Source: an uncultured Bacillota bacterium (GTDB taxonomy: Bacteria > Bacillota_I > Bacilli_A > RF39 > UBA660). From it: a stretch of 63,876 nt of DNA. Within the stretch, counting starts at the first letter, position 1. The number at the start of each line of letters is the position of its first letter. A program made the translations under genes and the position numbers. Of the stretch, positions 1 to 63,876 are shown piece by piece. Location of the stretch: NCBI GenBank assembly GCA_946622285.1, contig CAMOPK010000003.1, forward strand, positions 1 through 63,876, written 5' to 3'. A model generated the notes under the pieces. The model was not told the DNA's origin and searched no databases. It was given only the letters and a program-made list of their open reading frames with translations.

Positions 1-3000
1 TTTTATTTCCAGATGTACATTTATTTGCATTGAATGTTACTGTTACTTCTTTCTTACAATTATAATATGCAGTTGCAGTATTTACTCCAGATGCTACATC
101 TATTGTTATGTTTGATCCCATTGCTGTTCCTGAACTTGTTGATGTTGCACTTGTTGATGCTCCTAAGCTCGTCCAGCCATCTAACATTGTCGCATTTGGT
201 ACTGTTACTGTTACTATTTTTGATCCATTATATATTGTTTGACTTGCAGTTCCATTTTCCTTTGTACAACTGTTTGCTTTGAATGTTACTGTTACTGCTT
301 TCTTCCATGTTGCATATCTAGTTACATTACTTGATATTGATATGCTTTGACCTGCGGCTGTTCCACTTGTTGCTGTTTTTGATGTTCCCCATCCATTAAA
401 TGTCCAGCCACTTAATTGGAATCCATTACTTGGTAATGTTACTTTACAGCTTGTTTCTTGTGTTGCTCCATTATATACTGCTGGAATCGTACAATTATTT
501 GCTGCTGTTTGACCAGATACTCCAGAAGTAGTTGTATCATAAGTTACATTATATGTTATTGCATCTTTCTTACAATTATAATATCTTATAACATAATCGT
601 TATTTGATCCTATACCAGAGATATGCATATATTCACCCATTGCTTTTCCAGCAGAGACTGAAGTTGCACTCGCACTTACTCCTAAACTTGTCCAACCACT
701 TACTACCGTCTTAGTTGGAACTTTAATATCTAATGTAGTTGCTCCGTTATATATATAAGCACTATTGCTTCCATCTGCTGTTGTACATCCATTTGCTTTG
801 AATGAAACTACTACTGCCTTTTTCCAAAGTGCATATAATGTAGTATCTGCAGTTAGTGATAATTTACTACCAGCTGCTGTTCCTGATTTAGCAGTATTAT
901 CTGCGCTCCATCCATTAAAATCCCATTTATCAAATGTAAATCCATTACTTGGTAATGTTACTTCACAACTAGTTCCTGCAATAACATCACAAGTAACTGC
1001 ATTAGTTGTACCTGTTCCGCCATTTGAATCTAATGTAAGTGTATAAGTTTTCTTTGATTTAATTGTTGCACCTGGTGTGTTACTTGAATTACCACCATTA
1101 TCTTTTACTTGATCAGCCTTCAAAGTAATAGTTGATTCACCGTTACTAGTTGCCTTTAATGTTAATGTATATTTCTTTCCAGATTCAATATCACTTGCAT
1201 TTATTGAATTAATTGTGATATTAGAACTACTTAAAGTGAATGAACTAGCTGATAATGAATTAGTAGCTATTCCACTATCATCTGTACATGTTAAATCAAT
1301 TGTACCTGTTTCATTTACTTTAATGATTGGTGCTGTTCCAAATGAACAAACTGGTGCTGATGAATCTGCAAACAATCCATCAATTGTTATATTTGCTTTA
1401 ACAACTGCTCCTGTTTCCGGATTAGTTGTACCACTTACATAACCACCACTCCATCCAGTAAATGTATATCCTGTTTTTGGAGTTGCTGTTAATTTTACTT
1501 TATCACCATATTTTACTGTTAATGTTGCTGCAGCTGTTGATGCAGTTGCACTATTTCCAGTCTTAGTTACAGTTTCAGCCTTAATAGTTCCATTTGTCGG
1601 CTTATTAATTGTTGCTGTAAATGTATTTCTATTAAATACCATATAATAAGTCGCATTGCTATTTATAGTAACATCTGCTGTACTTAATGTTTTGTTTGAA
1701 CTTCCTAATGCACTAGTTGCATATCCTTTAAATGTTGATCCTTCTGGTGCTTTAGCAAGAATAGAAACTGTTAATTTCTCACCGCTTTTTATTAAATAAG
1801 TAGTACTGTTTCCATTATTTTCATAGTTAGTAGTTGTATATGTTCCTGTTGTACCATTTATTTTTTCTAACACATTTTGAACAGTGTAGCTTACAATTTT
1901 TATGCTCTTCTTATCAAAATTGCCACCTGCATCTTTACAAGCAAACCAATATGTTCCGGCTGCTGTAACTTCTTTAGTTAAGCCACCACCTGCTAACGCT
2001 GATAAATCTGCTTCAGAAGTTGAAGCAATAGCACTAGCTCCACTTGGTTCTGTTGTACCAAAATAATATGCAGCTACTCCACCATCATCATTGCAACTTA
2101 ACGTTAGTCTTTGTTTTTCGCTATTTATAGTATCACCACCAGTAATATCATTTACTGTTGGTGCACTAGAATCTCCGAATGTTCCACCAATATTAATATT
2201 TTCAGTAATAGCAGTTCCTGTTGTTGGTGATGTTGTTCCACTTAAGTAGCCAGTCCATCCACCAAATTTATATCCTGTTGCTGGTGTTGCTGTTCCCTTT
2301 AAAGTATCACCATATTTTACTGTAATTGTTTTGGTTTCGCCAGCATTTGCCGTAACACTTGTATTATTATTTGTAGATTCAACCTTAATTGAACCGTTTG
2401 CTGAACTAGTTATAGTTGCAACATAAGTATTACGATTATAAATTGCATAATATGTTGCATTATCATTTAGAGTTACATCAGCATTTGATAAAGTTGCACT
2501 AGTAGTACCTAACGCACTATTAGTATAACCAACAAGAGTTTCTGCCGATGCACCAGTAGGTACTGCAAACATACTACTTAGTGATAATTGGCTTCCGCTT
2601 TTTATTAAATATGTTGTTGAAGCCCCACTATTTTCATAGTTAGCACTAGTATAAGTCCCGGTTGTGCCAGTTAATTTTTCTAGCACACTTTGGGCTTTAT
2701 AACTAACAATTTTTATGCTTTTCTTAGCAAAATTGTTCTTTGCATCCTTACATGCAAACCAATATGTACCAGTTGTTGTTACTTCTTTAGTTAGACCTTT
2801 TCTAACAGATGATAATTCATCAGTATTTGTAACTAGAGAAGCACCATTTGGTTCTGTTGTACCAAAATAATATGCAGTTACGCCAATATTATCACTACAT
2901 TTTAATGTTAATGTTTGAGTCGTTGACTTTGCTTTATCGCCACCAGTAATATCATCTACTGTTGGTGCAGTTGTATCATTATCAGCCTCTCCTTGCTCTC

Positions 3001-3622
3001 CAATATCTTTTAAATCTATTGTTGTTAAAGGAATACTATCAGGCATAGTTACAACACTATTAGCTAAAGCATCAATCCAACCACCTGTTGCCTTCTTATA
3101 ATAAATGATCATGTCTGCTTCAGTTACGCCGACAATTGTTTTAGCTGCAAGCATTATTCGCTTTGTAGTTAATACACCATCGTATATGTCATTTTTATTT
3201 CGCGTAAACATATACTTCCCAATTACATATGTTGAAGCATTAATTAAATCATCAGTATAATTAGTAGTACCACCCGCTTCACCTTCAGTGATAGCACTAC
3301 CATTAATATCGATTACTTCAATATCGAATTGATCAGGTACAGTTATATTATCATTTGTTAATGCATCAATCCATGCACCTGTTGCTTTCTTATAATAAAT
3401 AATCATATCTGATTCTTCTTCACCAGATAAGCTTTTTGCAGAAAGCATTATTCTTCTTGTAGTTAATTTGCCATCATAATTTTCGCTTACATTTCTTGTG
3501 AACATGTATTTCCCAATTATATAAGTTGATGGGCTAACATCATCTTTTGCAATTTTTTGTGCACTTACATTAGGCACAAAAAAAAGTAAAAGAGTTAAAA
3601 TAAATAATATTTTCTTTTTCAT
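1..3622 (-). CDS. Large secreted surface protein, 5' end complete and 3' end cut by the window edge (>1207 aa). Signal peptide, two copies of the ~85-aa N-terminal module shared with the BspA-type proteins, two ~268-aa tandem repeats, then Listeria-Bacteroides (InlB B-type) repeats
   Basis: Absent from the ORF track because no stop lies in the window. Manual reverse-strand translation from ATG at 3622-3620 (MKKKILFILTLLLFFVPNVSAQKIAKDDVSPSTYIIGKYMFTRN...) stays open down to base 2. AGGAG lies 4 nt upstream of the ATG. Motifs APTV(D/N)DITGGD, YYFGTTEP, GTYWFACKDA, GY.F.GW and NGF...W.FNGW are present. Confidence 0.8.
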   Translation of the reverse strand, partial: MKKKILFILTLLLFFVPNVSAQKIAKDDVSPSTYIIGKYMFTRNVSENYDGKLTTRRIMLSAKSLSGEEESDMIIYYKKATGAWIDALTNDNITVPDQFDIEVIDINGSAITEGEAGGTTNYTDDLINASTYVIGKYMFTRNKNDIYDGVLTTKRIMLAAKTIVGVTEADMIIYYKKATGGWIDALANSVVTMPDSIPLTTIDLKDIGEQGEADNDTTAPTVDDITGGDKAKSTTQTLTLKCSDNIGVTAYYFGTTEPNGASLVTNTDELSSVRKGLTKEVTTTGTYWFACKDAKNNFAKKSIKIVSYKAQSVLEKLTGTTGTYTSANYENSGASTTYLIKSGSQLSLSSMFAVPTGASAETLVGYTNSALGTTSATLSNADVTLNDNATYYAIYNRNTYVATITSSANGSIKVESTNNNTSVTANAGETKTITVKYGDTLKGTATPATGYKFGGWTGYLSGTTSPTTGTAITENINIGGTFGDSSAPTVNDITGGDTINSEKQRLTLSCNDDGGVAAYYFGTTEPSGASAIASTSEADLSALAGGGLTKEVTAAGTYWFACKDAGGNFDKKSIKIVSYTVQNVLEKINGTTGTYTTTNYENNGNSTTYLIKSGEKLTVSILAKAPEGSTFKGYATSALGSSNKTLSTADVTINSNATYYMVFNRNTFTATINKPTNGTIKAETVTKTGNSATASTAAATLTVKYGDKVKLTATPKTGYTFTGWSGGYVSGTTNPETGAVVKANITIDGLFADSSAPVCSFGTAPIIKVNETGTIDLTCTDDSGIATNSLSASSFTLSSSNITINSINASDIESGKKYTLTLKATSNGESTITLKADQVKDNGGNSSNTPGATIKSKKTYTLTLDSNGGTGTTNAVTCDVIAGTSCEVTLPSNGFTFDKWDFNGWSADNTAKSGTAAGSKLSLTADTTLYALWKKAVVVSFKANGCTTADGSNSAYIYNGATTLDIKVPTKTVVSGWTSLGVSASATSVSAGKAMGEYMHISGIGSNNDYVIRYYNCKKDAITYNVTYDTTTSGVSGQTAANNCTIPAVYNGATQETSCKVTLPSNGFQLSGWTFNGWGTSKTATSGTAAGQSISISSNVTRYATWKKAVTVTFKANSCTKENGTASQTIYNGSKIVTVTVPNATMLDGWTSLGASTSATSTSSGTAMGSNITIDVASGVNTATAYYNCKKEVTVTFNANKCTSGNK
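1365..2970 (-). repeat. Intragenic tandem duplication: two ~0.8-kb (~268-aa) units inside the left-edge surface-protein gene
   Basis: Both units start with near-identical caccagtaatatcat(c/t)tactgttggtgca, at ~2941-2970 and ~2138-2167 (APTVDDITGG / APTVNDITGG). The units align along their whole length at protein level. Confidence 0.7.
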
Positions 3623-3709
3623 ACAACTCCTACTTTCCTATTTTTATTATGATAATATTATTGTATCACTCTTTACACTTTTTGTCATTATTTTCATACA
3701 TTATTTTCA

Positions 3710-3737
3710 TAAAAAAAACTAGTCATTTCTGACTAGT
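3710..3737 (-). terminator. Rho-independent terminator after miaA
   Basis: Stem actagtca (3718-3725), loop tttc, stem tgactagt (3730-3737). On the minus strand it is followed by a T-run (A-run 3711-3717 on plus). It overlaps the miaA stop codon. Confidence 0.7.
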
Positions 3738-4613
3738 TTTTTCAACAAATTTATAAACCTCATCTACTGTTTTATCAAAATCATTAAGGTTAACTTCAAA
3801 CCAATTAACTTTAACTTGATGATTGAACCAAGTATATTGTCTTTTGGCATACTTTCTAGTTCTTTGTTTCATAATTTCAATACAACTATTTAAGTCCATA
3901 TTACCTTCTAAATAAGGAAATAATTCTTTATATCCAATCGGAGTTAAAATAGCTTTTGTTCTAACATTTGAATCATATACTTTCTTTACTTCATCAAGTA
4001 ATCCATCTTCAAACATTCGATCAACGCGACTATTAAGTCTATCATATAATATGTCTCTTGATGTTGTTAATCCAATAAATATGACATCATCATAAAGTAA
4101 TTTTTCACTTTTTTCTTTTTTGCTTATAGATTTGTTAGTATTTGAATAATAATCAAGAAATCTTTCAATTCTCTTTCGATTATTCATATGGATATCTAGA
4201 TTTGGTTCTATTTTCAAAGCCATCTTATATAATTCTTCATTCGAGTATGAACTATAATCATTACGTTTAGTTTCATCTTCAAATTCATAGTTATAAAGTG
4301 CAGCCTTAATATAAAGTCCAGTACCTCCAACAATTATTGGAGTTTTACCTTTTTTTAAAATATCATCAATTGCTTTTCTTGCATCTTTTTGATAATCATA
4401 AACAGTATAGTCTTCAGTAATATCTTTAATATCAAACAAATGATGAGGAATACCTTCTTTTTCTTCTTCAGTAACTTTTGCAGTTGCAATATTTAAAGTC
4501 CTATATACTTGAGTACTATCACCATTAATGACTTCACCATTTAATTTTTTTGCAAGTTCGACACTTAATTTAGTTTTACCAATTCCAGTTGGTCCTACAA
4601 TTACTACTATCAT
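3723..4613 (-). CDS. miaA: tRNA dimethylallyltransferase
   Basis: N-terminal P-loop [11 protein letters not shown] and full-length MiaA-like layout (296 aa). 4-nt overlap with queA. Confidence 0.9.
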
Positions 4614-5635
4614 TTTATTAACATCGCATCGCCAAAAGAGAAAAAGCGATATCTTTCTTTTACAGCTTCACTATATGCATTTAATATGTTCTCACGTCCT
4701 GCCAAAGCACTTACTAACATAATTAAAGTTGATTTTGGCAAATGAAAATTTGTAATTAAATAGTCTATTGCTTTAAATTTATATCCCGGATAAATAAATA
4801 TATTAGTCCATCCAGAACATGCTTCAAATTTGCCATACCTAGACATTACTGTTTCAAGTACACGTGTTGAAGTTGTTCCAACACTTATAATCATATTTCC
4901 GTTTTTCTTAGCTTCATTTAATACTTCAGCTGTTGATTCTTTCATTACATAGTACTCACTATGCATTTGATGTTCAAGTACATTTTCAACTGTAACTGGT
5001 CTAAAAGTTCCAAGTCCAACATGCAATGTTACATATTCAATCTTAACACCCTTTGCTTCTATTTTTTCAAGAAGTTCTTTAGTAAAATGTAAGCCTGCTG
5101 TTGGGGCTGCTGCGCTACCAACTTCTTTTGCATAAACTGTTTGATAGCGATCTTTATCAGCTAGTTTTTCATGAATATAAGGTGGTAATGGCATTTCTCC
5201 TAACTTATCAAGTATTTCATAAAAAATACCACGATAATAAAATTTAAATACGCGTATTCCTTCTTCAGCTATGGCAATACATTGTGCTTTTAAAATACCA
5301 TTGCCAAAATCTACTGTTGTTCCAACATCAATTCGTTTTGCAGGTCTTACTAAACATTCCCAAGAATCGGCTTCTAGTTCCTTAAGCATCAAAATCTCAA
5401 TATGAGAACCAGTTTCTTCTTTAATTCCAAAAAGTCGAGCTGGCATTACTTTAGTATCATTTAATACTAAAACATCGCCTTCTTCTAAATAATCTATAAC
5501 ATCATAAAAATGCTTATGTTCAATTTCACCAGTAATCTTATCAAGCACCATCAATCTTGATTCATCACGATTTTTAAGTGGTGTTTGCGCAATTAACGAT
5601 TCTGGTAATTCATAATTAAAATCTTCAGTTTTCAT
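4610..5635 (-). CDS. queA: S-adenosylmethionine:tRNA ribosyltransferase-isomerase
   Basis: Typical QueA start MK..DF.YELPE.LIAQ.P, the LPPYI motif and a size of 341 aa. Confidence 0.9.
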
Positions 5636-5645
5636 TTTTCACTTC

Positions 5646-6647
5646 CTAAAATAATCCCTCTTGATGTTTAATTCCTAAATGAGCATAAGCTTTTTCAGTT
5701 ACTACTCTTCCTCTAGGAGTTCTTTTAATAAAACCATTTTGAAGTAAATATGGTTCATAAACATCTTCGATGGTTGTTTGTTCTTCACCTACGGCTGATG
5801 CAATAGCCTCAATTCCAACTGGACCACCATTAAATTTTTCAATAATGGCTTTAAGTAAATTATAGTCAGTTGCATCTAAACCTAATTTGTCGACTTTTAG
5901 TTTATCTAAAGCAAGAGTTGCAATTTCTAAATCGATATTACCTCCACCAAGTACTAAAGCAAAATCGCGAATTCGTTTAAATAATCTATTAGCAATTCTT
6001 GGTGTTCCTCTACTTCTTTTTGCAAGTTCAATTGCAGCTTCTTCATCAATTGGACTTTCCAAAACTCGACTAGTTCTTTTAACTATATCAGTTAATTCTT
6101 CAATCGTATAATAATTTAATTTAAAAATTATTCCAAATCGATCACGAAGTGGTCCTGTTAAATCACCTGCTCTTGTTGTTGCACCAACCAAAGTAAACGG
6201 TGGTAAATCAATTTGAATACTGCGACTACTACTATCAGTTCCAACAACAATATCAAGTTTATAATCTTCCATTGCTGAATATAAAATTTCTTCAATAAAT
6301 CTTGGAATACGATGAATTTCATCAATAAATAGAACATCACCTGGTTCAAGAGTTGATAAAACGGCTGCTAAATCTCCTGATTTTTCAATGGCTGGTCCGC
6401 TTGTTACCTTTATATTTGAACCCATTTCATTAGCAATTATATAAGCTAAAGTAGTTTTACCTAATCCAGGAGGCCCATATAGTAAAACATGATCTAAAGA
6501 TTCATCTCGCATACGAGCTGCTTTCATAAATATATCTAGATTTTCTTTTACTTCTGTTTGACCAATATATTCATTAAGCATACTTGGACGAATTGATTCT
6601 TCATATATGTCATCAGTATCTTTATTAGCATCTAATATTCTTTCCAT
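5646..6647 (-). CDS. ruvB: Holliday junction branch-migration helicase RuvB
   Basis: Walker [12 protein letters not shown], Walker B FIDEIHR, and the RuvB C-terminal winged-helix region. Adjacent to ruvA. Confidence 0.95.
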
Positions 6648-6655
6648 ACTACCTC

Positions 6656-7213
6656 CTATTTAGTCAATAATAATTTTAAAGCTTCTTTTATTTGTTCTTC
6701 AATTGTATCACTTTTAACTTTTGGTATTACTTTATTAATATCAACTGGTTTATATCCAAGTCCTTTTAAAGCATCAAATAATTCTTCGTTATGTACCTTA
6801 CTATTAGATGATACCTCATTAGATACTAATTTTCCTTTTAAATCTAAAATTATTTGACGAGCAACTTTATCTCCAATCTTAGGAAATTTCTTTAAATAAA
6901 GAATATTTTCCCTTTCAATTGCATCTATAATACCACTTACTCCACCAGTTGCAAACATTGGTAATGCCATTTTACAACCTAATCCTTTTACCTCAATAAG
7001 TCTTAAGAACAAATCTCTTTCTTCTTTAGTTTTAAATCCATAAATAGAGTTCTCATCTTCACGAATCATATTATAAACATATACTTTATATTCTTCATTT
7101 TCATTAAAACTATATGGATTTGGTGTATATACTAAATAACCTACTCCATTAACATCTAAAGCAATATGGTTGCTTTCTATTTCCGTAACTATTCCTTTTA
7201 AATATGTATACAT
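6656..7213 (-). CDS. ruvA: Holliday junction DNA-binding protein RuvA
   Basis: Start MY.YLKG, HhH region [10 protein letters not shown] / [18 protein letters not shown], and position directly upstream of ruvB. Confidence 0.9.
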
Positions 7214-7223
7214 CCTATCACCT

Positions 7224-7553
7224 CTAATAAATTGTTGGATTTTGCATTAATTTTAAAATTTCTTCAAAATTATCATCATCCGCCATTATGTTTTTGTGAA
7301 TCTCGCCACATTTTTCACATTTATATACTATTTTATATGTATCTTTAAATTTTTCAACAGCAATTGGTTTTAATAATCCCATGCAATTATTCTTTCGATC
7401 ACCCGGAAAAATATCTACATGTTTAGAATACAAACATTTATTGCAGTGATCACGAGCACTTCCCTTAAGAACATCTACTTCTTCTTCACAATTTTCACAT
7501 ATAAAAGTCTCATTAATCATTTTAAACCTTTTTGTATCCATGCGTTTCACCAT
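7224..7553 (-). CDS. RNHCP-domain zinc-ribbon protein
   Basis: GSARDHCNKCLYSKHVD matches the RNHCP signature. Further CxxC pairs are present (CENC, CEKC). Confidence 0.6.
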   Translation of the reverse strand: MVKRMDTKRFKMINETFICENCEEEVDVLKGSARDHCNKCLYSKHVDIFPGDRKNNCMGLLKPIAVEKFKDTYKIVYKCEKCGEIHKNIMADDDNFEEILKLMQNPTIY

Positions 7554-7585
7554 TTATATCTTACCATTTTTTACACTGTTTTACA

Positions 7586-7616
7586 AACAAAAAAGCAGAA
7601 TAAAATCCTGCTTTTT
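7586..7616 (-). terminator. Rho-independent terminator ending the tad/LRR transcription unit
   Basis: Stem aaaagcag (7591-7598) pairs with ctgctttt (7608-7615), with A/T runs on both sides. It lies immediately after the stop of the 900-aa gene. Confidence 0.65.
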
Positions 7617-10318
7617 TACCATTCTATTTTTAAAACTATTTCAGGCAATGTACTACTTGTTAGTTTTGCATATGAAGTTCCATTACTGTCATACATAGTA
7701 TGTGGTAAAGAAACATCTTCACCAACAATTTTCTTTGGTGTTGTTAATTTGCTCAAATTTGTTAAGCCATTGAGCATATTCATATTTATATTAACATTTG
7801 ACATATCAAAATTACTTAAATCCAAGTTTGTAAGTTTTTCACAACTATCAAACATATATCCCATATTAGTTACATTTCCTGTATTAATTATGTCTAAATC
7901 TACATTTGTTAATTCTCTTAAATTGTTAAACATATAAGATGCATTGTTATTTAAATAAATTCTTGATGCTTCAGTATAATAATAAATAATACCTTCATCA
8001 TACCAAACATATATTAGTCTACTTGAATCAGAAGTTGAAACAATATTATTTTCAGTCACATCATTTGGTAATGTTGCTGATCTTTTAATTTCAGTTATAG
8101 TTCTATTTATGTTTGAATAAGTTGCTACTGAATTGCCAGCTAATTTTTTTATCTTCTCATTAAATAATTGACCAGATATTAATTGTGTTTTACTCTCGAG
8201 TAAAATACTACTTGTTAATTCATTAGTTATTTTTGTATAACTCTTTCCTTCACTATCATATAAAGGTTTTGATAGAATTATATCAATATTAGCATTTACT
8301 TTTGGAGTATTAAGTGCTACTAGTGCAGTTGTTCCATAAAATATTGTAGTTGCGCTTTTAACATTTGATAAATCAAAATTACTCATATCAATACTTGTTA
8401 AACTGCTGCAATTATAGAACATATATGACATATACATAACTTGACTAGAATCAAATATGCTTAAATCTAAAGTTTTTAAATTCGGTAAATTTGCAAACAT
8501 ATAAGTTGCTTCTTGTGGCAAATAAATTTCACTTGCACTGGTATGGTAATAAATAACTCCATTATCATACCAAATATATAATGCATCATCTGATCCAGGC
8601 ATTGATAAAATATTTTCTTTATCTAAATCTGTATTAGGTAATGAAGAAGATTTTTTAATTGCTGTTATATTTTCATTAACTGTTTGATTATTTGCATCAA
8701 CACTACCTGCCATGTTTTTTATCTTTGCATTGAACTCTATACCTTTACTTATCATATTTGGTATTCTAAGAACAGTTTCAGTAGGTGTAGATATAGTCAA
8801 ACTACTATATGCATTATCTTCTAAATCATACATTGTTTTTGGTAATGCAATTTCGTATTCACCATTTACTTTTGGAGTTACAATTTCTTCCAATCCATTG
8901 ATGCCATATAAAGCATAACTATATTGTGTTACCTTCGATAAGTCAAAATTACTTAAATCAAGTTTTTTTAAAGAACCACAGGATGCAAACATAAATTGAA
9001 TATCTGTTACATTACTGGTATTAAAGTTGCTTACATTTAGGCTTGTTAAACTTAATGCCGTAAACATAAAACCCATGTCTGATACGTTTGATGTGTCAAA
9101 ATTACTTAAATTTAAATTAGTCAAGGCTTTATTTTCATAAAACATATAGCTCATGTTTGTTACTTGTGATGTATCAAAACTGCTTAAATTTAAATTAGTC
9201 AAGGCTTTATCTTTATAAAACATACCACTCATATTGGTAACTTTACTAGTGTCAAAAGTAGATAAGTCAAGTTCAGTTAAACTCTCACAATATGCAAACA
9301 TATTATACATATTTATCACATTTGATGTATCAAAATTACTTAAATCCAAGTTTGTAAGACTCGAAAAATTATAAAACATATAACTTGAATTTTCAGATAA
9401 ATATATCTTAATATCCTTTGAATAATACTTTTTAGCAAAATAGTATATTTCTCCATTTTGATACCAGATATATATAGGAATATCAGAATCAGAATGCGAT
9501 ACTAAATTATCATCAGATAATGGTATATCAGGTAATGATTTTGCCTCTTTTATACTATTAATGCTAGTATTTTTGGCATAAATTAAATATTCTGCAGTTG
9601 TACCTGCTAATGCTTTTGCTTTGCTATTAAATGATCTATCAAGTATGGCAATATCCATTTTCTCCAATTGATTTCTCAAATTAATAGTTGAAATTTCAAA
9701 TTTAGCAGGCGGATTAACAGTTTCGCCTGTTAAAGCGTTAATCCAATTACCACTAGCAGTTTTGAAATAAATTACCATGTCTGATTCTTTACTTCCAGTT
9801 AATGTTTCAGAAGCAAGCATTATTTTTTGAGTGTTTAAAATCCCATTATAATTGTGTTTTTTATCTACATCTCTTGTATACATATAATTGCCAATTATAT
9901 ATGTAGATGGATAAACATCATCTTTGTTTACAATATAATCACTTAAATCAACATTATTTGTTTGACTAAGTAATTCAATATTCATATCGACAACTTCGAT
10001 TTCAAATGTTGATGGTACTACAACTTTTTGTCCAGTTAAACCATTTATCCAATTATCAGCAATATTTTTATAATAAATAATCATATTTGATTCATTAGCA
10101 TCAGTGATTGTTCTTGATGCTAACATTATTTTTTGAGTATTTAGTTTTCCATCATAATTATTTTCCTCATTAGGTGTTCTCGTGAACATATATTTTCCAA
10201 CTATATATGTTCCTGGTTCTACATCATTTTGAGACACAATTAAAGCACGTGCCGTCGGTAAAAACACTAAATTAAGAACTAAAATTATAAATATTTTTTT
10301 GATCATATTTTTACTCAT
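7616..10318 (-). CDS. BspA-family leucine-rich-repeat surface protein (DUF285-type repeats), 900 aa, with a duplicated N-terminal module
   Basis: Signal peptide MSKNMIKKIFIILVLNLVFLPTARA. Repeats of the type LDLSNFDTSNVINMYNMFAYCESLTELDLSTFDTSKVTNMSGMF. Only a 14-nt gap to tadC with no hairpin in between. Confidence 0.85.
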   Translation of the reverse strand: MSKNMIKKIFIILVLNLVFLPTARALIVSQNDVEPGTYIVGKYMFTRTPNEENNYDGKLNTQKIMLASRTITDANESNMIIYYKNIADNWINGLTGQKVVVPSTFEIEVVDMNIELLSQTNNVDLSDYIVNKDDVYPSTYIIGNYMYTRDVDKKHNYNGILNTQKIMLASETLTGSKESDMVIYFKTASGNWINALTGETVNPPAKFEISTINLRNQLEKMDIAILDRSFNSKAKALAGTTAEYLIYAKNTSINSIKEAKSLPDIPLSDDNLVSHSDSDIPIYIWYQNGEIYYFAKKYYSKDIKIYLSENSSYMFYNFSSLTNLDLSNFDTSNVINMYNMFAYCESLTELDLSTFDTSKVTNMSGMFYKDKALTNLNLSSFDTSQVTNMSYMFYENKALTNLNLSNFDTSNVSDMGFMFTALSLTSLNVSNFNTSNVTDIQFMFASCGSLKKLDLSNFDLSKVTQYSYALYGINGLEEIVTPKVNGEYEIALPKTMYDLEDNAYSSLTISTPTETVLRIPNMISKGIEFNAKIKNMAGSVDANNQTVNENITAIKKSSSLPNTDLDKENILSMPGSDDALYIWYDNGVIYYHTSASEIYLPQEATYMFANLPNLKTLDLSIFDSSQVMYMSYMFYNCSSLTSIDMSNFDLSNVKSATTIFYGTTALVALNTPKVNANIDIILSKPLYDSEGKSYTKITNELTSSILLESKTQLISGQLFNEKIKKLAGNSVATYSNINRTITEIKRSATLPNDVTENNIVSTSDSSRLIYVWYDEGIIYYYTEASRIYLNNNASYMFNNLRELTNVDLDIINTGNVTNMGYMFDSCEKLTNLDLSNFDMSNVNINMNMLNGLTNLSKLTTPKKIVGEDVSLPHTMYDSNGTSYAKLTSSTLPEIVLKIEW
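8910..9420 (-). repeat. DNA-level tandem LRR units (~75-78 nt period) inside the 900-aa gene
   Basis: Examples: aaatttaaattagtcaaggctttat occurs at ~9110 and ~9190; tcaaaattacttaaatccaagtttgtaag occurs at ~9330 and again at ~7810. Confidence 0.7.
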
Positions 10319-10332
10319 GGCCGTGCTTCTTT

Positions 10333-11028
10333 CTAGTTAGTCAAAAATTGAATTAAATAAGGTCCAAGTATTATAAGTAGTATTAATGGTAAAACAAATA
10401 ATACTGAAATAATACTTATTTTATTTGGTATTTTATTTATCTGACCTTTTATTTCAAGAATTTCTTTTTCTCGTAAAAATTCAATTTGATTATACATTGT
10501 TTGTAAAATATTGTTACCAAAAACCTCTGTTTGTGTAATGTTTAAAATTATATTATTTATTGTCTCAGATGGAATACGTAGTTTCATATCTTCTAAAGCT
10601 TCCATAAGAGATTTACCAAGTTTTACTTCAATTAAAGCTTTCTTAAATTCATTTGAAAGTTCAGAATTAACATTTGATGCTGCAATTTCAATTGAATTTT
10701 CCAAGTTTCTTCCAGATTCAAGAGTTAAAGTCAAGATTTCAAAGAAATCTAATGCTTCTCGATTTAATTTTCTTCCCCTTTTAGCAACTGGAGATTCTAG
10801 AAATGAATAATAGAATATATAATACCAAACAATTCCAGCTACTGGTCCAAAAACATAACCCAAATCTGTTGAATAAAGAACAATAAGTGCAATAATAACT
10901 GTTGTTATTAATCGCGTATTTTGGAAAGATATTGCATTCCATTTAGTTGTACCTAATTGTTTTACTTTTATATCTATTTTTCTGATTGTTGCATCAGTAT
11001 AGATTTTTCTTATAAATCCACCTTTCAT
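10333..11028 (-). CDS. tadC: Tad-type pilus assembly membrane protein (T2SS F-domain, TadC-like)
   Basis: TM helices flank a soluble helical T2SSF-like core (LTLESGRNLENSIEIAA..., KLGKSLMEALEDM). Overlaps the upstream TadB-like gene by 4 nt. Confidence 0.7.
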   Translation of the reverse strand: MKGGFIRKIYTDATIRKIDIKVKQLGTTKWNAISFQNTRLITTVIIALIVLYSTDLGYVFGPVAGIVWYYIFYYSFLESPVAKRGRKLNREALDFFEILTLTLESGRNLENSIEIAASNVNSELSNEFKKALIEVKLGKSLMEALEDMKLRIPSETINNIILNITQTEVFGNNILQTMYNQIEFLREKEILEIKGQINKIPNKISIISVLFVLPLILLIILGPYLIQFLTN

Positions 11029-12533
11029 AGTTTCACCTTCATTATCTTAATGACAAATACAATATAAAGTGTATATATTGTTATCATTATCAAAAGCAAA
11101 ATAATGCCTAATGTCGTTGTAAAGAATGGTACAAAATAAGTTGGATCTAATATTGTTATAAAAGCAACAAATAAAATTGGTACGCCAAACAACATGTAAG
11201 AAATTACACGTGAACTTCCTGTTAAAGATTTAAGTTCAAGTTTTAATTTTTTCTTGTTGAAAAGTGTATGTTCAATTGAAGTAAATACTTTTATGATGTT
11301 TCCACCTGTTTTATTTAAAATAGTAATTGAAGCTGTTAAATAACTAACTTCTTCTAATGGTATTCTATCTTGTAATCGTTTAAATGCATCATCTAATGAT
11401 AAACCAAGATTTATTTCCATGTAGAGTTTTTTAAATTGTTCAGATATTGGGCCATCTAACTCAGTTGTGACTAATTCAATTGCTTGAGTAATACTTCGAC
11501 CTGACTTAAATGCATTATTCATAATCATAATTGCTTGTAATAAGTCGTTTTCAATGGTCGCACAATATCTTCTATATGTATATGCATATACAATATCTGG
11601 AATAAAGAATCCTGCTAAAAGTGGCAAACTGATTTCATAAGCCTTAAGTAATTGATATTGAATTGTTTTAGAAAAAGCTGCTATAAAAACAAATATAAAC
11701 GCCATTATTATTTTACTTGCAATAAAATCTAATCCATCTTTATAAACACGATTCACAATATTTACATACTTATCATATCTTTTTGAATACTTCTTAATTG
11801 TTACAAAACCAGAAATTACATTTCTAACTCTCTTTAAAATTTTATAATAAAATTTTAAAAATTTATCAAATAAAGATTCTGATTTGTCATAAACTGGTTC
11901 TATTGCAAATTTAGCTATTCTTTTTTCAATATTTATGCTCTTTTTGAAGTATAAAATCAAAGCAGACAATAAAACTAATAATGCAATTATGATTGATTGA
12001 ACAGCAACCAAACTTGATGTTGTTCCTCTAGTCACATTAATATTAACAGTCTTTGTAGTAGTATTGCCGGCCTCATCAGTAACACTATAAACTAGTTTTT
12101 TTAATCCTAAAGTTGTAAAATCCAACTCATCAGCATTACTGGTTAATTTCTTTGTTAAATTTCCATCTTGCTTATCATAGGCCTTTACTCCACCCATGAC
12201 ATCAATAGTAGCACCTTGTTGCATCGTTATGAGCAAATTATCAGTTTCAATTACCGGTGCTTCTTTATCAATATTATAAATACCACTTTTTGTTTCTTTT
12301 TGCTTTCCTGCAATTGATTCATAAACAGTGATTTCATATTTACCAGTTTCTCTTAAACTTACAAATGATGAATCATTATTATTTAAATGACTGTCTTTGT
12401 ATAATTTTCCATCCTTGTAAATTGTATATGAATATGAGGTGACATTAGAATCTGGTTTAATTACTAAGTCAATATTAGTATTCACTGGATTTACTTGCTC
12501 ATAAATGCTAAATAACTCATTACCAGATTCCAT
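11025..12533 (-). CDS. tadB: Fusion protein: N-terminal Ig-like (DUF5011/HYR-like) region, a TM helix, then a TadB-like T2SS F-domain
   Basis: The N-terminal ~170 aa include EAPVIETDNLLITMQQGATIDVMGGVKAYDKQDGNLT...YSVTDEAGNTTTKTVNINV. C-terminal T2SSF core AFKSGRSITQAIELV..., INLGLSLDDAFKRL. Strong RBS GGAGGTGA 3 nt before the ATG. Confidence 0.7.
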   Translation of the reverse strand: MESGNELFSIYEQVNPVNTNIDLVIKPDSNVTSYSYTIYKDGKLYKDSHLNNNDSSFVSLRETGKYEITVYESIAGKQKETKSGIYNIDKEAPVIETDNLLITMQQGATIDVMGGVKAYDKQDGNLTKKLTSNADELDFTTLGLKKLVYSVTDEAGNTTTKTVNINVTRGTTSSLVAVQSIIIALLVLLSALILYFKKSINIEKRIAKFAIEPVYDKSESLFDKFLKFYYKILKRVRNVISGFVTIKKYSKRYDKYVNIVNRVYKDGLDFIASKIIMAFIFVFIAAFSKTIQYQLLKAYEISLPLLAGFFIPDIVYAYTYRRYCATIENDLLQAIMIMNNAFKSGRSITQAIELVTTELDGPISEQFKKLYMEINLGLSLDDAFKRLQDRIPLEEVSYLTASITILNKTGGNIIKVFTSIEHTLFNKKKLKLELKSLTGSSRVISYMLFGVPILFVAFITILDPTYFVPFFTTTLGIILLLIMITIYTLYIVFVIKIMKVKL

Positions 12534-12544
12534 TGTTTCACCTC

Positions 12545-13876
12545 CTATTTAAAAATATCATTTAAATCATTAATTCCACGTGCTTTTAAAGTCTTAAATA
12601 CTTTTGGTATATATTTATGTCTTATAAACTCGCCTTCGATTTCACCATTTGGTAAAACTCCAATTTGTTTAAATGAAAATATTTCTTTTGTTGCGATAAC
12701 ATCATCATTAAATCCTGTTATCTCGCTGATATTTACTACTTTTCTACGTCCATCAGCTAAACGTTCAATGTGAACAACAATATTAATTGCTTTTTCAATA
12801 TATTCACGAATTGCTCGAACAGGAATTTCCATTCCTGTCATTAATATCATTGATTCTAATCGGTTTAAAGCATCAGCTGGAGAATTGGCATGTAAGGTTG
12901 TCAAACTACCAGTGTGTCCTGTATTCATGGCCTGAAGCATATCGAAAGCTTCTTTACCACGAACTTCACCGACAATTATACGATCAGGTCGCATACGTAA
13001 TGAGTTAATTACCAAGTCACGAATTGTTATTTCTCCAGTACCTTCATAGTTAGTAAGTCTTGTTTCTAAAGAAATAACATGACTTTGTTTAAGCCTTAAC
13101 TCAGCCGCATCTTCAATTGTAATAATACGTTCATTTTCACTTATAAATGATGATAATACGTTTAATAGTGTTGTTTTTCCTCCACCAGTACCACCACTTA
13201 TAATTACATTAAATTTTTCACGAACACATGCTTCCAAAAATCTTGCCATATCACTTGTTAAAGTACCATTGCGAAGTAAATCTTCAACACCTGCAAGTTC
13301 TTCTTTAAACTTACGGATTGTTAGGACTGGTCCTTTAATTGATAATGGTGGAATAACTGCGTTCAAACGTGAACCATCATGTAAACGCGCATCAACCATC
13401 GGATTTGTTGTATCAATTGTTCTACCAAGTGGTTGAATCATTCTTTGAATTGTTCTAATAATGTGATCATCATTAATGAATGATATTGTATGGTCTCGAA
13501 TAATTCTACCATCAATTTCAACATAAATCTCATCTGGAGCATTTACCATTATTTCAGTTATGGATTTATCTTCAAGTAAATCTGTGATTGGACCATAACC
13601 ATTTATTTCATTATCAATTAAGTTATAAATATAACTTCTTTCAATATTTGAAACATCATATCCAGATAAAGTTTTATCTATTTGACTTCTAACAAATTCA
13701 CTTGTAGTGTCACCAGTTAGGTTATTATCAATCAAATTTTGAATTATTTTGTTTCTAAGTTCATCTAATAGTTCTTTGTTTTGGAAAGTTTCATAATCAC
13801 TGACCATATTTTCAGGAACTTCTTCTGCTTGAAGACCAAATTCATTTAGAAGTTTCTTTTTTAACATCTTTATCAC
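12545..13876 (-). CDS. cpaF: CpaF/TadA-family pilus assembly ATPase (T2SS E-type)
   Basis: Walker [13 protein letters not shown], Asp/His boxes ([35 protein letters not shown]), 443 aa. Confidence 0.9.
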
Positions 13877-14630
13877 CCGAATCTAGTATTTCATCTACTA
13901 TACTTTCGAAAACAGCAATCGCCTTTTTGTGTTTTCTTCTTATTCCTTTATTTGCAGTTACAATATTGCCTTTTAATGTATAGTTATTAATATCGCTTAA
14001 ATAAAATGACTCTGGAATCACATAGTCTAAATCATCTTTTATGACATTTTTAACATCTACACGTGACAATGTCTGTTTCAATTTATCTTTTGCATCGTTC
14101 AAAATAATGCGATAATTTGTGAAATCCATATCACTATAAATTGAAATCATTGTTTTCATACCTTTTATATCATTTAAATCATTAGTCATAACATAATAAA
14201 CTAAATCAGATTCATCTAAGAATGTTAAATTATTTGAATCCATTATATGATTTAAATCAACTAATATTACATCATATTTCATCCTTGCTTTAGCTATTAA
14301 AACGTGTAAGTACTTACTTTCAATTTTATTAGCATCTCTCGGATCTTTAGGTGCTGGCAAAATATCAATATAATCATTATATGGTTTTATATATGTTTCC
14401 AAGTTGTCAAAATGACTTGTTGCCATATCATTAATTAGCAAGTACAAATCTTTATCAAATGCAACATCTAATGAAACGGCTATTCCGCCATTATAGAAAT
14501 CACCATCAATTACCAAAGTTTTAATTTTTCTATTTGACAATATTCCTGCCAAATTTAAAACTGTAGTTGTTTTTCCTGTTCCACCTTTTACAGATGTGAA
14601 CGAAATAACTTTACCTCTTTTTATTGCCAT
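13842..14630 (-). CDS. tadZ: TadZ/CpaE-like ParA/MinD-family ATPase
   Basis: Deviant Walker A KGGTGKTT and the VIDGD motif. Lies immediately upstream of cpaF. Confidence 0.75.
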   Translation of the reverse strand: MAIKRGKVISFTSVKGGTGKTTTVLNLAGILSNRKIKTLVIDGDFYNGGIAVSLDVAFDKDLYLLINDMATSHFDNLETYIKPYNDYIDILPAPKDPRDANKIESKYLHVLIAKARMKYDVILVDLNHIMDSNNLTFLDESDLVYYVMTNDLNDIKGMKTMISIYSDMDFTNYRIILNDAKDKLKQTLSRVDVKNVIKDDLDYVIPESFYLSDINNYTLKGNIVTANKGIRRKHKKAIAVFESIVDEILDSGDKDVKKETSK

Positions 14631-14636
14631 AATAAA

Positions 14637-15125
14637 TCATTCCCTTACTAATTTTTTGCTTTGAATATCATATTTTACTTCTATATTAATTACGTTTAAA
14701 CCAATATTAAATATCTTACTAAAAATACTTTTATATTGAGTTTTTACATTAACTTTTAATATATTTTCATCAACACTTATATTTACCTCATCATAATCAG
14801 CAATACTATCTTTAATATTTCTTTCAATTAAAAGTAAATCAACTTCTTTTTCTTGAACTTCAGTTTTCACTTCTTCAGTGACTTCGGTTGTTGCATCAAC
14901 AATTTCTTCATCGATAAGTTCTTCTGTTTCATTGTTATTAATTAGTTCTTCATCAGTTTTTGTATCTTCTTTATAGTTATATACAATTATATCTTTGATA
15001 ATGTTTTCATATTTTTTCTTTAACACTAAACTATTACCAATATCTATTACTAAACCTAAAAATATAACGATTAATGGTAATAATAGTACAAATACAACTA
15101 ACACTTGACCTTTTTTATTCATCAT
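14637..15125 (-). CDS. TadG/TadE-like pseudopilin
   Basis: N-terminus MMNKKGQVLVVFVLLLPLIVIFLGLVIDIG matches the TadE/G-like N-terminal pattern. Confidence 0.65.
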   Translation of the reverse strand: MMNKKGQVLVVFVLLLPLIVIFLGLVIDIGNSLVLKKKYENIIKDIIVYNYKEDTKTDEELINNNETEELIDEEIVDATTEVTEEVKTEVQEKEVDLLLIERNIKDSIADYDEVNISVDENILKVNVKTQYKSIFSKIFNIGLNVINIEVKYDIQSKKLVRE

Positions 15126-15444
15126 AAAATACTCTTTCGGTTTTCAATTCATAATTAGAACTATAAATAGATTTTAAAACAGGTGTTACTATCTTAAGTT
15201 TCTTCACGAGTTCGATTTTAACTTGTTCGTCTTCATCTTTTACTTCCATTTTTAGATTGTTTGATTCAATATAATTAGATGTATCTTCTTCTCTAAGATA
15301 CATGTTAACAACAGTTTCTAATTCGTCCTCAAGTTTTAACTTTTGATAATTAATTGAACCAAGTTCAATAATTGTGCAAACGATTATTAAAAAAATAGGA
15401 AAAATCAAAACAAATTCAACTAAAGCTTGACCTTTTTTGTTCAT
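15115..15444 (-). CDS. TadE-like pseudopilin
   Basis: MNKKGQALVEFVLIFPIFLIIVCTIIELG is a TadE-type prepilin-like N-terminus. The ORF track starts it at 15456 (MCKK...). The internal ATG at 15444 fits the promoter and RBS spacing better. Confidence 0.65.
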   Translation of the reverse strand: MNKKGQALVEFVLIFPIFLIIVCTIIELGSINYQKLKLEDELETVVNMYLREEDTSNYIESNNLKMEVKDEDEQVKIELVKKLKIVTPVLKSIYSSNYELKTERVFYDE

Positions 15445-15470
15445 TTTCTTGCACATCCCCTATCATATAA

Positions 15471-15479
15471 ATTATAGCA
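15471..15479 (-). promoter_or_regulatory. Extended -10 element (TGCTATAAT) for the tad operon
   Basis: Plus-strand attatagca reverse-complements to TGCTATAAT. It lies between the upstream terminator and the first tad gene. Confidence 0.5.
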
Positions 15480-15498
15480 AAAAAAATTGTTTTTAACA

Positions 15499-15532
15499 AC
15501 AAAAAACACATAAGTTTTGAACTTATGTGTTA
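15499..15532 (-). terminator. Rho-independent terminator after the 843-aa LRR gene
   Basis: 12-bp perfect stem aacacataagtt (15505-15516) / aacttatgtgtt (15521-15532), loop ttga, then a T-run on the minus strand. Confidence 0.8.
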
Positions 15533-15537
15533 TTAAA

Positions 15538-18069
15538 TTACCATGTTGTATTTTTTAAAATTGTTTGGATTGGTGTTGATCCATCTATCGCTGTAATTGC
15601 AGCACTTTCACCTTCCAAATACATTGGGCGTGGTAACCAAATTGAAATATTTGGTTTTACCATTGGCGTAACAAGTTCTGTTAATGATGAAACTGTTGAA
15701 AGCATATTATTTGCACTATCAACTGCTGTTGCATCAAATTCGCTCAAATCAATTCGATTCAAAGAATTAAGATTTGCAAACATATAGTTAGAATTACCAT
15801 TCAAATATATGTGTGTTGCTTCTAAATAATACTTGATTGTTCCATTTTCAAACCATGCATATATAGGTACTGAAGAATTTGCTGCAGAAACTAAATTAGC
15901 ATCTGTAAATGTCATTCCAGTAGGAACTGAACCAACTCTTTCAATTGCTGTAATATTATTATCAACCGTGTCTATTGTTGCATCTTCATTACCAGCTAAC
16001 AATTTGATTTTTTCATTAAACATTTGACCAGACGCAACTGTAGTCAATGCAAATAATCTTGTAGATGTTGGCGTTGTTGATTTCAAACTTCCATAGACAT
16101 GACCATTATTATCTTTCATTACAGCTATCAATGATATTGTGCTATTTGCATTAACACCTGGTGTTACTAATTCATCAAGAGAAGACATTCTTTCAAACAT
16201 GTGATTTGCACTATTAATTTTAGATAGATTAAACCAACTAATATCTAATGATGTAATTGATGAACATCCTGCAAACATATTATCCATATTTGTTACTTTC
16301 GATGTATCAAATGATTCAAGATTTATTTCTGTCATTGAAGAACAATTATAGAACATCTCTTGCATATTTGTTACTTTTGACGTATTAAAGTTTTCTACAT
16401 ATAAATTGTTTAAGCTAGAGCAGTATGCAAACATACTAGCCATATTTGTAACACTTTCAGTTTCAAAATTACCAACATTAAGGTTTTCTAATTTATTACA
16501 GTTATAGAACATTCCATGCATATTTGTTACATTTGATGTGTTGAATGAAGATACATCAATCATTGTTGTTTTTATGCAATCTCTAAACATAAATGACATA
16601 TCTGTAACGTTTGTTGTATCAATAGTTGATAAATCTATATATTCAACACCACGTAATTTATAGAACATATAACTTGCATCTTCAGGTAAGTACAAAGTTA
16701 CAGCTTTTGAATAATATTGTAATGCACCATCATTAAACCAAGCATATATTGGATTTGATGAGTTAGTAGTAGACACAAGCATACTATCATTTAATGTTAT
16801 TTCTTCTGGAACATCATATGCTCTTTCTACTGATCCAATTGTTGCATTTGCAGCAGTATATTCAACATTACTTTTTGCAGCAATGCTCTTAATTTTAGCA
16901 TTAAAATCTTGTCCTGGTAAGAATGTTGCAATAGCAATCAATCTTTCTTCTGTTGGAGTTGCACTATTGATTTCTTCATATTTTGTTAATTCATCATCAT
17001 ATAATTCAACATTTAAAGTTATAGATTGTGTTGGATTTACCTTTGGTGTTATTAAAGTTGTTAGATTATTAGTTCCTTCAAACATATTAGTAACATCAGC
17101 ACTTGATAAATCAAGTCCACTTAAATCTAATGTAGTTAATTCTTTACAATCTTTAAACATATATGACATATCTGTAACATTTGAAGTATCCATACTTAGG
17201 AAAATGTCCATCATACTTTCACAACCATCAAACATATGTGACATATTTAATAGTTTATCAGATGCAAAGCCACCCATACTTAATGTTCCTAAATGAGTGC
17301 ATCCTGCAAACAAATAACTCATATTAGTAACATTAACTGTATTAACATCATAGAATGATAAATTCGTTAAAGCTTCACAATCCTTGAACATTCCTTCCAT
17401 ATTTACAACTTTTTGGAAATAAATTCGAGACATATCTATTGATTCTAGTCCCTTCAAGTTGCTAAACATATAACTTGAATCTTCATTAAAATATAATGTC
17501 GTCGCTTCTGAATAATAGTATATTACTCCATTATCAAACCAAGCATATATTGGTATTTCATCTTCAAGTGATAATTTATTATCATCAGTTAAAGTAAAAT
17601 TAGAATCTAGTTCTTCTACCGATTGAATTGAAGTGATATTAGTATTAGGATTATCAGTACTTCCTGCTATAGCACGAATTTTAGCTGCAAAAGTTTCACC
17701 ATCAACAAATGTTGAAGAGTGTTCTTCTACTTCAGGATCAAGCAAATTAATTTTAGTTATCTCAACGTTTTCTTCAGGTAATTCAACCTCTTCACCTGTT
17801 AAAGCGTTAATCCATTTGCCATTTGCTCTTTTATAATAAATTTTTTGATCATATTGGTCTTCACTAAAAATTGTTTTGGCAGCTACCATAATGCGTTCTG
17901 TTGTTAGTTTTCCATCATATATAGCATTAGTTTCTCTATTAAATATATGAGTTCCAATTAGATATGTCATCGGTTCAATATCTTCTTGTTTTCTCGTAAT
18001 TGATACTGCTTTTATGTTAAAAATAAACAAAAAAAACAAAAATAATGTAAATAATAATTTCCTTTTCAT
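15538..18069 (-). CDS. BspA-family leucine-rich-repeat surface protein (DUF285-type repeats), 843 aa, with a single N-terminal module
   Basis: Signal peptide MKRKLLFTLFLFFLFIFNIKA. Repeats such as NVGNFETESVTNMASMFAYCSSLNNLYVENFNTSKVTNMQEMF. N-terminal IEPMTYLIGTHIFNRE...KIYYKRANGKWINALTGEEV. Confidence 0.85.
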   Translation of the reverse strand: MKRKLLFTLFLFFLFIFNIKAVSITRKQEDIEPMTYLIGTHIFNRETNAIYDGKLTTERIMVAAKTIFSEDQYDQKIYYKRANGKWINALTGEEVELPEENVEITKINLLDPEVEEHSSTFVDGETFAAKIRAIAGSTDNPNTNITSIQSVEELDSNFTLTDDNKLSLEDEIPIYAWFDNGVIYYYSEATTLYFNEDSSYMFSNLKGLESIDMSRIYFQKVVNMEGMFKDCEALTNLSFYDVNTVNVTNMSYLFAGCTHLGTLSMGGFASDKLLNMSHMFDGCESMMDIFLSMDTSNVTDMSYMFKDCKELTTLDLSGLDLSSADVTNMFEGTNNLTTLITPKVNPTQSITLNVELYDDELTKYEEINSATPTEERLIAIATFLPGQDFNAKIKSIAAKSNVEYTAANATIGSVERAYDVPEEITLNDSMLVSTTNSSNPIYAWFNDGALQYYSKAVTLYLPEDASYMFYKLRGVEYIDLSTIDTTNVTDMSFMFRDCIKTTMIDVSSFNTSNVTNMHGMFYNCNKLENLNVGNFETESVTNMASMFAYCSSLNNLYVENFNTSKVTNMQEMFYNCSSMTEINLESFDTSKVTNMDNMFAGCSSITSLDISWFNLSKINSANHMFERMSSLDELVTPGVNANSTISLIAVMKDNNGHVYGSLKSTTPTSTRLFALTTVASGQMFNEKIKLLAGNEDATIDTVDNNITAIERVGSVPTGMTFTDANLVSAANSSVPIYAWFENGTIKYYLEATHIYLNGNSNYMFANLNSLNRIDLSEFDATAVDSANNMLSTVSSLTELVTPMVKPNISIWLPRPMYLEGESAAITAIDGSTPIQTILKNTTW

Positions 18070-18130
18070 CTTTTACCTCTCACCTATATTCTCTCTACTA
18101 TATAATATCATTAACTGAACAATTTGTCGA

Positions 18131-18165
18131 TAAAAAAAGATAACTAATTTTAAACTTAGTTATCT
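18131..18165 (-). terminator. Rho-independent terminator after the priA-fmt-225aa-100aa unit
   Basis: 10-bp stem agataactaa (18138-18147) / ttagttatct (18156-18165), with a T-run on the minus strand (A7 at 18132-18138). Confidence 0.75.
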
Positions 18166-18462
18166 TCTTCTTTTCTTTCCAAAAAATGATGGAATCAAAT
18201 ATGAAAGAAATAATATATAGAGTCCAACATATACCCACATTAGAACAGTTTCTAGAGTTCCACTACTCTCTGCTTGAATCATAGCAGCAATTGAATTAGG
18301 AAGTTTTCCTAATAGTTTATTTACTTCACCTATTTGCGAACATACAAAACTTATAATTCTTAGAATTATGTCAACAATTGCAAATGCATATAGAAAACTT
18401 CTAAGGTCTCTAAAAATTGCTAAGATTATAATCAAAATTACAACTAAAATAATTAAGCCCAT
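18160..18462 (-). CDS. Small polytopic membrane protein, unknown function
   Basis: 100 aa with three hydrophobic segments and a basic C-terminus KKRRR. Adjoins the upstream ORF. Confidence 0.5.
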   Translation of the reverse strand: MGLIILVVILIIILAIFRDLRSFLYAFAIVDIILRIISFVCSQIGEVNKLLGKLPNSIAAMIQAESSGTLETVLMWVYVGLYILFLSYLIPSFFGKKRRR

Positions 18463-19118
18463 TATTCTTCTATCTCACTTTCTATTGGTTCAACATAAAA
18501 TTCATAATTTGTATTTATTTCTGGAATATTTTTAAAACTCTTATATTTTATTTTAAAATCTAATGTATTAAAGTCTATTTCAACAACTTTATCATCAACT
18601 TTGATTGTCGAATAATTTAACATATCTTTAGCATCAACTTCTTCTTTAATGCCAAAGACATCTAAAAATTGTGCCATATTAACATCATAGTTATCTTCAA
18701 CATTACCATTTGCATATTTAGATGTTTTAACAAATGTACTTATTTTTTTTATTTCTTCAAGTTTATTATAATAATCAAAATTATATTTTAAAGGATTTTC
18801 TACTTCATAAAATTTTTCTTCTTCTAATTTATAATACTTTTGATTTATATAATAGTAATCAATATCATCTTTTTTAAAGTTCAAAGTATCGTTGTTTTTA
18901 ATAATATCTATTGTTTCTTCACCAATAATATATTCATACTCATAACTATTTATTTCTTTTGGTTTTTCTTCCTTAATAGGTTTATTCTCAGGTAAAATTA
19001 TTTTTTCCGTTTTATTTCCATAGACTATGAAAATATAACTAAATAATAATACATATAATACTAAAAATATAATTCCTCTAGTTTTTCGGTTCTCCCAAAT
19101 CTCTTTTATTCTTTCCAT
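18462..19118 (-). CDS. Membrane-anchored protein, unknown function
   Basis: N-terminal anchor GIIFLVLYVLLFSYIFIVYG followed by a soluble domain. Start placed at MERIKEIW (19118) to avoid the 20-nt overlap with fmt implied by the ORF-track start at 19139. Confidence 0.5.
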   Translation of the reverse strand: MERIKEIWENRKTRGIIFLVLYVLLFSYIFIVYGNKTEKIILPENKPIKEEKPKEINSYEYEYIIGEETIDIIKNNDTLNFKKDDIDYYYINQKYYKLEEEKFYEVENPLKYNFDYYNKLEEIKKISTFVKTSKYANGNVEDNYDVNMAQFLDVFGIKEEVDAKDMLNYSTIKVDDKVVEIDFNTLDFKIKYKSFKNIPEINTNYEFYVEPIESEIEE

Positions 19119-19119
19119 A

Positions 19120-20067
19120 TTACACCAACACTTTACCAATTAATTCTTCTTTATTTTTTAATCCATTTAAATAAGATATTGCATCCATTTTCTTTTTACC
19201 TTCCGGTTGAATTAACTTTAATATTATTTTGCCATCAGCACATTTAACTTCAATTCCATTTTTAGTGAATCCAAGTATTGTTCCATTTGGAACATTACTA
19301 TTTGACTCATCGCCTATTATGGTTTCCCATATTTTTAATACATGTTCATCTAATAAAGAATAAGCTCCAGGCCAAGAATTTAATCCACGAACTTGATTAA
19401 AAATTTCTCTTCTTGTTTTATTGAAGTCAACTCTTTCATCTTCTCTTTTAATATTATAACCATATGTTGCAATTGAATGATCTTGTTTTATTCTTCCATT
19501 AGTTCCAGCAAAAATACTAGGTAACGTTTCAAACAATAAATCTCTACCCATAATACTTAAACGATTATGTAGTTTTTCAGTTGTATCATCATCAGATATC
19601 AATGTTTCAGATTGACTAATAATGTCTCCTTCATCCATCTTATCATCCATATACATAATAGTTATGCCAGTTTTTGAATAACCATCAATAATTGCATGAT
19701 GAATAGGTGCACCACCTCTTAAATATGGTAAAAGCGATGCATGAACATTTATGCATCCATATTTTGGGCATTCTAAAATCTCCGTTGGAATTATTTGCCC
19801 ATATGCACATGTAACTATAATATCTGGATTTAAAGCAATGATATCATCAAATTCTTTTCGCACCTTTACTGGTTGAAAAACTTTAATGTTATTTTTAATT
19901 GCAACTTCTTTTATTGGTGAAAAAACTATTCCTTTTTTCCCAACTTCTTTATCAGGCTGTGTAACAACTGCAATAACATTAGTATTTTCGATTAACATTT
20001 CCAAAACTGGAACGCTGAATTCAGGTGTTCCCATAAATATTACTTTCTTATCTTTCACACCAATCAC
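19120..20067 (-). CDS. fmt: Methionyl-tRNA formyltransferase
   Basis: VIFMGTPEFSVPVLEML, HASLLPYLRGGAPI and the C-terminal Fmt domain. Classical position downstream of priA. Confidence 0.95.
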   Translation of the reverse strand: MIGVKDKKVIFMGTPEFSVPVLEMLIENTNVIAVVTQPDKEVGKKGIVFSPIKEVAIKNNIKVFQPVKVRKEFDDIIALNPDIIVTCAYGQIIPTEILECPKYGCINVHASLLPYLRGGAPIHHAIIDGYSKTGITIMYMDDKMDEGDIISQSETLISDDDTTEKLHNRLSIMGRDLLFETLPSIFAGTNGRIKQDHSIATYGYNIKREDERVDFNKTRREIFNQVRGLNSWPGAYSLLDEHVLKIWETIIGDESNSNVPNGTILGFTKNGIEVKCADGKIILKLIQPEGKKKMDAISYLNGLKNKEELIGKVLV

Positions 20068-20100
20068 CTACTTAATTTTAGCACAATAATTGTAAAATTA

Positions 20101-22257
20101 CTATACTCTTAAAGGATTAAAATCAATATCAACATTGATTTTATTATCCTTGTTATACTTGTTTTTTACATATAAAATTTGTTCTCGAATATCTGAATCA
20201 TTTTTATATTTCAAAATTATTTGATAAAAATATATATTGTTAACTTTTACCATCATAGCTGGACTTGGTCCAAGTATGAAAACAAACTCATTTAGACTGT
20301 TTCTTAAATATGTTGCTATCTTATTACTTTCTTCTTTAATTAGTTCCTCATTTTTTCCAGATATTTTAATTAATAACAAATTAAAATATGGTGGATAGTT
20401 TAATTTTTTTCTAATAGCTAATTCTTGTTTGATATAAGCATCATAGTCATTATTAGCAGCTTCAACAATACTATAGTGTTCTTTATTAAAAACTTGAATA
20501 TAAACTTCACCTTTTTTTGAAGCTCTTCCACTTCTACCTGATATTTGGTTTAAAAGTTGAAAAGTGCGTTCACCTGCTCTAAAATCAGGAACATTTAAAG
20601 AAGCATCTCCATTTATAACTCCAACTAGTGTTACATTAGGAAAATCAAGTCCCTTAGCAATCATCTGTGTACCAACTAAAATATCATATTTTTGATCCAT
20701 AAAATCTTTAATAATTTTAGCATGAGCACCTTTTTTTGAAGTCGTATCAATATCCATTCTAACAGTTCTTGCTTTAAATAATTTATTTATTTCTTCTTCT
20801 AATTTTTGAGTGCCTAATCCAAAATAATTAATATTTTTGCTATGACAATTTGGACATATTTTTGGTACACTTTCGGCATGGCCACAATAATGACATCTAA
20901 TTACATTCGAACTCTTATGATATACAAGAGGAATATCGCATGCTTTACATTTTATTGTATATCCGCAATCATGGCATGTAATATTCGTTGAATAACCTCG
21001 TCTATTTAAAAGTATAATAACTTGTTCATGTAGTTCTAATCTCAAGTTGATTGCGTCTATTAATTCTTTTGATAAAATATGATATCCTTTTTTTATTTCT
21101 TCCTTCATATCTATTAAATATGTTTTAGGCAAATTATTATTTACTCTTTTTTTCATTTCAATAAGCGTATAAATATTAGTATATGCTCTCACATAACTTT
21201 CAACTGAAGGAGTTGCACTACCTAAAACGAGTTCACAATTATGATATTTGGCTCTCCAAAGGGCCAAATCAATTGTATTATATTTGGGATTATTTTCTTG
21301 CTTATATGAATCTGAATGTTCTTCATCAATAACAATTAATCCAAGATTAGTTAATGGTGCAAAAATAGCACTACGAGCTCCTATTACGATTTTTACTTCA
21401 TGCCTTTCAATTTTTCGCCATTCATCAAATTTTTCACCATCTGAAAGCCCACTATGTAAAATAGCTATATTATCTTTAAATCTATTTTTAAAATTTGATA
21501 CTAATTGTGGTGTTAAACTTATTTCTGGCACTAATACAATTACTTCTTTACCAAAATCTAATACTTTTTTTATTATTTGCATATAAACTTCGGTTTTCCC
21601 AGATCCAGTTACACCATGTATTAAAAAAGGCGTAAACGTATTTAATCTATTTTCTAAAATAGATAATGCATTTTTTTGTTCGTCTGTTAATTCAAAATTA
21701 CTATTATCTTTTAAATCATTATCATCTTTTAAGCGATATTCTTCTTCTGTTACTTCTTTTAATATTTCTTTATCAAGTAATATTTTTAAAGCAGACTTAC
21801 TTGTTATTTCACTTTTTAAAACTTTTTCTTTAGTCTTAACTAAATCATATATTTCTTGTTGTTTAGGTGTTAATTTAGATACTTGTTCACCTAAAATTAT
21901 ATAAGAAACAAATTTTTTATTAATTTTAGTATTCTTGTGTGCTTTTAATGCTGTTGGAAGCATTGTTTGATAAGAACTTATTAAATTGCAAAGTGTTTTC
22001 CTACTTATATATTTTCCAAGTTCTAATAATTCTTCATTTAAAACTGGCTCTTCGTCGATTACTTTAATTATATCTTTTACTTCGTAATTTGTATCATCAG
22101 TAAAACCAACAATAAAACCTTCTAGTTCACGATTTTGAAATGGAACTAAAACTCGTTTACCTATTACAATTTCGTTTTCTAATTCAGGTGGTACATGATA
22201 TGAAAAAGTACGATCTTGTTTCCAAGCTTTTATTTCAACTAAAACTTCAATTATCAT
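20101..22257 (-). CDS. priA: Primosomal protein N' (replication restart helicase PriA)
   Basis: Walker A HGVTGSGKTEVY, DEEH box and the Cys-rich zinc region CHDCGY..CKACD...CHYCGH...CPNCHS. Confidence 0.95.
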   Translation of the reverse strand: MIIEVLVEIKAWKQDRTFSYHVPPELENEIVIGKRVLVPFQNRELEGFIVGFTDDTNYEVKDIIKVIDEEPVLNEELLELGKYISRKTLCNLISSYQTMLPTALKAHKNTKINKKFVSYIILGEQVSKLTPKQQEIYDLVKTKEKVLKSEITSKSALKILLDKEILKEVTEEEYRLKDDNDLKDNSNFELTDEQKNALSILENRLNTFTPFLIHGVTGSGKTEVYMQIIKKVLDFGKEVIVLVPEISLTPQLVSNFKNRFKDNIAILHSGLSDGEKFDEWRKIERHEVKIVIGARSAIFAPLTNLGLIVIDEEHSDSYKQENNPKYNTIDLALWRAKYHNCELVLGSATPSVESYVRAYTNIYTLIEMKKRVNNNLPKTYLIDMKEEIKKGYHILSKELIDAINLRLELHEQVIILLNRRGYSTNITCHDCGYTIKCKACDIPLVYHKSSNVIRCHYCGHAESVPKICPNCHSKNINYFGLGTQKLEEEINKLFKARTVRMDIDTTSKKGAHAKIIKDFMDQKYDILVGTQMIAKGLDFPNVTLVGVINGDASLNVPDFRAGERTFQLLNQISGRSGRASKKGEVYIQVFNKEHYSIVEAANNDYDAYIKQELAIRKKLNYPPYFNLLLIKISGKNEELIKEESNKIATYLRNSLNEFVFILGPSPAMMVKVNNIYFYQIILKYKNDSDIREQILYVKNKYNKDNKINVDIDFNPLRV

Positions 22258-22346
22258 CTATCTCACCTCTTAATTATTATAACATTTATGAACAAATGTT
22301 TGCAACCAAAATAAATAAAACATGTTATAATATCACTGGTGATAAA

Positions 22347-23636
22347 ATGCTTAAAAAATATAAAGTTCCAATAATATTTTCATTAACAGGTATTATTGTT
22401 TTCACAATTTTATTTTTCAGCAAAGTTAATTCGGATTTAATGTGGAATTTTGGTTACTCATATAATACATCAATTGGAAGACTTATGTATAAAGACTTCA
22501 ATATGGTAATTTCCCCACTATATCCAACTTTAACCGGTCTTTTAATGCATATCTTAGGAAATAATATGATTTCATTTACTTTAATTAATACTGTTTATGT
22601 TTTATTAGTTATCTATATTATTTATAAGTTGAATCCAAAAATATATTTGATTAGTATCCCCTTTGTATTAATTTCATGTTTAGCTAATTATAATACTTTA
22701 TGTATTCTATTTGCTTTACTAATAGTTTATTTAGAAAAGAGAGAAAAAAATGATTACTTAATTGGGTTTATAATTGCTCTCGCCTTTTTAACTAAGATAA
22801 ATGCTGGTATCTTTTTAGCAATCCCATCATTATTTTATATCAAAAAATTTAATAAAATAATTAAGAGATTTATAGGATTTATAATTCCAAACATTGCAGT
22901 TGCATTAATATTTTTACTTCTAAATAATTTAAAAAATTATATAAGTTATGTGTTTTTAGGAGTCCTAGATTTTGCTTCTAACAACTTACAGTTTTCTTTA
23001 ATTGCTTTAATTGTTCCAATTATTGTAATTTACTTAGTTTACCTATTTATTAAAGAGAAAAATATTGTTTATTTATATAGTATATTTTTTACAGCTTTGA
23101 TATATCCAGTTATGAATGAACTACATGTCATAATTGCTCTTATTCCTGCAATTATAGTTTTATTTGACAAATATGACGATTATATATATAAGCTTAGATA
23201 TAGTGCATTTTTATTTATATTTATACCAATTATAGGACTTGTTTTAGATTATAAGAGTGCTAATTATACTCATGATAAAAATTTATTTAAATATCGTCCT
23301 ATTCAAAGTGAATATGTAAAAAATAAAAACGATTTAGATCGTTACTTTAATAGTTATTATGAAGATGTTTGTTTTCTTCTATATGACAATTATTTATATA
23401 AATTAATGTTAGATTTACCTATTAATAAGTATGATGTAATCTTGTATGGTAATTTAGGTTACAAAGGCACAGACAAAATGATTAATTATTTAAAATCTAA
23501 AGAAAAAGATCATTATTTTGTTGTTGATAGTGTCATAAATGGTGCTCAATATAATGAAAAAATACTTAATTATGTTCAAACAAATTACAAAATGGATGCT
23601 CTTGTTGGTAATTTTTACATATTTAAGAAAAAATAA
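22347..23636 (+). CDS. Polytopic membrane protein, possibly a GT-C-fold (PMT_2/ArnT-like) glycosyltransferase
   Basis: More than 10 hydrophobic helices, a YKDF....PLYP loop near the N-terminus and a soluble C-terminal domain. Start moved to ATG 22347 (MLKKYKVP...), because the ORF-track start at 22140 overlaps priA. Confidence 0.45.
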   Translation: MLKKYKVPIIFSLTGIIVFTILFFSKVNSDLMWNFGYSYNTSIGRLMYKDFNMVISPLYPTLTGLLMHILGNNMISFTLINTVYVLLVIYIIYKLNPKIYLISIPFVLISCLANYNTLCILFALLIVYLEKREKNDYLIGFIIALAFLTKINAGIFLAIPSLFYIKKFNKIIKRFIGFIIPNIAVALIFLLLNNLKNYISYVFLGVLDFASNNLQFSLIALIVPIIVIYLVYLFIKEKNIVYLYSIFFTALIYPVMNELHVIIALIPAIIVLFDKYDDYIYKLRYSAFLFIFIPIIGLVLDYKSANYTHDKNLFKYRPIQSEYVKNKNDLDRYFNSYYEDVCFLLYDNYLYKLMLDLPINKYDVILYGNLGYKGTDKMINYLKSKEKDHYFVVDSVINGAQYNEKILNYVQTNYKMDALVGNFYIFKKK

Positions 23637-23661
23637 AAAACCAAGATTTCTCTTGGTTTTT
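23635..23661. terminator. Bidirectional hairpin terminator between convergent genes
   Basis: Stem aaccaaga (23639-23646), loop tttc, stem tcttggtt (23651-23658), flanked by an A-run and a T-run. Confidence 0.75.
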
Positions 23662-23674
23662 ATTTTTAATTTAA

Positions 23675-24694
23675 TTAAGCATTGATTGAGAATACTAAAT
23701 CGTAATCAATGTTTCCGCCAGATGCAGTGTTTTCACAGTCAACATCTTGACCTTCAACCCACATATATACTCTTACTTTTGTTACGCCTGCTTGTAAACT
23801 AAATATTTGAGTACTTGTACTATTTCCTTCAACAGTACTATATGTAGGAGTTACAGATTTGAAAAGTGAACTATATGTTGTTGCATTTGCTTGACCTAAT
23901 TTAACATTGTTTGCGGCAGTTATTGTACCAATAACTCCATCGTATGAAATTCTATTTGCGCCTGTTTGTTGCGTTGTAATTGCATAAGTATCTCTGGCAT
24001 GTGATACACCATTTGCTGTATGTACATCATAGTTTGGTTCCCACATATATACTGGAGAACTTGCAGCTCCTGTAGTACCTAATGCTTGAATATTAGCAAC
24101 TGTATCTGAAGCAGCTGTATTACCTAATACTACGAATGCAACACGAGAAGCATTTTTAATACCTTTATCTGTTGCGTCTTCAGTTGTTACATCTGAATCA
24201 CCAGTCAAGTATAAATCTGTAGCAGTGTCTGATTTAAAGAATAAATCGAATGCAACAAATTTACCAGTACTTGTACTACCATTTGATTCAGTTTCTACTG
24301 AAGGTGTTGTTGTTAAGATAAAATCTCCATCATCGTTAGCTACAACTACACCATAGAACATTTCTAACTTACCAGAATCATTTACGTTTAATCCAGTTGA
24401 TACAGGTTCCATTGCTGCTGGTAATTGGTTAACACTAGATGTATAAGTTGTACCATGTACACTTGTAAGATCTGTTGTTAATAAGATTGTTTTCCAGTTT
24501 GTACCATCAGCTGATAATTGAATACCACCTTTTGCTTCAACGTTAACTGTGATTGTGTCAACTCTTACTGTTTCATTAGAAGTGAACCATGCATATGTTG
24601 ATGTTACTAACATAGTTCCTGTCATAAATAATAAAAGTAAAAGTAACAACATTCTTTTGTTCTTTCTTTTCTCTGTTTGTTTTCTTTCTTTCAT
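23675..24694 (-). CDS. TasA/camelysin-superfamily-like secreted protein (large class, 339 aa) with a SipW-cognate-type signal peptide
   Basis: N-terminus KRKNKRMLLLLLLLFMTGTMLVTSTYAWFTSNETV. Paralogue of the 369-aa protein. C-terminal motif VRVYMWVEGQDVDCEN. Has its own promoter region and terminator. Confidence 0.7.
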   Translation of the reverse strand: MKERKQTEKRKNKRMLLLLLLLFMTGTMLVTSTYAWFTSNETVRVDTITVNVEAKGGIQLSADGTNWKTILLTTDLTSVHGTTYTSSVNQLPAAMEPVSTGLNVNDSGKLEMFYGVVVANDDGDFILTTTPSVETESNGSTSTGKFVAFDLFFKSDTATDLYLTGDSDVTTEDATDKGIKNASRVAFVVLGNTAASDTVANIQALGTTGAASSPVYMWEPNYDVHTANGVSHARDTYAITTQQTGANRISYDGVIGTITAANNVKLGQANATTYSSLFKSVTPTYSTVEGNSTSTQIFSLQAGVTKVRVYMWVEGQDVDCENTASGGNIDYDLVFSINA

Positions 24695-24748
24695 TTTCTA
24701 CAACTCCATTTCTTTCTAGAGACTTTCTCTCTTTACCTTACGAACTCA

Positions 24749-24757
24749 TTTTAGCAT
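24749..24757 (-). promoter_or_regulatory. Extended -10-like element (TGCTAAAAT) for the 339-aa TasA-like gene
   Basis: Plus-strand attttagca reverse-complements to TGCTAAAAT, ~55 nt upstream of the ATG. GGAG RBS precedes the ATG. Confidence 0.4.
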
Positions 24758-24781
24758 ATGTTTTTTTACTATACAACTAGT

Positions 24782-24843
24782 GTTTACACAAAAACAACTA
24801 CAGTTTACACAATTTGTAAAATCAAGTGTTGTACATTGTAAAC
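24782..24843. promoter_or_regulatory. Cluster of GTTTACA(C)AA motifs, a candidate operator
   Basis: gtttacacaa occurs at 24782-24791 and 24803-24812 (exact direct repeat, 21-bp spacing). Inverted copies are ttgtaaac at 24836-24843 and ttgtaaaa at 24814-24821. Confidence 0.4.
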
Positions 24844-24878
24844 GTATTGTTTTTTAAGGCTTTATATCAATTTTATTT

Positions 24879-25463
24879 TTAGTCTTCTTCTAAAATTTGC
24901 TTAGAATCAACAACAATCTCGATACTTTCAACAATATCTTGATAATTATAAGACATATAATCAAGTGGAAAATAAATAACCAATTGATAACTATATGTTT
25001 GATTAGTTTCAAAACTAAAAGTTTCCCTAGGTGCTACCATCGTTTTAAAATATGTTCCATCTTCATCAGCTGCAATAGATGTAGTTGACGAAATAATATT
25101 TGTAGCACCATTGGCATTATATGCTTGATTTTTATAAAGTTCATATGAAAGTGGCAAATTAGTAGTAGTTACAATTTTTAAATCATAAAGAGCATCTACA
25201 CCTAATCTATTAGTGCCATCATTATTTGAAACTGTAAAATTCACGATATATGGATCATTACTTGGCTCTAATTTGCTCAATACTACGTTCTTTCTTTGAT
25301 ATTCTGTATTAATGATATAAAATGCAACATTAATATCAGGATTAGTATTTGCACTAGACTGATATCTAGAAAATACCTTTGGTAGAATAGCAAGTGCTGT
25401 CATCAAAAGTACTATTGCCATTGATGCTTTGATTGCTAATATAAAACGTTTTTTTGATATCAT
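24879..25463 (-). CDS. Secreted protein with a SipW-class-like signal (194 aa), small accessory subunit candidate
   Basis: N-terminus KKRFILAIKASMAIVLLMTALAILPKVFSRYQSS. ATGA start/stop overlap with the upstream sipW. Confidence 0.5.
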   Translation of the reverse strand: MISKKRFILAIKASMAIVLLMTALAILPKVFSRYQSSANTNPDINVAFYIINTEYQRKNVVLSKLEPSNDPYIVNFTVSNNDGTNRLGVDALYDLKIVTTTNLPLSYELYKNQAYNANGATNIISSTTSIAADEDGTYFKTMVAPRETFSFETNQTYSYQLVIYFPLDYMSYNYQDIVESIEIVVDSKQILEED

Positions 25464-26017
25464 TTTTTCTTGCCTCCTATATCTAAGATTTCAATTCCAT
25501 CTTTGTCATATTTAACTTTATTTTTCTTTGGAATATATGAAACACATATACTAAATAAGAATAAAGTTATAACAATTGAAATAAAGATTTTAGGAGTTAA
25601 CAATATATCAACAAAAGAACTTGCTTTACTAAATACATGAACTACTTTTCCTACAATCATATCTTTAGTTATTGGAGAGTCACTACTATTATTACTATCT
25701 CCTCGTGTAATTATTTCTTTTCCTTTTTTTTCAACTACACGGTGAGTTATAAAGTTATCATCTTTGTAAAACGTAATAATGTCATCTTTTTTTACATCTT
25801 TATCGATTTTAACAATAATTACATCACCAATTTCTAACGTTGGTGACATACTTCCAGTTACAACACTAAAAGCAGTATAACCAAATAAATTAAAATATTT
25901 TTTACTTTGGACTTTTAATTGATAAAGTCCATATAAAGAAAAAATAATAGCAATTGATGTGATAAATAATAAAATATCAACAACAATTCGCATTATCTTT
26001 TCAGCTGTTTTTATCAT
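25460..26017 (-). CDS. sipW: Signal peptidase I, SipW/archaeal-ER type (S26B), catalytic motifs intact
   Basis: VVTGSMSPTLEIGDVIIV (Ser box), ITHRVVE (His box), TRGDSNNSSDSP (Asp box) and a C-terminal TM anchor. Confidence 0.85.
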   Translation of the reverse strand: MIKTAEKIMRIVVDILLFITSIAIIFSLYGLYQLKVQSKKYFNLFGYTAFSVVTGSMSPTLEIGDVIIVKIDKDVKKDDIITFYKDDNFITHRVVEKKGKEIITRGDSNNSSDSPITKDMIVGKVVHVFSKASSFVDILLTPKIFISIVITLFLFSICVSYIPKKNKVKYDKDGIEILDIGGKKK

Positions 26018-26034
26018 TTATCTTCACCTTGCTA

Positions 26035-26646
26035 TTATTCATATTCAACTAATTCTTCACCTAAATATTGCATTACATCAATTTGCACAGGTATTGATAT
26101 TGAGCCATCAATATTCATTCCTATTTCTGTATCAATATCATTATTTTGTTCATCATTATCCCACTTTATCGCAACTCTTACACTACTAAATGCATTATTT
26201 CGTATTTCACTTAACGTTATTATTCCAGAATAAACATTTTCACCAGTTCTTACTAGTGTCCTTCCATTCAACTCAGCAATTTCATCGACAACTAAACTAG
26301 TTGATAGTTCTGAAAAGTCAAATGTAATATCATATCTAATTGAGACATCAGTACCACTAGGAATAATATTTAAATCAAAATATGCACTTGTACCAGGAGC
26401 CATTCTATTTTGAACAACATGTTCGTTAGTAGATATATTAACATTATTAACTGTGAATTGTGTAGTATCACCAGAAATATTTGTACCATTAACATAAATG
26501 TTCCAAGATCCAGCTGTTGTTCCTGCTTGAACACTTATTTCGCTTTCAAATAAAGCATATGAGTCACGAACATTATAAATGGTAATTCCTAGCATAATTA
26601 CTACTGCCACAATAAGTAGAATTTTAGCGTTTTTACTTTTTTCCAT
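26035..26646 (-). CDS. TasA-family-like secreted protein (small class, 203 aa) with a SipW-cognate-type signal
   Basis: KILLIVAVVIMLGITIYNVRDSYALFESEISV. The motifs MAPGTSAYFDLNI and VRVAIKWDNDE are shared with the 193-aa paralogue. Confidence 0.65.
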   Translation of the reverse strand: MEKSKNAKILLIVAVVIMLGITIYNVRDSYALFESEISVQAGTTAGSWNIYVNGTNISGDTTQFTVNNVNISTNEHVVQNRMAPGTSAYFDLNIIPSGTDVSIRYDITFDFSELSTSLVVDEIAELNGRTLVRTGENVYSGIITLSEIRNNAFSSVRVAIKWDNDEQNNDIDTEIGMNIDGSISIPVQIDVMQYLGEELVEYE

Positions 26647-27166
26647 TATTTGGGTTCTTTACTTCCATAATTACAGCATATACTAAATATATAAACATTA
26701 GAAGTACTGGCAAAATTATTAGGAAAAGGAAGCCCCATCTAGATTCAAGAACAGATAAAGCTGTACCAAGTCCACTATAAACTTTGCTTGTTTCAGCCTT
26801 TCCTATAATATATCTACTTGTTAATTTTAAGTTTCCTTCAATTGTAAATGTACTTTCAGTTTCAGTAACTTTAGTATTATTAACAACGTCACCTAAATTA
26901 ACAGAAACTTGATGCTCTTTTCCATTATAGAAAAATATTTTATCTCCAGCCTCTATTTCAGAATCTGCATTACGTTTTACAATAACCAAATCGCCTTTTT
27001 TAAAACTTGGTTCTAACGCATCATCTTTAACAATTATAAATGTATTTTTGCCTATTACAGTTAAATTATACTCATTATAATTTAATAGACAAATCGTAAG
27101 TCCTAATGCAATAGTAATATATATAACTATCACAATTCCAATCAAAAATTTTAATACTTTTTTCAT
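26633..27166 (-). CDS. SipW-like protein with a degenerate active site (predicted pseudo-peptidase)
   Basis: Same architecture as SipW (N-terminal TM, beta core, C-terminal TM). The Ser box reads VKDDALEPSFKKGDLVIV, with Ala at the position of the nucleophile Ser. His is retained (KEHQV). No GD.N..D box. Confidence 0.65.
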   Translation of the reverse strand: MKKVLKFLIGIVIVIYITIALGLTICLLNYNEYNLTVIGKNTFIIVKDDALEPSFKKGDLVIVKRNADSEIEAGDKIFFYNGKEHQVSVNLGDVVNNTKVTETESTFTIEGNLKLTSRYIIGKAETSKVYSGLGTALSVLESRWGFLFLIILPVLLMFIYLVYAVIMEVKNPNNGKK

Positions 27167-27214
27167 TCTATCACCATCCGAAGTATAACATATTACCCTT
27201 TATTTTGCAATACT

Positions 27215-28768
27215 TCACTCTTTCTTTTCAACAATATCAAGGGCATTAAAAACAAATTCCATATTATCAAGATTAGCATTGATTTTTTTGAAATGAATGT
27301 TATTTGATAATGCTGTTGTTGCATCTATTAAACCATCAATGTTTTCTTCTTCTAACATTTCTGGTGTAATATTTAAGCCTAGCAAATTATATTTATCAAA
27401 TATTACCATTGCAATATCACGTTCATCTGTTATATATATGTTTTTAATGACATCAAGTTCATAATTAAATAGATAATAATTTATTTCATAGATTGTTCTA
27501 TTAACATCATCATCTGTTAATGTTTCATCACTACTTTTAATTAACCTATTTATGTATCGATAATCAGAAACAGCTAGTTCTAAAGCTTCATATATACTAG
27601 TCGTTTCATTTAATGAAGCAACACGCTCTAAAAATAGATTATCTTCATATTCACGATATAAACCTTCAACTTGTAAAATCATTACATTTACTTTGTTAGT
27701 CAAATCTTCTATTTTTTCAAGTTTTTTACCTTTAGAAATCATTTTATTTAATTTTTTACTAGTACTAATTAGTTTGCTTTCTAGTTTTTCGATTTCTTTC
27801 TTTTTAGGTGCTGCTATTTTATTATATTTTTCTTTTTCTTTATATATCTTTTTAATATCATCAACAATATATTTATATTTTAAATATGACTTATATTCTT
27901 TAAGTGAATCATTTAATTTTAAAACATTTGTGTTGATGGCATCTGTAACTTCAGCACCATCTTTTAAAATCATTTTATAATTTTTTTCAATTTGAATATC
28001 AGTATAATCTTTAAAATTTAAAATACGATTTAAAAATTTATTGCATATTAAATAATTATCTTCAAGAATTAAAGTATTTTGTCTTTTCTTTAAGCCTAAA
28101 TATTCATCAAATATACCTTCAGCATCTTTTTGCTTATTTTGCATCAAAATTATTTTTTGATCCGCATAATAATTATCAAAATACTTCATATATTTATAGA
28201 ATAAATATTTAAAGTTAATTGTTATTTGTTTAATTAAATCTGGACATTTCCAATAAAGTGAATCAAATAGCATTTTTAGTTTTGCACTGTTAATTCCATT
28301 TTGACGCTCAGCAAATACTTCATTTATATACATCGAAGTATAGATGCTATAGACAAAATCATCTGGACATAATTCAATACCAACTTTTTCAAATATATTT
28401 ATTGATGCAAAAATATTTTCATTTGCTACTTCTAAACTTGATTTATAGAAGTGATCCAAACTATAGAATATACGATCAAGACCACTTTTTTCATAAGATG
28501 TTGCTGTATCATTTAATATAGGCATCAATTTATACATTTCTTGAATCTTTTGATTTAATACTTCTAGTTCAGGATTTAATTCATAACTACTATATTCTTT
28601 ATATCTTGATTTAATTTCATTTAAAACAGTATCACAGTCTTCCGTATACTTTTTAATTAATTTATCAATTTCCGAAACACATTTCGTGCGATTTTTAACA
28701 TTATTTCTAGGTAAAGCATCTATGACTTCTTTACTAACATTGAATTCATTTTCATAATCATTTATCAT
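27215..28768 (-). CDS. Cytoplasmic, largely alpha-helical/coiled-coil protein of unknown function (517 aa)
   Basis: No signal peptide or TM segment. Lys/Glu-rich heptad-like stretch KKKEIEKLESKLISTSKKLNKMISKGKKLEKIEDL. Second gene of the unit that continues into the sipW-like genes. Confidence 0.55.
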   Translation of the reverse strand: MINDYENEFNVSKEVIDALPRNNVKNRTKCVSEIDKLIKKYTEDCDTVLNEIKSRYKEYSSYELNPELEVLNQKIQEMYKLMPILNDTATSYEKSGLDRIFYSLDHFYKSSLEVANENIFASINIFEKVGIELCPDDFVYSIYTSMYINEVFAERQNGINSAKLKMLFDSLYWKCPDLIKQITINFKYLFYKYMKYFDNYYADQKIILMQNKQKDAEGIFDEYLGLKKRQNTLILEDNYLICNKFLNRILNFKDYTDIQIEKNYKMILKDGAEVTDAINTNVLKLNDSLKEYKSYLKYKYIVDDIKKIYKEKEKYNKIAAPKKKEIEKLESKLISTSKKLNKMISKGKKLEKIEDLTNKVNVMILQVEGLYREYEDNLFLERVASLNETTSIYEALELAVSDYRYINRLIKSSDETLTDDDVNRTIYEINYYLFNYELDVIKNIYITDERDIAMVIFDKYNLLGLNITPEMLEEENIDGLIDATTALSNNIHFKKINANLDNMEFVFNALDIVEKKE

Positions 28769-28886
28769 CTGTTTTTTCTGTCTCCGCTACTTCTTTTTTT
28801 GCTGTTTCAAGTATTTTTATATAATTGTTTATATTCTTATATAATGTTAATAAATCTTCGTTACTTAAATCTTTAAGATTTTCCAT
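28758..28886 (-). CDS. Unlisted 42-aa ORF, translationally coupled to the 517-aa gene
   Basis: Manual translation gives MENLKDLSNEDLLTLYKNINNYIKILETAKKEVAETEKTDDK. Its stop overlaps the downstream ATG (ATGATAAATGA). It falls below the 60-aa ORF-track cutoff. Confidence 0.35.
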   Translation of the reverse strand: MENLKDLSNEDLLTLYKNINNYIKILETAKKEVAETEKTDDK

Positions 28887-28949
28887 AATATAGCACTTCC
28901 CTACTATTTATAATTATATCTAATTTTTTCATTTAAGTCTATATTTTAA

Positions 28950-28979
28950 GAAAAAACTTGCAAAAATATTGCAAGTTTT
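28950..28979 (-). terminator. Rho-independent terminator after the 2884-aa gene
   Basis: Stem aaaacttgcaa (28953-28963) pairs with ttgcaagtttt (28969-28979), followed by a T-run on the minus strand. Confidence 0.75.
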
Positions 28980-31900
28980 TACTTGATAATTATATAACGA
29001 TAAACTTCACCAATATATGTATTTTCGTCATATAATCTAATTTCTAGTTTATAAGTACCTGACATTAAATTATCCTTCATATATAAGAAATGTGTTAGGT
29101 TTGCAACTGGATTATCACTTAGAATATATTCGTTAGTTCCAGAACTTGTTAATGAAGTTGTGAAATAATCTGCAAAATCTACTTCATTATATACTGTTGA
29201 ATATATTTCGCTATAATCTCTTCTATATAGCTTAACACGTAGATTTGGATTACTAAATCCTGATTCATACGATATTGTTGCCAATAAGGCATTTGAATTA
29301 TTTAAGTTTTTACCAGTATCTTTATCCCAGAACAAGCAATTTTCAGGAATACTTAATGTTAATCCATATAAAGTATCCATTACTTTTAAGTTTAGTTCTA
29401 GTGTATCAGATGACTCTAAACCATAATAAACGCCATCTGGTGAACCGAATGATTCAATTATAATTTTATAATTTCCTCCGGCTAAACTACTGTTTTCAGC
29501 ATGAACTTTTATTCTTGAGGATACATTAGCGACTCTCTCAGCAATCTTAATACGAGTTTCACCATTATCTCTTGGATAATAGATAATACCATTATTTTCA
29601 AAGTAAATACCTAATAAACTTGAACTAGTAACTTTGTTATTATATTCATCATATATTGATATTTTTATACCTAATTGTTGATCATAATAATTTGTATCAA
29701 TAATTGTATCAGATAATACTTTTTGTTGAATAAAGTTTGTATTAATGTTTATATCCATATTATTACCATTATAGAATTTAAGTGTATCAATTTGACCAGA
29801 CAAATCAATAACAGCATCTTTATTATGATATAAGTCATATACCATATTACCTTGTTCAATACCTAATACAGCTAAAATTGTTTGATCATTACTACTTCTT
29901 CTTTCAATTAAGAATGAATTATTTAATACATCAGAAGTAATATTAGTATCTTTAAAATCAACTATAAAGATGAATTCTTCTTCAACATAATGTAAATCAG
30001 AATTATAGTAAATTGTATTTGTTAAAGCATCATCATAATGATTATTTACTGATGTACTACCCATCTTTACAAAATTAGAAAGTTTATATGTTGCTTCATC
30101 ATTTAACGCATATTCAGCATTAGCTCGTGCTACATCAGCAGCACTTACAACATAGTAGTAGTAAACTGGCTTATTTTCAAGGTGATAGTCAATCATTGTT
30201 ATCTTTGTGTTTTCAGGTAAAACATATGAAGATACAAGTGAACGATAGTCACCAATTCGATATGGAGTTTGATCTACTTCCATGAATAATGAGAAGAAGG
30301 CACTGAAACTACTCTTATCTGTTATTTTTACATTACTTGAAGCAAACATTTCATATTTTTTACCTGTTGTAATAGTTGCTTCATAATCGTTTGTCGTATA
30401 AATTGCACGGCTTATATTTACATTTATGTTAATTCTTTCAACTTCATTAGTTAAATCATCAACAGGTGTTATCATAACAAGAGAAATAGTTGCTGTTCCC
30501 ATATCTCCAGATGTACCTAAATTTTTAGAATGGTACAAATAGAATAATAAACTTGGAACTGCCGTTGAGTTTTCTTTTTCATAAGTTGTTGTTCCTACTA
30601 TTGGCTGAGATGTGCTAGAAAGGAATTTAGTTTCTCCAACTGTAATCCAACCTGTTTGACCAGGTTTAATTGCAAGTCCCATGTTATTATCTGCATAATC
30701 ATTTGTTGGGGCAACTCTGGATATATTAGATGGATTAATTAAACTTACGCCTTCAGATAAACCATCGTAGTTAAAACCTAATATTGATAATTTAGTATTA
30801 GGTCTTGCATAATTAATGAAACTTAATTCTTCAACACCTAATGTTGAATATTTAGAAGCTGTTAAATTAACTTCATATGTTACAACTTGTTTTCCAACAA
30901 CCCACATATAGAAACTAGCATCAGCTGGTGTTGGTTCAATATAGAATGTTTTAAGTTCAGTTGATTCTTCAGAAACAAGATCGTTTGAATAGAAACCATC
31001 AACTTCAATATCATGAGAATCATAGTGACGCCCTAGGACGTAACTACCACTTGTGAAGTAATAAGCATCTCCTGATGTAGCATTATCACCATAATTATAT
31101 GAACTATTATATAGAGCTGTTACCGGTTGTCCACTACCGCCTTCTCTATACATTCCAAAGAAAGTCATACCTGAAACATCACCATATGAAGTAATGTTTT
31201 CATTAGTTGCAACATTTAAATTCTTATCTTCTTGCATATACAAACGGTTATCTACATTACGAGTTACTGTCTTAGTCTCATCATTAATGCTTACGCTTGC
31301 TTTTACTTCTTCATTATTAACATCAACTAATGAAGTAAATTTTTTAAGAAGATTAGCACCAGTTTTTAGATATAAACTAGTATTATTTTTTATTTTTAAT
31401 TCATCAATACGGCTAAGTGTAAATAGTACATCTGAATATTCATTAGTACGGTCTGTTGCACCTGCCAATTTAACATGTGAATTATCTAAAGTAACTATAT
31501 CAGCTCTCTGAATTGAAATATTATTCTTAACGGCATTTTTAGTGCCATAATTCTTAATCATAATATAACTATATCCAGTTGTAGATGATGCATTACCACT
31601 ACCAAATATTGAACCATTAATATTGAATACATTGTGTTCAGATGCATCAATATTAATATTAATTCCTGTTGTTACACTGATGAAACTATAGTCATAGTTT
31701 TCTGAACCACTGGCATTAGCTTCACCACCACCGAAGACAGTTCCACCAATCGAAATATTACCTGGTGTCAATGTACTCTTATTAACCGCATTTTTACCAA
31801 TATTTAACGTTGTTGTTCCATATAGTACTGATGTATTAGCTCCACCATAAACATTTCCACCAATTGTAGCTCCAACAATATTTACAACTCCTGTTGAATT

Positions 31901-34900
31901 GTTATTGCTTTCAAGTCCAGTTGCAGCGGCATTTCCACCTCCAAAGACATGTCTAGTAATATTTGTTGTTCCTTCAATATCAAGGTTAGTACTACCTTCT
32001 ACGATTGCAGTTACACCATTACCACCGGCATAAACGCTTTCTGAAACTACAGCATTAGTAACTAATACATGAGTGTTTCCTTTAACTCTAGCGGCATTTC
32101 CGCCACCAAAGATATTTTCAGTAACTGTTATTCCGTTTGTTTGAACACTAGTATTTCCAGCAACATAACCTAAGTTTCCACCACCATAAACACTTTCTGA
32201 AACAGTGGTTCCGTTATTTACTAACACAGTCGTATTTCCTGTTACTTTGGCTGGATTCATTTCTCCAGTTAGATCTCCTGATACAACTGAATTTATACCA
32301 TTACCTCCACCAAAGATGTTACATGTTATTGTACTATTTGAAACTGTAACGTTTGTTGACCCAATAATTGCAGCGGCATTTCCACCACCAAATACATTAC
32401 AAGTTGTTGCATTATTTAAAGTTAATACTGATGATGTAGAATTAGCATTAGTACCTACTTCAGCTTGATTTCCACCACCATATATTGCAGTTGAAACTGT
32501 AGATGATGTTATTGTCGATGTTGCAATTCCATCTGTTCTACCATTATTTCCACCACCATAGAAAGTACTACCGATTGTTGATGAAGATACTGTCGAAGTG
32601 ATATTTCCATCTACTTTAGCATTATTTCCACCACCATAAACACTTCCTGAAACTGTAGCAGTGTTAGCAGATAAGACTACATTTCCTGAAACATCTCCAT
32701 TATTTCCTCCGCCGAAAATATTATTAGTAACTGAAATTGTATTTAGAGTCATATTGACATTACCAGTTGTAATACCGTAGTTTCCACCACCATATATTGA
32801 ATCTGTAATAACTGATGAATCATTTACAATTAATTCAACATTACTATCAACTTTGGCATTGTTTCCACCACCATAAATATTTTGAGCAGTTGTTCCAGAT
32901 ACTTCTAAGTCAACTTCATCATCAACATCTCCGTTATTTCCGCCACCATAGATGTTGTTAGATAAACTTGAATCTGCAATTCCAGTAGTAATAGTACCTA
33001 ATGTTTTACCAAAATTTCCACCGCCATAGAAATTAGTAGCTGTCAATTCCTGAACATTTATTTCAATATTATCTTTAGCATCAGCGTTATTTCCACCACC
33101 GTAAACATTAGTTATACTACTTTCATCAATGTTTAATGTGATTTGCCCAAATACATCTCCGTTATTTCCACCACCAAAGACATTTCCATTAACTTGGGTA
33201 TTTCCCTCGATAGTTAAGTCTACTGTATGGTTAACGGCAGCATTATTACCGCCACCATATATAGCTCCTGGATGTGCTTGAGATCCAATAGTTGAACTAT
33301 TAATATTTGCAGTTACAGATGTTATTGCTGCGTTATCACCGCCACCAAATACACTATCTTTTATTGTTACATTTTCTAATGAAACATCTGATGTCCCTGT
33401 TACAGCGTAATCTCCACCACCATATAGTTTGTTAATAGTACCATGGTCTAGATCGATGTTAGCAGAACTTGTTACACCTCCGGCATTATTTCCACCATAA
33501 AGGTTATCAACTTCAAGTCCATTATAGCTATAAGCAATATATTCATTATTAGATGAATCATAACCTTTAATAACGTATCCTTTTATTTCAAAATCATCAT
33601 AAGAAACATATGAATGAATATTAAAATTAAAATTATAACTTCCACTTGCAACAATTGTATTTGTTCCATAGTATTGATTTTTCTCAGTGACTTTAAATGC
33701 CCCAGAGTCATATGTGATTGTTGCACTTGACCAGTTTGAATCAAGAACTGCAGGACCAGTTATCAAATATAATGTCCATCTTGTTAATGTAGCTCCTGTA
33801 TTGTTACTAATTGTTACAGCAAGATTTTCACTAGATAAGTGATCTGTTGTATTAGTTTGATTAACATTACTTACTGATTTTGTAACACTTACTGCAATAT
33901 TATCTTTACTAATGTTTCCATTAATTGATTTAACATTACTTGTTGTTACATCACCACTCATATCAGAGCCACCAAATGTATTTAAAATTAAGCCCTTATT
34001 TAAATTAACATTAGTTGTAGTTACTCCAGCTTCACTACCACCACCAAAGACATTCCCAGAATATCCATGATTGAAATTAATTGTTGATGTTGTTGATGGT
34101 GCTTTTTTACCACCACCATAAATGTTATTTGCAACACAACCATCAACTGTAATATTAGTATTAGTTGTTGTACCACCATCGTTGTTACCACCATAAATAT
34201 TCTTGGCAATTCCGTTTTGAATAGTTACGCGGCTTTCTCTAACTGTTCCAGCTGTGTTTGATCCTCCAAACAATGTTGTTACTTCACTTTTTAATGTTAC
34301 GTTACTTGCAACAGTTACATCTGTCTGCTCTCCACCACCATAAACGGTTGTGATATTACCACCATTTATAGTGACATTAGTGGTTCCTGTTGAACCTCCT
34401 AAATTATTACCACCATAAACGGTTGGACAAGTTCCTGAAGTACATGTAACATTTGCTGTTGTTACAGTTCCAGTAGTGTTTGATCCTCCAAAGATACGTG
34501 AAGAAGAACCACCTTGCAAATAAACATTAGTTGTTTTAGCACCAGCTTGGTTTCCACCACCAAATGTATTTTGAACTGTTCCACCTTTTAAATAAACAGA
34601 TATAGTTCCGTTTGGAATTCCAGCGGCATCATTTGCACCATATACGTTAGTAATTGTTCCATCATTTATAGTTACAGTTACATTTCCTTCAACATATGGT
34701 TCAAATGTACTACTTCCTTGGCCTCCACCAAAGACATTTGTAATTCGACCTTTATTGACTGTTACACTTGTATTATAGTTTGATAAATTTGTTGTTCTTG
34801 TTGATCCATTTACCGTACCATAAGCACTACCACCAAAAACGCTTCCATTTATGATTGGTGTAGTTGTTATATTACTATCTCCGATTGTTACATTTGCATT

Positions 34901-37633
34901 TCTTACTACAAATGTTCCTGGTGAACTATTGGATTCATATCCTCCTCGTCCTCCGCCAAAGACATTATTTTTAACTTCACCACCATATACTTTTACGTTA
35001 GTGCTACCATAAATTGTTCCCTGTGCATTACTTCCACCATATATTGATCCAAGGACATTACCTTTATACATTGTTATATCGATGGTTGCTACAGTACTGT
35101 TATCACCAGAACCGTTATTATTACCTCCACCATAAATATCGCCTTTGACCATACCATCATACATTACGATAGTAGATGAAGTTGTGGTATTTGAACTACT
35201 TACTCCAGTAGCTCCGTAGTTACCACCACCATACACATTACCAAGAATAGTTGCACCACCATCAATGACGATTGTTGAATTATCGGCAGAACCAATTGTT
35301 GATGTACCATTTTTACCATTTCCGATACCAAATACTGACCCAGCTTCAGCACCAAATAATTTTGTTTCATCTTCTACCAAATCTTCATCGCCGATTGTAG
35401 CATTTCCACCAACATATACATAAGTTGATCCATTTAAAGTTCCTTCGCCGTCAGCGCCACTATAACTGTTTGATCCCCCAAAGACACTATAGTTAATTTT
35501 TCCACCAGTGACACTGATAATTCTGTTTCCATAAGTTGCACTTCGTCCGGCGCCACCAATTACCATGTCAACCTCACCACCACTTATATTCATGATGATA
35601 TCATTGACATTTGCACGTGATGATGGAACAAGTGGTCCACCAATTAAGTTATATATGTGTCCGCCTTCAATACGTGCTCTTCTAGTTGAACGATGTTCAC
35701 CATAGTTTAAACCACCAACATAAATTCCTGCAGCATAATCATAATGATTGCTACCAAATGATCCACTTTTAACGATTAAATCAACTGAAATTTCTGTTGA
35801 AGTAGTTGTATTTGTTGAAGCATATATATTTCCACTCCAGCTTCCTGCTGATGTGTAATAAACATCTAATTTTTCGTTATCTTTATTATGTGCTTTATCA
35901 TAATCATTACCATAAACTGGTTTAGCCAAAATGTAAGCATTATATTGAGTATTACTACTTCTAGCTCCATAAACAACACCAATTCCGTTATAGAAACCAG
36001 ATTCAATTAATAGACTATATTTAGTAGGATTACCATTGCTACCTGTTGATGATGTTCCACCAATAATACCGGCAAAATTTAATCTTGTGCCACTTCTTGT
36101 TAGGCCTCGACCAAGTTTAACGTTATGAAAGTTTACTATTAAACTACCAGTTGAGTTTGTTGAATATGGAGGTGCATAATCATTTGTCCTAGTAGGTCCA
36201 TATATTTCCATATTTTCAATAACAACATCGCTATAGCAAGTAACTGTTAGATTGTTTGCAGTCCAACTATAATTACCAAGAGCACCATTATATACTGCAG
36301 TAAATGTGAATGGCTTTGTTGTTGAACTCCATGTTCTAGCTAAATTATCAACTCTTAAATAAACGATATTTGTATCTCTAGTTGTTAAATAATAATATGT
36401 ATCATCAGTATTTGCTATATTTGGAGTACCATTACTACTATATTGAATTAATTCATAGTAATTGCATCCATTATTTGTAGTACAAGTACCAGTTTGTATT
36501 TCACCTTGATTATTATAATATCCAGTATATGAAGCTTGATTATTTATATGAACTGCCCTAAAATATGATGCCATATTTTTGTTTTCATATGCTGGAGCTA
36601 CAACCCAATAGGCTTTATCCTCGTTATCGTATAAAGCCATACGTCCATTGACGACTGAATAATAAGTTGAATTTTGATTAAATATTTCATTTGTAATTCT
36701 TTGATAAACTATACAACCTCTATTTGTGTTACAAGTGCCACTTGTATAAGCATTACCACGATCATCATAATAACCAACATAACTTGCATATCTATAGATT
36801 GTTATCTGATGGAAAAAGCCCTCCATATTATCATTACGGTATCTTTTTTCAGTGATGTTCATTTGATGTAATCCAGCACTATCAAGATTATCTATAGCAT
36901 CATCCCATGGATTAACATTATTAAACCAACCACTGCTACCTAAAGTCGTAATTGATGCTTCTGCTGCATCAATCCATGTCGCATAAAATTCAATTTCAAT
37001 TTTATTTGGTACATTATTTGTATATGTAATTGGAATTTTAACATATCGCTTGTAGTAGTCCATATCAAGACTTACAATTGCTCCATTATAAGTTGTTATC
37101 CAGCCATTAAATCCTTTACCATTTGGTCTTCTAGTAAATGGATTATCAATCAATTCAATTAAGACAAAATCATCAGTAGTATAATTAGTATTATTATTAT
37201 CAACTGGATATGCTTTAAAATAAATATATGTGTCTTGTAACTCGCTTGGTGATACATAACCATGATTGCTGTTAGTAATATCTTGACCATGATATGTTAC
37301 TTTTGTTTGAACTAAATTGTTTTCCGTATAAATATTTTTATTTGCCGTTGTTGGAAGTGAACCATTACTTGAATAAATATAGTTCTGACCAGTATAGAAA
37401 TTTAAATCGTTTACTAATTCATTGACATATACTGTTGCACCCTCAACTTTACTGCTGACATAACTTGGATCATTAGTAAATGCAATTGACATTTCACTAA
37501 ATGTTGCAAAATAACTAATCGTTCCAACTATTAAAAGTAGAACACAAAAAAGAGAAGATAAAATGCGAACTTTAGCACTTAGGCTTAAAGAAGCAATTTT
37601 TGCTTTGATTTCTTTAATCATTTTCATTCGCAT
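28979..37633 (-). CDS. Giant (2884 aa) secreted beta-helix-repeat protein with a SipW-class-like N-terminal signal; putative adhesin
   Basis: N-terminus KVRILSSLFCVLLLIVGTISYFATFSEMS. It carries ~70 degenerate repeats of the type (V/I)(F/Y)GGGN.(A/G).V.G. No LPXTG or C-terminal TM. The RBS AGGTGA favours the third ATG (37627) as the start. Confidence 0.85.
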   Translation of the reverse strand: MRMKMIKEIKAKIASLSLSAKVRILSSLFCVLLLIVGTISYFATFSEMSIAFTNDPSYVSSKVEGATVYVNELVNDLNFYTGQNYIYSSNGSLPTTANKNIYTENNLVQTKVTYHGQDITNSNHGYVSPSELQDTYIYFKAYPVDNNNTNYTTDDFVLIELIDNPFTRRPNGKGFNGWITTYNGAIVSLDMDYYKRYVKIPITYTNNVPNKIEIEFYATWIDAAEASITTLGSSGWFNNVNPWDDAIDNLDSAGLHQMNITEKRYRNDNMEGFFHQITIYRYASYVGYYDDRGNAYTSGTCNTNRGCIVYQRITNEIFNQNSTYYSVVNGRMALYDNEDKAYWVVAPAYENKNMASYFRAVHINNQASYTGYYNNQGEIQTGTCTTNNGCNYYELIQYSSNGTPNIANTDDTYYYLTTRDTNIVYLRVDNLARTWSSTTKPFTFTAVYNGALGNYSWTANNLTVTCYSDVVIENMEIYGPTRTNDYAPPYSTNSTGSLIVNFHNVKLGRGLTRSGTRLNFAGIIGGTSSTGSNGNPTKYSLLIESGFYNGIGVVYGARSSNTQYNAYILAKPVYGNDYDKAHNKDNEKLDVYYTSAGSWSGNIYASTNTTTSTEISVDLIVKSGSFGSNHYDYAAGIYVGGLNYGEHRSTRRARIEGGHIYNLIGGPLVPSSRANVNDIIMNISGGEVDMVIGGAGRSATYGNRIISVTGGKINYSVFGGSNSYSGADGEGTLNGSTYVYVGGNATIGDEDLVEDETKLFGAEAGSVFGIGNGKNGTSTIGSADNSTIVIDGGATILGNVYGGGNYGATGVSSSNTTTSSTIVMYDGMVKGDIYGGGNNNGSGDNSTVATIDITMYKGNVLGSIYGGSNAQGTIYGSTNVKVYGGEVKNNVFGGGRGGYESNSSPGTFVVRNANVTIGDSNITTTPIINGSVFGGSAYGTVNGSTRTTNLSNYNTSVTVNKGRITNVFGGGQGSSTFEPYVEGNVTVTINDGTITNVYGANDAAGIPNGTISVYLKGGTVQNTFGGGNQAGAKTTNVYLQGGSSSRIFGGSNTTGTVTTANVTCTSGTCPTVYGGNNLGGSTGTTNVTINGGNITTVYGGGEQTDVTVASNVTLKSEVTTLFGGSNTAGTVRESRVTIQNGIAKNIYGGNNDGGTTTNTNITVDGCVANNIYGGGKKAPSTTSTINFNHGYSGNVFGGGSEAGVTTTNVNLNKGLILNTFGGSDMSGDVTTSNVKSINGNISKDNIAVSVTKSVSNVNQTNTTDHLSSENLAVTISNNTGATLTRWTLYLITGPAVLDSNWSSATITYDSGAFKVTEKNQYYGTNTIVASGSYNFNFNIHSYVSYDDFEIKGYVIKGYDSSNNEYIAYSYNGLEVDNLYGGNNAGGVTSSANIDLDHGTINKLYGGGDYAVTGTSDVSLENVTIKDSVFGGGDNAAITSVTANINSSTIGSQAHPGAIYGGGNNAAVNHTVDLTIEGNTQVNGNVFGGGNNGDVFGQITLNIDESSITNVYGGGNNADAKDNIEINVQELTATNFYGGGNFGKTLGTITTGIADSSLSNNIYGGGNNGDVDDEVDLEVSGTTAQNIYGGGNNAKVDSNVELIVNDSSVITDSIYGGGNYGITTGNVNMTLNTISVTNNIFGGGNNGDVSGNVVLSANTATVSGSVYGGGNNAKVDGNITSTVSSSTIGSTFYGGGNNGRTDGIATSTITSSTVSTAIYGGGNQAEVGTNANSTSSVLTLNNATTCNVFGGGNAAAIIGSTNVTVSNSTITCNIFGGGNGINSVVSGDLTGEMNPAKVTGNTTVLVNNGTTVSESVYGGGNLGYVAGNTSVQTNGITVTENIFGGGNAARVKGNTHVLVTNAVVSESVYAGGNGVTAIVEGSTNLDIEGTTNITRHVFGGGNAAATGLESNNNSTGVVNIVGATIGGNVYGGANTSVLYGTTTLNIGKNAVNKSTLTPGNISIGGTVFGGGEANASGSENYDYSFISVTTGININIDASEHNVFNINGSIFGSGNASSTTGYSYIMIKNYGTKNAVKNNISIQRADIVTLDNSHVKLAGATDRTNEYSDVLFTLSRIDELKIKNNTSLYLKTGANLLKKFTSLVDVNNEEVKASVSINDETKTVTRNVDNRLYMQEDKNLNVATNENITSYGDVSGMTFFGMYREGGSGQPVTALYNSSYNYGDNATSGDAYYFTSGSYVLGRHYDSHDIEVDGFYSNDLVSEESTELKTFYIEPTPADASFYMWVVGKQVVTYEVNLTASKYSTLGVEELSFINYARPNTKLSILGFNYDGLSEGVSLINPSNISRVAPTNDYADNNMGLAIKPGQTGWITVGETKFLSSTSQPIVGTTTYEKENSTAVPSLLFYLYHSKNLGTSGDMGTATISLVMITPVDDLTNEVERININVNISRAIYTTNDYEATITTGKKYEMFASSNVKITDKSSFSAFFSLFMEVDQTPYRIGDYRSLVSSYVLPENTKITMIDYHLENKPVYYYYVVSAADVARANAEYALNDEATYKLSNFVKMGSTSVNNHYDDALTNTIYYNSDLHYVEEEFIFIVDFKDTNITSDVLNNSFLIERRSSNDQTILAVLGIEQGNMVYDLYHNKDAVIDLSGQIDTLKFYNGNNMDININTNFIQQKVLSDTIIDTNYYDQQLGIKISIYDEYNNKVTSSSLLGIYFENNGIIYYPRDNGETRIKIAERVANVSSRIKVHAENSSLAGGNYKIIIESFGSPDGVYYGLESSDTLELNLKVMDTLYGLTLSIPENCLFWDKDTGKNLNNSNALLATISYESGFSNPNLRVKLYRRDYSEIYSTVYNEVDFADYFTTSLTSSGTNEYILSDNPVANLTHFLYMKDNLMSGTYKLEIRLYDENTYIGEVYRYIIIK
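31590..35700 (-). repeat. Coding repeat region (parallel beta-helix-type GGGN/GGSN repeats, ~18-25 aa period), interrupted at ~33520-33925
   Basis: Recurrent ccaccacc(a/g)(t/a)a on the plus strand corresponds to YGGG/FGGG on the minus strand. Spacing is variable and the units are degenerate at DNA level. Confidence 0.8.
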
Positions 37634-37657
37634 TCACCTACTTTTCTACTAATATCA

Positions 37658-37666
37658 ATTATACCA
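37658..37666 (-). promoter_or_regulatory. Extended -10 element (TGGTATAAT) for the 2884-aa gene
   Basis: Plus-strand attatacca reverse-complements to TGGTATAAT. It lies between the upstream terminator and the giant ORF. Confidence 0.5.
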
Positions 37667-37699
37667 TATTTTGTCACTTTTTTGTATATAGAAAAGCAC

Positions 37700-37727
37700 T
37701 AAAAAAACCCATATTTAAGATGGGTTT
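37700..37727 (-). terminator. Rho-independent terminator after the 369-aa TasA-like gene
   Basis: Stem aaacccat (37705-37712) pairs with atgggttt (37720-37727). The loop contains the stop codon. A T-run follows on the minus strand. Confidence 0.7.
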
Positions 37728-38824
37728 GTTGTAAATTGTAAATTCAATTTCATGCCGCCTACAGCAGCATTGTTTTCGCAGTCAACATCCTGACCTTCAA
37801 TCCAAACATAAACGCGAACTTTTGTTATTCCAGCTTCTAAATTAAACACTTGTATGTATTCTTTAAAATCAGCTTTGCTGGTATAATCAACTTTAACAAC
37901 ATCAAAATATGATGGGAAATTAGCACGCTTTGCAGTATTTATCATTACACCAGCATCTTTTGGAATTTCAGCTTTTACGCCTTCATAAGGTAAAACTCCA
38001 CTTGGTGCTGAAATATTCATACCATAAACATCTCTTGCATTCTCTATTGCAGCAGCTGTATGAGTATTATAATTTGGTTCCCATATGTAAACATTGTTTC
38101 GGTTACTAGTCCTCATTAATTGTGCTGTTGAAACTGGACTATTTGCTTCAGTGTTACCTTCAACTACAAATGCAAAACGCATTGAATTTTCAATACCTGC
38201 AGATTCTTCTCCATCAGTGCCATTGTAAGTTGCACCTGACTCTTCAGTTAAATAAAGATTTGTTGGAGTATTTGTCTTTAAGAAAATATCAAAAGCTAAA
38301 TATTTAGCATTAAATGTTTCGCCAAAGCCTCTTTCATCTTGCTCTCTCGACGTTCTAAGGGTAAAGTTTGTTGAACTATTTCTAGCATTTTCAACTTTAC
38401 CATAAAACATCTTTAATTGACCAGCTTCAACTTCACCAATTGTTGAAACAGGTTCTAAAACAACTGGTAATTGATTAATACTAGATTGATATGTAAGATG
38501 GGCATCTTGCAAATCTTCAATTGTTATTTCTGGTCCCCACTTAATAGCATCAGCTGATATTTCAATGCCATTTTGGGCAGCAACTTTTACATCCATCAAC
38601 CAAACTGTGGCAATACGGTTTGATGTAAACCATGCATATGATGAAGTGGTAAGAGTTATTCCTAGCGCAAACAATAGTATAAGCAATAGAAATAATCTCT
38701 TACTACGATTTTTTGAATAATTATTCTGTTGGAGTTGCTGTTTCATTACTCTTGGAATCTGATTCTTTTGTCTCTGGTTTTGATTCTTTTGAGCCATTAA
38801 CATCACCTTCTTTGTTTTGATCAA
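37715..38824 (-). CDS. TasA/camelysin-superfamily-like secreted protein (large class, up to 369 aa) with a SipW-cognate-type signal
   Basis: KRLFLLLILLFALGITLTTSSYAWFTSNRIA. C-terminal motif VRVYVWIEGQDVDCEN. Paralogue of the 339-aa protein. The start is ambiguous: ATGs at 38824, 38803/38797 and 38746 all overlap the upstream gene. Confidence 0.7.
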   Translation of the reverse strand: MIKTKKVMLMAQKNQNQRQKNQIPRVMKQQLQQNNYSKNRSKRLFLLLILLFALGITLTTSSYAWFTSNRIATVWLMDVKVAAQNGIEISADAIKWGPEITIEDLQDAHLTYQSSINQLPVVLEPVSTIGEVEAGQLKMFYGKVENARNSSTNFTLRTSREQDERGFGETFNAKYLAFDIFLKTNTPTNLYLTEESGATYNGTDGEESAGIENSMRFAFVVEGNTEANSPVSTAQLMRTSNRNNVYIWEPNYNTHTAAAIENARDVYGMNISAPSGVLPYEGVKAEIPKDAGVMINTAKRANFPSYFDVVKVDYTSKADFKEYIQVFNLEAGITKVRVYVWIEGQDVDCENNAAVGGMKLNLQFTTNPS

Positions 38825-39512
38825 TATGTTCTTCTCTTATATCCATATGCATCTTAATTTCGCCACCAATTAATGCATCAACACAATCAGGGTCGTCACC
38901 TTCAAGCCATATGACTATTGTTATTCTGTCAACATCACCTGGCTTAAAATCTTTACGACCTTCCATTACAGCAAACTCGCTTGAATAGAACTCTTTTGTG
39001 TCTTTTTCAGGTTTATTTGTATAAGAGTTTTTCTTTGCATAAACTGTCTTTTCGCCATTTCTGAAAATCATAATTCTTACTGCTTCATCAACATTTCTTA
39101 TGACATCATCAATAGTAACGCTGTACCAATAGTTCTGAACTTCATTACCTTCATTTTCAACATAAAATGTATATGCAATATAGTTCTGGCCATTATGAGA
39201 ACCATCTTTTTCTTTATCAATATCATTTGGTAACCAATTTATTGATATATTATCCATAAAGTCCATATCTTGTGCATATAATCGACCTTTTGATTCTTTA
39301 TATTCTTTACTTTCATATATAACTATACCTGTTTTTAAGGCAAAGTTTGGGTCCAAAGTTACAGTAAATTTACCTCCGTTATAGATTATACTTAAAATTA
39401 AAAAAGTAATAACCAATAATAGAAAGCATGATAGCATAATTATTTTTAAACGTTTTTTAAATTTTTCACGGCGATTGATCTTTTTCGCAGTTACTACAAC
39501 TTCTTTAGCCAT
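38721..39512 (-). CDS. Membrane-anchored or secreted protein related to the C-terminal half of the large TasA-like proteins (263 aa)
   Basis: N-terminal anchor KIIMLSCFLLLVITFLILSIIYNGGKFTV. Shared motif RITIVIWLEGDDPDCVDALIGG. Lys/Glu/Ser-rich C-terminal tail. Confidence 0.6.
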   Translation of the reverse strand: MAKEVVVTAKKINRREKFKKRLKIIMLSCFLLLVITFLILSIIYNGGKFTVTLDPNFALKTGIVIYESKEYKESKGRLYAQDMDFMDNISINWLPNDIDKEKDGSHNGQNYIAYTFYVENEGNEVQNYWYSVTIDDVIRNVDEAVRIMIFRNGEKTVYAKKNSYTNKPEKDTKEFYSSEFAVMEGRKDFKPGDVDRITIVIWLEGDDPDCVDALIGGEIKMHMDIREEHIDQNKEGDVNGSKESKPETKESDSKSNETATPTE

Positions 39513-39566
39513 CCTATATCACTCCATCTTGATTTTAACATAGTTTTAATTTTGCTTCAATCTAAC

Positions 39567-39585
39567 TTTACACATTTATGTAAAC
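39567..39585. promoter_or_regulatory. Palindromic TTTACA-N6-TGTAAA(C) site in the divergent promoter region; candidate operator
   Basis: tttaca (39567-39572) and tgtaaac (39579-39585). Same half-site as the motif cluster at 24782-24843. Confidence 0.4.
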
Positions 39586-39609
39586 CGATAATTATATTTG
39601 ACATTTTTA

Positions 39610-39618
39610 TGATATAAT
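39610..39618 (+). promoter_or_regulatory. Extended -10 element (TGATATAAT) for the 193-aa gene
   Basis: tgatataat at 39610-39618, with the RBS aagaggtg ~6 nt before ATG 39642. Confidence 0.5.
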
Positions 39619-39641
39619 TTAATTAGTAAAAGAGGTGAATT

Positions 39642-40223
39642 ATGAATAAAAGATTATATATTACATTAGCTTTAGCAATGATTTTTTTATCTATAACAGT
39701 CTTTTTAGTTCATGACTCTTATGCTAAATATTTAACAACTTTAAATGAAACAACTAATATAAAAGTCGCAAGATGGAGAATTTTAGTTAATAATAATGAT
39801 ATTCGTGCAAATAACACTGCCACTGCTGTTATAACACCAACGTTTTATCACAACGATAATATTTCTGATGATATAATTGCTCCAACTAGTGAAGGATATT
39901 TTGATTTAATAGTTGATGCATCTGATGCAGATGTTTCATTCCAATATACATTAAATGTTGGAGTTAATAGTACAAGCGCAGTTCAAGATTTAGTAGTTAC
40001 TGGCTATAAAATTGATAATGGTGATCTTGTAACAAATATAACTAATCCATTATTTCAAGATACTATGTTATATAGTTCTAGTGTTAAAACAAAAACAATT
40101 CGAGTTTTCATAAAATGGGATGATAGTGCTAATGCAACTATGGATAATGCAGCCGATACACTAGCAGCCGATGGAACTGCCAAATTAGATGTAACACTAC
40201 AATTTAGACAATTAGCTAGCTAA
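39642..40223 (+). CDS. TasA-family-like secreted protein (small class, 193 aa) with a SipW-cognate-type signal
   Basis: LALAMIFLSITVFLVHDSYAKYLTTLNE. IAPTSEGYFDLIVDASDADVSFQY and IRVFIKWDD are paralogous to the 203-aa protein. One of only two plus-strand genes. Confidence 0.65.
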   Translation: MNKRLYITLALAMIFLSITVFLVHDSYAKYLTTLNETTNIKVARWRILVNNNDIRANNTATAVITPTFYHNDNISDDIIAPTSEGYFDLIVDASDADVSFQYTLNVGVNSTSAVQDLVVTGYKIDNGDLVTNITNPLFQDTMLYSSSVKTKTIRVFIKWDDSANATMDNAADTLAADGTAKLDVTLQFRQLAS

Positions 40224-40234
40224 TAGATGTAATA

Positions 40235-40265
40235 AAAAAGTTCTAGTTTTTACTAGGACTTTTTA
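40235..40265. terminator. Bidirectional hairpin between convergent genes
   Basis: aaaaagttctagt / actaggacttttt with one mismatch and loop tttt. It overlaps the 3' end of the 493-aa gene. Confidence 0.5.
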
Positions 40266-41724
40266 TTTTTCCGGATTTATATATATTAATTGCTATTTCA
40301 CGACCAACTTGACTTAACCCAGCAGAATTCAAATGGATTATATTATCAGATGGGCAAAAAATACTTTTATTTCCCTTTGAAAGCTCAGTGTAAGGAAAAT
40401 CAGAGCCTTTAATAATTGTACTATTATTTTTTACTATCTCTTTTTGAACTTCTCGAAGTTTAATGGTATTAGAATCATTTGTTGGATCAGCAAGTGAAGC
40501 ATTAACAATATATACCATTGCTCCAAAAGACAATTTCAAGTCTTTCATTAAACCTTGATGAACTTGCACGTAATTATCTTTATATCTGCTAACAGCATAG
40601 TCGTTAATATCACTTTCACCTTGATACACAACATAAAATCTATTCACAATTTTATTATAATCACTCTTTTTTAGTATATATTCCTCTGCCATTTTATATT
40701 TTTTTACCATTAAATTATATAAGTTAGCTTCTGATGATGGTGTAAATCTAAGTATCGATCTCCCTCCAGAAGCTGCTAAAACTATAATAATTTTATGATG
40801 TGTTTTAGCATAATATTCTTTGGCAAAATACGGAATCATATTTGTTCCTGTACTTATATGAGTTTGATAAGAATCACCAACTTTGATTGAAGTTATTTTT
40901 CCATTTCCAAAATAAGCATTTTCACCAAATGTTTTAGGATTAGTACTTATATCTACTAAAGTATTTTTTAACGCTAGATACTCAAATGCTACATTTTTAG
41001 GCATATCAACAGTTACTCTACTATAAGATACATTATGTAAAACTATATCATTATCAATATTTTTTAGTAACTTTGTATTATTTTCAGTGTTATTTTTCAT
41101 TGTCCCAACCATATTTGATTGGCCCCACATTAGAACTAAATCATAATAATCGTATACATCAAGTGAATACGTTGCAGTCTTTCCATTCTTTGTCTTAGCT
41201 GTTATTGTTGCTGCTCCAGCTCCTTTAGCAGTTACTTTGCCACTGGTTGAAACTGTAGCAATAGTAGTATCACTGCTTGTCCAAGTAATTTCATTATTTT
41301 TAGCATTACTTGGGCTTATAGTTACTTTAAGGTCCAAACTATCGCCAACATTTAAATCTCCACCACTTTGAGCAAATTTGATACCTTGAACTTCAACATT
41401 CGCATTTTTTTCAAAGACTGCTATTAGATTAATATCTCGATTGATTACAGTATTAACGTCAAATTTTTTTCCATCCAATTCCCAATATTTAAAAGTATAT
41501 TCTTTTTTTATTGGATTTTTTGGCAATGAAAGTATTTTACCTTCATACACCTCTACTTCATCATATATTTCATTATCAACTATATATACCACTTTATAAT
41601 TTGTTCTAACTGGAGGAACTTCAATAGATTTTGGTTCATTAATTGGTCTAATAAGTTCATATCCACATGCACCTATTAAAACTATTAAAACTGTCACAAT
41701 TAAGATAAAAAGTGTTTTTTTCAT
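40243..41724 (-). CDS. Lipoprotein: Listeria-Bacteroides repeat + Big_2 Ig-like domain + SASA-type (sialate O-acetylesterase-like, SGNH) esterase domain
   Basis: Lipobox LIGAC. KEYTFKYWELDGKKFD...INLIAVF. Big_2 domain LKVTISPSNAKNNEITWTSSDTTIATVSTSGKVTAKGAGAATITA. Catalytic-block motif LMWGQSNMVG. Confidence 0.7.
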   Translation of the reverse strand: MKKTLFILIVTVLIVLIGACGYELIRPINEPKSIEVPPVRTNYKVVYIVDNEIYDEVEVYEGKILSLPKNPIKKEYTFKYWELDGKKFDVNTVINRDINLIAVFEKNANVEVQGIKFAQSGGDLNVGDSLDLKVTISPSNAKNNEITWTSSDTTIATVSTSGKVTAKGAGAATITAKTKNGKTATYSLDVYDYYDLVLMWGQSNMVGTMKNNTENNTKLLKNIDNDIVLHNVSYSRVTVDMPKNVAFEYLALKNTLVDISTNPKTFGENAYFGNGKITSIKVGDSYQTHISTGTNMIPYFAKEYYAKTHHKIIIVLAASGGRSILRFTPSSEANLYNLMVKKYKMAEEYILKKSDYNKIVNRFYVVYQGESDINDYAVSRYKDNYVQVHQGLMKDLKLSFGAMVYIVNASLADPTNDSNTIKLREVQKEIVKNNSTIIKGSDFPYTELSKGNKSIFCPSDNIIHLNSAGLSQVGREIAINIYKSGKIKSPSKN

Positions 41725-41751
41725 ATAATCACCACATCTATATAAATTTGT

Positions 41752-41779
41752 TTAAAAAAAGGCAATTCTTAATTGCCTT
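41752..41779 (-). terminator. Rho-independent terminator ending the 48.0-41.8 kb operon
   Basis: Stem aaggcaatt (41759-41767), loop ctt, stem aattgcctt (41771-41779), followed by a T7 run on the minus strand. Confidence 0.8.
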
Positions 41780-42401
41780 GATTTGTTTCTTCTTGCTGTG
41801 TTGCAATTATTTTTACTTGCATAGTTATACTTGATGCTTGAGGATTTGCTTGATGATAATCATATGACTTATTTCCCCAATAAGTATCTGTTAAATCATC
41901 ACCTGATTCATATGGCCAAGAAACAGAAATACTATAATATTCATTAGTATCTCCAACTGCAATTACATCTGTTGATAAAGTTATATTAATTTTAAATGGA
42001 TAATCATTTGCTAATTTATATGCAAGTTCATCACTCGTCATATTTTCATCAGGTTCATATGTTACACCAAATAAAGTGGCTGACATAATTTCATATGAAA
42101 GTTCTGCTGGGGTATCACCATTATTAGCAGCCCTTATATTTCTTGTATATGTTGTCATTCCAGGATAAACATCTGATACATCAATATTTATATAATTAAC
42201 TGATGGCTCTGTGCCAATTTCAAATGCTACATTCCAAGCTTTAACATAAGCTGAAACACTGTTTTGTACACGTGTTGAATATACAAACCAAGCAAATGAA
42301 TTTGATACAAATAAAAGTGCTAATAAAAGTAAAGTTGTTAATTTTGTTCTCTTGAAAACTCGTGCGATTAGTTCAATAATGAATGGTCTTTGCTTTTTCA
42401 T
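41769..42401 (-). CDS. TasA-family-like secreted protein (small class, 210 aa) with a SipW-cognate-type signal
   Basis: LTTLLLLALLFVSNSFAWFVYSTRV and VYPGMTTYTRNIRAANNGDTPAELSYEI. ATGA overlap with the upstream sipW. Confidence 0.65.
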   Translation of the reverse strand: MKKQRPFIIELIARVFKRTKLTTLLLLALLFVSNSFAWFVYSTRVQNSVSAYVKAWNVAFEIGTEPSVNYINIDVSDVYPGMTTYTRNIRAANNGDTPAELSYEIMSATLFGVTYEPDENMTSDELAYKLANDYPFKINITLSTDVIAVGDTNEYYSISVSWPYESGDDLTDTYWGNKSYDYHQANPQASSITMQVKIIATQQEETNQGN

Positions 42402-42958
42402 TTGCCCTTTAATTTCTTTCTTTCTTCGGATATATCTAATATTTCAAAAAATATTAGAATTGATAAAGGAACAAAAAGCAGAAAATAAAATCCATACATA
42501 TTATTAACTAGTCTACTTATCGCACTTATTAAAACTCCTTTAAAAATAACGACTCCTTTTATTTGACTGCCCTCGATTTTAGGGTCTGCTATTTCATTAG
42601 CAATTCCCTTTGTTTCAAACACATATTTGCCATCAACAGTACTTTTACCAATTACTCTGTGTGTAACTATTTTATTGGCAAAGTCCCCTTCTTTTCCAAG
42701 ATATACGACATCGTCACCAATATTGATATCTTCGAACTTTTTTTCTTTCGCAAATACCATATCACCGACATTGTATTCAGGGGCCATACTGGAACTTATA
42801 ATGGTAAATATACTATATCCACCAAGTGTAGCTTTATTATTTGAAACTCTTTGAATAAAAATTACTAAAACAATCAATATTACTGCAAAGGAAAAGAATG
42901 CCTTAATAATAGTGCTTGATATCTTGTAAACTTTATTTTTTCGAATTCTTTTTAACAT
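42398..42958 (-). CDS. sipW: Signal peptidase I, SipW/archaeal-ER type (S26B)
   Basis: IISSSMAPEYNVGDMVF (Ser box) and VTHRVIG (His box), with a C-terminal TM. The Asp box is atypical (TKGIANEIADP instead of GD.N..D). Confidence 0.8.
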   Translation of the reverse strand: MLKRIRKNKVYKISSTIIKAFFSFAVILIVLVIFIQRVSNNKATLGGYSIFTIISSSMAPEYNVGDMVFAKEKKFEDINIGDDVVYLGKEGDFANKIVTHRVIGKSTVDGKYVFETKGIANEIADPKIEGSQIKGVVIFKGVLISAISRLVNNMYGFYFLLFVPLSILIFFEILDISEERKKLKGK

Positions 42959-42970
42959 ATTATTTCCCCA

Positions 42971-44092
42971 CTATATTTTAACTTCATAAATTCTCGATAA
43001 ATATTTATCCATATGTTTCTTAAATATTTTATAGATTTCTCTGTCATTAACAACAGTTTTATATTTAATTACCTCATATTGTTTGCTGACAAGATTCTTT
43101 AGTTGTTCTTCGCTTATTCCACCTTCATTGATATCTATCAACTTTTGCACAATATTTCCAACTAATCTTTCAGTAACTTCTGTTTTATCAACATCTTCTT
43201 TTTTATCACGACTTAAAATATCCATTACTAAATAATCAAGCAAGAATGATTCGTCTAAATAATTTCTAAGTTCACCATTATCAAAATAATCTTTGTTGTC
43301 TTTTACGTTAGTTATATCATCATCCATATGTGTTTGCATATAGTCCCACAATCTCAAAGCATACTGAAAATTAGTATTTTTTAAAATCAAATTAGTCTTT
43401 TTGATTGGTGATGTTACTAATGACAAGTGTTTTTTATGAATTATTTGATATGTTTGATTAGATGTTAAATCTGTTATTCTGTTTTCTAATTTTTCAATTC
43501 TTTCAGCTATACCATTGCCATCTAGATCTTCGTGTTTATCTTCTACTACTTTACTAGATCCAATCGACATTGTAATGCTTACCTTTTCTTGTCCTACTTT
43601 AGTAGTAGCATTATATTCCATTTTTTTATCATCTTTTTCAGAAGATGATAAAATTAAATTTCTCTTCTTTCTAGCAACATAAGACCTCATATTTTGAATA
43701 AGACTATAAATAAATCTATTTTCATAAGTTTCATAGCTTTCTTCTTTATTAATATTCAATATTTTTGAAGGTTTTACATCACCTGTTTTTTTATCTATAT
43801 CTTGAATTAAATTGGTATTTCTTGCAAGATGTTTAATACTTTCAACAGTTACACGTCTTGCAAGTTCTACCTTAACAATATCTTCTTCATTAATGATGAA
43901 ACGGTTTGGATTTCTTAGGATATTGTCAATATATCTTATTGTTTCTTCCATAATATCAAGCCACTCAAAATTACATTCAGTTTTATCATAGTCAGTAACT
44001 ACTTTTAGACTTGAATCAATTTTATTGATGAACATGTTATCTCTAGATTCATTTGATTTATTATAAAGATCAAAAAGTCCTAAGTTTTCCAT
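42971..44092 (-). CDS. Cytoplasmic partner protein of the AAA+ gene; weak McrC/DUF2357-like N-terminal pattern, no recognisable nuclease motif (373 aa)
   Basis: FEWLDIMEETIRYIDNILRNPNRFI..., YETYENRFIYSLIQNM, NTNFQYALRLWDYM. No PD-(D/E)xK-type block is visible. 17-nt gap to the AAA+ gene, with an RBS. Confidence 0.45.
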   Translation of the reverse strand: MENLGLFDLYNKSNESRDNMFINKIDSSLKVVTDYDKTECNFEWLDIMEETIRYIDNILRNPNRFIINEEDIVKVELARRVTVESIKHLARNTNLIQDIDKKTGDVKPSKILNINKEESYETYENRFIYSLIQNMRSYVARKKRNLILSSSEKDDKKMEYNATTKVGQEKVSITMSIGSSKVVEDKHEDLDGNGIAERIEKLENRITDLTSNQTYQIIHKKHLSLVTSPIKKTNLILKNTNFQYALRLWDYMQTHMDDDITNVKDNKDYFDNGELRNYLDESFLLDYLVMDILSRDKKEDVDKTEVTERLVGNIVQKLIDINEGGISEEQLKNLVSKQYEVIKYKTVVNDREIYKIFKKHMDKYLSRIYEVKI

Positions 44093-44109
44093 CCCTTTTC
44101 ACCCTTTTC

Positions 44110-45633
44110 TTATGTTAATTTCTTAAGTCTTAATAGATATTCTTCACATTCTTTCATTTTGCCTTTTCCGAATGTTTTATCTAAGAATTCTATATAACCA
44201 TCAATTTCATCACGAATGTATGAAATGTTTAACTGTTCAAATTTTCGAAGTACCTTACGTGCTAAGAAATAATCTACACCGTCAATTTCTTCACCACCAC
44301 AGGCTACAAAAACTGGAACAAATTTTTTCATGTGCATTACGATACGGTTACCAAACGCAATGCGGAAATGTTTAATAACATAGTTATCCATTTCCTCAAT
44401 TTTATCTAAGGTTTCTTGCTTCATTGGATATTTTTCCATACCTTCTCTAAATATTTTATCTAGATAAGAGTAATTAATATCCTGAGCTTCTGTATCTATT
44501 GGTTCAAATACTTTACCTTTATCATTAATATCGATTGGCATAGCACGGTCGTATACTTTATCTGTTACCATAAATGTTGAGTCATCGTTATTGATTGTAC
44601 CAATGTACCAAACATTCGGTGGTATTTTAAGTTTTCCTTCAATTACATGTTTCGGGTCACTTTTCCAACCACTTGATACAAGTTCAACTATCCACTCATC
44701 TTTATTAGGCATTTCTAGAATAGATAGCATTTCAGCAAAATAATATTCGACACGTGAGATGTTCATTTCATCGAGGATTACTGTGTAAACGTCATCGGTA
44801 TATCCTGCAAGATATAATTCTTTTAAAACTTCTGTTTCATTAAATTTCTTAGTAAATTCGTTGAAATAACCAAAAAGTTCAGTACGATCTCTCCAAGATG
44901 GTTGTACAGACGCTACACATGAGTCATGTTTTAAAAATTTTCCCCACGCATAAGCAAGCGATGTTTTACCAGTACCAGAAATACCTTGTAAAATTACAAG
45001 TTTTGTTGATGCTAGTCCTGAAATAAATATACGAATCATTTCAGTTGTATAATAAAGTTTCAATTTTGACGCTGCAAAGTTTCTGAACATTTCAACCAAT
45101 TCTGGTAGTGTAAATGAATTGTTGTAATTTTGTATTTTATAATTTGCAAATTCTTCATCAATATGTGCCAATTTAGCAAAACGAACATCTCCTACTGGAG
45201 TATTATCTTCAGGTGCATCTGGAACTTCTTCAGTATCAGTTACTCCTGGTTGTAATCCTAAATGTGACACCTTCATTGCAAGTATGTCTTCTTTTTCTTT
45301 CATCAATTTTGAAACTTCATTATTTAAGTTTGCAACTTCTTCTAAAAGTGATTCTTGCTCAACGATTGTTTTACGGAATCTTGCATATTTTTTAACAAGA
45401 AATACAATCAACAATACCAATCCTGCTAATACGATTAGCACGATTAAAATTGCAAGAACGACCATTATCCATTCGGCACCTTTAAAATCGTTCTTATAAA
45501 AATTCACGATTTTCACATAAGCACTGAAGTTAAACATATCTCCTATGCCGCCTATTAAACTTGTTATAACTCCAATAATTGGTGAGAAAAACTGAAGTAA
45601 AAACTCATATACAAATCTAAAAAAAGTATCCAT
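44110..45633 (-). CDS. Membrane-tethered McrB-family (AAA_5) AAA+ NTPase: two N-terminal TM helices, a coiled coil, then the AAA+ core
   Basis: TM segments FFSPIIGVITSLIGGIG and WIMVVLAILIVLIVLAGLVLLIVFLV. Walker A LQGISGTGKTSLA. The McrB-type blocks VQPSWRDRTELFGYF, ILDEMNISRVEYYFAEMLSILE and NVWYIGTINNDDSTFMVTDKVYDRAMPIDI are present. Confidence 0.75.
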   Translation of the reverse strand: MDTFFRFVYEFLLQFFSPIIGVITSLIGGIGDMFNFSAYVKIVNFYKNDFKGAEWIMVVLAILIVLIVLAGLVLLIVFLVKKYARFRKTIVEQESLLEEVANLNNEVSKLMKEKEDILAMKVSHLGLQPGVTDTEEVPDAPEDNTPVGDVRFAKLAHIDEEFANYKIQNYNNSFTLPELVEMFRNFAASKLKLYYTTEMIRIFISGLASTKLVILQGISGTGKTSLAYAWGKFLKHDSCVASVQPSWRDRTELFGYFNEFTKKFNETEVLKELYLAGYTDDVYTVILDEMNISRVEYYFAEMLSILEMPNKDEWIVELVSSGWKSDPKHVIEGKLKIPPNVWYIGTINNDDSTFMVTDKVYDRAMPIDINDKGKVFEPIDTEAQDINYSYLDKIFREGMEKYPMKQETLDKIEEMDNYVIKHFRIAFGNRIVMHMKKFVPVFVACGGEEIDGVDYFLARKVLRKFEQLNISYIRDEIDGYIEFLDKTFGKGKMKECEEYLLRLKKLT

Positions 45634-45636
45634 AAA

Positions 45637-46611
45637 TCACTTCCTTGCAATTATGATTTTATCTTTAAAATCAATTTTTGATGCATTGTCTTTATCAACA
45701 ATTATGTATTCAAATATTTCTAATCGTTTCAAATTAGTTTTATTAAAATCAAAGTCATAGTTTAATTCAATGGCCATTTTATAACCGTTTTGAATCATTT
45801 CAACAACAGCATCTTGATTAAGCTCATATTGTAAACTGTCCATTTTAATGATTAATTTTTCCCTTACGGCATCACTATCAATAAGATTAAATAGTCTAGT
45901 CTTCTTAGATTTTTTATCAAAGATTGAATATGGAAATTCAACAATATATTTACTTACAAAATCATTATTAATTATTTCTTTCAAAATTTTAACAGTTATT
46001 AAAGAATATTCGATGAATAATTTTTGTTCATCAATTATTCCTGAATTATATACTTTCCTAATAGCTGTTTCACTATATAAAATAGGAAATTTAATATCAT
46101 AGTCCAAGTTTACTAATGCAACTCTTGGATTGTTTGTTCTTGCATAATTTAATGAAAAAACATCACTTTTAAATTCACTTAAATATTTAAGTTTTCTAGT
46201 TAAATTATCTTTTAAAAGTTTAGTGAATTCCTTTTGAAAATCAATTTCTCGATTTTTGTCATCACGAATTGATTCAGCAGTTAATACAACTCCTTCAATT
46301 TGATCTAAATGAATAAAATCTAAACCCAAAATAAACTTTACTAATTCGGTTAATGAGCGTATTTTATCTTCGGAATATTCAGAATAAAGCTCATGCATTT
46401 TTTCATTCAAATAATAGTTTAAATTAGAACTTTTATTGCGTGAAACTAGAGGAAAATAATTATAATATCTAACCCCATTATAAGTATTTAATATTTCTTT
46501 AAAATTAGCTTTTGATATTTTACTGCCGCCTATTAGTTTCATATATTGAACTAAACAATCATTAGAAAAATCAATATATTTTTTAGCAATATTAATACTC
46601 ATTTTTTTCAC
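45637..46611 (-). CDS. Cytoplasmic protein of unknown function (324 aa), first gene of the AAA+ trio
   Basis: No signal peptide or TM segment. Its stop lies inside the RBS of the AAA+ gene (AAGGAAGTGATTTATG), which indicates translational coupling. Confidence 0.5.
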   Translation of the reverse strand: MKKMSINIAKKYIDFSNDCLVQYMKLIGGSKISKANFKEILNTYNGVRYYNYFPLVSRNKSSNLNYYLNEKMHELYSEYSEDKIRSLTELVKFILGLDFIHLDQIEGVVLTAESIRDDKNREIDFQKEFTKLLKDNLTRKLKYLSEFKSDVFSLNYARTNNPRVALVNLDYDIKFPILYSETAIRKVYNSGIIDEQKLFIEYSLITVKILKEIINNDFVSKYIVEFPYSIFDKKSKKTRLFNLIDSDAVREKLIIKMDSLQYELNQDAVVEMIQNGYKMAIELNYDFDFNKTNLKRLEIFEYIIVDKDNASKIDFKDKIIIARK

Positions 46612-46618
46612 CCTCTTT

Positions 46619-47536
46619 TTATGTATAACTGAAACTTATTATTGAACTATTATTGGTAATTGGATACGTATAATTTCTAGTAGCATCTATTTTATAAAAT
46701 TTAACTTGGGCACTACTTATAGCCTCAACATTAAAAGTGATACTATTTATATATTCATTACCATTTATAGTTGTAGTTGTATAATTTGTTGCGTTTAAAT
46801 AATATTCGCTTGTCATATCAAGTACAACTGTGTTAGGATCAAATGTTAATGTGATAAGTGCTGATTTACACTTTAATTTATTTTCATTACTTAAATTTGA
46901 ATATGTTGAAATATCAATTTTATCACCAGCATTATAACTACCAAAAGGAGTTACAATTGTATAATAATCAAGTGTATTTGTTATATTAAAATTTAAATAT
47001 GGTCTGTTAACTTTATCTTCTATCTCATATGAAAGTCCAACTGTAGCAACATTTAAAATGAATCTTGCTTTAATAGTTTTTCTATATGGTGCAGTAGATT
47101 GTGCTGTTACTTCAATAAAAGCAGTGTCGCCTTCAGATAAACTTGTTATTGGTGTCAATGTTGCAACAACATTATCAGTGTTAGTTGCGGTAAAAATAGT
47201 TCCCCCTTCTTTGCTTAGATGACAATTAACATTATTAGAACAAAAATATGTTAATTCATATGTTATATCAGAATCACACACTTCTAAATTATTCTTATAA
47301 CTATTTAAATTTATTGATATATTGTAACTATCTACACCAGACCAGTTTTCTACTTGATATATTGCACGATCAACTGTTAATTTATCACTATTAAAGTAAA
47401 AATTCTTAGTTGATAAGTAGTACTCTTTTAGTTCTAAATATATATATCGTCCGTATGTACTACCTAGAATAATTAAAACAAGGCCAACTGCAATAAAGAC
47501 ATAAACTGACTTTTTTAATTTGAATTTCTTCTTCAT
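46619..47536 (-). CDS. Secreted beta-rich protein with a SipW-class-like signal (305 aa)
   Basis: KKSVYVFIAVGLVLIILGSTYGRYIYLELKE. Asn/Thr/Ser-rich and beta-strand-like. 2-nt gap to the upstream SipW-like gene. Confidence 0.55.
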   Translation of the reverse strand: MKKKFKLKKSVYVFIAVGLVLIILGSTYGRYIYLELKEYYLSTKNFYFNSDKLTVDRAIYQVENWSGVDSYNISINLNSYKNNLEVCDSDITYELTYFCSNNVNCHLSKEGGTIFTATNTDNVVATLTPITSLSEGDTAFIEVTAQSTAPYRKTIKARFILNVATVGLSYEIEDKVNRPYLNFNITNTLDYYTIVTPFGSYNAGDKIDISTYSNLSNENKLKCKSALITLTFDPNTVVLDMTSEYYLNATNYTTTTINGNEYINSITFNVEAISSAQVKFYKIDATRNYTYPITNNSSIISFSYT

Positions 47537-47538
47537 AA

Positions 47539-48048
47539 TTATTTCCTCTTAAAAAGCGAATATATTTGATAAAAGAAGAATATAGAAATTGGTAACATTA
47601 TTACAATTAAATAACCAATTCTTGAAGTCAATGCCATTAATAAGTATCCTATTAATGGAATCGTTGAGATTTTATTAGTTTTACCAATTATATAGTCAAT
47701 AGAAAGTTTTCTATTGTTATTTAATGTTATTGTTTTTTCTTTTTCAGTTACGTCTTCAATATTAACAATTTTATCTTTAGATACTAATATTTTATGTTTA
47801 TCGGCAGTATAATAAAAAACTTCGTCATTTTCTTTTAATTCAGATTTATCTTTGGTTATAATTAATAGGCTACCTTTACGGCAATTCATATCTGTTTTGT
47901 TAGAGGTTACTATCAATTTATTCTTAATTTCAATTACTCCAAATGAGTTATATTTATTTAAGAAAAAAGTAACCGTTAACGTTAGCAAAATATATATTAT
48001 GAAGAAAATACCTAACACGATTTTTTTCATTCTACCACCTACTATCAT
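47539..48048 (-). CDS. SipW-like protein with a degenerate active site (predicted pseudo-peptidase)
   Basis: SipW architecture (N-terminal and C-terminal TM). The Ser box is replaced by VTSNKTDMNCRKGSLLII, with Lys at the aligned nucleophile position. His is retained (ADKHKIL). No Asp box. The probable start is MKKIVLG at 48030. Confidence 0.6.
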   Translation of the reverse strand: MIVGGRMKKIVLGIFFIIYILLTLTVTFFLNKYNSFGVIEIKNKLIVTSNKTDMNCRKGSLLIITKDKSELKENDEVFYYTADKHKILVSKDKIVNIEDVTEKEKTITLNNNRKLSIDYIIGKTNKISTIPLIGYLLMALTSRIGYLIVIMLPISIFFFYQIYSLFKRK

Positions 48049-48126
48049 AAGTATACCACATAAGACGAGTTTTTTCTATTTTTTTAGATAAAAAACTTTA
48101 GTTTTAATGTTCAATTTTTAGTTTAA

Positions 48127-48160
48127 GAAAACACTTCATTTTAGAAGTGTTTTTCTTTTT
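48127..48160 (-). terminator. Hairpin terminator after the 802-aa gene
   Basis: Stem gaaaacacttc (48127-48137), loop atttta, stem gaagtgttttc (48144-48154), with T-rich flanks. Confidence 0.65.
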
Positions 48161-48166
48161 TAATAC

Positions 48167-50575
48167 CTATAATAAATTTTGATTATTAGAATCATTTGAA
48201 TTATTAATGCCATCTTGATTATTTTGATAATCTATATTATCTTGACTATTTATATCAACAAAATTTTGTTGATCATCATTTTGATAATTAATATTATTTT
48301 GATTATCTTGGTAATCTATGCTTTCTTGAACATATTCTCTATTTTTACGTTTACTAATAGCATAAATATAAATTACAACAAATAGAACACCAAGAGCTAC
48401 TAAACTAGCAATAAGTAGTGTATTATCACTTCCCTCATCAGTCTTAATATCTGGTTTAGGAATTATCTCTTGTCCTTCTTTTACAGCAATTGTTATACTA
48501 TCACTTTTCTTACCATCTTTACTTGTAGCTGTTATTGTCGCACTTCCTGGACTTATACCAGTTATTAATCCTGCTTCAACTGTCACTATGGATGTGTCAC
48601 TGCTCTTCCAAGTAATGTTTTTATTTGTTGCATTACTTGGCTTAATATCAACTGTCAACTCAAAAGTTTCATTAACTCTTATTTCGGATAAATCAGAATT
48701 AATTTTAATGCTTGTTATAGGTATCTTAGTTTCTTCTTTAACACTAACTGTTACTGCTTTGAGCATACGAACAAGTTCTTCTGACAGTTTTTCAGCAGTC
48801 CCCTTAGGAAAATATGTAATATTTGTCTCATAACTTCCATAGGCATATACATCTTTGGTAGGTATATAACCTTTTTTACCATTAGTTAAACTCAAGACAA
48901 ATGTCATTTTTGATGGGGAATCCTTTTTAATAGACATACCACTCGTATCAAACATTTCATATTGAGCTGTTGCAAAAGAAACACTTCCAAGAGATACCGC
49001 ATTCAACTCTACTGTTGTTGAGTCACCAACTCTTGTAAAAGCACTTACCAATGTTGAAGCATGAGTCCCACCATGTATTTTATAGTCTTCAAACATTGAC
49101 CCAAGGTATGATATAAATTTTGTTCTGTGTGACGAAGTTACATTTTTTGCTACGCACTTGTAACCAGTTTGATCATTACCCGTCAAAATAAAAACCTGTT
49201 GCAAATAAGGAGAAAATTTAATTATTTGTCTTAGTTTTGCTCCTGAAGCATCGAAATCTTTAGGAAATTTAAAATTCTCAGGCCATTTATAACTTCCTTC
49301 AATCATTTTGGCAACATTTGCATAGCTAGCTTTGTTTATTTCATTAACATATGTTGCATTTACTGCTTCTACATTAGAAACATCTTTATAGTTTACTTTC
49401 ACCTTTTTACGCTTTAAATTAACATATTCACCTGATACTTTTTTTGTTTTATTATAAATTTTTGCGACATATTCAGATAATTTTTTACCATAACTTATGC
49501 TTTTATCATATGTATCTTTAGCAGTTGACCCACGTGTTGTTAATTCATTCTTTTCTTTTTCGACTTCAGTATAAGGATTTATATTTCCAGATGCACCAGA
49601 AAAATATGCAACTCTACAATTAAATTCTTTTTCTACATTTTCCCTTAAACTATTAATAAAATCTGATGATATTGTTGTAAGTGAAGCTGTTCCTGTTATA
49701 ACAGGGTGGACTTGCCAATTTATCATCACTATATCTTTCCCCTTACTTTTTTTAAATTTTATTAATTGCAAAGCAGGGTCCGCTTTTGTTTGATGGTCAA
49801 CCATTTCAAACTCAGTAATCCATTTTTTTTCATCTGCAAGATATACACTACTATTGTTTTGTTGACCTCTATTTACAGTTATATCATATTTAGCATTCTT
49901 TGGTTTTGCTTTATAATTGCGTACAAAATTTAAAGCATTAGTTCCATCAGCATTTACAACATTCGTCGTTCCAATTGAAATATCTGCTGGAGATAAATCT
50001 TTTAAAGCATCCGCACTTGCATTGGCAATTTGGTTATATAGTTTTTCCTTATATAGCTTAATGGCATCAACCAAGTTTTGATATGCTGAATTAGAAAATT
50101 CAACTTGTGGGCCAGAATGAGTATGAGTAAGAGATATTAATACCCTTTCTCCTGGGATTCCAGTTTTTTCAGTCACTTTTTTCTTCATATTATTAATAAT
50201 GGTTTCACTGTATATGCTGCATAAATCAACAGTTACAAAAATGACAACATTTTTATCTTTATCCATGATTGCAACCGCAGTTGCATATAATGGTTGCTTA
50301 TATTGCTGTCCACTAGCAGTAGCAACTCTATTTTGAGTATTTGCAAAACCTTGTAGTGGAACCCCACCTTTTTCAAGATCAGGATCTATTGAAGCTTTTC
50401 CATATCCCACATATAATTGACCTTGTTTCAAACTATCCAATGTTACTGTAGTACTTCCAACTTTAATACTAGTTGTTGAAAATGCAAAAGTATTTTTTAT
50501 TGAAAATATTGCAGTAATTAATAGCAATGGTACAACAAATGCTATTAAAATTTTGCTTTTCGTAACTCTTTTCAT
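48167..50575 (-). CDS. Neutral/alkaline-ceramidase-like hydrolase with a Big_2 domain, a C-terminal TM anchor and a low-complexity N/Q/D/Y-rich tail (802 aa)
   Basis: Signal peptide. GYGKASIDPD...GVPLQGFANTQNRVATA...LYATAVAI...VIFVTVDL and LTHTHSGPQ are Ceramidase_alk-like. Big_2 domain LTVDIKPSNATNKNITWKSSDTSIVTV. TM helix LLIASLVALGVLFVVIYIYAI. Confidence 0.65.
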   Translation of the reverse strand: MKRVTKSKILIAFVVPLLLITAIFSIKNTFAFSTTSIKVGSTTVTLDSLKQGQLYVGYGKASIDPDLEKGGVPLQGFANTQNRVATASGQQYKQPLYATAVAIMDKDKNVVIFVTVDLCSIYSETIINNMKKKVTEKTGIPGERVLISLTHTHSGPQVEFSNSAYQNLVDAIKLYKEKLYNQIANASADALKDLSPADISIGTTNVVNADGTNALNFVRNYKAKPKNAKYDITVNRGQQNNSSVYLADEKKWITEFEMVDHQTKADPALQLIKFKKSKGKDIVMINWQVHPVITGTASLTTISSDFINSLRENVEKEFNCRVAYFSGASGNINPYTEVEKEKNELTTRGSTAKDTYDKSISYGKKLSEYVAKIYNKTKKVSGEYVNLKRKKVKVNYKDVSNVEAVNATYVNEINKASYANVAKMIEGSYKWPENFKFPKDFDASGAKLRQIIKFSPYLQQVFILTGNDQTGYKCVAKNVTSSHRTKFISYLGSMFEDYKIHGGTHASTLVSAFTRVGDSTTVELNAVSLGSVSFATAQYEMFDTSGMSIKKDSPSKMTFVLSLTNGKKGYIPTKDVYAYGSYETNITYFPKGTAEKLSEELVRMLKAVTVSVKEETKIPITSIKINSDLSEIRVNETFELTVDIKPSNATNKNITWKSSDTSIVTVEAGLITGISPGSATITATSKDGKKSDSITIAVKEGQEIIPKPDIKTDEGSDNTLLIASLVALGVLFVVIYIYAISKRKNREYVQESIDYQDNQNNINYQNDDQQNFVDINSQDNIDYQNNQDGINNSNDSNNQNLL

Positions 50576-50643
50576 CTTAAATCTCCTAATACTATCTTAC
50601 GTATTTTATTATATCATCAATAAATTACTCATACAATTAATTC

Positions 50644-50670
50644 ATAAAAAAAAGGAGTTTTACTCCTTTT
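50644..50670 (-). terminator. Rho-independent terminator
   Basis: Stem aaaggagt (50651-50658) pairs with actccttt (50662-50669), followed by a long T-run on the minus strand. Confidence 0.75.
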
Positions 50671-50676
50671 TTATTA

Positions 50677-51078
50677 CTACTTCATTTTTTTATTTATTTC
50701 ACTTACATTATTGCAGATTTTTACAAATAGAATTAAGCCTTCATAAACTATTCTTAACATAATGTTGCCTAAAGTCAATGTCAATAAGAATGAAACAAAA
50801 CTAGTTCCGATTAATGCAAATGAACTTAATGTTAAGAAAATTGCAAATCCAATATATGTTGCTTTTAATGCAATTTCAATTACCAATGTTTTAAATTGTA
50901 GGAAGTCATATAACCAACCTAAGAATCCCTTAAATTTTCCTTCATTTTTCTTTGGTAAGAAAAGCACAAAGACACATATTGTACCGGCAATAGCAGCAAC
51001 AGCCGAAATAATTGTCCAGATTAATGCACCTAATCCGGAACTTGAAGTAGCAGCTCCAATAGTATAAATATTGTTCAT
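50677..51078 (-). CDS. Small polytopic membrane protein (DUF4282-like pattern)
   Basis: 133 aa. FLGWLYDFLQFKTLVIEIALKATYIGFAIFLTL and further hydrophobic helices. Confidence 0.5.
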   Translation of the reverse strand: MNNIYTIGAATSSSGLGALIWTIISAVAAIAGTICVFVLFLPKKNEGKFKGFLGWLYDFLQFKTLVIEIALKATYIGFAIFLTLSSFALIGTSFVSFLLTLTLGNIMLRIVYEGLILFVKICNNVSEINKKMK

Positions 51079-51142
51079 AAAATCCCTCCAGCTTCATTAT
51101 ATCATTATTTTACTTATTTTTAACTTTTTTTTAATTTTTTGC

Positions 51143-51174
51143 AAGAAAAAAGTTCAAAGTTTTAACTTTGAACT
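51143..51174 (-). terminator. Rho-independent terminator
   Basis: Stem agttcaaag (51151-51159) pairs with ctttgaact (51166-51174), followed by a T-run on the minus strand. Confidence 0.75.
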
Positions 51175-51511
51175 ATTTATCTTTTCTTACAAGTTTTGCA
51201 ACCACTTCTTTATCATCCGATAAAACTATTATTAATTCATCACTTTCCAACTCAAACATATTAACAGTTGGATTTTTTTGATAACAAAGAATAATATCTT
51301 TATCAAGTAATTTGATATGTTTATAATTTTTAGTTGCTTTGCCATTTTTTAAGACTGTAAGTGTCCTATCAGGAGACCTAGAGTCTACAAGATCAACTTG
51401 TATCTCATAAGTTCCTGATACTTCACTATTATTTTTGATTACAAAATAGCAAATTAATCCAATTGCAATTAATGCAATAATTGTAATTAATATAATGTAT
51501 TTCTTTTTCAT
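51173..51511 (-). CDS. Membrane-anchored 112-aa protein, paralogous to the C-terminal domain of the upstream lipoprotein
   Basis: The anchor is IILITIIALIAIGLICYFVI. YEIQVDLVDSRSPDRTLTVLKNGK... aligns with YTFKVKKVDDYSPDRIIEVYENGT... of the 521-aa protein. Confidence 0.55.
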   Translation of the reverse strand: MKKKYIILITIIALIAIGLICYFVIKNNSEVSGTYEIQVDLVDSRSPDRTLTVLKNGKATKNYKHIKLLDKDIILCYQKNPTVNMFELESDELIIVLSDDKEVVAKLVRKDK

Positions 51512-51513
51512 AA

Positions 51514-53079
51514 TTAATTACTCAAAGTTGCTGTAACTGAAGAACCACTTGTTAATACTACAGTTACTTTATTAACTCCGTCTATATCATAAACGTTAAC
51601 AGCAGGATTTGATCCTGTACAAAGTGGATTACCATTTAATGTAATTTTTGTAAAGTTGATTTTTGTACCATTTTCATATACTTCAATAATTCTATCTGGT
51701 GAATAATCATCAACTTTCTTAACTTTGAATGTATATGTTTTTGCAGCTTCTTTTGTCCATACTGCTTTAAGTGTTATTGCTTTTGTTACTTTAGTATCAA
51801 AGCTATAAGCCTTACCACTTAATTGCCATTCTTTAAATGTATAACCATCTTTTGTTGGATTAGCTGGTTTTGATGCCTTGCTTCCATATTCAACTTCTTG
51901 TGCTGGTACTGTGCTACCACCATCACTATCAAATGTTACTGTGAATTTTTGTGCTTCCCATTTAGCTTTTATTGTTATATCTGCAGTTACTGGGGTTGCA
52001 AAAGCATATTCAGTTTCACCAACAAACCATCCTTTAAAAGTATGTCCAGTTTTTGTTGGATCTGTTGGCTTTTTAGCTGTTTTACCTTTTTCAATTGTTT
52101 GAACTTTAACAGTACTTCCACCATCACTATCAAATGTTACTTTGTATGTTGGTAAAGCCCATATAGCTTTTAATATCATATCTTTTGATACTTTAGTATT
52201 AAAATCATATGTTTTACCATCTAATTGCCATTCTTTTAATACATATCCATCTTTTGTTGGATCTGTTGGCTTAGTTACTAATTTACCAGCTTTTACTACT
52301 TGATCTTCGATTACATCTGCCGAACCATTTGTATCAAATTTAACTGTATAATTGCCTTCTTTAGCCCATGTTGCTGTTAAAGTAATATCCGCAGTTATTT
52401 TTGTTGTGAACTTAAATATTTTACCATCTAATGTCCACTCTAAGAATACATATCCTTTCTTAGTTGGGTTCTTTGGTTGAGTTGCTTTTTTATTATATTT
52501 AACTGTTTGTTCAGCGACTTCACTACCACCATCACTATCAAATGTTACTGTAAATTCTTGATCTTCATTAGTAGCAGCAGCTTTTTCCCATACAGCTTTT
52601 AATTCAATATTAGCAGTTACTGGTGTTGAAAAATTATATTCTGCTCCATTTAATGTCCAATATTTTAAAGTATATCCTTCTTTTGTTGGATCTGATGGCT
52701 TAGTGATTTTTTCTCCTTCAGTTACTGTAACACTATAAACAGTTGAACCACCATCACTATCAAATCTTACGGTGTATCTTGAACCTGATTTAGTCCATTT
52801 TGCTTTTAATGTCATATCTTGAGTGATTGTTGATGTAAAGAAATAATCACTACCTTCATATTCCCAACCAGCAAAACTATATCCATCTTTTGTTGGATCT
52901 ACCGGTTTTTGTGCCAAGCTTCCTTCAGAAACTTCTTGTGGTGATATTTCACTACCTCCATCAGTATCAAATGTTATTTTGAATGTAGTCTTTGATTCGT
53001 TTTTGTTTTCACATCCACAGCCTGTTAACAAGCCGCAAACTATTAACAAAATGAACATGATTTTTAAGTTTTTTTTCAT
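51514..53079 (-). CDS. Lipoprotein with seven Listeria-Bacteroides (InlB B-type / Flg_new) repeats
   Basis: Lipobox LLTGC. The unit F(K/T)(I/V)TFD(T/S)DGGS...P..P(T)K.GY.F.GW...G..Y.F.T.(V/I)T.D(I/M)TLKA.W occurs seven times. Confidence 0.8.
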   Translation of the reverse strand: MKKNLKIMFILLIVCGLLTGCGCENKNESKTTFKITFDTDGGSEISPQEVSEGSLAQKPVDPTKDGYSFAGWEYEGSDYFFTSTITQDMTLKAKWTKSGSRYTVRFDSDGGSTVYSVTVTEGEKITKPSDPTKEGYTLKYWTLNGAEYNFSTPVTANIELKAVWEKAAATNEDQEFTVTFDSDGGSEVAEQTVKYNKKATQPKNPTKKGYVFLEWTLDGKIFKFTTKITADITLTATWAKEGNYTVKFDTNGSADVIEDQVVKAGKLVTKPTDPTKDGYVLKEWQLDGKTYDFNTKVSKDMILKAIWALPTYKVTFDSDGGSTVKVQTIEKGKTAKKPTDPTKTGHTFKGWFVGETEYAFATPVTADITIKAKWEAQKFTVTFDSDGGSTVPAQEVEYGSKASKPANPTKDGYTFKEWQLSGKAYSFDTKVTKAITLKAVWTKEAAKTYTFKVKKVDDYSPDRIIEVYENGTKINFTKITLNGNPLCTGSNPAVNVYDIDGVNKVTVVLTSGSSVTATLSN

Positions 53080-53163
53080 TTTTTTCTCCCTTTCTAATTC
53101 TGCAAATCGCCTACTCTAATATTCTACTATTTAATGATACCACTTTTATTAATTTTTGTCATC

Positions 53164-53191
53164 AAAAAAGGTTGAATATTTTCAACCTTTT
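53164..53191 (-). terminator. Rho-independent terminator after the serpin gene
   Basis: Stem aaaggttgaa (53167-53176), loop tatt, stem ttcaaccttt (53181-53190), followed by a T-run on the minus strand. Confidence 0.8.
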
Positions 53192-53193
53192 AA

Positions 53194-54399
53194 CTATTTT
53201 ATATATTCTGCCTTGTCATTTGCCCATAGATTTGGACTGTAAACTGTTCCGACAAACCAAATCTCTCCATTCGCTTTATCACGAATAACATATAAGAATG
53301 GACTATCAATAACTACTTCTTCTGGTTTATCTAATTGTATTGCTGCTTTATCATACATTGCAAACACAGTTACTGCAGCTGCTTTTACTCCTTTTTCTGT
53401 AAACTCGATATTTGCCTTGTGTAAAGCGTCATTAACATAAAGTCCACGTGAATTACTTGTCATCTTAGAAAAGTCAGCTTTTTCAGAATCAAATGCTTCT
53501 ATTATTCCAAGAGCCTTTAAATCTTCTTTTAATTTTAAATCATATTCAACTTTAAATTTTGGAATAGAAATATTAACTCCACCATTAGTTTCAGAAGCTA
53601 AAGTAGAATCTTTTTTGATTTTATCAATATCTTCAACTTTAATATTTTTTACATAGTCAGTTAATGAACCTTTAGGCATAATTGCCATAAATTCAAGTTC
53701 AACATCACCATATTTTTTCAAATCCATTGATAATGCAGTTACATCACTACCCTTATAGAAACTGACATTACTATTTCTTATTTCTTTTTGGCGCATTGTT
53801 GTCGCATTTATTTTTGAACCATCAGCTAAAGTAAATTCTCTACCTGAGGTATCACCAAATGAAAATCCATTTACCCATTCCATATCAATTGCTAAAGCAT
53901 TTATTAGCATCATTTCTGCATCACTATCACTTACAAGCTCATCCCTTAGCATATTTTTAATGATGCCTAATGTTTTTTCTTCAATAAATTTATTAATATT
54001 TTTTGCATCTGCAAATGAATCAAATTTTATTTCAGCAGCATATTTTTCTTTCAAAGTATCAGTAAAACTTTCTTTTACATAATCTTTATATGTGTCTCGT
54101 ATAAATACTGCATTTGCAAATGATAGATTTTCTCCTACGCTTTCATATTTAGGTAATTTTAATTTTTTAATCAAGGCTTCAATTTCTTCTTTTGTTTTTC
54201 CATCTGCACCCTCATTTAACATATTTAAAGCATACTTGATTGATAATGGACTATAAACAATATTTTTTGTATCATTTTCAAGTTGCAAAAACTTAAATGA
54301 GAATTCTTCACCTACTTTTGCTGGTTCTTCTTTTTTATCACATCCAACTAAACCAACAACCATTAATAAAATAATAGCAAATATAATTTTCTTCTTCAT
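53194..54399 (-). CDS. Serpin-family protease inhibitor, lipoprotein
   Basis: Lipobox LVGC. NIVYSPLSIKYALNMLNEGADGKTKEEI. Hinge/RCL region TEKGVKAAAVTVFAMYDKAAIQL. C-terminal DSPFLYVIRD...IWFVGTVYSP. Confidence 0.85.
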   Translation of the reverse strand: MKKKIIFAIILLMVVGLVGCDKKEEPAKVGEEFSFKFLQLENDTKNIVYSPLSIKYALNMLNEGADGKTKEEIEALIKKLKLPKYESVGENLSFANAVFIRDTYKDYVKESFTDTLKEKYAAEIKFDSFADAKNINKFIEEKTLGIIKNMLRDELVSDSDAEMMLINALAIDMEWVNGFSFGDTSGREFTLADGSKINATTMRQKEIRNSNVSFYKGSDVTALSMDLKKYGDVELEFMAIMPKGSLTDYVKNIKVEDIDKIKKDSTLASETNGGVNISIPKFKVEYDLKLKEDLKALGIIEAFDSEKADFSKMTSNSRGLYVNDALHKANIEFTEKGVKAAAVTVFAMYDKAAIQLDKPEEVVIDSPFLYVIRDKANGEIWFVGTVYSPNLWANDKAEYIK

Positions 54400-54461
54400 G
54401 TTTCCTCCTCTAGTAAAATTATAATCACATAATAATTATATCACTAATGTGTAATAAAAAA

Positions 54462-54488
54462 TAAAAAAAGTAAGGTTTTTAACCTTAC
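54462..54488 (-). terminator. Rho-independent terminator after der
   Basis: Stem gtaaggtt (54470-54477), loop ttt, stem aaccttac (54481-54488), followed by a T-run on the minus strand. Confidence 0.75.
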
Positions 54489-55801
54489 ATTTTTTCTTCG
54501 CCTTTGTTTTTAAATCTTATAATAATTGGTGTTCCTTCAAAATCAAAGTTTTCTCTTATTTTATTTTCTAAATAACGTTCATAAGAGAAATGTATCAAAC
54601 CCTTACTATTTACCATTATGTTAAATGTTGGAGGGCAACTTGAAACTTGTTCAGTACTATAAATCTTAAGTCTTCTTCCTTTATAGCTTGGTGGCAAATT
54701 TAAAGCATATGCTTCTTTTATACAGTCATCAATTACTTCATTAGGTATTACTTTTTTATGATTTTCTGCAACTTTTAATATTTCAGGCATCAATGTATGA
54801 ATCCTTTTTTTAGTTAATGCTGATAAAAATACAATTGGTGCATATGTTAAAAATTGAAAATCATTTCTTAAAATCTTAGTAAAATTCTTTATATACTCTT
54901 CTTTATTTTCAACAGTATCCCATTTATTAACTACAAGAATGATTGCCTTACCTGCTTCAATTGCATATGAAGCAATATGTTTATCATGTTCAATTATCCC
55001 TGTTGTTGCATCAATTAAAAGTAAGCATACATCTGATCTATCAATTGCTTTTAATGCTCTTAAAAGACTATATCTTTCAATTGATTCATATATTTTTCCT
55101 TTTTTACGCATTCCTGCGGTATCAATTACAACATATTCGTTATTTTCATATCTAAATGTAGTATCAATAGCATCTCTAGTTGTTCCAGCAACATTAGATA
55201 CAAGTACTCTATCATATCCAACAATTGCATTTACTAAACTACTTTTACCAACATTTGGTCGCCCAATAACTGAAAATTTAATTCTATCATCAGCTTTTTC
55301 TTCTTCATAATCTGGAAAATCTTCAGTTATTTTATCTAGCAACTCATTTATTCCAATATTTTGTTCACCACTTACATTAATGTAATTATCTAATCCAAGT
55401 TCAAAGAAATCATATAAGTGATCTTTTGAATCTTTACTATCAACTTTATTAATAGCAACTATTACCTTTTTATTTGACTTTAAGATGATATCACGTGTTG
55501 CTTTATCATTGGCATCAAGCCCCATTTTAGCATCAACCACAAAAACAATGACATCAGCTTCATTAATTGCAATCTCAGCTTGCATTTTAATGTTAGCATT
55601 TACTTCATTTGTACTTAAATCAATACCACCAGTATCAATAACTAGAAATTTCTTATTTTTATAAGAAACATCACCATAAATACGATCACGAGTTACACCT
55701 GGAGTATCTTCAATAATTGATATTTTTTTACCAACTAAACGATTGAATAATGTTGATTTCCCAACATTTGGTTTACCAACTAAAGCAACTACTGGTTTCA
55801 T
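54485..55801 (-). CDS. der: Ribosome-biogenesis GTPase Der (EngA), double GTPase domain
   Basis: Two G1 motifs (GKPNVGKSTLFNRL and GRPNVGKSSLVNAI), DTGG/DTAG and NKVD/NKWD motifs, and a KH-like C-terminus. Confidence 0.95.
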   Translation of the reverse strand: MKPVVALVGKPNVGKSTLFNRLVGKKISIIEDTPGVTRDRIYGDVSYKNKKFLVIDTGGIDLSTNEVNANIKMQAEIAINEADVIVFVVDAKMGLDANDKATRDIILKSNKKVIVAINKVDSKDSKDHLYDFFELGLDNYINVSGEQNIGINELLDKITEDFPDYEEEKADDRIKFSVIGRPNVGKSSLVNAIVGYDRVLVSNVAGTTRDAIDTTFRYENNEYVVIDTAGMRKKGKIYESIERYSLLRALKAIDRSDVCLLLIDATTGIIEHDKHIASYAIEAGKAIILVVNKWDTVENKEEYIKNFTKILRNDFQFLTYAPIVFLSALTKKRIHTLMPEILKVAENHKKVIPNEVIDDCIKEAYALNLPPSYKGRRLKIYSTEQVSSCPPTFNIMVNSKGLIHFSYERYLENKIRENFDFEGTPIIIRFKNKGEEKM

Positions 55802-55904
55802 TCTATCACCTTTCTATTTTTTATATCCATTACCTTCTAAATAAGCTTTAACAACTATAAAGAATATAATTATTATTAATAAAAATATCTATTTTTCTCC
55901 AATA

Positions 55905-56486
55905 TTAAAGTATTCTTTCAATACGATCATATATTTCATTACGACCTTCTTTTGTTATATTAGAAAACATAACAAATTCATCGCCTACAGGAAGTTCTAA
56001 TTCATCTAAAATTGCACTTCTATATTTTTGATGTTGAGTTACTCCTACTTTATCAATTTTAGTTGCAACAATAGTTACAGGTATTTGATAATGTTTTAAG
56101 TAATTAAACATCATGATATCATCACGACTTAATTTATGACGAAAATCAACTAACATAAAAACTTGTTTTAAATTTTCACGTGTAGTTAAATAATCCTCCA
56201 TCATTAAACCAAACTTCTTTTGATTTTTTCTACTTAAAGTAGCATATCCATATCCTGGGGCATCAACTAAATAAAATTCTTCATTTATTAAATAAAAGTT
56301 TATTGTTTGAGTTTTACCAGGAGTAGCACTTGTACGAGCATAGTTTTTACGATTAATAATTGAATTAATAAAACTACTCTTTCCTACATTACTTCTACCA
56401 ACTAATAAAAATTCTGGTAAATCTCCAGTTGGATATTGACTTCTTCTAACAGCACTTACTTCTAAATTCACGCTTGTTATTTTCAT
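55905..56486 (-). CDS. engB: Ribosome-biogenesis GTPase EngB/YsxC
   Basis: GRSNVGKSSFINSI, DAPGYGYA and TKIDK, 193 aa. Confidence 0.9.
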   Translation of the reverse strand: MKITSVNLEVSAVRRSQYPTGDLPEFLLVGRSNVGKSSFINSIINRKNYARTSATPGKTQTINFYLINEEFYLVDAPGYGYATLSRKNQKKFGLMMEDYLTTRENLKQVFMLVDFRHKLSRDDIMMFNYLKHYQIPVTIVATKIDKVGVTQHQKYRSAILDELELPVGDEFVMFSNITKEGRNEIYDRIERIL

Positions 56487-56559
56487 TTTTTCACCTTACT
56501 ATCTAAAATTTGCAAGTAGAACGATTATACCATTCTTTCCTTTATGTGTCAAAGAAATG

Positions 56560-56742
56560 TTATATTCCTCCCACAATAATAATATCTAAAACTGCATATA
56601 TTATTGTTAATAGAATAAGTCCAAAGAAAATATAAGTTGGAATTAATAATTTCTTATTTTGATATTTCTTGGCCAAATAATAAGTAACAAAAGCTCCAAC
56701 TATAAATATAAGCATAAGCAAAATATCTAATTTTAAACTCAT
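56560..56742 (-). CDS. Small two-TM membrane protein, unknown function
   Basis: 60 aa with two hydrophobic helices separated by KKYQNKK. Confidence 0.35.
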   Translation of the reverse strand: MSLKLDILLMLIFIVGAFVTYYLAKKYQNKKLLIPTYIFFGLILLTIIYAVLDIIIVGGI

Positions 56743-56784
56743 ATAAGACTCCTCCTACCATATAGATTATAACATTTTAAACAA

Positions 56785-56810
56785 AAATAAAAAAGACTAA
56801 ATAGTCTTTT
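56785..56810 (-). terminator. Rho-independent terminator after the YihY-family gene
   Basis: Stem aaaagacta (56791-56799) pairs with tagtctttt (56802-56810), followed by a T-run on the minus strand. Confidence 0.7.
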
Positions 56811-57640
56811 TAATCTTCCTTTAGTTCTGACAAATATTGTTCTGCATTTATACAAATGCCAATTACTAATATTGTGCTTAAAATATATACCCATATCATA
56901 AGGACAATAATCGAAGACAAGCTACCATAAAAGATATCATATCTTGCAATATTTGTTACATAAAGTGAATAAATGTATGTTGCAACAATCCAACCAAAAG
57001 TTGTAAATAATGCTCCTTTAGTTACAGTTTTACTTTTAATTGATACCGATGGTGTCAATGTATAAAGTATTTTTACAAAAAAGTAAATCAAAAAGAATGA
57101 AAGTGGCCATTTTAAGATTGTAAATATATTATAGAATGTATTATAGTCACCATCTAAACTATTAATAATAAATTTTAGAATAGCTGAACCAAATCCTAAA
57201 ACGAACATTGTAAATGCAAAAAGAAACATTAATAGTATTACTAAAAATAAACTTTTTATTTGTCTTTTTAATTCACTTTTTTCTTCTGTTTTATAAAGTA
57301 TATTAGCAGCAACTATAATTGATTTAGTACCATTGCTTGAAAAGAATAAACCAATTATAAATATTACTAAAGCTATACCAGCACTTGAGTTTGAAGATAA
57401 AAACTTTAATAACAAATCATATACTTCTTTTGGTAAATTAATTGAAATTAAATTTAAGATTGTATTTGCAGATATATTAAATTTAGAAATAATATATCCA
57501 AAAATCATTATCGATGGAAAAATAGATAAGATTAAGGCAAACGAAATATTACCAGGTAGAATTACCATTTCTGGTCTTCTAATAATTCTAATTAATCGTT
57601 TAAGCCATCTTTTTAATCTATTCCACGTCTTTTTGATCAT
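56810..57640 (-). CDS. YihY/BrkB-family integral membrane protein
   Basis: 276 aa with ~6 TM helices. N-terminal region GNISFALILSIFPSIMIF is typical of the family. Confidence 0.65.
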   Translation of the reverse strand: MIKKTWNRLKRWLKRLIRIIRRPEMVILPGNISFALILSIFPSIMIFGYIISKFNISANTILNLISINLPKEVYDLLLKFLSSNSSAGIALVIFIIGLFFSSNGTKSIIVAANILYKTEEKSELKRQIKSLFLVILLMFLFAFTMFVLGFGSAILKFIINSLDGDYNTFYNIFTILKWPLSFFLIYFFVKILYTLTPSVSIKSKTVTKGALFTTFGWIVATYIYSLYVTNIARYDIFYGSLSSIIVLMIWVYILSTILVIGICINAEQYLSELKED

Positions 57641-59672
57641 TTGCTTCCTCTTTTACTTTACGCATTTCAATTGTTGCTTCATTAATTGCATCATCAATTG
57701 TTTTAATATCATCAGTTATCATAGAATAACCGATTGCAGCACCAAACCCATGTTTTAATTCTTTCAATTCTTTATTTAATTTCTTAATATAAAGTTCAAT
57801 TTGACGATCTTTATAGCCAACAAGATAAATTAAGAATTCATTTCCATTTGTTCTTACAATATCAGAATTAATTACTTGGTTTTTAATTAAGACATTTGCA
57901 GCTTCTTTAATTTCTTCATCGCCCGCATTATGACCATAATTATCATTAATATAAGCAATATTATTTAAGTCGACAATAACAATTGCTTGTGGATAAACTT
58001 GGCTTTCTTCCCACTTGTCCATATTGTCATTTAAATAATTACGATTCTTAAGTGATGTTAGCATATCCATATATTTAATTTTCTCTGATTTCTTAAATGA
58101 TATGCTTGGTTGTTTTGTTTTATTCATTTGACTAGTAAATATTATAGTTGCAATATAAACTAATGCTAAACCAAAGATAAGACAAGCTTTCTTAATTAAT
58201 GCTTTGGTATTTATTTTAGTTAATAACTTATTATTTCCAATACCTATTTCTTTATTTTGGTTCATTACTTTCAAGTAGAAATCAAAATATTCATTAAATA
58301 TTGAATTAGCAGTTACACTCTTCATTGTATAACCGTATCCTTCATCTACTTGTTCAACAAATTCTACTTTATAGTTTTCAAAATTATCCTTTTTGTAATA
58401 ATCATATGTAGCAAAATCTAAAATTATTATGTTTTGTTTACTATTAACTAACTCTTCAACTGTCTTATATTCAGTAACACCAGCTCCAACTGAAATTAAA
58501 CTTTTTGATAAATTAGAATCTTTTAAAGTTGCAACCTTTTTATCTTTTAAAGACTTAAGTGAAGTAATATTACTTTCAACATTGGTATTTGATATAACAA
58601 CTATTTCATTTTTGAATGCTGGACTTGAAACATAGCCATTCAAATCATATCCTGTTTTTTCAGTGTTATTTAAGAACAAATCAACACTACCACTATTAAA
58701 TGCCTTTAAAAGAGCATCAATATTACTATATTTTTTATAATTAATTTCAATATCAGCTACACTTGCAAAAGTATCCAATACTTCTTTACTTGTCCCATAT
58801 AATTCATTACTTATTGTTACATTATATGGAGCATTTTCAACATATCCATATGTATATCTCTTACCTTTAAATGCAGCCATTGAATTTTGATCGGTTTCAC
58901 TGAATTCAAAATAGCATTTAGTAAAATACTTATTGAATTCCTCAACAAAATTTTCGTTTTTCCATTTTGTGTAATATTTTTTAATAATTGTATTCAAATT
59001 CGCGTTATTGCTTAATTCAATTACATAATTAGTTGTCAAATCATTAGCTAAATACGCAATGTGAACTTTATCATTTAATGAATATTTAAATGCTAAAAGC
59101 TTTGGTAACAAAATACCATCAACTTCTGGATCTTTTTCACCAAGACCTAAAGCATCTGAAAGATCAGTTAGTTTTTCATAACCGACAACATCATTATTAA
59201 GTCCAGCTAGATAAGAACGTATATCAGAAAGATCGTCTTTTAAAACTCCGATTTTTAATCCTGTTACGCCAGATAAATCCTTTATTTTCTTGTTTTCAGT
59301 TGTTAATAAAATGTAATTATCTTCATATATTTGAATCTGATTATTATTAACCTTTTTTGAAAGTTTAAACTTGTAATCAGCACTTACTTGTTCACTATAA
59401 GAATAAGAAATACGATTAAATTCAAGCCCAGTTGTAGTTTCAAAATCTTTAAGGAAATCAAATACAACACCATCACCTACATTATTTAAGACTGGTACAT
59501 CATTTTCAATACTAATATCAATTAATTTTAGTTTGTTGTTTTGAATCCATTCTTTTTCAGTTTTAGTAAATGAAGTTTCATTTTCTTTTTTAACGAAATA
59601 ATAATATGCTCCCCCGCCTAAACCAAGCAAAAGAATAAGAATTAATATTACACCTAAAACTTTTTTCTTCAT
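57618..59672 (-). CDS. Membrane sensor: TM helix, tandem periplasmic solute-binding-like domains, TM helix, then a GGDEF-type domain with a degenerate NGNEF active-site motif
   Basis: C-terminal LTSLKNRNYL...VIVDLNNIAYINDNYGHNAGDEEI...IVRTNGNEFLIYL. TM helices at the N-terminus and at ALIKKACLIFGLALVYIATIIFTS. Confidence 0.7.
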   Translation of the reverse strand: MKKKVLGVILILILLLGLGGGAYYYFVKKENETSFTKTEKEWIQNNKLKLIDISIENDVPVLNNVGDGVVFDFLKDFETTTGLEFNRISYSYSEQVSADYKFKLSKKVNNNQIQIYEDNYILLTTENKKIKDLSGVTGLKIGVLKDDLSDIRSYLAGLNNDVVGYEKLTDLSDALGLGEKDPEVDGILLPKLLAFKYSLNDKVHIAYLANDLTTNYVIELSNNANLNTIIKKYYTKWKNENFVEEFNKYFTKCYFEFSETDQNSMAAFKGKRYTYGYVENAPYNVTISNELYGTSKEVLDTFASVADIEINYKKYSNIDALLKAFNSGSVDLFLNNTEKTGYDLNGYVSSPAFKNEIVVISNTNVESNITSLKSLKDKKVATLKDSNLSKSLISVGAGVTEYKTVEELVNSKQNIIILDFATYDYYKKDNFENYKVEFVEQVDEGYGYTMKSVTANSIFNEYFDFYLKVMNQNKEIGIGNNKLLTKINTKALIKKACLIFGLALVYIATIIFTSQMNKTKQPSISFKKSEKIKYMDMLTSLKNRNYLNDNMDKWEESQVYPQAIVIVDLNNIAYINDNYGHNAGDEEIKEAANVLIKNQVINSDIVRTNGNEFLIYLVGYKDRQIELYIKKLNKELKELKHGFGAAIGYSMITDDIKTIDDAINEATIEMRKVKEEANDQKDVE

Positions 59673-59680
59673 TTTATCAC

Positions 59681-60133
59681 CTAACTATTATTAGCCCATT
59701 TGAATGCTAAACTTGATTTATGTTTATAACCAATTATTGGATAAACACTATCTTCGCTTGTATCCTCTTTGCAAGTTACAAATACTTGAAAGTCATAATC
59801 TGCTTTTTCTTTGTCAGTATATACTGCTAATACTTTATCTAACATTGATTCAATTGTAAGTAATTTTGTATCTTTTTTTACATCAATTACGATATTTACA
59901 ATTAAAACACCACCAACATATGCATTAGCTGAATTTATAAAGTTGTTTTCTCTAATAACTTCAACTGTTTTAGAAAGTCTTTCATTTGATATCTTAGTTG
60001 TATTCTCTTGTCTATTTCCATATAAAGAAACACTTGAATCAGGTAATATTATTTTAACTAATTCATAGATAACTACTCCTATAATCACTAAAAGTACTAA
60101 AGCTAGCAATATTTTAAAAATCTTTTTATTCAT
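59681..60133 (-). CDS. Membrane-anchored protein of unknown function (150 aa)
   Basis: N-terminal anchor ILLALVLLVIIGVVIYELV followed by a soluble domain. Confidence 0.5.
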   Translation of the reverse strand: MNKKIFKILLALVLLVIIGVVIYELVKIILPDSSVSLYGNRQENTTKISNERLSKTVEVIRENNFINSANAYVGGVLIVNIVIDVKKDTKLLTIESMLDKVLAVYTDKEKADYDFQVFVTCKEDTSEDSVYPIIGYKHKSSLAFKWANNS

Positions 60134-60148
60134 TTTTTCACCTCATGA

Positions 60149-61564
60149 TTACATTTTGTTAATCAAATCAATTAACATTTTATTAAGCGTTTCAGGGTTC
60201 GCCTGACCTTTTGTTTCTTTCATTACTTGACCAATTAAGAACTTTAAGGCCTTTTCTTTTCCTGCTTTATAATCAACTACTGATTGATTATTAGCATTTA
60301 TTACATTTTTAACAATAGTTTCTAATTCACTATTATCTAATCCTTTGATACCTAAATCATCAATTATTTTATCAACACTATTATTAGTTGTTAATAGATA
60401 TGGTAATATTTCTTTTCCTTGTTTTGATGTTATTTCTTTTTTACTTAAAAGTGTAACAAGTTTTAAAATATTTTCTTTTGTCAAACAAGTATCTTTTAAC
60501 TCAATATTATTTTTATTTAAATGGCTTAAAATATCACCAGTAAGTAAATTAGCTAAAATAACTGAATCAATATCTTTATAAATTTCACGATAGAAATCAT
60601 TCAACTCTTTATAAGCAATTAAAGTATTTATGTTATTTGAACTAATGCCCAATTGTTCATATTCGTCTCTCATTGCTGCTGGTAATGTTGGAATACTTTC
60701 TACGGTATCATTATACCATTTATCATCAATATCAACAAATGGAATATTTGGTTCTGGTTGATAACGATAATCATTACCAGTTTCTTTAACACGCATCAAA
60801 ATAGTTGTTTCAGTTTTATCATCAAATCTACGTGTTTCTTCTTTCATTTTACCGCCAGATTCTAAGATTTTTTTCTGACGTTCTATTTCATAGTTGATAC
60901 TAATAGCAACTTTACTAATTGACCCAATATTTTTAATTTCAACTTTAGTTCCTAGTACAGGACTATCTTCTTCTTTTAAAGAAACATTGGCATCACAACG
61001 CATACTTCCTTCTTCCATTTTAACATCACTGACACCAAGATAAAGAAGATTTTCACGAAGAGATTCTAAATATAACATTGCTTCTTTACCATCTTTAATA
61101 ACCGGTTTTGAAACAATTTCAATTAATGGAACGCCTGCACGATTATAATTTAAAAGTGTTTGTTTCCCACTATGAATACTTTTACAAGTATCTTCTTCAA
61201 TGTGAATTCTTTCAATTCCTATTTTTTTAATACCTTCATCTGTTTTAATTTCAACATAACCATTTCTACCAATTGGAGTATCTTGTTGTGTAATTTGAAA
61301 TCCTTTTGGTAAATCTGGATAGAAATAATTTTTACGATCAAAATGCATATGACGAGTAATATCGCAGTGGAATGCTATGCAGGCTTTCATTGCCATTGTT
61401 ATTACATCTTTGTTAAGTGCAGGAAGTGTTCCCGGATATGCTAAATCAATTTCATCAACATTAGTATTAATATCATCATTAAAGTCATTTTTACCTCTTG
61501 AAAATACTTTTGAATTACTTTTTAATTCAACATGTACTTCAATACCTATTGTTGGAACTAGCAT
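60149..61564 (-). CDS. gatB: Asp/Glu-tRNA(Asn/Gln) amidotransferase subunit B
   Basis: IGIEVHVEL start, the GatB core and the C-terminal YqeY-like tail LIGQVMKETKGQANP. gatCAB gene order. Confidence 0.95.
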   Translation of the reverse strand: MLVPTIGIEVHVELKSNSKVFSRGKNDFNDDINTNVDEIDLAYPGTLPALNKDVITMAMKACIAFHCDITRHMHFDRKNYFYPDLPKGFQITQQDTPIGRNGYVEIKTDEGIKKIGIERIHIEEDTCKSIHSGKQTLLNYNRAGVPLIEIVSKPVIKDGKEAMLYLESLRENLLYLGVSDVKMEEGSMRCDANVSLKEEDSPVLGTKVEIKNIGSISKVAISINYEIERQKKILESGGKMKEETRRFDDKTETTILMRVKETGNDYRYQPEPNIPFVDIDDKWYNDTVESIPTLPAAMRDEYEQLGISSNNINTLIAYKELNDFYREIYKDIDSVILANLLTGDILSHLNKNNIELKDTCLTKENILKLVTLLSKKEITSKQGKEILPYLLTTNNSVDKIIDDLGIKGLDNSELETIVKNVINANNQSVVDYKAGKEKALKFLIGQVMKETKGQANPETLNKMLIDLINKM

Positions 61565-63003
61565 TATTTATCACTTCCTATCTTTAAATCTAATTTAAGC
61601 TCAGATTCGATTGCACTTGCAAGTTGATAGATTTCATCTTCTTTAAAATAGTTACCTATTATTTGAAGTCCAATTGGAAGATTTTCTTTGTTAAATCCAA
61701 CTGGCAATGCAAGGGCCGGAAGTCCTGCCATACTAACTGGAATTGTAAGCAAATCATCATAAAAACTTTGAAGAACATTATCTAGATGACGATTAAATGG
61801 ATATGCAACATTTGTATTAGTTGGACCTAATAACAAATCATATTTCTTAAATGCTTTTTTGAAATTTTCAACTATATTATGTCTTAATCTTAAAGCTTTA
61901 TAATAATATGTCTTAGCATTTTCACCACTTAATACATATGATCCTACCATAATTCTTCTTTTAACTTCAGCACCAAAGCCAATACTACGTGTATATGTAT
62001 ACATATCTTCAAGTTTTTCTTGATCGCTTAAAAATCCATATTTAACGCCGTCAAAGCGAGCTAAGTTTGTACTTGCTTCACCTAATGCAATTACTTGGTA
62101 TAAAGGAATTGCATATTCTAAATTAGGTATATCAATATAGTCAACTTCACAACCTTTTTTCTTCAAAAGTTCTAAAACTTCTTTTATTTTATTTCTAACT
62201 TCAATATCTATTACATCACTCATGTAATAATTAGGTACACCTATTTTTAAGCCCTTAATGTCTTTACCTATTAAACTTGTAAAGTCTTTTTCTTGCTTTA
62301 CACTTGTCAAATCTTTTTCATCTAAACCTGCTATAGCATTTAATAAAACTGCATTTTCATAAACATTTTTACTCATTGGTCCGATTTGATCTAAACTAGA
62401 TGCAAAAGCAACAAGTCCATATCTAGAAACACATCCATATGTTGGTTTTAATCCGACAATGCCACAAAAACCAGATGGCTGACGAACAGATCCACCAGTA
62501 TCACTACCTAAAGCTAAAACAACTTCATGCGATGCAACACTAGCAGCAGATCCACTACTAGATCCACCAGGAACTCGTGATTTATCTCTTGGGTTTAAGG
62601 TATTACCAAAATAACTTGTTTCACCTGTTGAACCCATAGCAAACTCATCCATATTAGTTTTACCTATAATAATCATGTGTTTTGCTTTTATTTTTTCAAT
62701 TACAGTAGCATCATAAACAGAGTCAAAGTTCTCTAACATTTTAGATGCACATGTAGTTCTAAGTCCCTTTGTCACAATATTATCTTTAATTGCTATAGGA
62801 ATACCAAATAATAAATTATCTACTTCCAAATTTTCTAAAGCTTTAGCTTCTTCTCTAGCTTTTTCATTTAATGTAATAAAGTCATTTAATTCATCTTTTT
62901 TAATACGAGCAAATGCTTCTTCAACTAAATCAATTGGTTTAATCTTTTTTGCTTTTAAGAGTTTATTAATTTCAGTTAATTCTAAATCTAAATAATTAGT
63001 CAT
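61564..63003 (-). CDS. gatA: Glutamyl-tRNA(Gln) amidotransferase subunit A
   Basis: Amidase signature GGSSSGSAASVA and GSDTGGSVRQP. Confidence 0.95.
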   Translation of the reverse strand: MTNYLDLELTEINKLLKAKKIKPIDLVEEAFARIKKDELNDFITLNEKAREEAKALENLEVDNLLFGIPIAIKDNIVTKGLRTTCASKMLENFDSVYDATVIEKIKAKHMIIIGKTNMDEFAMGSTGETSYFGNTLNPRDKSRVPGGSSSGSAASVASHEVVLALGSDTGGSVRQPSGFCGIVGLKPTYGCVSRYGLVAFASSLDQIGPMSKNVYENAVLLNAIAGLDEKDLTSVKQEKDFTSLIGKDIKGLKIGVPNYYMSDVIDIEVRNKIKEVLELLKKKGCEVDYIDIPNLEYAIPLYQVIALGEASTNLARFDGVKYGFLSDQEKLEDMYTYTRSIGFGAEVKRRIMVGSYVLSGENAKTYYYKALRLRHNIVENFKKAFKKYDLLLGPTNTNVAYPFNRHLDNVLQSFYDDLLTIPVSMAGLPALALPVGFNKENLPIGLQIIGNYFKEDEIYQLASAIESELKLDLKIGSDK

Positions 63004-63289
63004 TTAAAGCCCTCGTTACAGCAATATAACTACCATATTTCTTATTAGCATTTTTTAATATTTCTTCTCTTGTAAGCATTGAACCAACTGTATCATCTTT
63101 ATAAACATTTCTATTTTCACTTGGTGAAATTAAAATTTCTTCATCTTCAATTTCAACTTCTTGAATACGATTAACTTCATCCATTAAATCTTTTAATTCT
63201 TTTACATATTTTTCTACTTCATCTTCTTCAATACGAAGTTTTGCTAAAGATGCAACATGTAAAACTTTTTCCCTATCTAAATTTTCCAT
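62996..63289 (-). CDS. gatC: Asp/Glu-tRNA(Asn/Gln) amidotransferase subunit C
   Basis: 97 aa. VLHVASLAKLRIEEDEVEKY is GatC-like. Overlaps gatA. Confidence 0.9.
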   Translation of the reverse strand: MENLDREKVLHVASLAKLRIEEDEVEKYVKELKDLMDEVNRIQEVEIEDEEILISPSENRNVYKDDTVGSMLTREEILKNANKKYGSYIAVTRALND

Positions 63290-63353
63290 AATATTCCTCT
63301 TTCTAGCATATTATAACATTTTATTAAAGCAAAATAAAGAGTAAAGGCCATCT

Positions 63354-63875
63354 CTACTCTTTTTTTTCTTCTATTTTTGAAGGTGCTTTTTCTTCTTCTT
63401 TTACATCAACATTTCCTTCGACTTTTCCAATACCAGTAGGCTCTTTTTTATCAATGCCAATATTGTATTCAAATATCAAATGATTTGATGATGTCTTAAC
63501 GCGAAGTTGAATATCTTTTTCTTGATTAACTGATCTAATATACGTATCTTCTAAATTAACAACAACAAAGCCTTCACCTGAAAGTTTTTCTAAATATGCA
63601 TAAACATCGTTTAGTTTTGCTTTTGAAATGTCATATTTTAATGTTATCTTATCTTTATCTTCAATTGCAACAATCAATTTTTTCTTTGACTTAATTGCAC
63701 TATTGAAAGTTGGGAGTTCAAATTTACCTAATTTAAATGAGTTAACATCATATTTTTTTACTATATAATATGAATGAAATAAATAACCACCACAACCAAT
63801 TATTACTAAAGCACTGATGACTATTAAAATAATCCAACTTTTATTCTTTTTTTGTATTTCATTTTTTTCGTCCAT
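63354..63875 (-). CDS. Membrane-anchored protein of unknown function (173 aa)
   Basis: N-terminal anchor WIILIVISALVIIGCGGYLF followed by a soluble domain. The start ATG lies 1 nt from the window end. Confidence 0.5.
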   Translation of the reverse strand: MDEKNEIQKKNKSWIILIVISALVIIGCGGYLFHSYYIVKKYDVNSFKLGKFELPTFNSAIKSKKKLIVAIEDKDKITLKYDISKAKLNDVYAYLEKLSGEGFVVVNLEDTYIRSVNQEKDIQLRVKTSSNHLIFEYNIGIDKKEPTGIGKVEGNVDVKEEEKAPSKIEEKKE

Positions 63876-63876
63876 A

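Follow-up and report, generated by a model that had tools for sequence, protein, structure and literature searches.

A two-module locus of gut and rumen Bacilli with SipW-type signal peptidases, candidate fibre subunits and an McrB-like GTPase

What is built by four SipW-type signal peptidase paralogues, nine one-helix proteins (one of them a beta-solenoid of 2884 residues) and four cytoplasmic or membrane proteins? This question is raised by positions 23675–48048 of contig CAMOPK010000003.1 from an uncultured Bacillota bacterium, of which 63,876 nucleotides were analysed (the window). Based on open reading frames (ORFs) and neighbourhood comparison, this 24-kb interval holds ~19 genes in two modules that travel together. 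An earlier note on this DNA had placed every ORF correctly, and all those it listed are present, but it overlooked a conserved 42-aa gene.

Gene content and co-conservation

The genes are as follows, with transmembrane abbreviated to TM.
23675–24694, −: A339, large, highly conserved subunit and candidate major subunit, with a TSTYAWFTSN junction
24879–25463, −: B194, small exported subunit (HHalign to the deep D203 profile, 95.6%)
25460–26017, −: C185, active archaeal/SipW-type signal peptidase I of module 1 (TIGR02228, 72.9 bits)
26035–26646, −: D203, small exported subunit, hub of the small-subunit superfamily (2757 representative homologues)
26633–27166, −: E177, catalytically dead SipW-like pseudo-peptidase of module 1 (TIGR02228, 26.1 bits)
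27215–28768, −: F517, cytoplasmic protein without TM helix, always after the giant gene
28758–28886, −: 42-aa cytoplasmic protein, helical, its gene lying between those of the giant and F517
28979–37633, −: G2884, giant secreted protein with two beta-solenoid blocks and an N-terminal signal junction as in the substrates
37715–38824, −: H369, large subunit, A339 paralogue (41% identity) with a TSSYAWFTSN junction
38721–39512, −: I263, exported or membrane-anchored, with a strong TM helix (TM score 3.01) and a YNGGKFT junction
39642–40223, +: J193, small exported subunit, D203 paralogue (HHalign to D203, 99.9%)
40243–41724, −: K493, SASA-family esterase lipoprotein with Big_2 and Flg_new domains (Pfam matches)
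41769–42401, −: L210, small exported subunit with an S-F-A-W-F junction (HHalign to the D203 profile, 93.7% over 155 columns)
42398–42958, −: M186, active archaeal/SipW-type signal peptidase I of module 2 (TIGR02228, 77.7 bits)
42971–44092, −: N373, McrC-like partner with a DUF2357 N-terminal domain (PF09823, 44.6 bits against a cut-off of 23.3, residues 28–153)
44110–45633, −: O507, membrane-anchored McrB-like GTPase of the NxD clade, with two TM helices, a conserved outer loop and a coiled coil, then AAA+
45637–46611, −: P324, cytoplasmic protein without TM helix, always directly upstream of the GTPase gene
46619–47536, −: Q305, exported protein with an N-terminal helix (single TM) and a T-Y-G-R-Y junction
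47539–48048, −: R169, SipW-like pseudo-peptidase, catalytically dead, whose gene opens module 2 (TIGR02228, 25.6 bits)

Hundreds of uncultured gut and rumen Bacilli with small genomes retain the set as a group. Both modules are strictly co-conserved in the loci sampled, 88 from genomes and 47 long ones from metagenomes, and keep a fixed internal order in >120 loci from these Bacilli. The gene set is not an accident of a single genome: the co-conservation that the earlier note had put forward as a check is strong and extends across many species, so its absence cannot be held against the proposal. The 'non-canonical cytoplasmic components' are likewise real and form an integral part of the system. 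K493 is the sole non-conserved gene of the interval, a strain-specific insertion between L210 and J193; it is found in same-strain contigs only, and the site elsewhere is empty or occupied by other genes. The esterase lipoprotein, previously counted as part of the system, is an unrelated insertion. A search of the locus for a cell-wall anchor (sortase or LPXTG) found none, in agreement with the earlier reading.

Signal peptidases and exported proteins

Profile comparison indicates that C185, M186, E177 and R169 are mutually homologous. At the TIGR02228 cut-off of 51.85 bits, C185 and M186 lie above and E177 and R169 below, and it is only the C185 and M186 families that retain the Ser (SM) and His (THR) motifs and GD.N..D. 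C185, which also matches Peptidase_S24 and S26, keeps its catalytic motifs in 49 homologues, and the SM, THR and DP motifs are conserved in M186. Ser and His are not conserved in the E177 family (64 homologues), and no Ser/His motif was found in the R169 family. R169 has TM helices at both termini, is 33% identical to E177 (HHalign probability 100%) and is kept upstream of Q305 across loci, Q305 being always preceded by a pseudo-peptidase. The proposal of four SipW paralogues, two of them degenerate, is thus borne out, with two that pass TIGR02228 and carry catalytic residues and two that are conserved but dead.

Nine proteins have a basic head and, by TM prediction, a single N-terminal hydrophobic helix; the prediction gives no helix in F517, N373 and P324, and two in O507. 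At the end of the helix lies a common junction motif, [ST][YF][AGS]x[FYWLM], present in 98% of the A339/H369 family, 100% of J193 homologues (T-Y-A-K-Y, n = 21), 91% of the D203 family, 86% of L210, 76% of Q305 (n = 29), 75% of the giant's family and 50% of B194 (n = 52; V-F-S-R-Y in the window). It occurs in ≤2% of control families and in none of 26 other ORFs of the window. From these frequencies, eight of the nine helix proteins (seven families) share the junction; I263 differs, with the motif in 0% of its family and a conserved YNGGKFT instead. The pattern [ST][YF][AGS]↓x[FY] recurs in TasA (TWA↓AF) and CalY (TYA↓YF), and the junction obeys the −3/−1 small-residue rule and matches the TasA/CalY cleavage sites. 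Of the nine substrates proposed to carry a SipW-cognate signal, then, all have the helix and eight the TasA/CalY-like junction, but none exceeds the threshold of the SipW-cognate model (TIGR04088) or of the TasA/camelysin model (Peptidase_M73). A single functional unit organized around SipW-type peptidases and proteins with this common junction is supported.

HHalign confirms part of the proposed kinship: B194, D203, J193 and L210 form one superfamily, with which A339 and H369 share the N-terminal part (90% for the A339 N-terminus against the deep D203 profile). D203-like domains occur elsewhere in fusion with BspA-type LRR repeats, with Cys-rich repeats and with a 3424-aa protein, the behaviour expected of a fibre-incorporation module carrying adhesin domains. 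The second part of the claim, that the substrates are TasA-like, fared less well. Against a shallow TasA profile, HHalign probabilities were ≤9%. The AF2 model of D203 (pLDDT 76) has a beta-sandwich fold, for which the lowest Foldseek E-value was to the TasA fibre 8aur (E 1.2e-3); a cannula (9h8b) was matched with probability 0.99 and TM ~0.4, both matches being marginal, and D203 matches as a whole (TM 0.2–0.46) also include many pilin and generic beta-sandwiches such as cohesins and CBMs. The beta-rich A339 model (pLDDT 80, pTM 0.81) has no structural neighbour in the PDB. The junction regions of both models have pLDDT <50 and resemble flexible linkers.

A339 has 2199 homologues without a name or Pfam family, 56 invariant columns and the motif YMWVEGQDVDCEN; a 185-nt gap lies upstream of its gene and a terminator downstream (hairpin 23661–23636). 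Terminator-like hairpins also directly follow H369 (37727–37705) and L210 (41779–41759), and those after these three genes were counted for the fibre reading set out below. J193 is transcribed divergently and has its own terminator (hairpin 40235–40264). The '369-aa' ORF is present, but its start is uncertain: a TTG codon overlapping I263, where a gene caller gives 323 aa. I263 shares a C-terminal WxEGxDxDC motif with A339 and H369 (HHalign to A339, 87.6% over the C-terminal 37 columns) and is possibly a base or anchor.

Giant protein, cytoplasmic proteins and GTPase module

G2884 contains 34 [FY]GG[GSA] motifs with a period of ~24–27 residues at 718–1220 and 1404–1967, and has no match in Pfam or the PDB. 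Giants of 2500–2700 aa occupy its position in other genomes, and its relatives carry the N-terminal motif TY..[ST][YF][SGA][EDQ][FYLM]; it is probably an adhesin. The neighbouring 42-aa gene has homologous ORFs of 29–59 aa, likewise positioned in 43 distinct loci and sharing L[ST]..ELIE.YK.I..FIKYLE as a motif, and gene calling finds it as well. F517 holds the same position in 54 of 88 loci and has no match in Pfam, the PDB, PADLOC or PHROG.

The proposed 'AAA+ trio' is conserved as three genes, only one of which encodes an AAA+ protein. O507 matches McrB (NF008457, E 8e-5; PDB McrB, E 1.5e-3) and PADLOC PDC-M26A (E 5e-36). Its TM helices lie at residues 12–30 and 62–80, and sub-threshold FtsL matches at residues 60–115 were found in four of six homologues. 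Across 28 species O507 is nearly invariant, outer loop included, with INNDDS, Walker A and Walker B fully so. N373, which has no TM helix and always adjoins O507, is McrC-like, with no Pfam family beyond PF09823 and no nuclease domain detected. P324 is kept in every module-2 locus and has no relative in Pfam or the PDB.

A putative fibre machine and its relation to known systems

The most probable product of the locus is a surface fibre of several parts that carries a giant adhesin. The fuller reading, a single chromosomal machine of ~19 genes that makes a heteropolymeric fibre with a GTPase module, we put at roughly 55%. Subunits would be exported by the Sec system and cut by C185 and M186 after the small junction residue, baring a mature N-terminus whose second residue is aromatic and which continues into an amphipathic strand. 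They would then polymerize outside the cell by putative strand donation, with A339, H369 and L210 as abundant subunits, B194, D203, J193 and Q305 as minor or adaptor subunits, I263 as a membrane-proximal base and G2884 as an adhesin carried on the fibre. The role of the dead peptidases may be to retain uncleaved subunits or pass them on instead of cutting. A GTPase hexamer, anchored by the FtsB/FtsL-like helix and coiled coil and with N373 as its presumed activator, could gate or power assembly from the cytoplasmic side through the conserved outer loop and the peptidase pairs. Counted against this reading were the failure of any substrate to reach the TasA, camelysin or SipW-cognate models, the HHalign probabilities of ≤9% against TasA, the lack of a PDB neighbour for A339 (the most conserved subunit), the marginal D203 matches and a locus devoid of sortase or LPXTG anchors. 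We know of no TasA-type system that requires a cytoplasmic NTPase, nor of a mechanism by which an McrB-type GTPase acts on an extracellular polymer.

The undemonstrable TasA homology, the generic character of the D203 fold matches and the lack of a fibre-like neighbour for A339 would also suit a non-filamentous surface complex or coat, in which processed paralogues and the giant adhesin stay monomers or small complexes and D203-like domains on LRR or Cys-rich repeats could be mere anchoring domains. We consider this unlikely: seven paralogous subunit families with dedicated peptidases in fixed order follow the Tafi/AbpX heteropolymer pattern, the conserved position-2 aromatic and subsequent amphipathic strand fit a donor strand, and the lowest-E-value structural match of D203 is a fibre subunit. 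Distinctly improbable is an NTPase-driven pilus with type IV pilus-like logic, whose retained helices form the filament core while the SipW-like proteins act as platform or trim some subunits and the GTPase pulls subunits from the membrane. Two conserved SipW-type peptidases with intact catalytic residues, a junction that fits the −3/−1 rule and TasA/CalY cleavage sites, and its linker-like pLDDT <50 argue for cleavage over retention, the locus has no PilC-like polytopic platform protein, and the genome already has a complete Tad pilus locus elsewhere. The idea draws on the long, TM-like helices (~19–22 residues), which AF2 draws unbroken to residue 43 in D203, on the cleavage-incapable half of the peptidase paralogues and on an integral component of the locus, an extremely conserved, membrane-anchored NTPase with a conserved outer loop.

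Module 2 might instead be McrBC-derived defence, a CoCoNuT relative beside or using the surface locus, for example to sense phage attachment to the fibre and set off a response. O507 does match a PADLOC candidate defence protein and falls in the NxD clade, home of CoCoNuT systems. That match, however, spans the AAA+ core only, N373, P324 and O507 have no nuclease or effector domain, and P324-O507-N373 always lie inside the peptidase/substrate operon, between Q305 and M186. The near-invariance of O507 is the opposite of the rapid diversification usual in defence genes, and the locus is flanked by housekeeping genes outside any defence island; we give this possibility very little credence.

The fibre machine is best placed by comparison with four kinds of known system, two of which make the earlier statement that no such system has been described too strong: CoCoPALM, named in 2024 in one paragraph on GTPase and signal-peptidase association (Bell et al. 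2024), and the Tafi and AbpX loci. Our literature search found no later paper on CoCoPALM. The GTPase/McrC-like/signal-peptidase set matches it, by published description rather than by tree: both have an NxD-clade McrB-like GTPase (INNDDS) fused to an FtsB/FtsL-like TM helix and coiled coil, a DUF2357-containing McrC homologue that lacks a nuclease, and a link in the genome to proteins of the signal-peptidase family. The published text gives no gene lists, substrates or mechanism, and lacks the two dead peptidases, seven subunit families, giant, F517, P324 and 42-aa protein seen here. A membrane-anchored GTPase of restriction-enzyme ancestry is integral to this probable fibre locus, whose full 19-gene architecture goes beyond that text. 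In E. coli McrBC, too, an AAA+ GTPase core (Walker A and B, sensor Asn motif) is paired with a protein that has the McrC N-terminal (DUF2357) domain, which there activates the hexamer. In contrast, O507 has a TM helix and coiled coil in place of the DNA-binding domain, NxD rather than NxxD, no accompanying PD-(D/E)xK nuclease, and a place within a secretion and assembly operon.

The archaeal Tafi and AbpX loci belong to the TasA superfamily and encode minor subunits and tip proteins as well as accessory proteins of the peptidase; earlier work in archaea has proposed heteropolymeric fibres of this superfamily that carry tip proteins, a tip, adaptor, core and anchor arrangement has been modelled for Tafi, and the donor strand of AbpX homologues has an aromatic residue in second position. 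They have in common with the present locus a dedicated peptidase accompanied by a non-catalytic partner, a number of small paralogous subunits, and a large tip protein or adhesin for which entry into the fibre by strand donation is predicted. The likeness is one of locus logic, a PDB profile search for relatives of this type being negative, and the present locus differs in a partner that is a dead peptidase paralogue rather than DUF5305, apparently Sec-type rather than Tat export, gut Bacilli hosts and the added GTPase module. The operons tapA-sipW-tasA of B. subtilis, sipW-tasA-calY of B. cereus and sipW-bsaA of C. perfringens likewise place an archaeal-type peptidase beside exported substrates, several of them paralogous, with the junction T-[YFW]-A↓x-F and a predicted mature protein whose second residue is aromatic. 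BsaA, a SipW-operon protein, polymerizes by strand exchange, and its efficient secretion needs an NTPase-driven pilus system. These operons have one peptidase, whereas the present locus has four (two dead), substrates without detectable TasA/Peptidase_M73 sequence homology, no TapA, a giant with a substrate-type signal and a cytoplasmic GTPase module.

Gene content and conservation of the locus

The interval 23675-48048 of the window contains 18 ORFs of 169-2,884 aa and one conserved 42-aa ORF, every one of them on the minus strand except J193. Handles combine a letter with the length in aa, and the junction given for each candidate substrate is the conserved stretch directly after its N-terminal helix.

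Genes of the locus in order of transcription (minus strand unless stated)
R169: SipW-like protein
Q305: candidate substrate, junction TYGRY
P324: cytoplasmic protein
O507: McrB-like GTPase
N373: McrC-like partner of the GTPase
M186: SipW-like protein
L210: candidate substrate, junction FAWFIY
K493: 40243-41724 (-), SASA-esterase lipoprotein in the gap between L210 and J193
J193 (+): candidate substrate, junction TYAKY
I263: candidate substrate, junction YNGGKFT, conserved but different from the other substrates
H369: candidate substrate, junction TsTYAWFTaN
G2884: giant candidate substrate, junction TY..[ST][YF][SGA][EDQ][FYLM]
42-aa ORF: 28758-28886 (-), helical, between the giant gene and F517, with counterparts in 43 distinct loci
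F517: cytoplasmic protein
E177: SipW-like protein
D203: candidate substrate, junction sYgLFE
C185: SipW-like protein
B194: candidate substrate, junction TYS[KR]F
A339: candidate substrate, junction TsTYAWFTaN

The counterparts of the 42-aa ORF have in common the motif L[ST]..ELIE.YK.I..FIKYLE. The length of 369 aa for H369 is uncertain, since its longest ORF (37715-38824) opens at a TTG and overlaps the end of I263 (38721-39512) by 104 nt, and an internal ATG (Met27) or the 323-aa start of the gene caller is more likely. A terminator-like hairpin directly follows each of A339, H369 and L210, and A339 is also preceded by its own upstream gap.

The surrounding sequence is a 64-kb metagenome scaffold with a G+C content of ~28%. 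One flank of the locus carries priA and fmt and the other der, a serpin and Flg_new repeat proteins; because priA, fmt and der are ordinary chromosomal genes, we consider the locus chromosomal and rejected an origin as a mobile element or defence island. Several neighbouring features were also recorded.

Other features of the window
7616-10318 and 15538-18069: two large DUF285/LRR surface proteins, flanking the Tad/Flp locus
10333-15456 (-): separate, complete-looking Tad/Flp-type pilus locus with two T2SSF (TadB/C-like) proteins, a T2SSE ATPase, a ParA/TadZ-like ATPase and two TadE-like pseudopilins
22140-23636 (+): 498-aa protein, convergent with A339, without a Pfam match and with eight or more membrane helices
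53194-54399 (-): serpin with a lipoprotein-like signal, upstream of the locus
57618-59672 (-): GGDEF diguanylate cyclase with a periplasmic binding domain, upstream of the locus

The Tad/Flp locus lies 8 kb from the SipW-type locus, and the organism thus has a second, unrelated fibre system. The 498-aa membrane protein was seen by tblastn in only one of 88 genome loci (L011, the locus with the closest A339 relative) and was rejected as a part of the system, as were an 802-aa Big_2 protein and the Flg_new proteins, because none is co-conserved.

The earlier note had treated the interval as one gene set, and the co-conservation of that set in related genomes was upheld and is the strongest result of our analysis. 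When all window proteins were compared by tblastn to 88 fetched loci, the genes fell into two modules of fixed internal order, which are adjacent to each other in either order.

Module 1 (containing the giant): J193(-), I263, H369, giant, small ORF, F517, E177, D203, C185, B194, A339
Module 2 (containing the GTPase): R169-type pseudo-peptidase, Q305, P324, O507, N373, M186, L210

A second sample of 429 metagenome loci, centred on the GTPase, gave the same picture: the order Q305-P324-O507-N373 was found in all 47 loci longer than 9 kb, bar one contig that starts inside P324, and M186 and L210 follow wherever the contig is long enough. Module 1 genes lie directly beside module 2 in most of these 47 loci, and otherwise the contig usually ends there. 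Six loci (L022, L056, L144, L147, L166 and L171) have module 1 genes on both sides of module 2, with the E177-type pseudo-peptidase, D203, C185, B194 and in some cases A339 upstream and J193, I263, H369 and the giant downstream, which implies either a second giant gene or a duplication of module 1. The esterase K493, which the earlier note had counted among the components, was found only in same-strain contigs and was dropped because it is not co-conserved. Its site, flanked by the convergent genes L210 and J193, is a variable one: most other genomes have nothing there, and others (L013, L014 and L023) have 2-3 kb of other DNA.

The A339 family comprises 2,199 homologues in the protein collection, none of them named and none with a Pfam domain, and 402 loci in species-representative genomes; the D203 family comprises 2,757 representative clusters. 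By record label, A339-family hosts are uncultured Bacilli, "Tenericutes", Erysipelotrichaceae and CAG-numbered gut Firmicutes, and one locus of this family sits on a complete 1.26-Mb chromosome. Six metagenome-assembled genome records (L011, L021, L023, L026, L031 and L040) are labelled Muribaculaceae, Bacteroidaceae, Sphaerochaetaceae or Vescimonas despite a Bacilli-type locus, which looks like mis-binning or mislabelling in public records. The locus takes up ~2% of a genome as small as 1.26 Mb. Given this share, the wide distribution and a nearly invariant GTPase, the system is clearly important to gut and rumen Bacilli that form a large, uncultured group.

Signal peptidases and their candidate substrates

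All four SipW-like proteins are homologous in profile-profile comparisons (E177-R169, 100%; C185-M186, 99.7%; E177-M186, 97.9%), and each has an N- and a C-terminal membrane helix. The curated cut-off of the model for archaeal/ER-type signal peptidase I of the SipW type (TIGR02228, 51.85 bits) was passed by C185 (72.9 bits) and M186 (77.7 bits), while E177 (26.1 bits) and R169 (25.6 bits) fell below it. The SM (Ser), THR (His) and GD.N..D motifs are kept in the families of C185 and M186 (49 and 28 sequences, respectively) and are absent from those of E177 and R169 (64 and 11 sequences). Since the latter lack the catalytic motifs and are well conserved elsewhere, we regard them as predicted pseudo-peptidases, conserved as such and not decaying genes. 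Each precedes one subunit gene and shares its module with a live peptidase. C185 and M186 are, judged by sequence, members of the archaeal-type signal peptidase I family and of the same enzyme type as SipW; they are not predicted to be SipW orthologues, and the threshold of the B. subtilis SipW equivalog NF046067 (190 bits) is well above the best scores in the locus (55.6 and 61 bits). The proposal of four SipW paralogues, two of them degenerate, is thereby borne out as regards homology and the loss of catalytic motifs, but only two of the four pass the family model.

All nine candidate substrates begin with a basic head followed by exactly one hydrophobic helix near the N-terminus, and alignments from other genomes show that the residues just after this helix are conserved within each family. 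The pattern [ST][YF][AGS]x[FYWLM] occurs at the helix end in 50-100% of the members of seven families (A339/H369, L210, D203, J193, Q305, B194 and the giant), compared to 0-2% in the cytoplasmic and peptidase families, and after an N-terminal helix in none of the window's other 26 ORFs. The same pattern is found in CalY/TasA-family proteins from Bacillus plasmids (GGTYA↓YF), whose genes are annotated "TasA family protein", carry PF12389 and were retrieved with a B. subtilis TasA sequence. It is likewise the pattern at the known cleavage site of TasA (GGTWA↓AF). The SipW-cognate signal-peptide model to which the earlier note had appealed (TIGR04088, cut-off 19 bits) did not recognize the nine isolated N-termini: in a scan at E ≤ 10 the sole match was A339, below threshold (11.8 bits, E = 0.21). 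Despite this miss, the junction resembles GGT[YW]A↓[YA]F of CalY and TasA. The assignment of a SipW-cognate signal to the nine proteins, to I263 only as probable, held for the head and helix, and for the common junction in seven families, but not for I263, whose junction differs. An aromatic residue at predicted mature position 2 is followed by an amphipathic strand; the AbpX study highlighted an aromatic at this position for the donor strand of that clade of the TasA superfamily.

Several of the substrates are related to one another. Profile-profile comparison linked D203 to J193 (99.9%), B194 (95.6%) and L210 (93.7% over 155 columns), and the first ~55 residues of A339 match D203 at 90%. A C-terminal WxEGxDxDC motif is common to I263 and A339/H369: it reads Y-M-W-[VI]-E-G-Q-D-V-D-C-E-N, invariant, in A339 and H369, where it holds the only Cys of the mature proteins, and in related form W-L-E-G-D-D-P-D-C in I263. 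The motif could be a metal-binding or covalent cross-link site.

Membership of the TasA/camelysin family, by contrast with true TasA proteins, was not recovered at the level of profiles. None of the nine substrates matches the Peptidase_M73 family proposed for them (PF12389, E ≤ 0.01), nor do any of ten diverse D203 relatives, while all true TasA proteins examined carry it. Pfam and NCBIfam scans of 18 proteins gave no match to a TasA, camelysin, TapA, CPF_0494 or RER_14450 family, which agrees with the reported lack of a TapA-like gene. HHalign comparison to a TasA profile gave probabilities of 0.1-9.4% for the seven families; this negative is not a strong one, because the profile is shallow (the B. 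cereus group and one further sequence). Profiles of the A339 and D203 families found no match among PDB sequences. On these profiles the substrates would not be classed as TasA/camelysin proteins.

Structural comparison gave marginal evidence on the suggested TasA likeness. The AlphaFold2 model of D203 (pLDDT 76) is a beta-sandwich whose lowest-E Foldseek match in the PDB is the TasA fibre (8aur_A, E = 1.2e-3, probability 0.75), but with a TM-score of only 0.22. It also matches the archaeal cannula 9h8b (probability 0.99, TM-score 0.36/0.46), sortase pilins, chaperone-usher pilins, cohesins and CBMs, and many unrelated beta-sandwiches reach similar scores. The A339 model (pLDDT 80, pTM 0.81) had no Foldseek neighbour below E = 0.05 in PDB or BFVD. 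On visual comparison, L210, D203 and J193 end in two strands that look like the TasA/CalY C-terminus ('SITMQVKIIATQ' versus 'SIKLQFSFEATQ', with an acidic loop before); HHalign placed them colinearly and without significance, so that this apparent likeness is a lead only. In other metagenomes, N-terminal modules of D203 relatives are fused to other domains.

D203-like fusions from outside the window
P0205: fused to BspA-type LRR repeats
P0226: fused to ephrin-receptor-like Cys-rich repeats
P0211: 3,424-aa protein with a C-terminal FGE-sulfatase-like domain

Together with the aromatic at mature position 2, these fusions indirectly favour a role as fibre subunits. As had been noted, sortase-dependent anchoring leaves no trace: no LPXTG-like motif was found in the last 60 residues of any protein and no sortase family match within the interval.

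The giant G2884 has the same type of signal as the small subunits. Two blocks of 24-27-residue repeats around [FY]GG[GSA], 34 copies in total, are compatible with a predicted beta-solenoid and accompany a non-repetitive C-terminal part of ~780 residues. The protein has no sorting signal and no Pfam or PDB sequence match; giants of 2,500-2,700 aa occupy the same position in other genomes.

The GTPase module

O507 consists, in order, of two membrane helices joined by a conserved loop, a coiled coil and an AAA+ domain that matches McrB (NCBIfam, E = 8e-5; PDB, E = 1.5e-3). From residue 150 on, most positions carry the same residue in 90% or more of 28 species, far above any subunit. The sequence TINNDDST is invariant in 28 homologues and supplies an NxD signature, which could be read as NxxD in an ungapped alignment to E. 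coli McrB. A transmembrane segment (residues 62-80) precedes a heptad-rich one (85-125); FtsL (PF04999) matches the helix and coiled coil below threshold in four of six homologues (E = 0.007-0.055), and designed coiled coils match residues 47-114. Its partner N373 matches DUF2357 (PF09823, 44.6 bits versus a cut-off of 23.3) over residues 28-153, a domain described as the N-terminal domain of McrC that activates the McrB hexamer. While McrBC combines a nuclease in McrC with a DNA-binding domain in McrB, N373 matches DUF2357 only and has no PD-(D/E)xK nuclease, and the N-terminus of O507 is a membrane segment and coiled coil with no DNA-binding domain.

Bell et al. (eLife 2024) described a clade of GTPases that resemble McrB, bear an NxD motif with D or E usually coming next, and are fused to an FtsB-like segment comprising a transmembrane and a coiled-coil part, paired with coiled-coil McrC homologues and linked to proteins of the signal peptidase family; they named it CoCoPALM and deferred its analysis to a later paper, which our literature search did not find. 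Module 2 fits this description, given the invariant INNDDS and the sub-threshold FtsL matches of O507. N373 supplies the DUF2357-type McrC homologue, and, in every long locus as in the window, the SipW-like R169 and M186 flank Q305 and the trio of P324, O507 and N373.

A defence function of module 2 would accord with its restriction-type GTPase, whose AAA+ core matches the PADLOC candidate PDC-M26A (E = 5e-36); this core was the only PADLOC match. Such a function is nonetheless unlikely, because the trio is embedded in the operon of peptidases and substrates, contains no effector domain, and includes a GTPase that is nearly invariant instead of evolving fast. PHROGs searches of ten proteins returned nothing relevant and thus no phage link. 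No relatives of P324, F517 or the 42-aa protein could be detected beyond the system itself, and single-sequence searches with F517, P324 and the giant found no PDB match. Pfam, run on 12 members of the family with E ≤ 1, gave no support for a degenerate EAL-like domain suspected by eye in the C-terminal half of P324; the only match, a weak one, was to a designed TIM-barrel beta-alpha unit.

Proposed assembly and comparison with known systems

The locus most likely builds a heteropolymeric surface fibre, by a route that we propose here. The starting points of this model are observed: the parts list and topology, potentially active peptidases, a common junction, related subunits and the integration of the GTPase module. 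Sec would export the subunits, and C185 or M186 would cleave them behind the junction's small residue. Outside the cell they would polymerise, each lending its newly freed N-terminal strand to the following one in the manner of TasA, BsaA, Tafi and AbpX. A339, H369 and L210 are the likeliest abundant subunits, because of the hairpin after each and the upstream gap of A339; the other small paralogues may be adaptors and the giant the adhesin, and the base may be I263, whose helix is the strongest and whose junction is not of the cleavage type. The dead peptidases may bind precursors without cutting them, as holding or hand-over partners, a role analogous to that of the DUF5305 accessory protein of archaeal loci, though not by ancestry. 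N373 would activate the GTPase, whose membrane segment would let it gate or power assembly from the cytoplasmic side. This is the weakest and most interesting step of the model, for which the dependence of efficient BsaA secretion on the type IV pilus apparatus in C. perfringens may offer a loose precedent.

A more far-reaching reading, to which we give a probability of roughly 0.3, is a new class of NTPase-coupled Gram-positive surface filament. In such a filament, an McrB-family GTPase recruited from a restriction system and membrane-anchored by a divisome-like helix and coiled coil would, together with live/dead pairs of SipW-type peptidases, control or power the assembly of a heteropolymeric strand-exchanged fibre bearing a 2,900-residue adhesin. 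Small-genome gut Bacilli that probably rely on other cells would have in it their principal organelle of attachment. Besides the defence function of module 2, the rival readings are a GTPase-driven, type-IV-like pilus whose subunits retain their helix, and a non-filamentous surface complex.

If the proposed model is true, the strand-exchanged fibre known from TasA, Tafi and AbpX would have a far more elaborate bacterial form, catalytically dead signal peptidases would gain a part to play in assembly, and an McrB-type GTPase outside defence would for the first time be placed in a functional setting. The model would also point to the surface structure that these gut organisms, themselves poorly understood, use for attachment to hosts or partner cells. 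Should it prove wrong, an explanation is still needed for why a restriction-type GTPase is so strictly co-conserved with secretion genes.

The earlier note had held that no such system had been described, and in part this stands. Our literature search found no description of the 19-gene architecture, the live/dead peptidase pairs, the seven subunit families, a giant with the same signal, F517, P324 or the 42-aa protein, and no function for the GTPase; the exported subunit families, F517 and P324 all lack a name, a Pfam family and a solved relative. The underlying logic, however, is not new: TasA-superfamily fibre loci with minor and tip subunits have already been proposed for Tafi and AbpX, the overall logic of the present locus matches theirs, and its second module fits CoCoPALM.

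Follow-up and report, generated by a model that had tools for sequence, protein, structure and literature searches.

A giant, repeat-built surface-type protein and its conserved SipW-linked gene cluster in an uncultured bacterium

The window analysed here, a stretch of 63,876 nucleotides from an uncultured Bacillota bacterium, contains a gene whose product, on the evidence below, is a huge, repeat-built, secreted and fibre-like surface-type protein without known domains. The cluster to which it belongs, of about 18 genes, has no earlier description, and the giant is its largest component. The reading developed here, in which our confidence is evenly balanced, is that of a fibrillar surface protein exported by the Sec route, with a cleaved signal, a head, a solenoid shaft and an Ig-like stalk, and belonging to a SipW-linked cluster.

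The giant gene occupies 28979..37633 (minus strand, as for all features below unless (+) is given), and its longest ORF encodes 2884 aa, as the preliminary description had it. The true start is likely the ATG at 37627, 6 nt downstream of AGGTGA, which yields 2882 aa, the length of an identical database protein (P0001). About 4 kb of (V/I)(F/Y)GGGN repeats had been claimed, and they are indeed there: the motif [VIFLY][FYV][GA]G[GSAN][NDESGQ] matches 33 times, against a mean of 0.5 and a maximum of 4 in shuffles (n = 1000), with a spacing of mostly 25-26 aa, in two ranges (aa ~717-1240 and 1371-1970) amounting to about 3.8 kb. The first repeat block, built of (V/I)(Y/F)GGGN turns, spans aa 561-1240 (33914..35953); the second, with a regular 25-26-aa period, spans aa 1371-2040 (31514..33523), and the copy number in its first part differs between relatives. 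Between them lies a non-repeat insert of 130 aa (aa 1241-1370; 33524..33913), which has no Pfam match and is missing in about half of the relatives. From the turns, which make up ~1,400 aa, we infer a beta-solenoid shaft.

AlphaFold modelled both ends of the protein with confidence, while the beta-helix between them is read from its repeats. In the model of the N-terminal 640 aa (pLDDT 88, pTM 0.80), aa 48-560 (35954..37492) form an all-beta head without a match in Pfam, the PDB or viral folds; as predicted, these ~510 aa constitute a novel all-beta fold with two Cys pairs. Residues 51-60 are confidently packed against the head instead of forming a free donor strand. The duplicated paired-Cys motif noted earlier was found in both its copies, YVGYYDDRGNAYTSGTCNTNRGC (C301, C307; 36713..36781) and YTGYYNNQGEIQTGTCTTNNGC (C384, C390; 36464..36529), and all four cysteines are invariant in a 25-sequence alignment. 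At the other end, aa 2041-2884 (28982..31513) comprise the end of the solenoid and then about six beta-sandwich domains, predicted as tandem Ig-like domains in the model of the C-terminal 845 aa (pLDDT 86.5). The closest Foldseek match of this model is the Ig-like stalk of the PrgB adhesin (8BEG, E = 5.5e-16); pilins and MG domains were also matched. The C-terminal module occurs in 441 clusters at 50% identity, almost always at the extreme C-terminus. Conservation along the family rises to its highest near the C-terminus, the head being more variable than the stalk, as would suit a stalk near the cell and a variable head at the far end.

Relatives of the giant are present in 304 species-representative genomes and form more than 275 protein clusters, all of 2.4-3.3 kaa and all unannotated; their hosts are probably uncultured, reduced-genome, RF39-like Bacilli of gut and rumen. 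The surrounding cluster extends over ~24 kb, and its gene order is fixed across hundreds of species. It encodes four SipW paralogues (two of which lack the Ser and His of the active site), an McrB-like AAA+ protein tethered to the membrane together with its McrC-like partner, eight small proteins that bear a signal or a membrane anchor, and a micro-ORF. Homologues are not routinely found away from sipW: among loci whose two flanks each reach 8 kb or more, 41 of 43 have SipW-like genes within 10 kb of the giant gene, each with at least one active-motif copy and 24 with four. Loci L018 and L054 carry the giant gene without a SipW-like gene within that distance.

What enzymes and substrates does the cluster offer? 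The peptidase sip185 (25460..26017) is of the archaeal/SipW type of signal peptidase I, has the motifs S-M-x-P, T-H-R and G-D-x-N-x-x-D, and scores 72.9 bits against TIGR02228 (cut-off 51.85). SipW-like paralogue B, sip186 (42398..42958), retains the Ser and His motifs; paralogues C, sip177 (26633..27166), and A, p169 (47539..48048), possess both TM helices and have lost the catalytic Ser and His. Among the small proteins (a slash marks the cleavage-type junction), the putative fibre subunit tas339 (23675..24694; T-Y-A/W-F-T-S-N) carries a C-terminal W-x-E-G-Q-D-x-D-C-E-N, and its paralogue tas369 (37715..38824) is directly upstream of the giant gene; the start of tas369 is uncertain, and its longest ORF overlaps p263 (38721..39512). 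The latter, a candidate membrane anchor, has a single TM segment, no cleavage-type junction, and a C-terminal W-x-E-G-D-D-P-D-C motif in common with the tas proteins. The secreted p193 (39642..40223 (+); S-Y-A/K-Y), divergently oriented in nearly all relatives, has paralogues in p203 (26035..26646; S-Y-A/L-F) and p210 (41769..42401; S-F-A/W-F), both small and secreted, and a distant one in the small signal-bearing p194 (24879..25463); p305 (46619..47536; S-T-Y-G/R-Y) also bears a signal.

The locus had been called a TasA locus, and this did not hold. Searches of the giant's neighbours with Pfam PF12389, PDB TasA and a TasA/CalY profile gave no match, hhalign against the 117-sequence TasA/CalY profile reached a probability of at most 4.5%, and membership of the neighbours in the TasA family found no support. 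By sequence and profile comparison they are not detectable relatives of TasA, and fibre formation therefore rests on analogy.

The remaining genes are of other kinds. The conserved micro-ORF (28758..28886; 42 aa, acidic) overlaps with its end the start of p517 (27215..28768), a cytoplasmic protein with neither TM nor Pfam match that occurs in 75 of 80 loci examined, nearly always immediately downstream of the giant gene but upstream of it in L073 and L076. A lineage-specific insertion, p493 (40243..41724), combines Flg_new, Big_2 and a SASA esterase, and p324 (45637..46611) is a conserved cytoplasmic protein. The AAA+ NTPase domain of p507 (44110..45633) resembles McrB (PDB 6HZ4, E = 1.3e-4; PADLOC PDC-M26A, E = 5e-36), and p507 adjoins p373 (42971..44092), which has no TM and a DUF2357 like the McrC N-domain. 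In contrast to the McrBC restriction complex, p507 has two TM helices and a coiled coil in place of the DNA-binding N-domain, is very highly conserved (78% mean column identity across relatives), and sits with p373 at a fixed position within a cluster of secreted proteins; p373 shows no recognisable nuclease motif. At ~10 kb from the cluster, the window also holds a T2SS-E/F set.

The giant gene had been taken for a transcription unit of its own, but gene spacing indicates that in most relatives it is operonic and not generally separate: a median of 22 nt separates it from the gene upstream, a conserved micro-ORF begins ~15 nt past the stop, and hairpins occur after the upstream gene in 15 of 57 relatives and at the giant gene's stop in 10 of 64. 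In the window, the proposed terminator stands as a strong hairpin with a T-run over the stop (28948..28984; -14.9 kcal/mol, z = -5.85), and a weak one covers the stop of the upstream subunit gene (37705..37727; -7.9 kcal/mol, z = -1.67). The proposed promoter fares less well: the extended -10-like TGgTATAAT at 37658..37666 is a consensus match only, and carries little weight since promoter-like sites are no commoner than in shuffles (81 observed, 89.5 expected).

The signal region of the giant (aa 1-47; 37493..37633) consists of a basic n-region, an h-region of ~24 aa and the junction T45-F46-S47/E48. The single hydrophobic segment of the protein lies here (aa ~16-48), and the giant has no C-terminal TM. 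The predicted mature N-terminus is E48, from which the semi-tryptic peptide would be EMSIAFTNDPSYVSSK. At the end of the h-region, [ST][YFW][AGSC] is found in 169 of 182 relatives against a background of 12.6%, typically as T-[YF]-[SG]/[DE]; D or E is the +1 residue in 102, and a clade with a swapped N-domain retains the junction. The co-encoded small proteins have the same class, [ST]-[YF]-[AGS], and TasA has T-W-A/A, its mature N-terminus A28 being confirmed by PDB 8AUR; this likeness makes cleavage likely, if unproven. Conservation in the family is lowest in the n/h region (31%), as expected if the signal is removed. Of the SipW-class, TasA/CalY-like junction first proposed, the T-aromatic-small pattern at -3 to -1 is thus shared with neighbours and TasA, but the SipW-cognate model TIGR04088 does not match the giant (tas339 reaches 11.8 bits, below the cut-off of 19), and distant family members have the ordinary junctions S-R-A/E, A-K-A/D or T-K-S/E, so that the signal is a generic small -3/-1 site and not strictly TasA-specific. 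Either a SipW-type enzyme of the cluster or a housekeeping SPase may cut it. As had been stated, no recognised anchor is present: the sole LPXTG-like string, LPTTA at aa 93, is not a sorting signal, and none of 90 full-length relatives has an LPXTG or a C-terminal TM.

In the reading preferred here, sip185 and/or sip186 would remove the giant's signal and also process the small proteins with the [ST]-[YF]-[AGS] junction. By analogy, tas339, tas369, p193, p203, p210, p194 and p305 might assemble into a fibre or base on the cell surface that the uncleaved p263 would link to the membrane; the giant would be held on it non-covalently through its conserved C-terminal stalk, and would present its more variable head for adhesion.

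Could the N-terminal helix instead stay uncleaved? The giant would then be a type II membrane protein with residues ~22-45 as its anchor, the head beside the membrane and the Ig-like C-terminus outward, and the catalytically dead sip177, two genes downstream, might bind the helix without cutting it. The 24-residue h-region, modelled within one continuous helix (residues 18-45), is long enough for a signal anchor, a second anchor is absent throughout the family, sip177 and p169 keep both TM helices without Ser and His, and p263 shows that the cluster uses uncleaved anchors. Yet p263, the presumed true anchor, lacks the giant's junction, about 93% of the giant's relatives obey the small -3/-1 rule, and more distant ones have textbook sites; the low conservation of the n/h region and the C-terminal peak of conservation also point the other way, and we regard this arrangement as rather unlikely.

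Alternatively, the giant may be a normal Sec/SPase-I substrate, cut by a housekeeping LepB-type peptidase, and a released or loosely bound matrix protein or one that binds or degrades carbohydrates, the SipW paralogues serving the small proteins only and co-location meaning co-regulation. The junction conforms to the general (-3,-1) rule, in distant relatives it is a canonical AxA-type site that any type I signal peptidase could cut, and the lack of a TIGR04088 match and the hairpins flanking the gene in the window agree with this. Many polysaccharide lyases and hydrolases, moreover, contain beta-solenoids. We nevertheless consider it improbable, given the strict gene order over hundreds of species with its short gap to the upstream subunit gene, an aromatic -2 residue that in the window's clade is specifically common to the co-encoded small proteins and TasA, and the absence of any detectable catalytic or carbohydrate-binding domain in the giant. 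That the cluster builds a spore-surface structure (an appendage or exosporium fibre), not one of the vegetative cell, seems highly improbable: several sources label TasA-family proteins as 'spore coat-associated protein N', and RF39 genomes are predicted to keep sporulation genes (PMC10868615), but these links are indirect, and the cluster shows neither a sporulation gene nor a sigma-E/K-type signal.

How does the giant, with its probably cleaved signal and SipW-linked setting, compare with known systems? With autotransporter and chlamydial Pmp adhesins (GGA(I/L/V)/FxxN) it has in common a long shaft of glycine-rich, ~25-residue repeats on a surface protein, but it matches neither PF02415 nor TIGR01376, has no C-terminal beta-barrel, and its host is monoderm. 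The fibrillar adhesins of Gram-positive bacteria that have Ig-like stalks (PrgB, antigen I/II, SRR proteins) share the N-terminal signal, distal head, long shaft and tandem C-terminal Ig-like domains, as well as a head more variable than the stalk; they differ in that the giant has no LPXTG, C-terminal TM or charged tail, its head has no known fold, and its shaft would be a GGGN-type solenoid, not a coiled coil or serine-rich repeats. Like the biofilm fibre operons tapA-sipW-tasA of B. subtilis and sipW-tasA-calY of B. cereus, the cluster encodes a dedicated archaeal/ER-type signal peptidase beside its putative substrates, which have T-aromatic-small at -3 to -1 and no sortase signal, and combines several paralogous small beta-proteins with a larger accessory protein. 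Unlike those operons, it has four peptidase paralogues, two of them catalytically dead, instead of one, an accessory protein of >2,800 aa, proteins for which neither sequence nor profile searches detect homology to TasA/CalY (PF12389), and no counterparts there for the McrB-like AAA+ protein, its McrC-like partner, p517, p324 and the micro-ORF. In C. perfringens, sipW-bsaA-bsaB-bsaC encodes several highly divergent TasA-like paralogues and the secreted 70-kDa BsaC, and the Bsa fibres are membrane-held, not peptidoglycan-held, their export being aided by a separate NTPase-driven machine, the type IV pilus genes (bioRxiv 10.1101/2024.11.04.621531; PMC7395162). BsaC is a vWA-domain protein one-fifth of the giant's size; the likeness lies in a SipW operon, several small paralogues, a larger secreted accessory protein, a fibre that would be held by the membrane and, with a T2SS-E/F set nearby, perhaps a separate NTPase-driven machine.

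The minus-strand ORF at 28979-37633, the centrepiece of a cluster of some 18 genes, is intact and encodes the 2884 aa attributed to it in the preliminary description; its product is called the giant in what follows. The first ATG of the gene directly abuts an AGGTGA ribosome-binding site, and the ATG at 37627 follows 6 nt after this site. Given that spacing and the agreement with a 100% identical database protein of 2882 aa, the latter ATG is the probable start. A protein search with the giant returned 275 clusters, all of 2.4-3.3 kaa and devoid of Pfam domains, for which the only name offered by any source is "hypothetical protein". Neither Pfam nor NCBIfam matched the giant, whether taken whole or in three segments, the known repeat families PF02415, TIGR01376 and Beta_helix did not match it either, and a profile of the family found nothing among the PDB sequences. 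When one genome per species was scanned by alignment, 304 genomes proved to encode a relative; patterns derived from the single protein recovered none. These genomes derive from the guts of humans, primates, ruminants and chickens and are titled uncultured Tenericutes, Bacilli, Mycoplasmatota, Acholeplasmataceae, "Clostridium sp. CAG:914/628/451/609" and "Firmicutes CAG:321/884". Bacilli of the RF39 type are common gut inhabitants of humans and animals and have small genomes, and we take the hosts to be probably RF39-like Bacilli with reduced genomes, going by the titles and by the GTDB placement of the CAG-numbered entries. In PMC10868615 such Bacilli are described only from metagenome-assembled genomes. 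Literature searches for RF39 together with SipW, and for clusters like this one, found nothing, and no description of the giant family or of its cluster was found.

The degenerate GGGN repeats reported earlier are a solid feature of the protein: the pattern [VIFLY][FYV][GA]G[GSAN][NDESGQ] occurs 33 times, mostly at intervals of 25-26 residues, against a mean of 0.5 in 1000 shuffles. The duplicated paired-Cys motif is equally real, with C301, C307, C384 and C390 invariant in a 25-sequence alignment. No tandem repeats were found at the DNA level in the gene; the protein repeats are therefore old, and a recent repeat expansion was rejected on this ground. In a second repeat block (31514-33523 on the minus strand; aa 1371-1800), the number of 25-26-aa turns varies among relatives, and the alignment has a gap fraction of 50%.

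The two ends of the giant could be modeled with confidence. The AlphaFold2 model of residues 1-640, built from a 29-sequence alignment (pLDDT 88.3, pTM 0.80), consists of a helix at 18-45 followed by an all-beta head, for which Foldseek returned nothing at E < 0.001 from the PDB and viral structures. Residues 51-60 have a pLDDT of 93, and this stretch is therefore packed on the head rather than free. The model of residues 2040-2884 (pLDDT 86.5) is also all-beta, and comprises the end of the repeat region and then about six beta-sandwich domains. Its best match is the stalk of Ig-like domains in PrgB, an adhesin of Enterococcus (8BEG; Foldseek E = 5.5e-16, probability 1.0), followed by macroglobulin/complement MG arrays, integrins and pilins; all 470 PDB matches at E <= 0.001 are multi-Ig/MG arrays. 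The global TM-scores are low, 0.23-0.28, as expected of flexible arrays. By its predicted fold, the C-terminal part thus qualifies as a PrgB-like stalk of tandem Ig-like beta-sandwich domains. For the central ~1,400 residues, the period and composition of the repeats point to a putative beta-solenoid, as do coils of short strands seen where each of the two models borders on this region.

How is such a protein kept at the cell surface? The giant has a single hydrophobic segment, at residues ~16-48. The earlier observation that both an LPXTG motif and a C-terminal TM helix are absent was borne out, since the one string that recalls LPXTG (LPTTA, residue 93) does not qualify as a sorting signal; the combination that defines a sortase anchor (C-terminal LPXTG, hydrophobic segment and basic tail) does not occur in the giant. 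Among 90 full-length relatives, none has a C-terminal TM helix and LPXTG appears once, as a chance match. Searching exhaustively with the last 844 aa gave 441 clusters at 50% identity, whose proteins are 2,000-4,700 aa long and nearly always end with this module. Conservation in the giants follows a gradient, with a variable head and repeat number and a conserved stalk. A sister clade of 2.7-3.3 kaa (loci L043, L068 and L075; proteins P0070, P0073, P0104, P0107, P0110, P0111, P0114, P0116, P0117, P0119 and P0120) has a different N-domain with W-D-G...G-x-G...D-P-Y-x-I, typical of a beta-helix cap, and still has the T-F-[ST]↓E junction (the arrow marks the signal junction), the stalk at the C-terminus and the SipW cluster. 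Heads appear to have been swapped on a conserved chassis.

With regard to export, the signal was initially compared with that of TasA/CalY, and the likeness proved to be partial. The junction T-[YF]-[SG]↓[DE] is found in 169 of 182 relatives, compared with 12.6% of randomly drawn stretches, and reads T-F-S↓E in the window protein, whose predicted mature N-terminus, from E48, is EMSIAFTNDPSYVSSK. The threonine, aromatic and small residues at -3 to -1 are of the class seen in TasA (T-W-A↓A, the fibre structure 8AUR beginning at A28). They do not extend to the distant relatives, where the junctions are T-K-S↓E, S-R-A↓E/N and A-K-A↓D, with K/R at -2. As these relatives, with such junctions, remain in SipW-containing loci, the site of the giant is, to judge from the sequences, a general small -3/-1 site, of which the aromatic -2 is a clade feature. 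Two such loci, L073 and L076, encode giants with a canonical S-R-A↓K or A-K-A↓D signal; here p517, a cytoplasmic component of the cluster, is encoded upstream of the giant gene, and two tandem active-type SipW genes lie downstream. The model of SipW-cognate signals, TIGR04088, has a cut-off of 19 bits and did not match the first 70 aa of the giant; tas339, one of the two tas proteins, scored 11.8 bits (E = 0.21), below that cut-off. All the small signal-bearing proteins of the cluster have an h-region ending in [ST]-[YF]-[AG], with the junctions T-Y-A↓W-F-T in the tas proteins, T-Y-A↓K-Y in p193, T-Y-G↓L-F in p203, S-F-A↓W-F in p210 and T-x-G↓R-Y in p305.

Comparison of the window proteins with the ORFs of 80 fetched loci disclosed a near-invariant gene order: SipW-like A – p305 – p324 – p507 – p373 – SipW-like B – p210 – (reverse) p193 – p263 – tas – GIANT – micro-ORF – p517 – SipW-like C – p203 – SipW-like D – p194 – tas. 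The left module, from A to p210, is sometimes relocated downstream of the last cluster gene. Homologues routinely found away from sipW would have spoken against the preliminary description, and this is not what the loci show: of the 43 whose flanks both reach at least 8 kb, 41 have at least one SipW-like gene with the catalytic motifs (the exceptions without a SipW-like gene are L018 and L054), and 24 have all four. In the same set, p517 is present in 42 loci and p507 in 40. By its neighbourhood, the giant would thus carry a signal of the SipW-cognate functional class. The four SipW-like proteins differ in their catalytic residues. sip185 (D) matches the archaeal-type SPase I model TIGR02228 with 72.9 bits (cut-off 51.85) and has the motifs S-M-x-P, T-H-R and G-D-x-N-x-x-D, and sip186 (B) retains the Ser and His. 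In p169 (A; 47539-48048, minus strand) and sip177 (C; 26633-27166, minus strand), the catalytic Ser and His are lost and the N- and C-terminal TM helices kept, consistently across relatives; these two are likely pseudo-peptidases with a structural role.

Two other genes of the region do not share this conservation. The p493 region (40243-41724, minus strand) encodes a secreted Flg_new + Big_2 + SASA (sialate O-acetylesterase-type) protein, which is inserted in this lineage only; neither an 88%-identical relative nor any of the 80 loci has it. The gene immediately upstream of the cluster (48167-50575, minus strand) encodes a Big_2-domain protein of 802 aa with hydrophobic segments at both termini, and it is not kept alongside the cluster in the 80 loci.

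The label of "TasA locus" given to the region did not survive scrutiny. None of 58 sequences (30 tas, 28 p193/p203) matched PF12389 and no TasA was matched in the PDB, while hhalign gave the supposed TasA-like paralogues no more than 4.5% probability against a PF12389 TasA/CalY profile of 117 sequences. A profile search with the tas family led only to close, unannotated relatives, and to no distant match with a Pfam label pointing to TasA. The small proteins, the two tas of ~340 aa each and the p193/p203 type of ~200 aa, are interrelated (p203 with p193 99.9%, p203 with p210 95.6%, p194 with p193 91%, and tas with p203 92.5% over the N-terminal part), and a C-terminal W-x-E-G-x-D-x-D-C motif is common to the tas proteins and p263, the TM helix of which looks uncleaved. 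They resemble TasA at the level of motifs at both ends. The TasA superfamily is extremely divergent, often with several paralogues per operon (bioRxiv 10.1101/2024.11.04.621531), and for these two reasons a remote homology is possible. For tas369, the longest ORF (37715-38824, minus strand) has a TTG start and overlaps p263 by ~100 nt; since gene calling in a close relative gives the homologue 323 aa, translation probably begins at an internal ATG.

As for transcription, the giant gene had been regarded as a unit of its own, which the relatives contradict: the median gap to the upstream gene is 22 nt, and hairpins occur upstream in 15 of 57 loci and downstream in 10 of 64. Both proposed signals do exist in the window. 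A strong hairpin with a T-run overlaps the stop of the giant gene (28948-28984; -14.9 kcal/mol, z = -5.85), and TGgTATAAT is present at 37666-37658, although promoter-like matches are no more frequent in this AT-rich DNA (81) than in shuffles (89.5). The hairpin over the stop of the upstream gene (37705-37727) is weak (-7.9 kcal/mol, z = -1.67). In some 60 of 71 loci the giant gene is followed, at a distance of ~15 nt, by a conserved micro-ORF of 35-45 aa, which, together with the short gap and the scarcity of hairpins, indicates that the giant gene is normally operonic; attenuators may have been gained in the lineage of the window. In the window the micro-ORF (28758-28886, minus strand) encodes an acidic, helical product, its end overlaps the start of p517, and it is annotated as a 42-aa gene in GCA_016648615.1.

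The products of p517, p324 and the micro-ORF are cytoplasmic. The best-conserved protein of the cluster, with a mean column identity of 78%, is p507, in which two TM helices and a coiled coil accompany a McrB-like AAA+ domain. The relation to McrB is weak but present (PDB 6HZ4, E = 1.3e-4; PADLOC candidate PDC-M26A, E = 5e-36). Its partner p373 carries DUF2357, the McrC N-domain. The pair (42971-45633, minus strand) travels with the left module. By domain content it lies outside McrB/McrC proper, because p507 has the TM helices and coiled coil in place of the N-terminal DNA-binding domain and no nuclease domain was detected in p373. The match of the PADLOC candidate model to the AAA+ domain could mark the two genes as an embedded defence pair, part of a defence island, but the TM tether of p507, its high conservation and its fixed position speak against this reading, which is not favoured.

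Collectively, the best-supported interpretation is that the giant is a Sec-exported, signal-cleaved fibrillar adhesin of a SipW-type surface-structure system. It would be held non-covalently via the conserved C-terminal Ig-like stalk on a base of small proteins, with p263 as the membrane anchor of that base. Adhesion with C-terminal retention fits the conservation gradient, the lack of an anchor in the 90 relatives and the precedent of C. perfringens, where SipW-dependent fibres with a large accessory protein are held at the membrane (bioRxiv 10.1101/2024.11.04.621531). The main rival is that the giant keeps its hydrophobic segment as an uncleaved signal anchor at the N-terminus, which one of the dead peptidase paralogues may hold in place. 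Removal of the signal peptide is favoured over this because the junctions are shared and TasA-like, because a clade of giants with another N-domain retains the junction, and because conservation in the giants is lowest in the n/h region (31% vs 40-64% elsewhere). Two lesser rivals concern the peptidase and the place. The giant might be a substrate of the housekeeping peptidase, a reading for which the general -3/-1 site speaks and against which the strict gene order speaks. For a role at the spore surface, it may be relevant that most RF39 are predicted to keep peptidoglycan and possibly sporulation (PMC10868615).

Some further genes of the window lie outside the cluster. About 10 kb from the cluster is a type IV pilus/T2SS-like set (10333-15456, minus strand) with a T2SS-E ATPase (12545-13876), a T2SS-F platform (11025-12533) and small ORFs; in C. 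perfringens, genes of the type IV pilus type aid the export of SipW-operon proteins (bioRxiv 10.1101/2024.11.04.621531; PMC7395162). Two large DUF285 ("Mycoplasma" leucine-rich-type) surface proteins (7616-10318 and 15538-18069, both minus strand) flank the pilus-like genes. At 51514-54399 (minus strand), a protein with six Listeria-Bacteroides (Flg_new) repeats adjoins a 401-aa serpin of bacterial type (Pfam E = 2e-69).

The cluster spans ~24 kb and its order is kept in about 300 species, and the giant gene accounts for about 8.7 kb where the whole genome comes to roughly 1.3 Mb (the matches include a single complete MAG, OZ006994.1, of 1.26 Mb). For these reasons the cluster is likely central to attachment to the host, to food particles or to other microbes. 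A bolder proposal, which we consider unlikely, is an unrecognised surface organelle of probably RF39-type gut Bacilli: a strand-complemented, SipW-processed fibre would carry the ~2,900-aa beta-solenoid adhesin on a platform of active and dead SipW paralogues, its assembly powered or gated by the membrane McrBC-like NTPase. If this were true, a restriction-enzyme motor would have been repurposed for protein export or fibre assembly. The cluster also supplies concrete candidates for the sortase-independent retention of very large surface proteins, and it widens the range of SipW-type systems to include several peptidase paralogues, pseudo-enzymes among them, a giant accessory protein and an associated putative AAA+ motor. 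Compared with the known SipW/TasA-type fibre systems, it appears to work alike, yet its proteins fall outside TasA by sequence, and its four peptidase paralogues (two of them putative pseudo-enzymes), the giant protein with its predicted solenoid and the membrane McrBC-like NTPase are without precedent in those systems.
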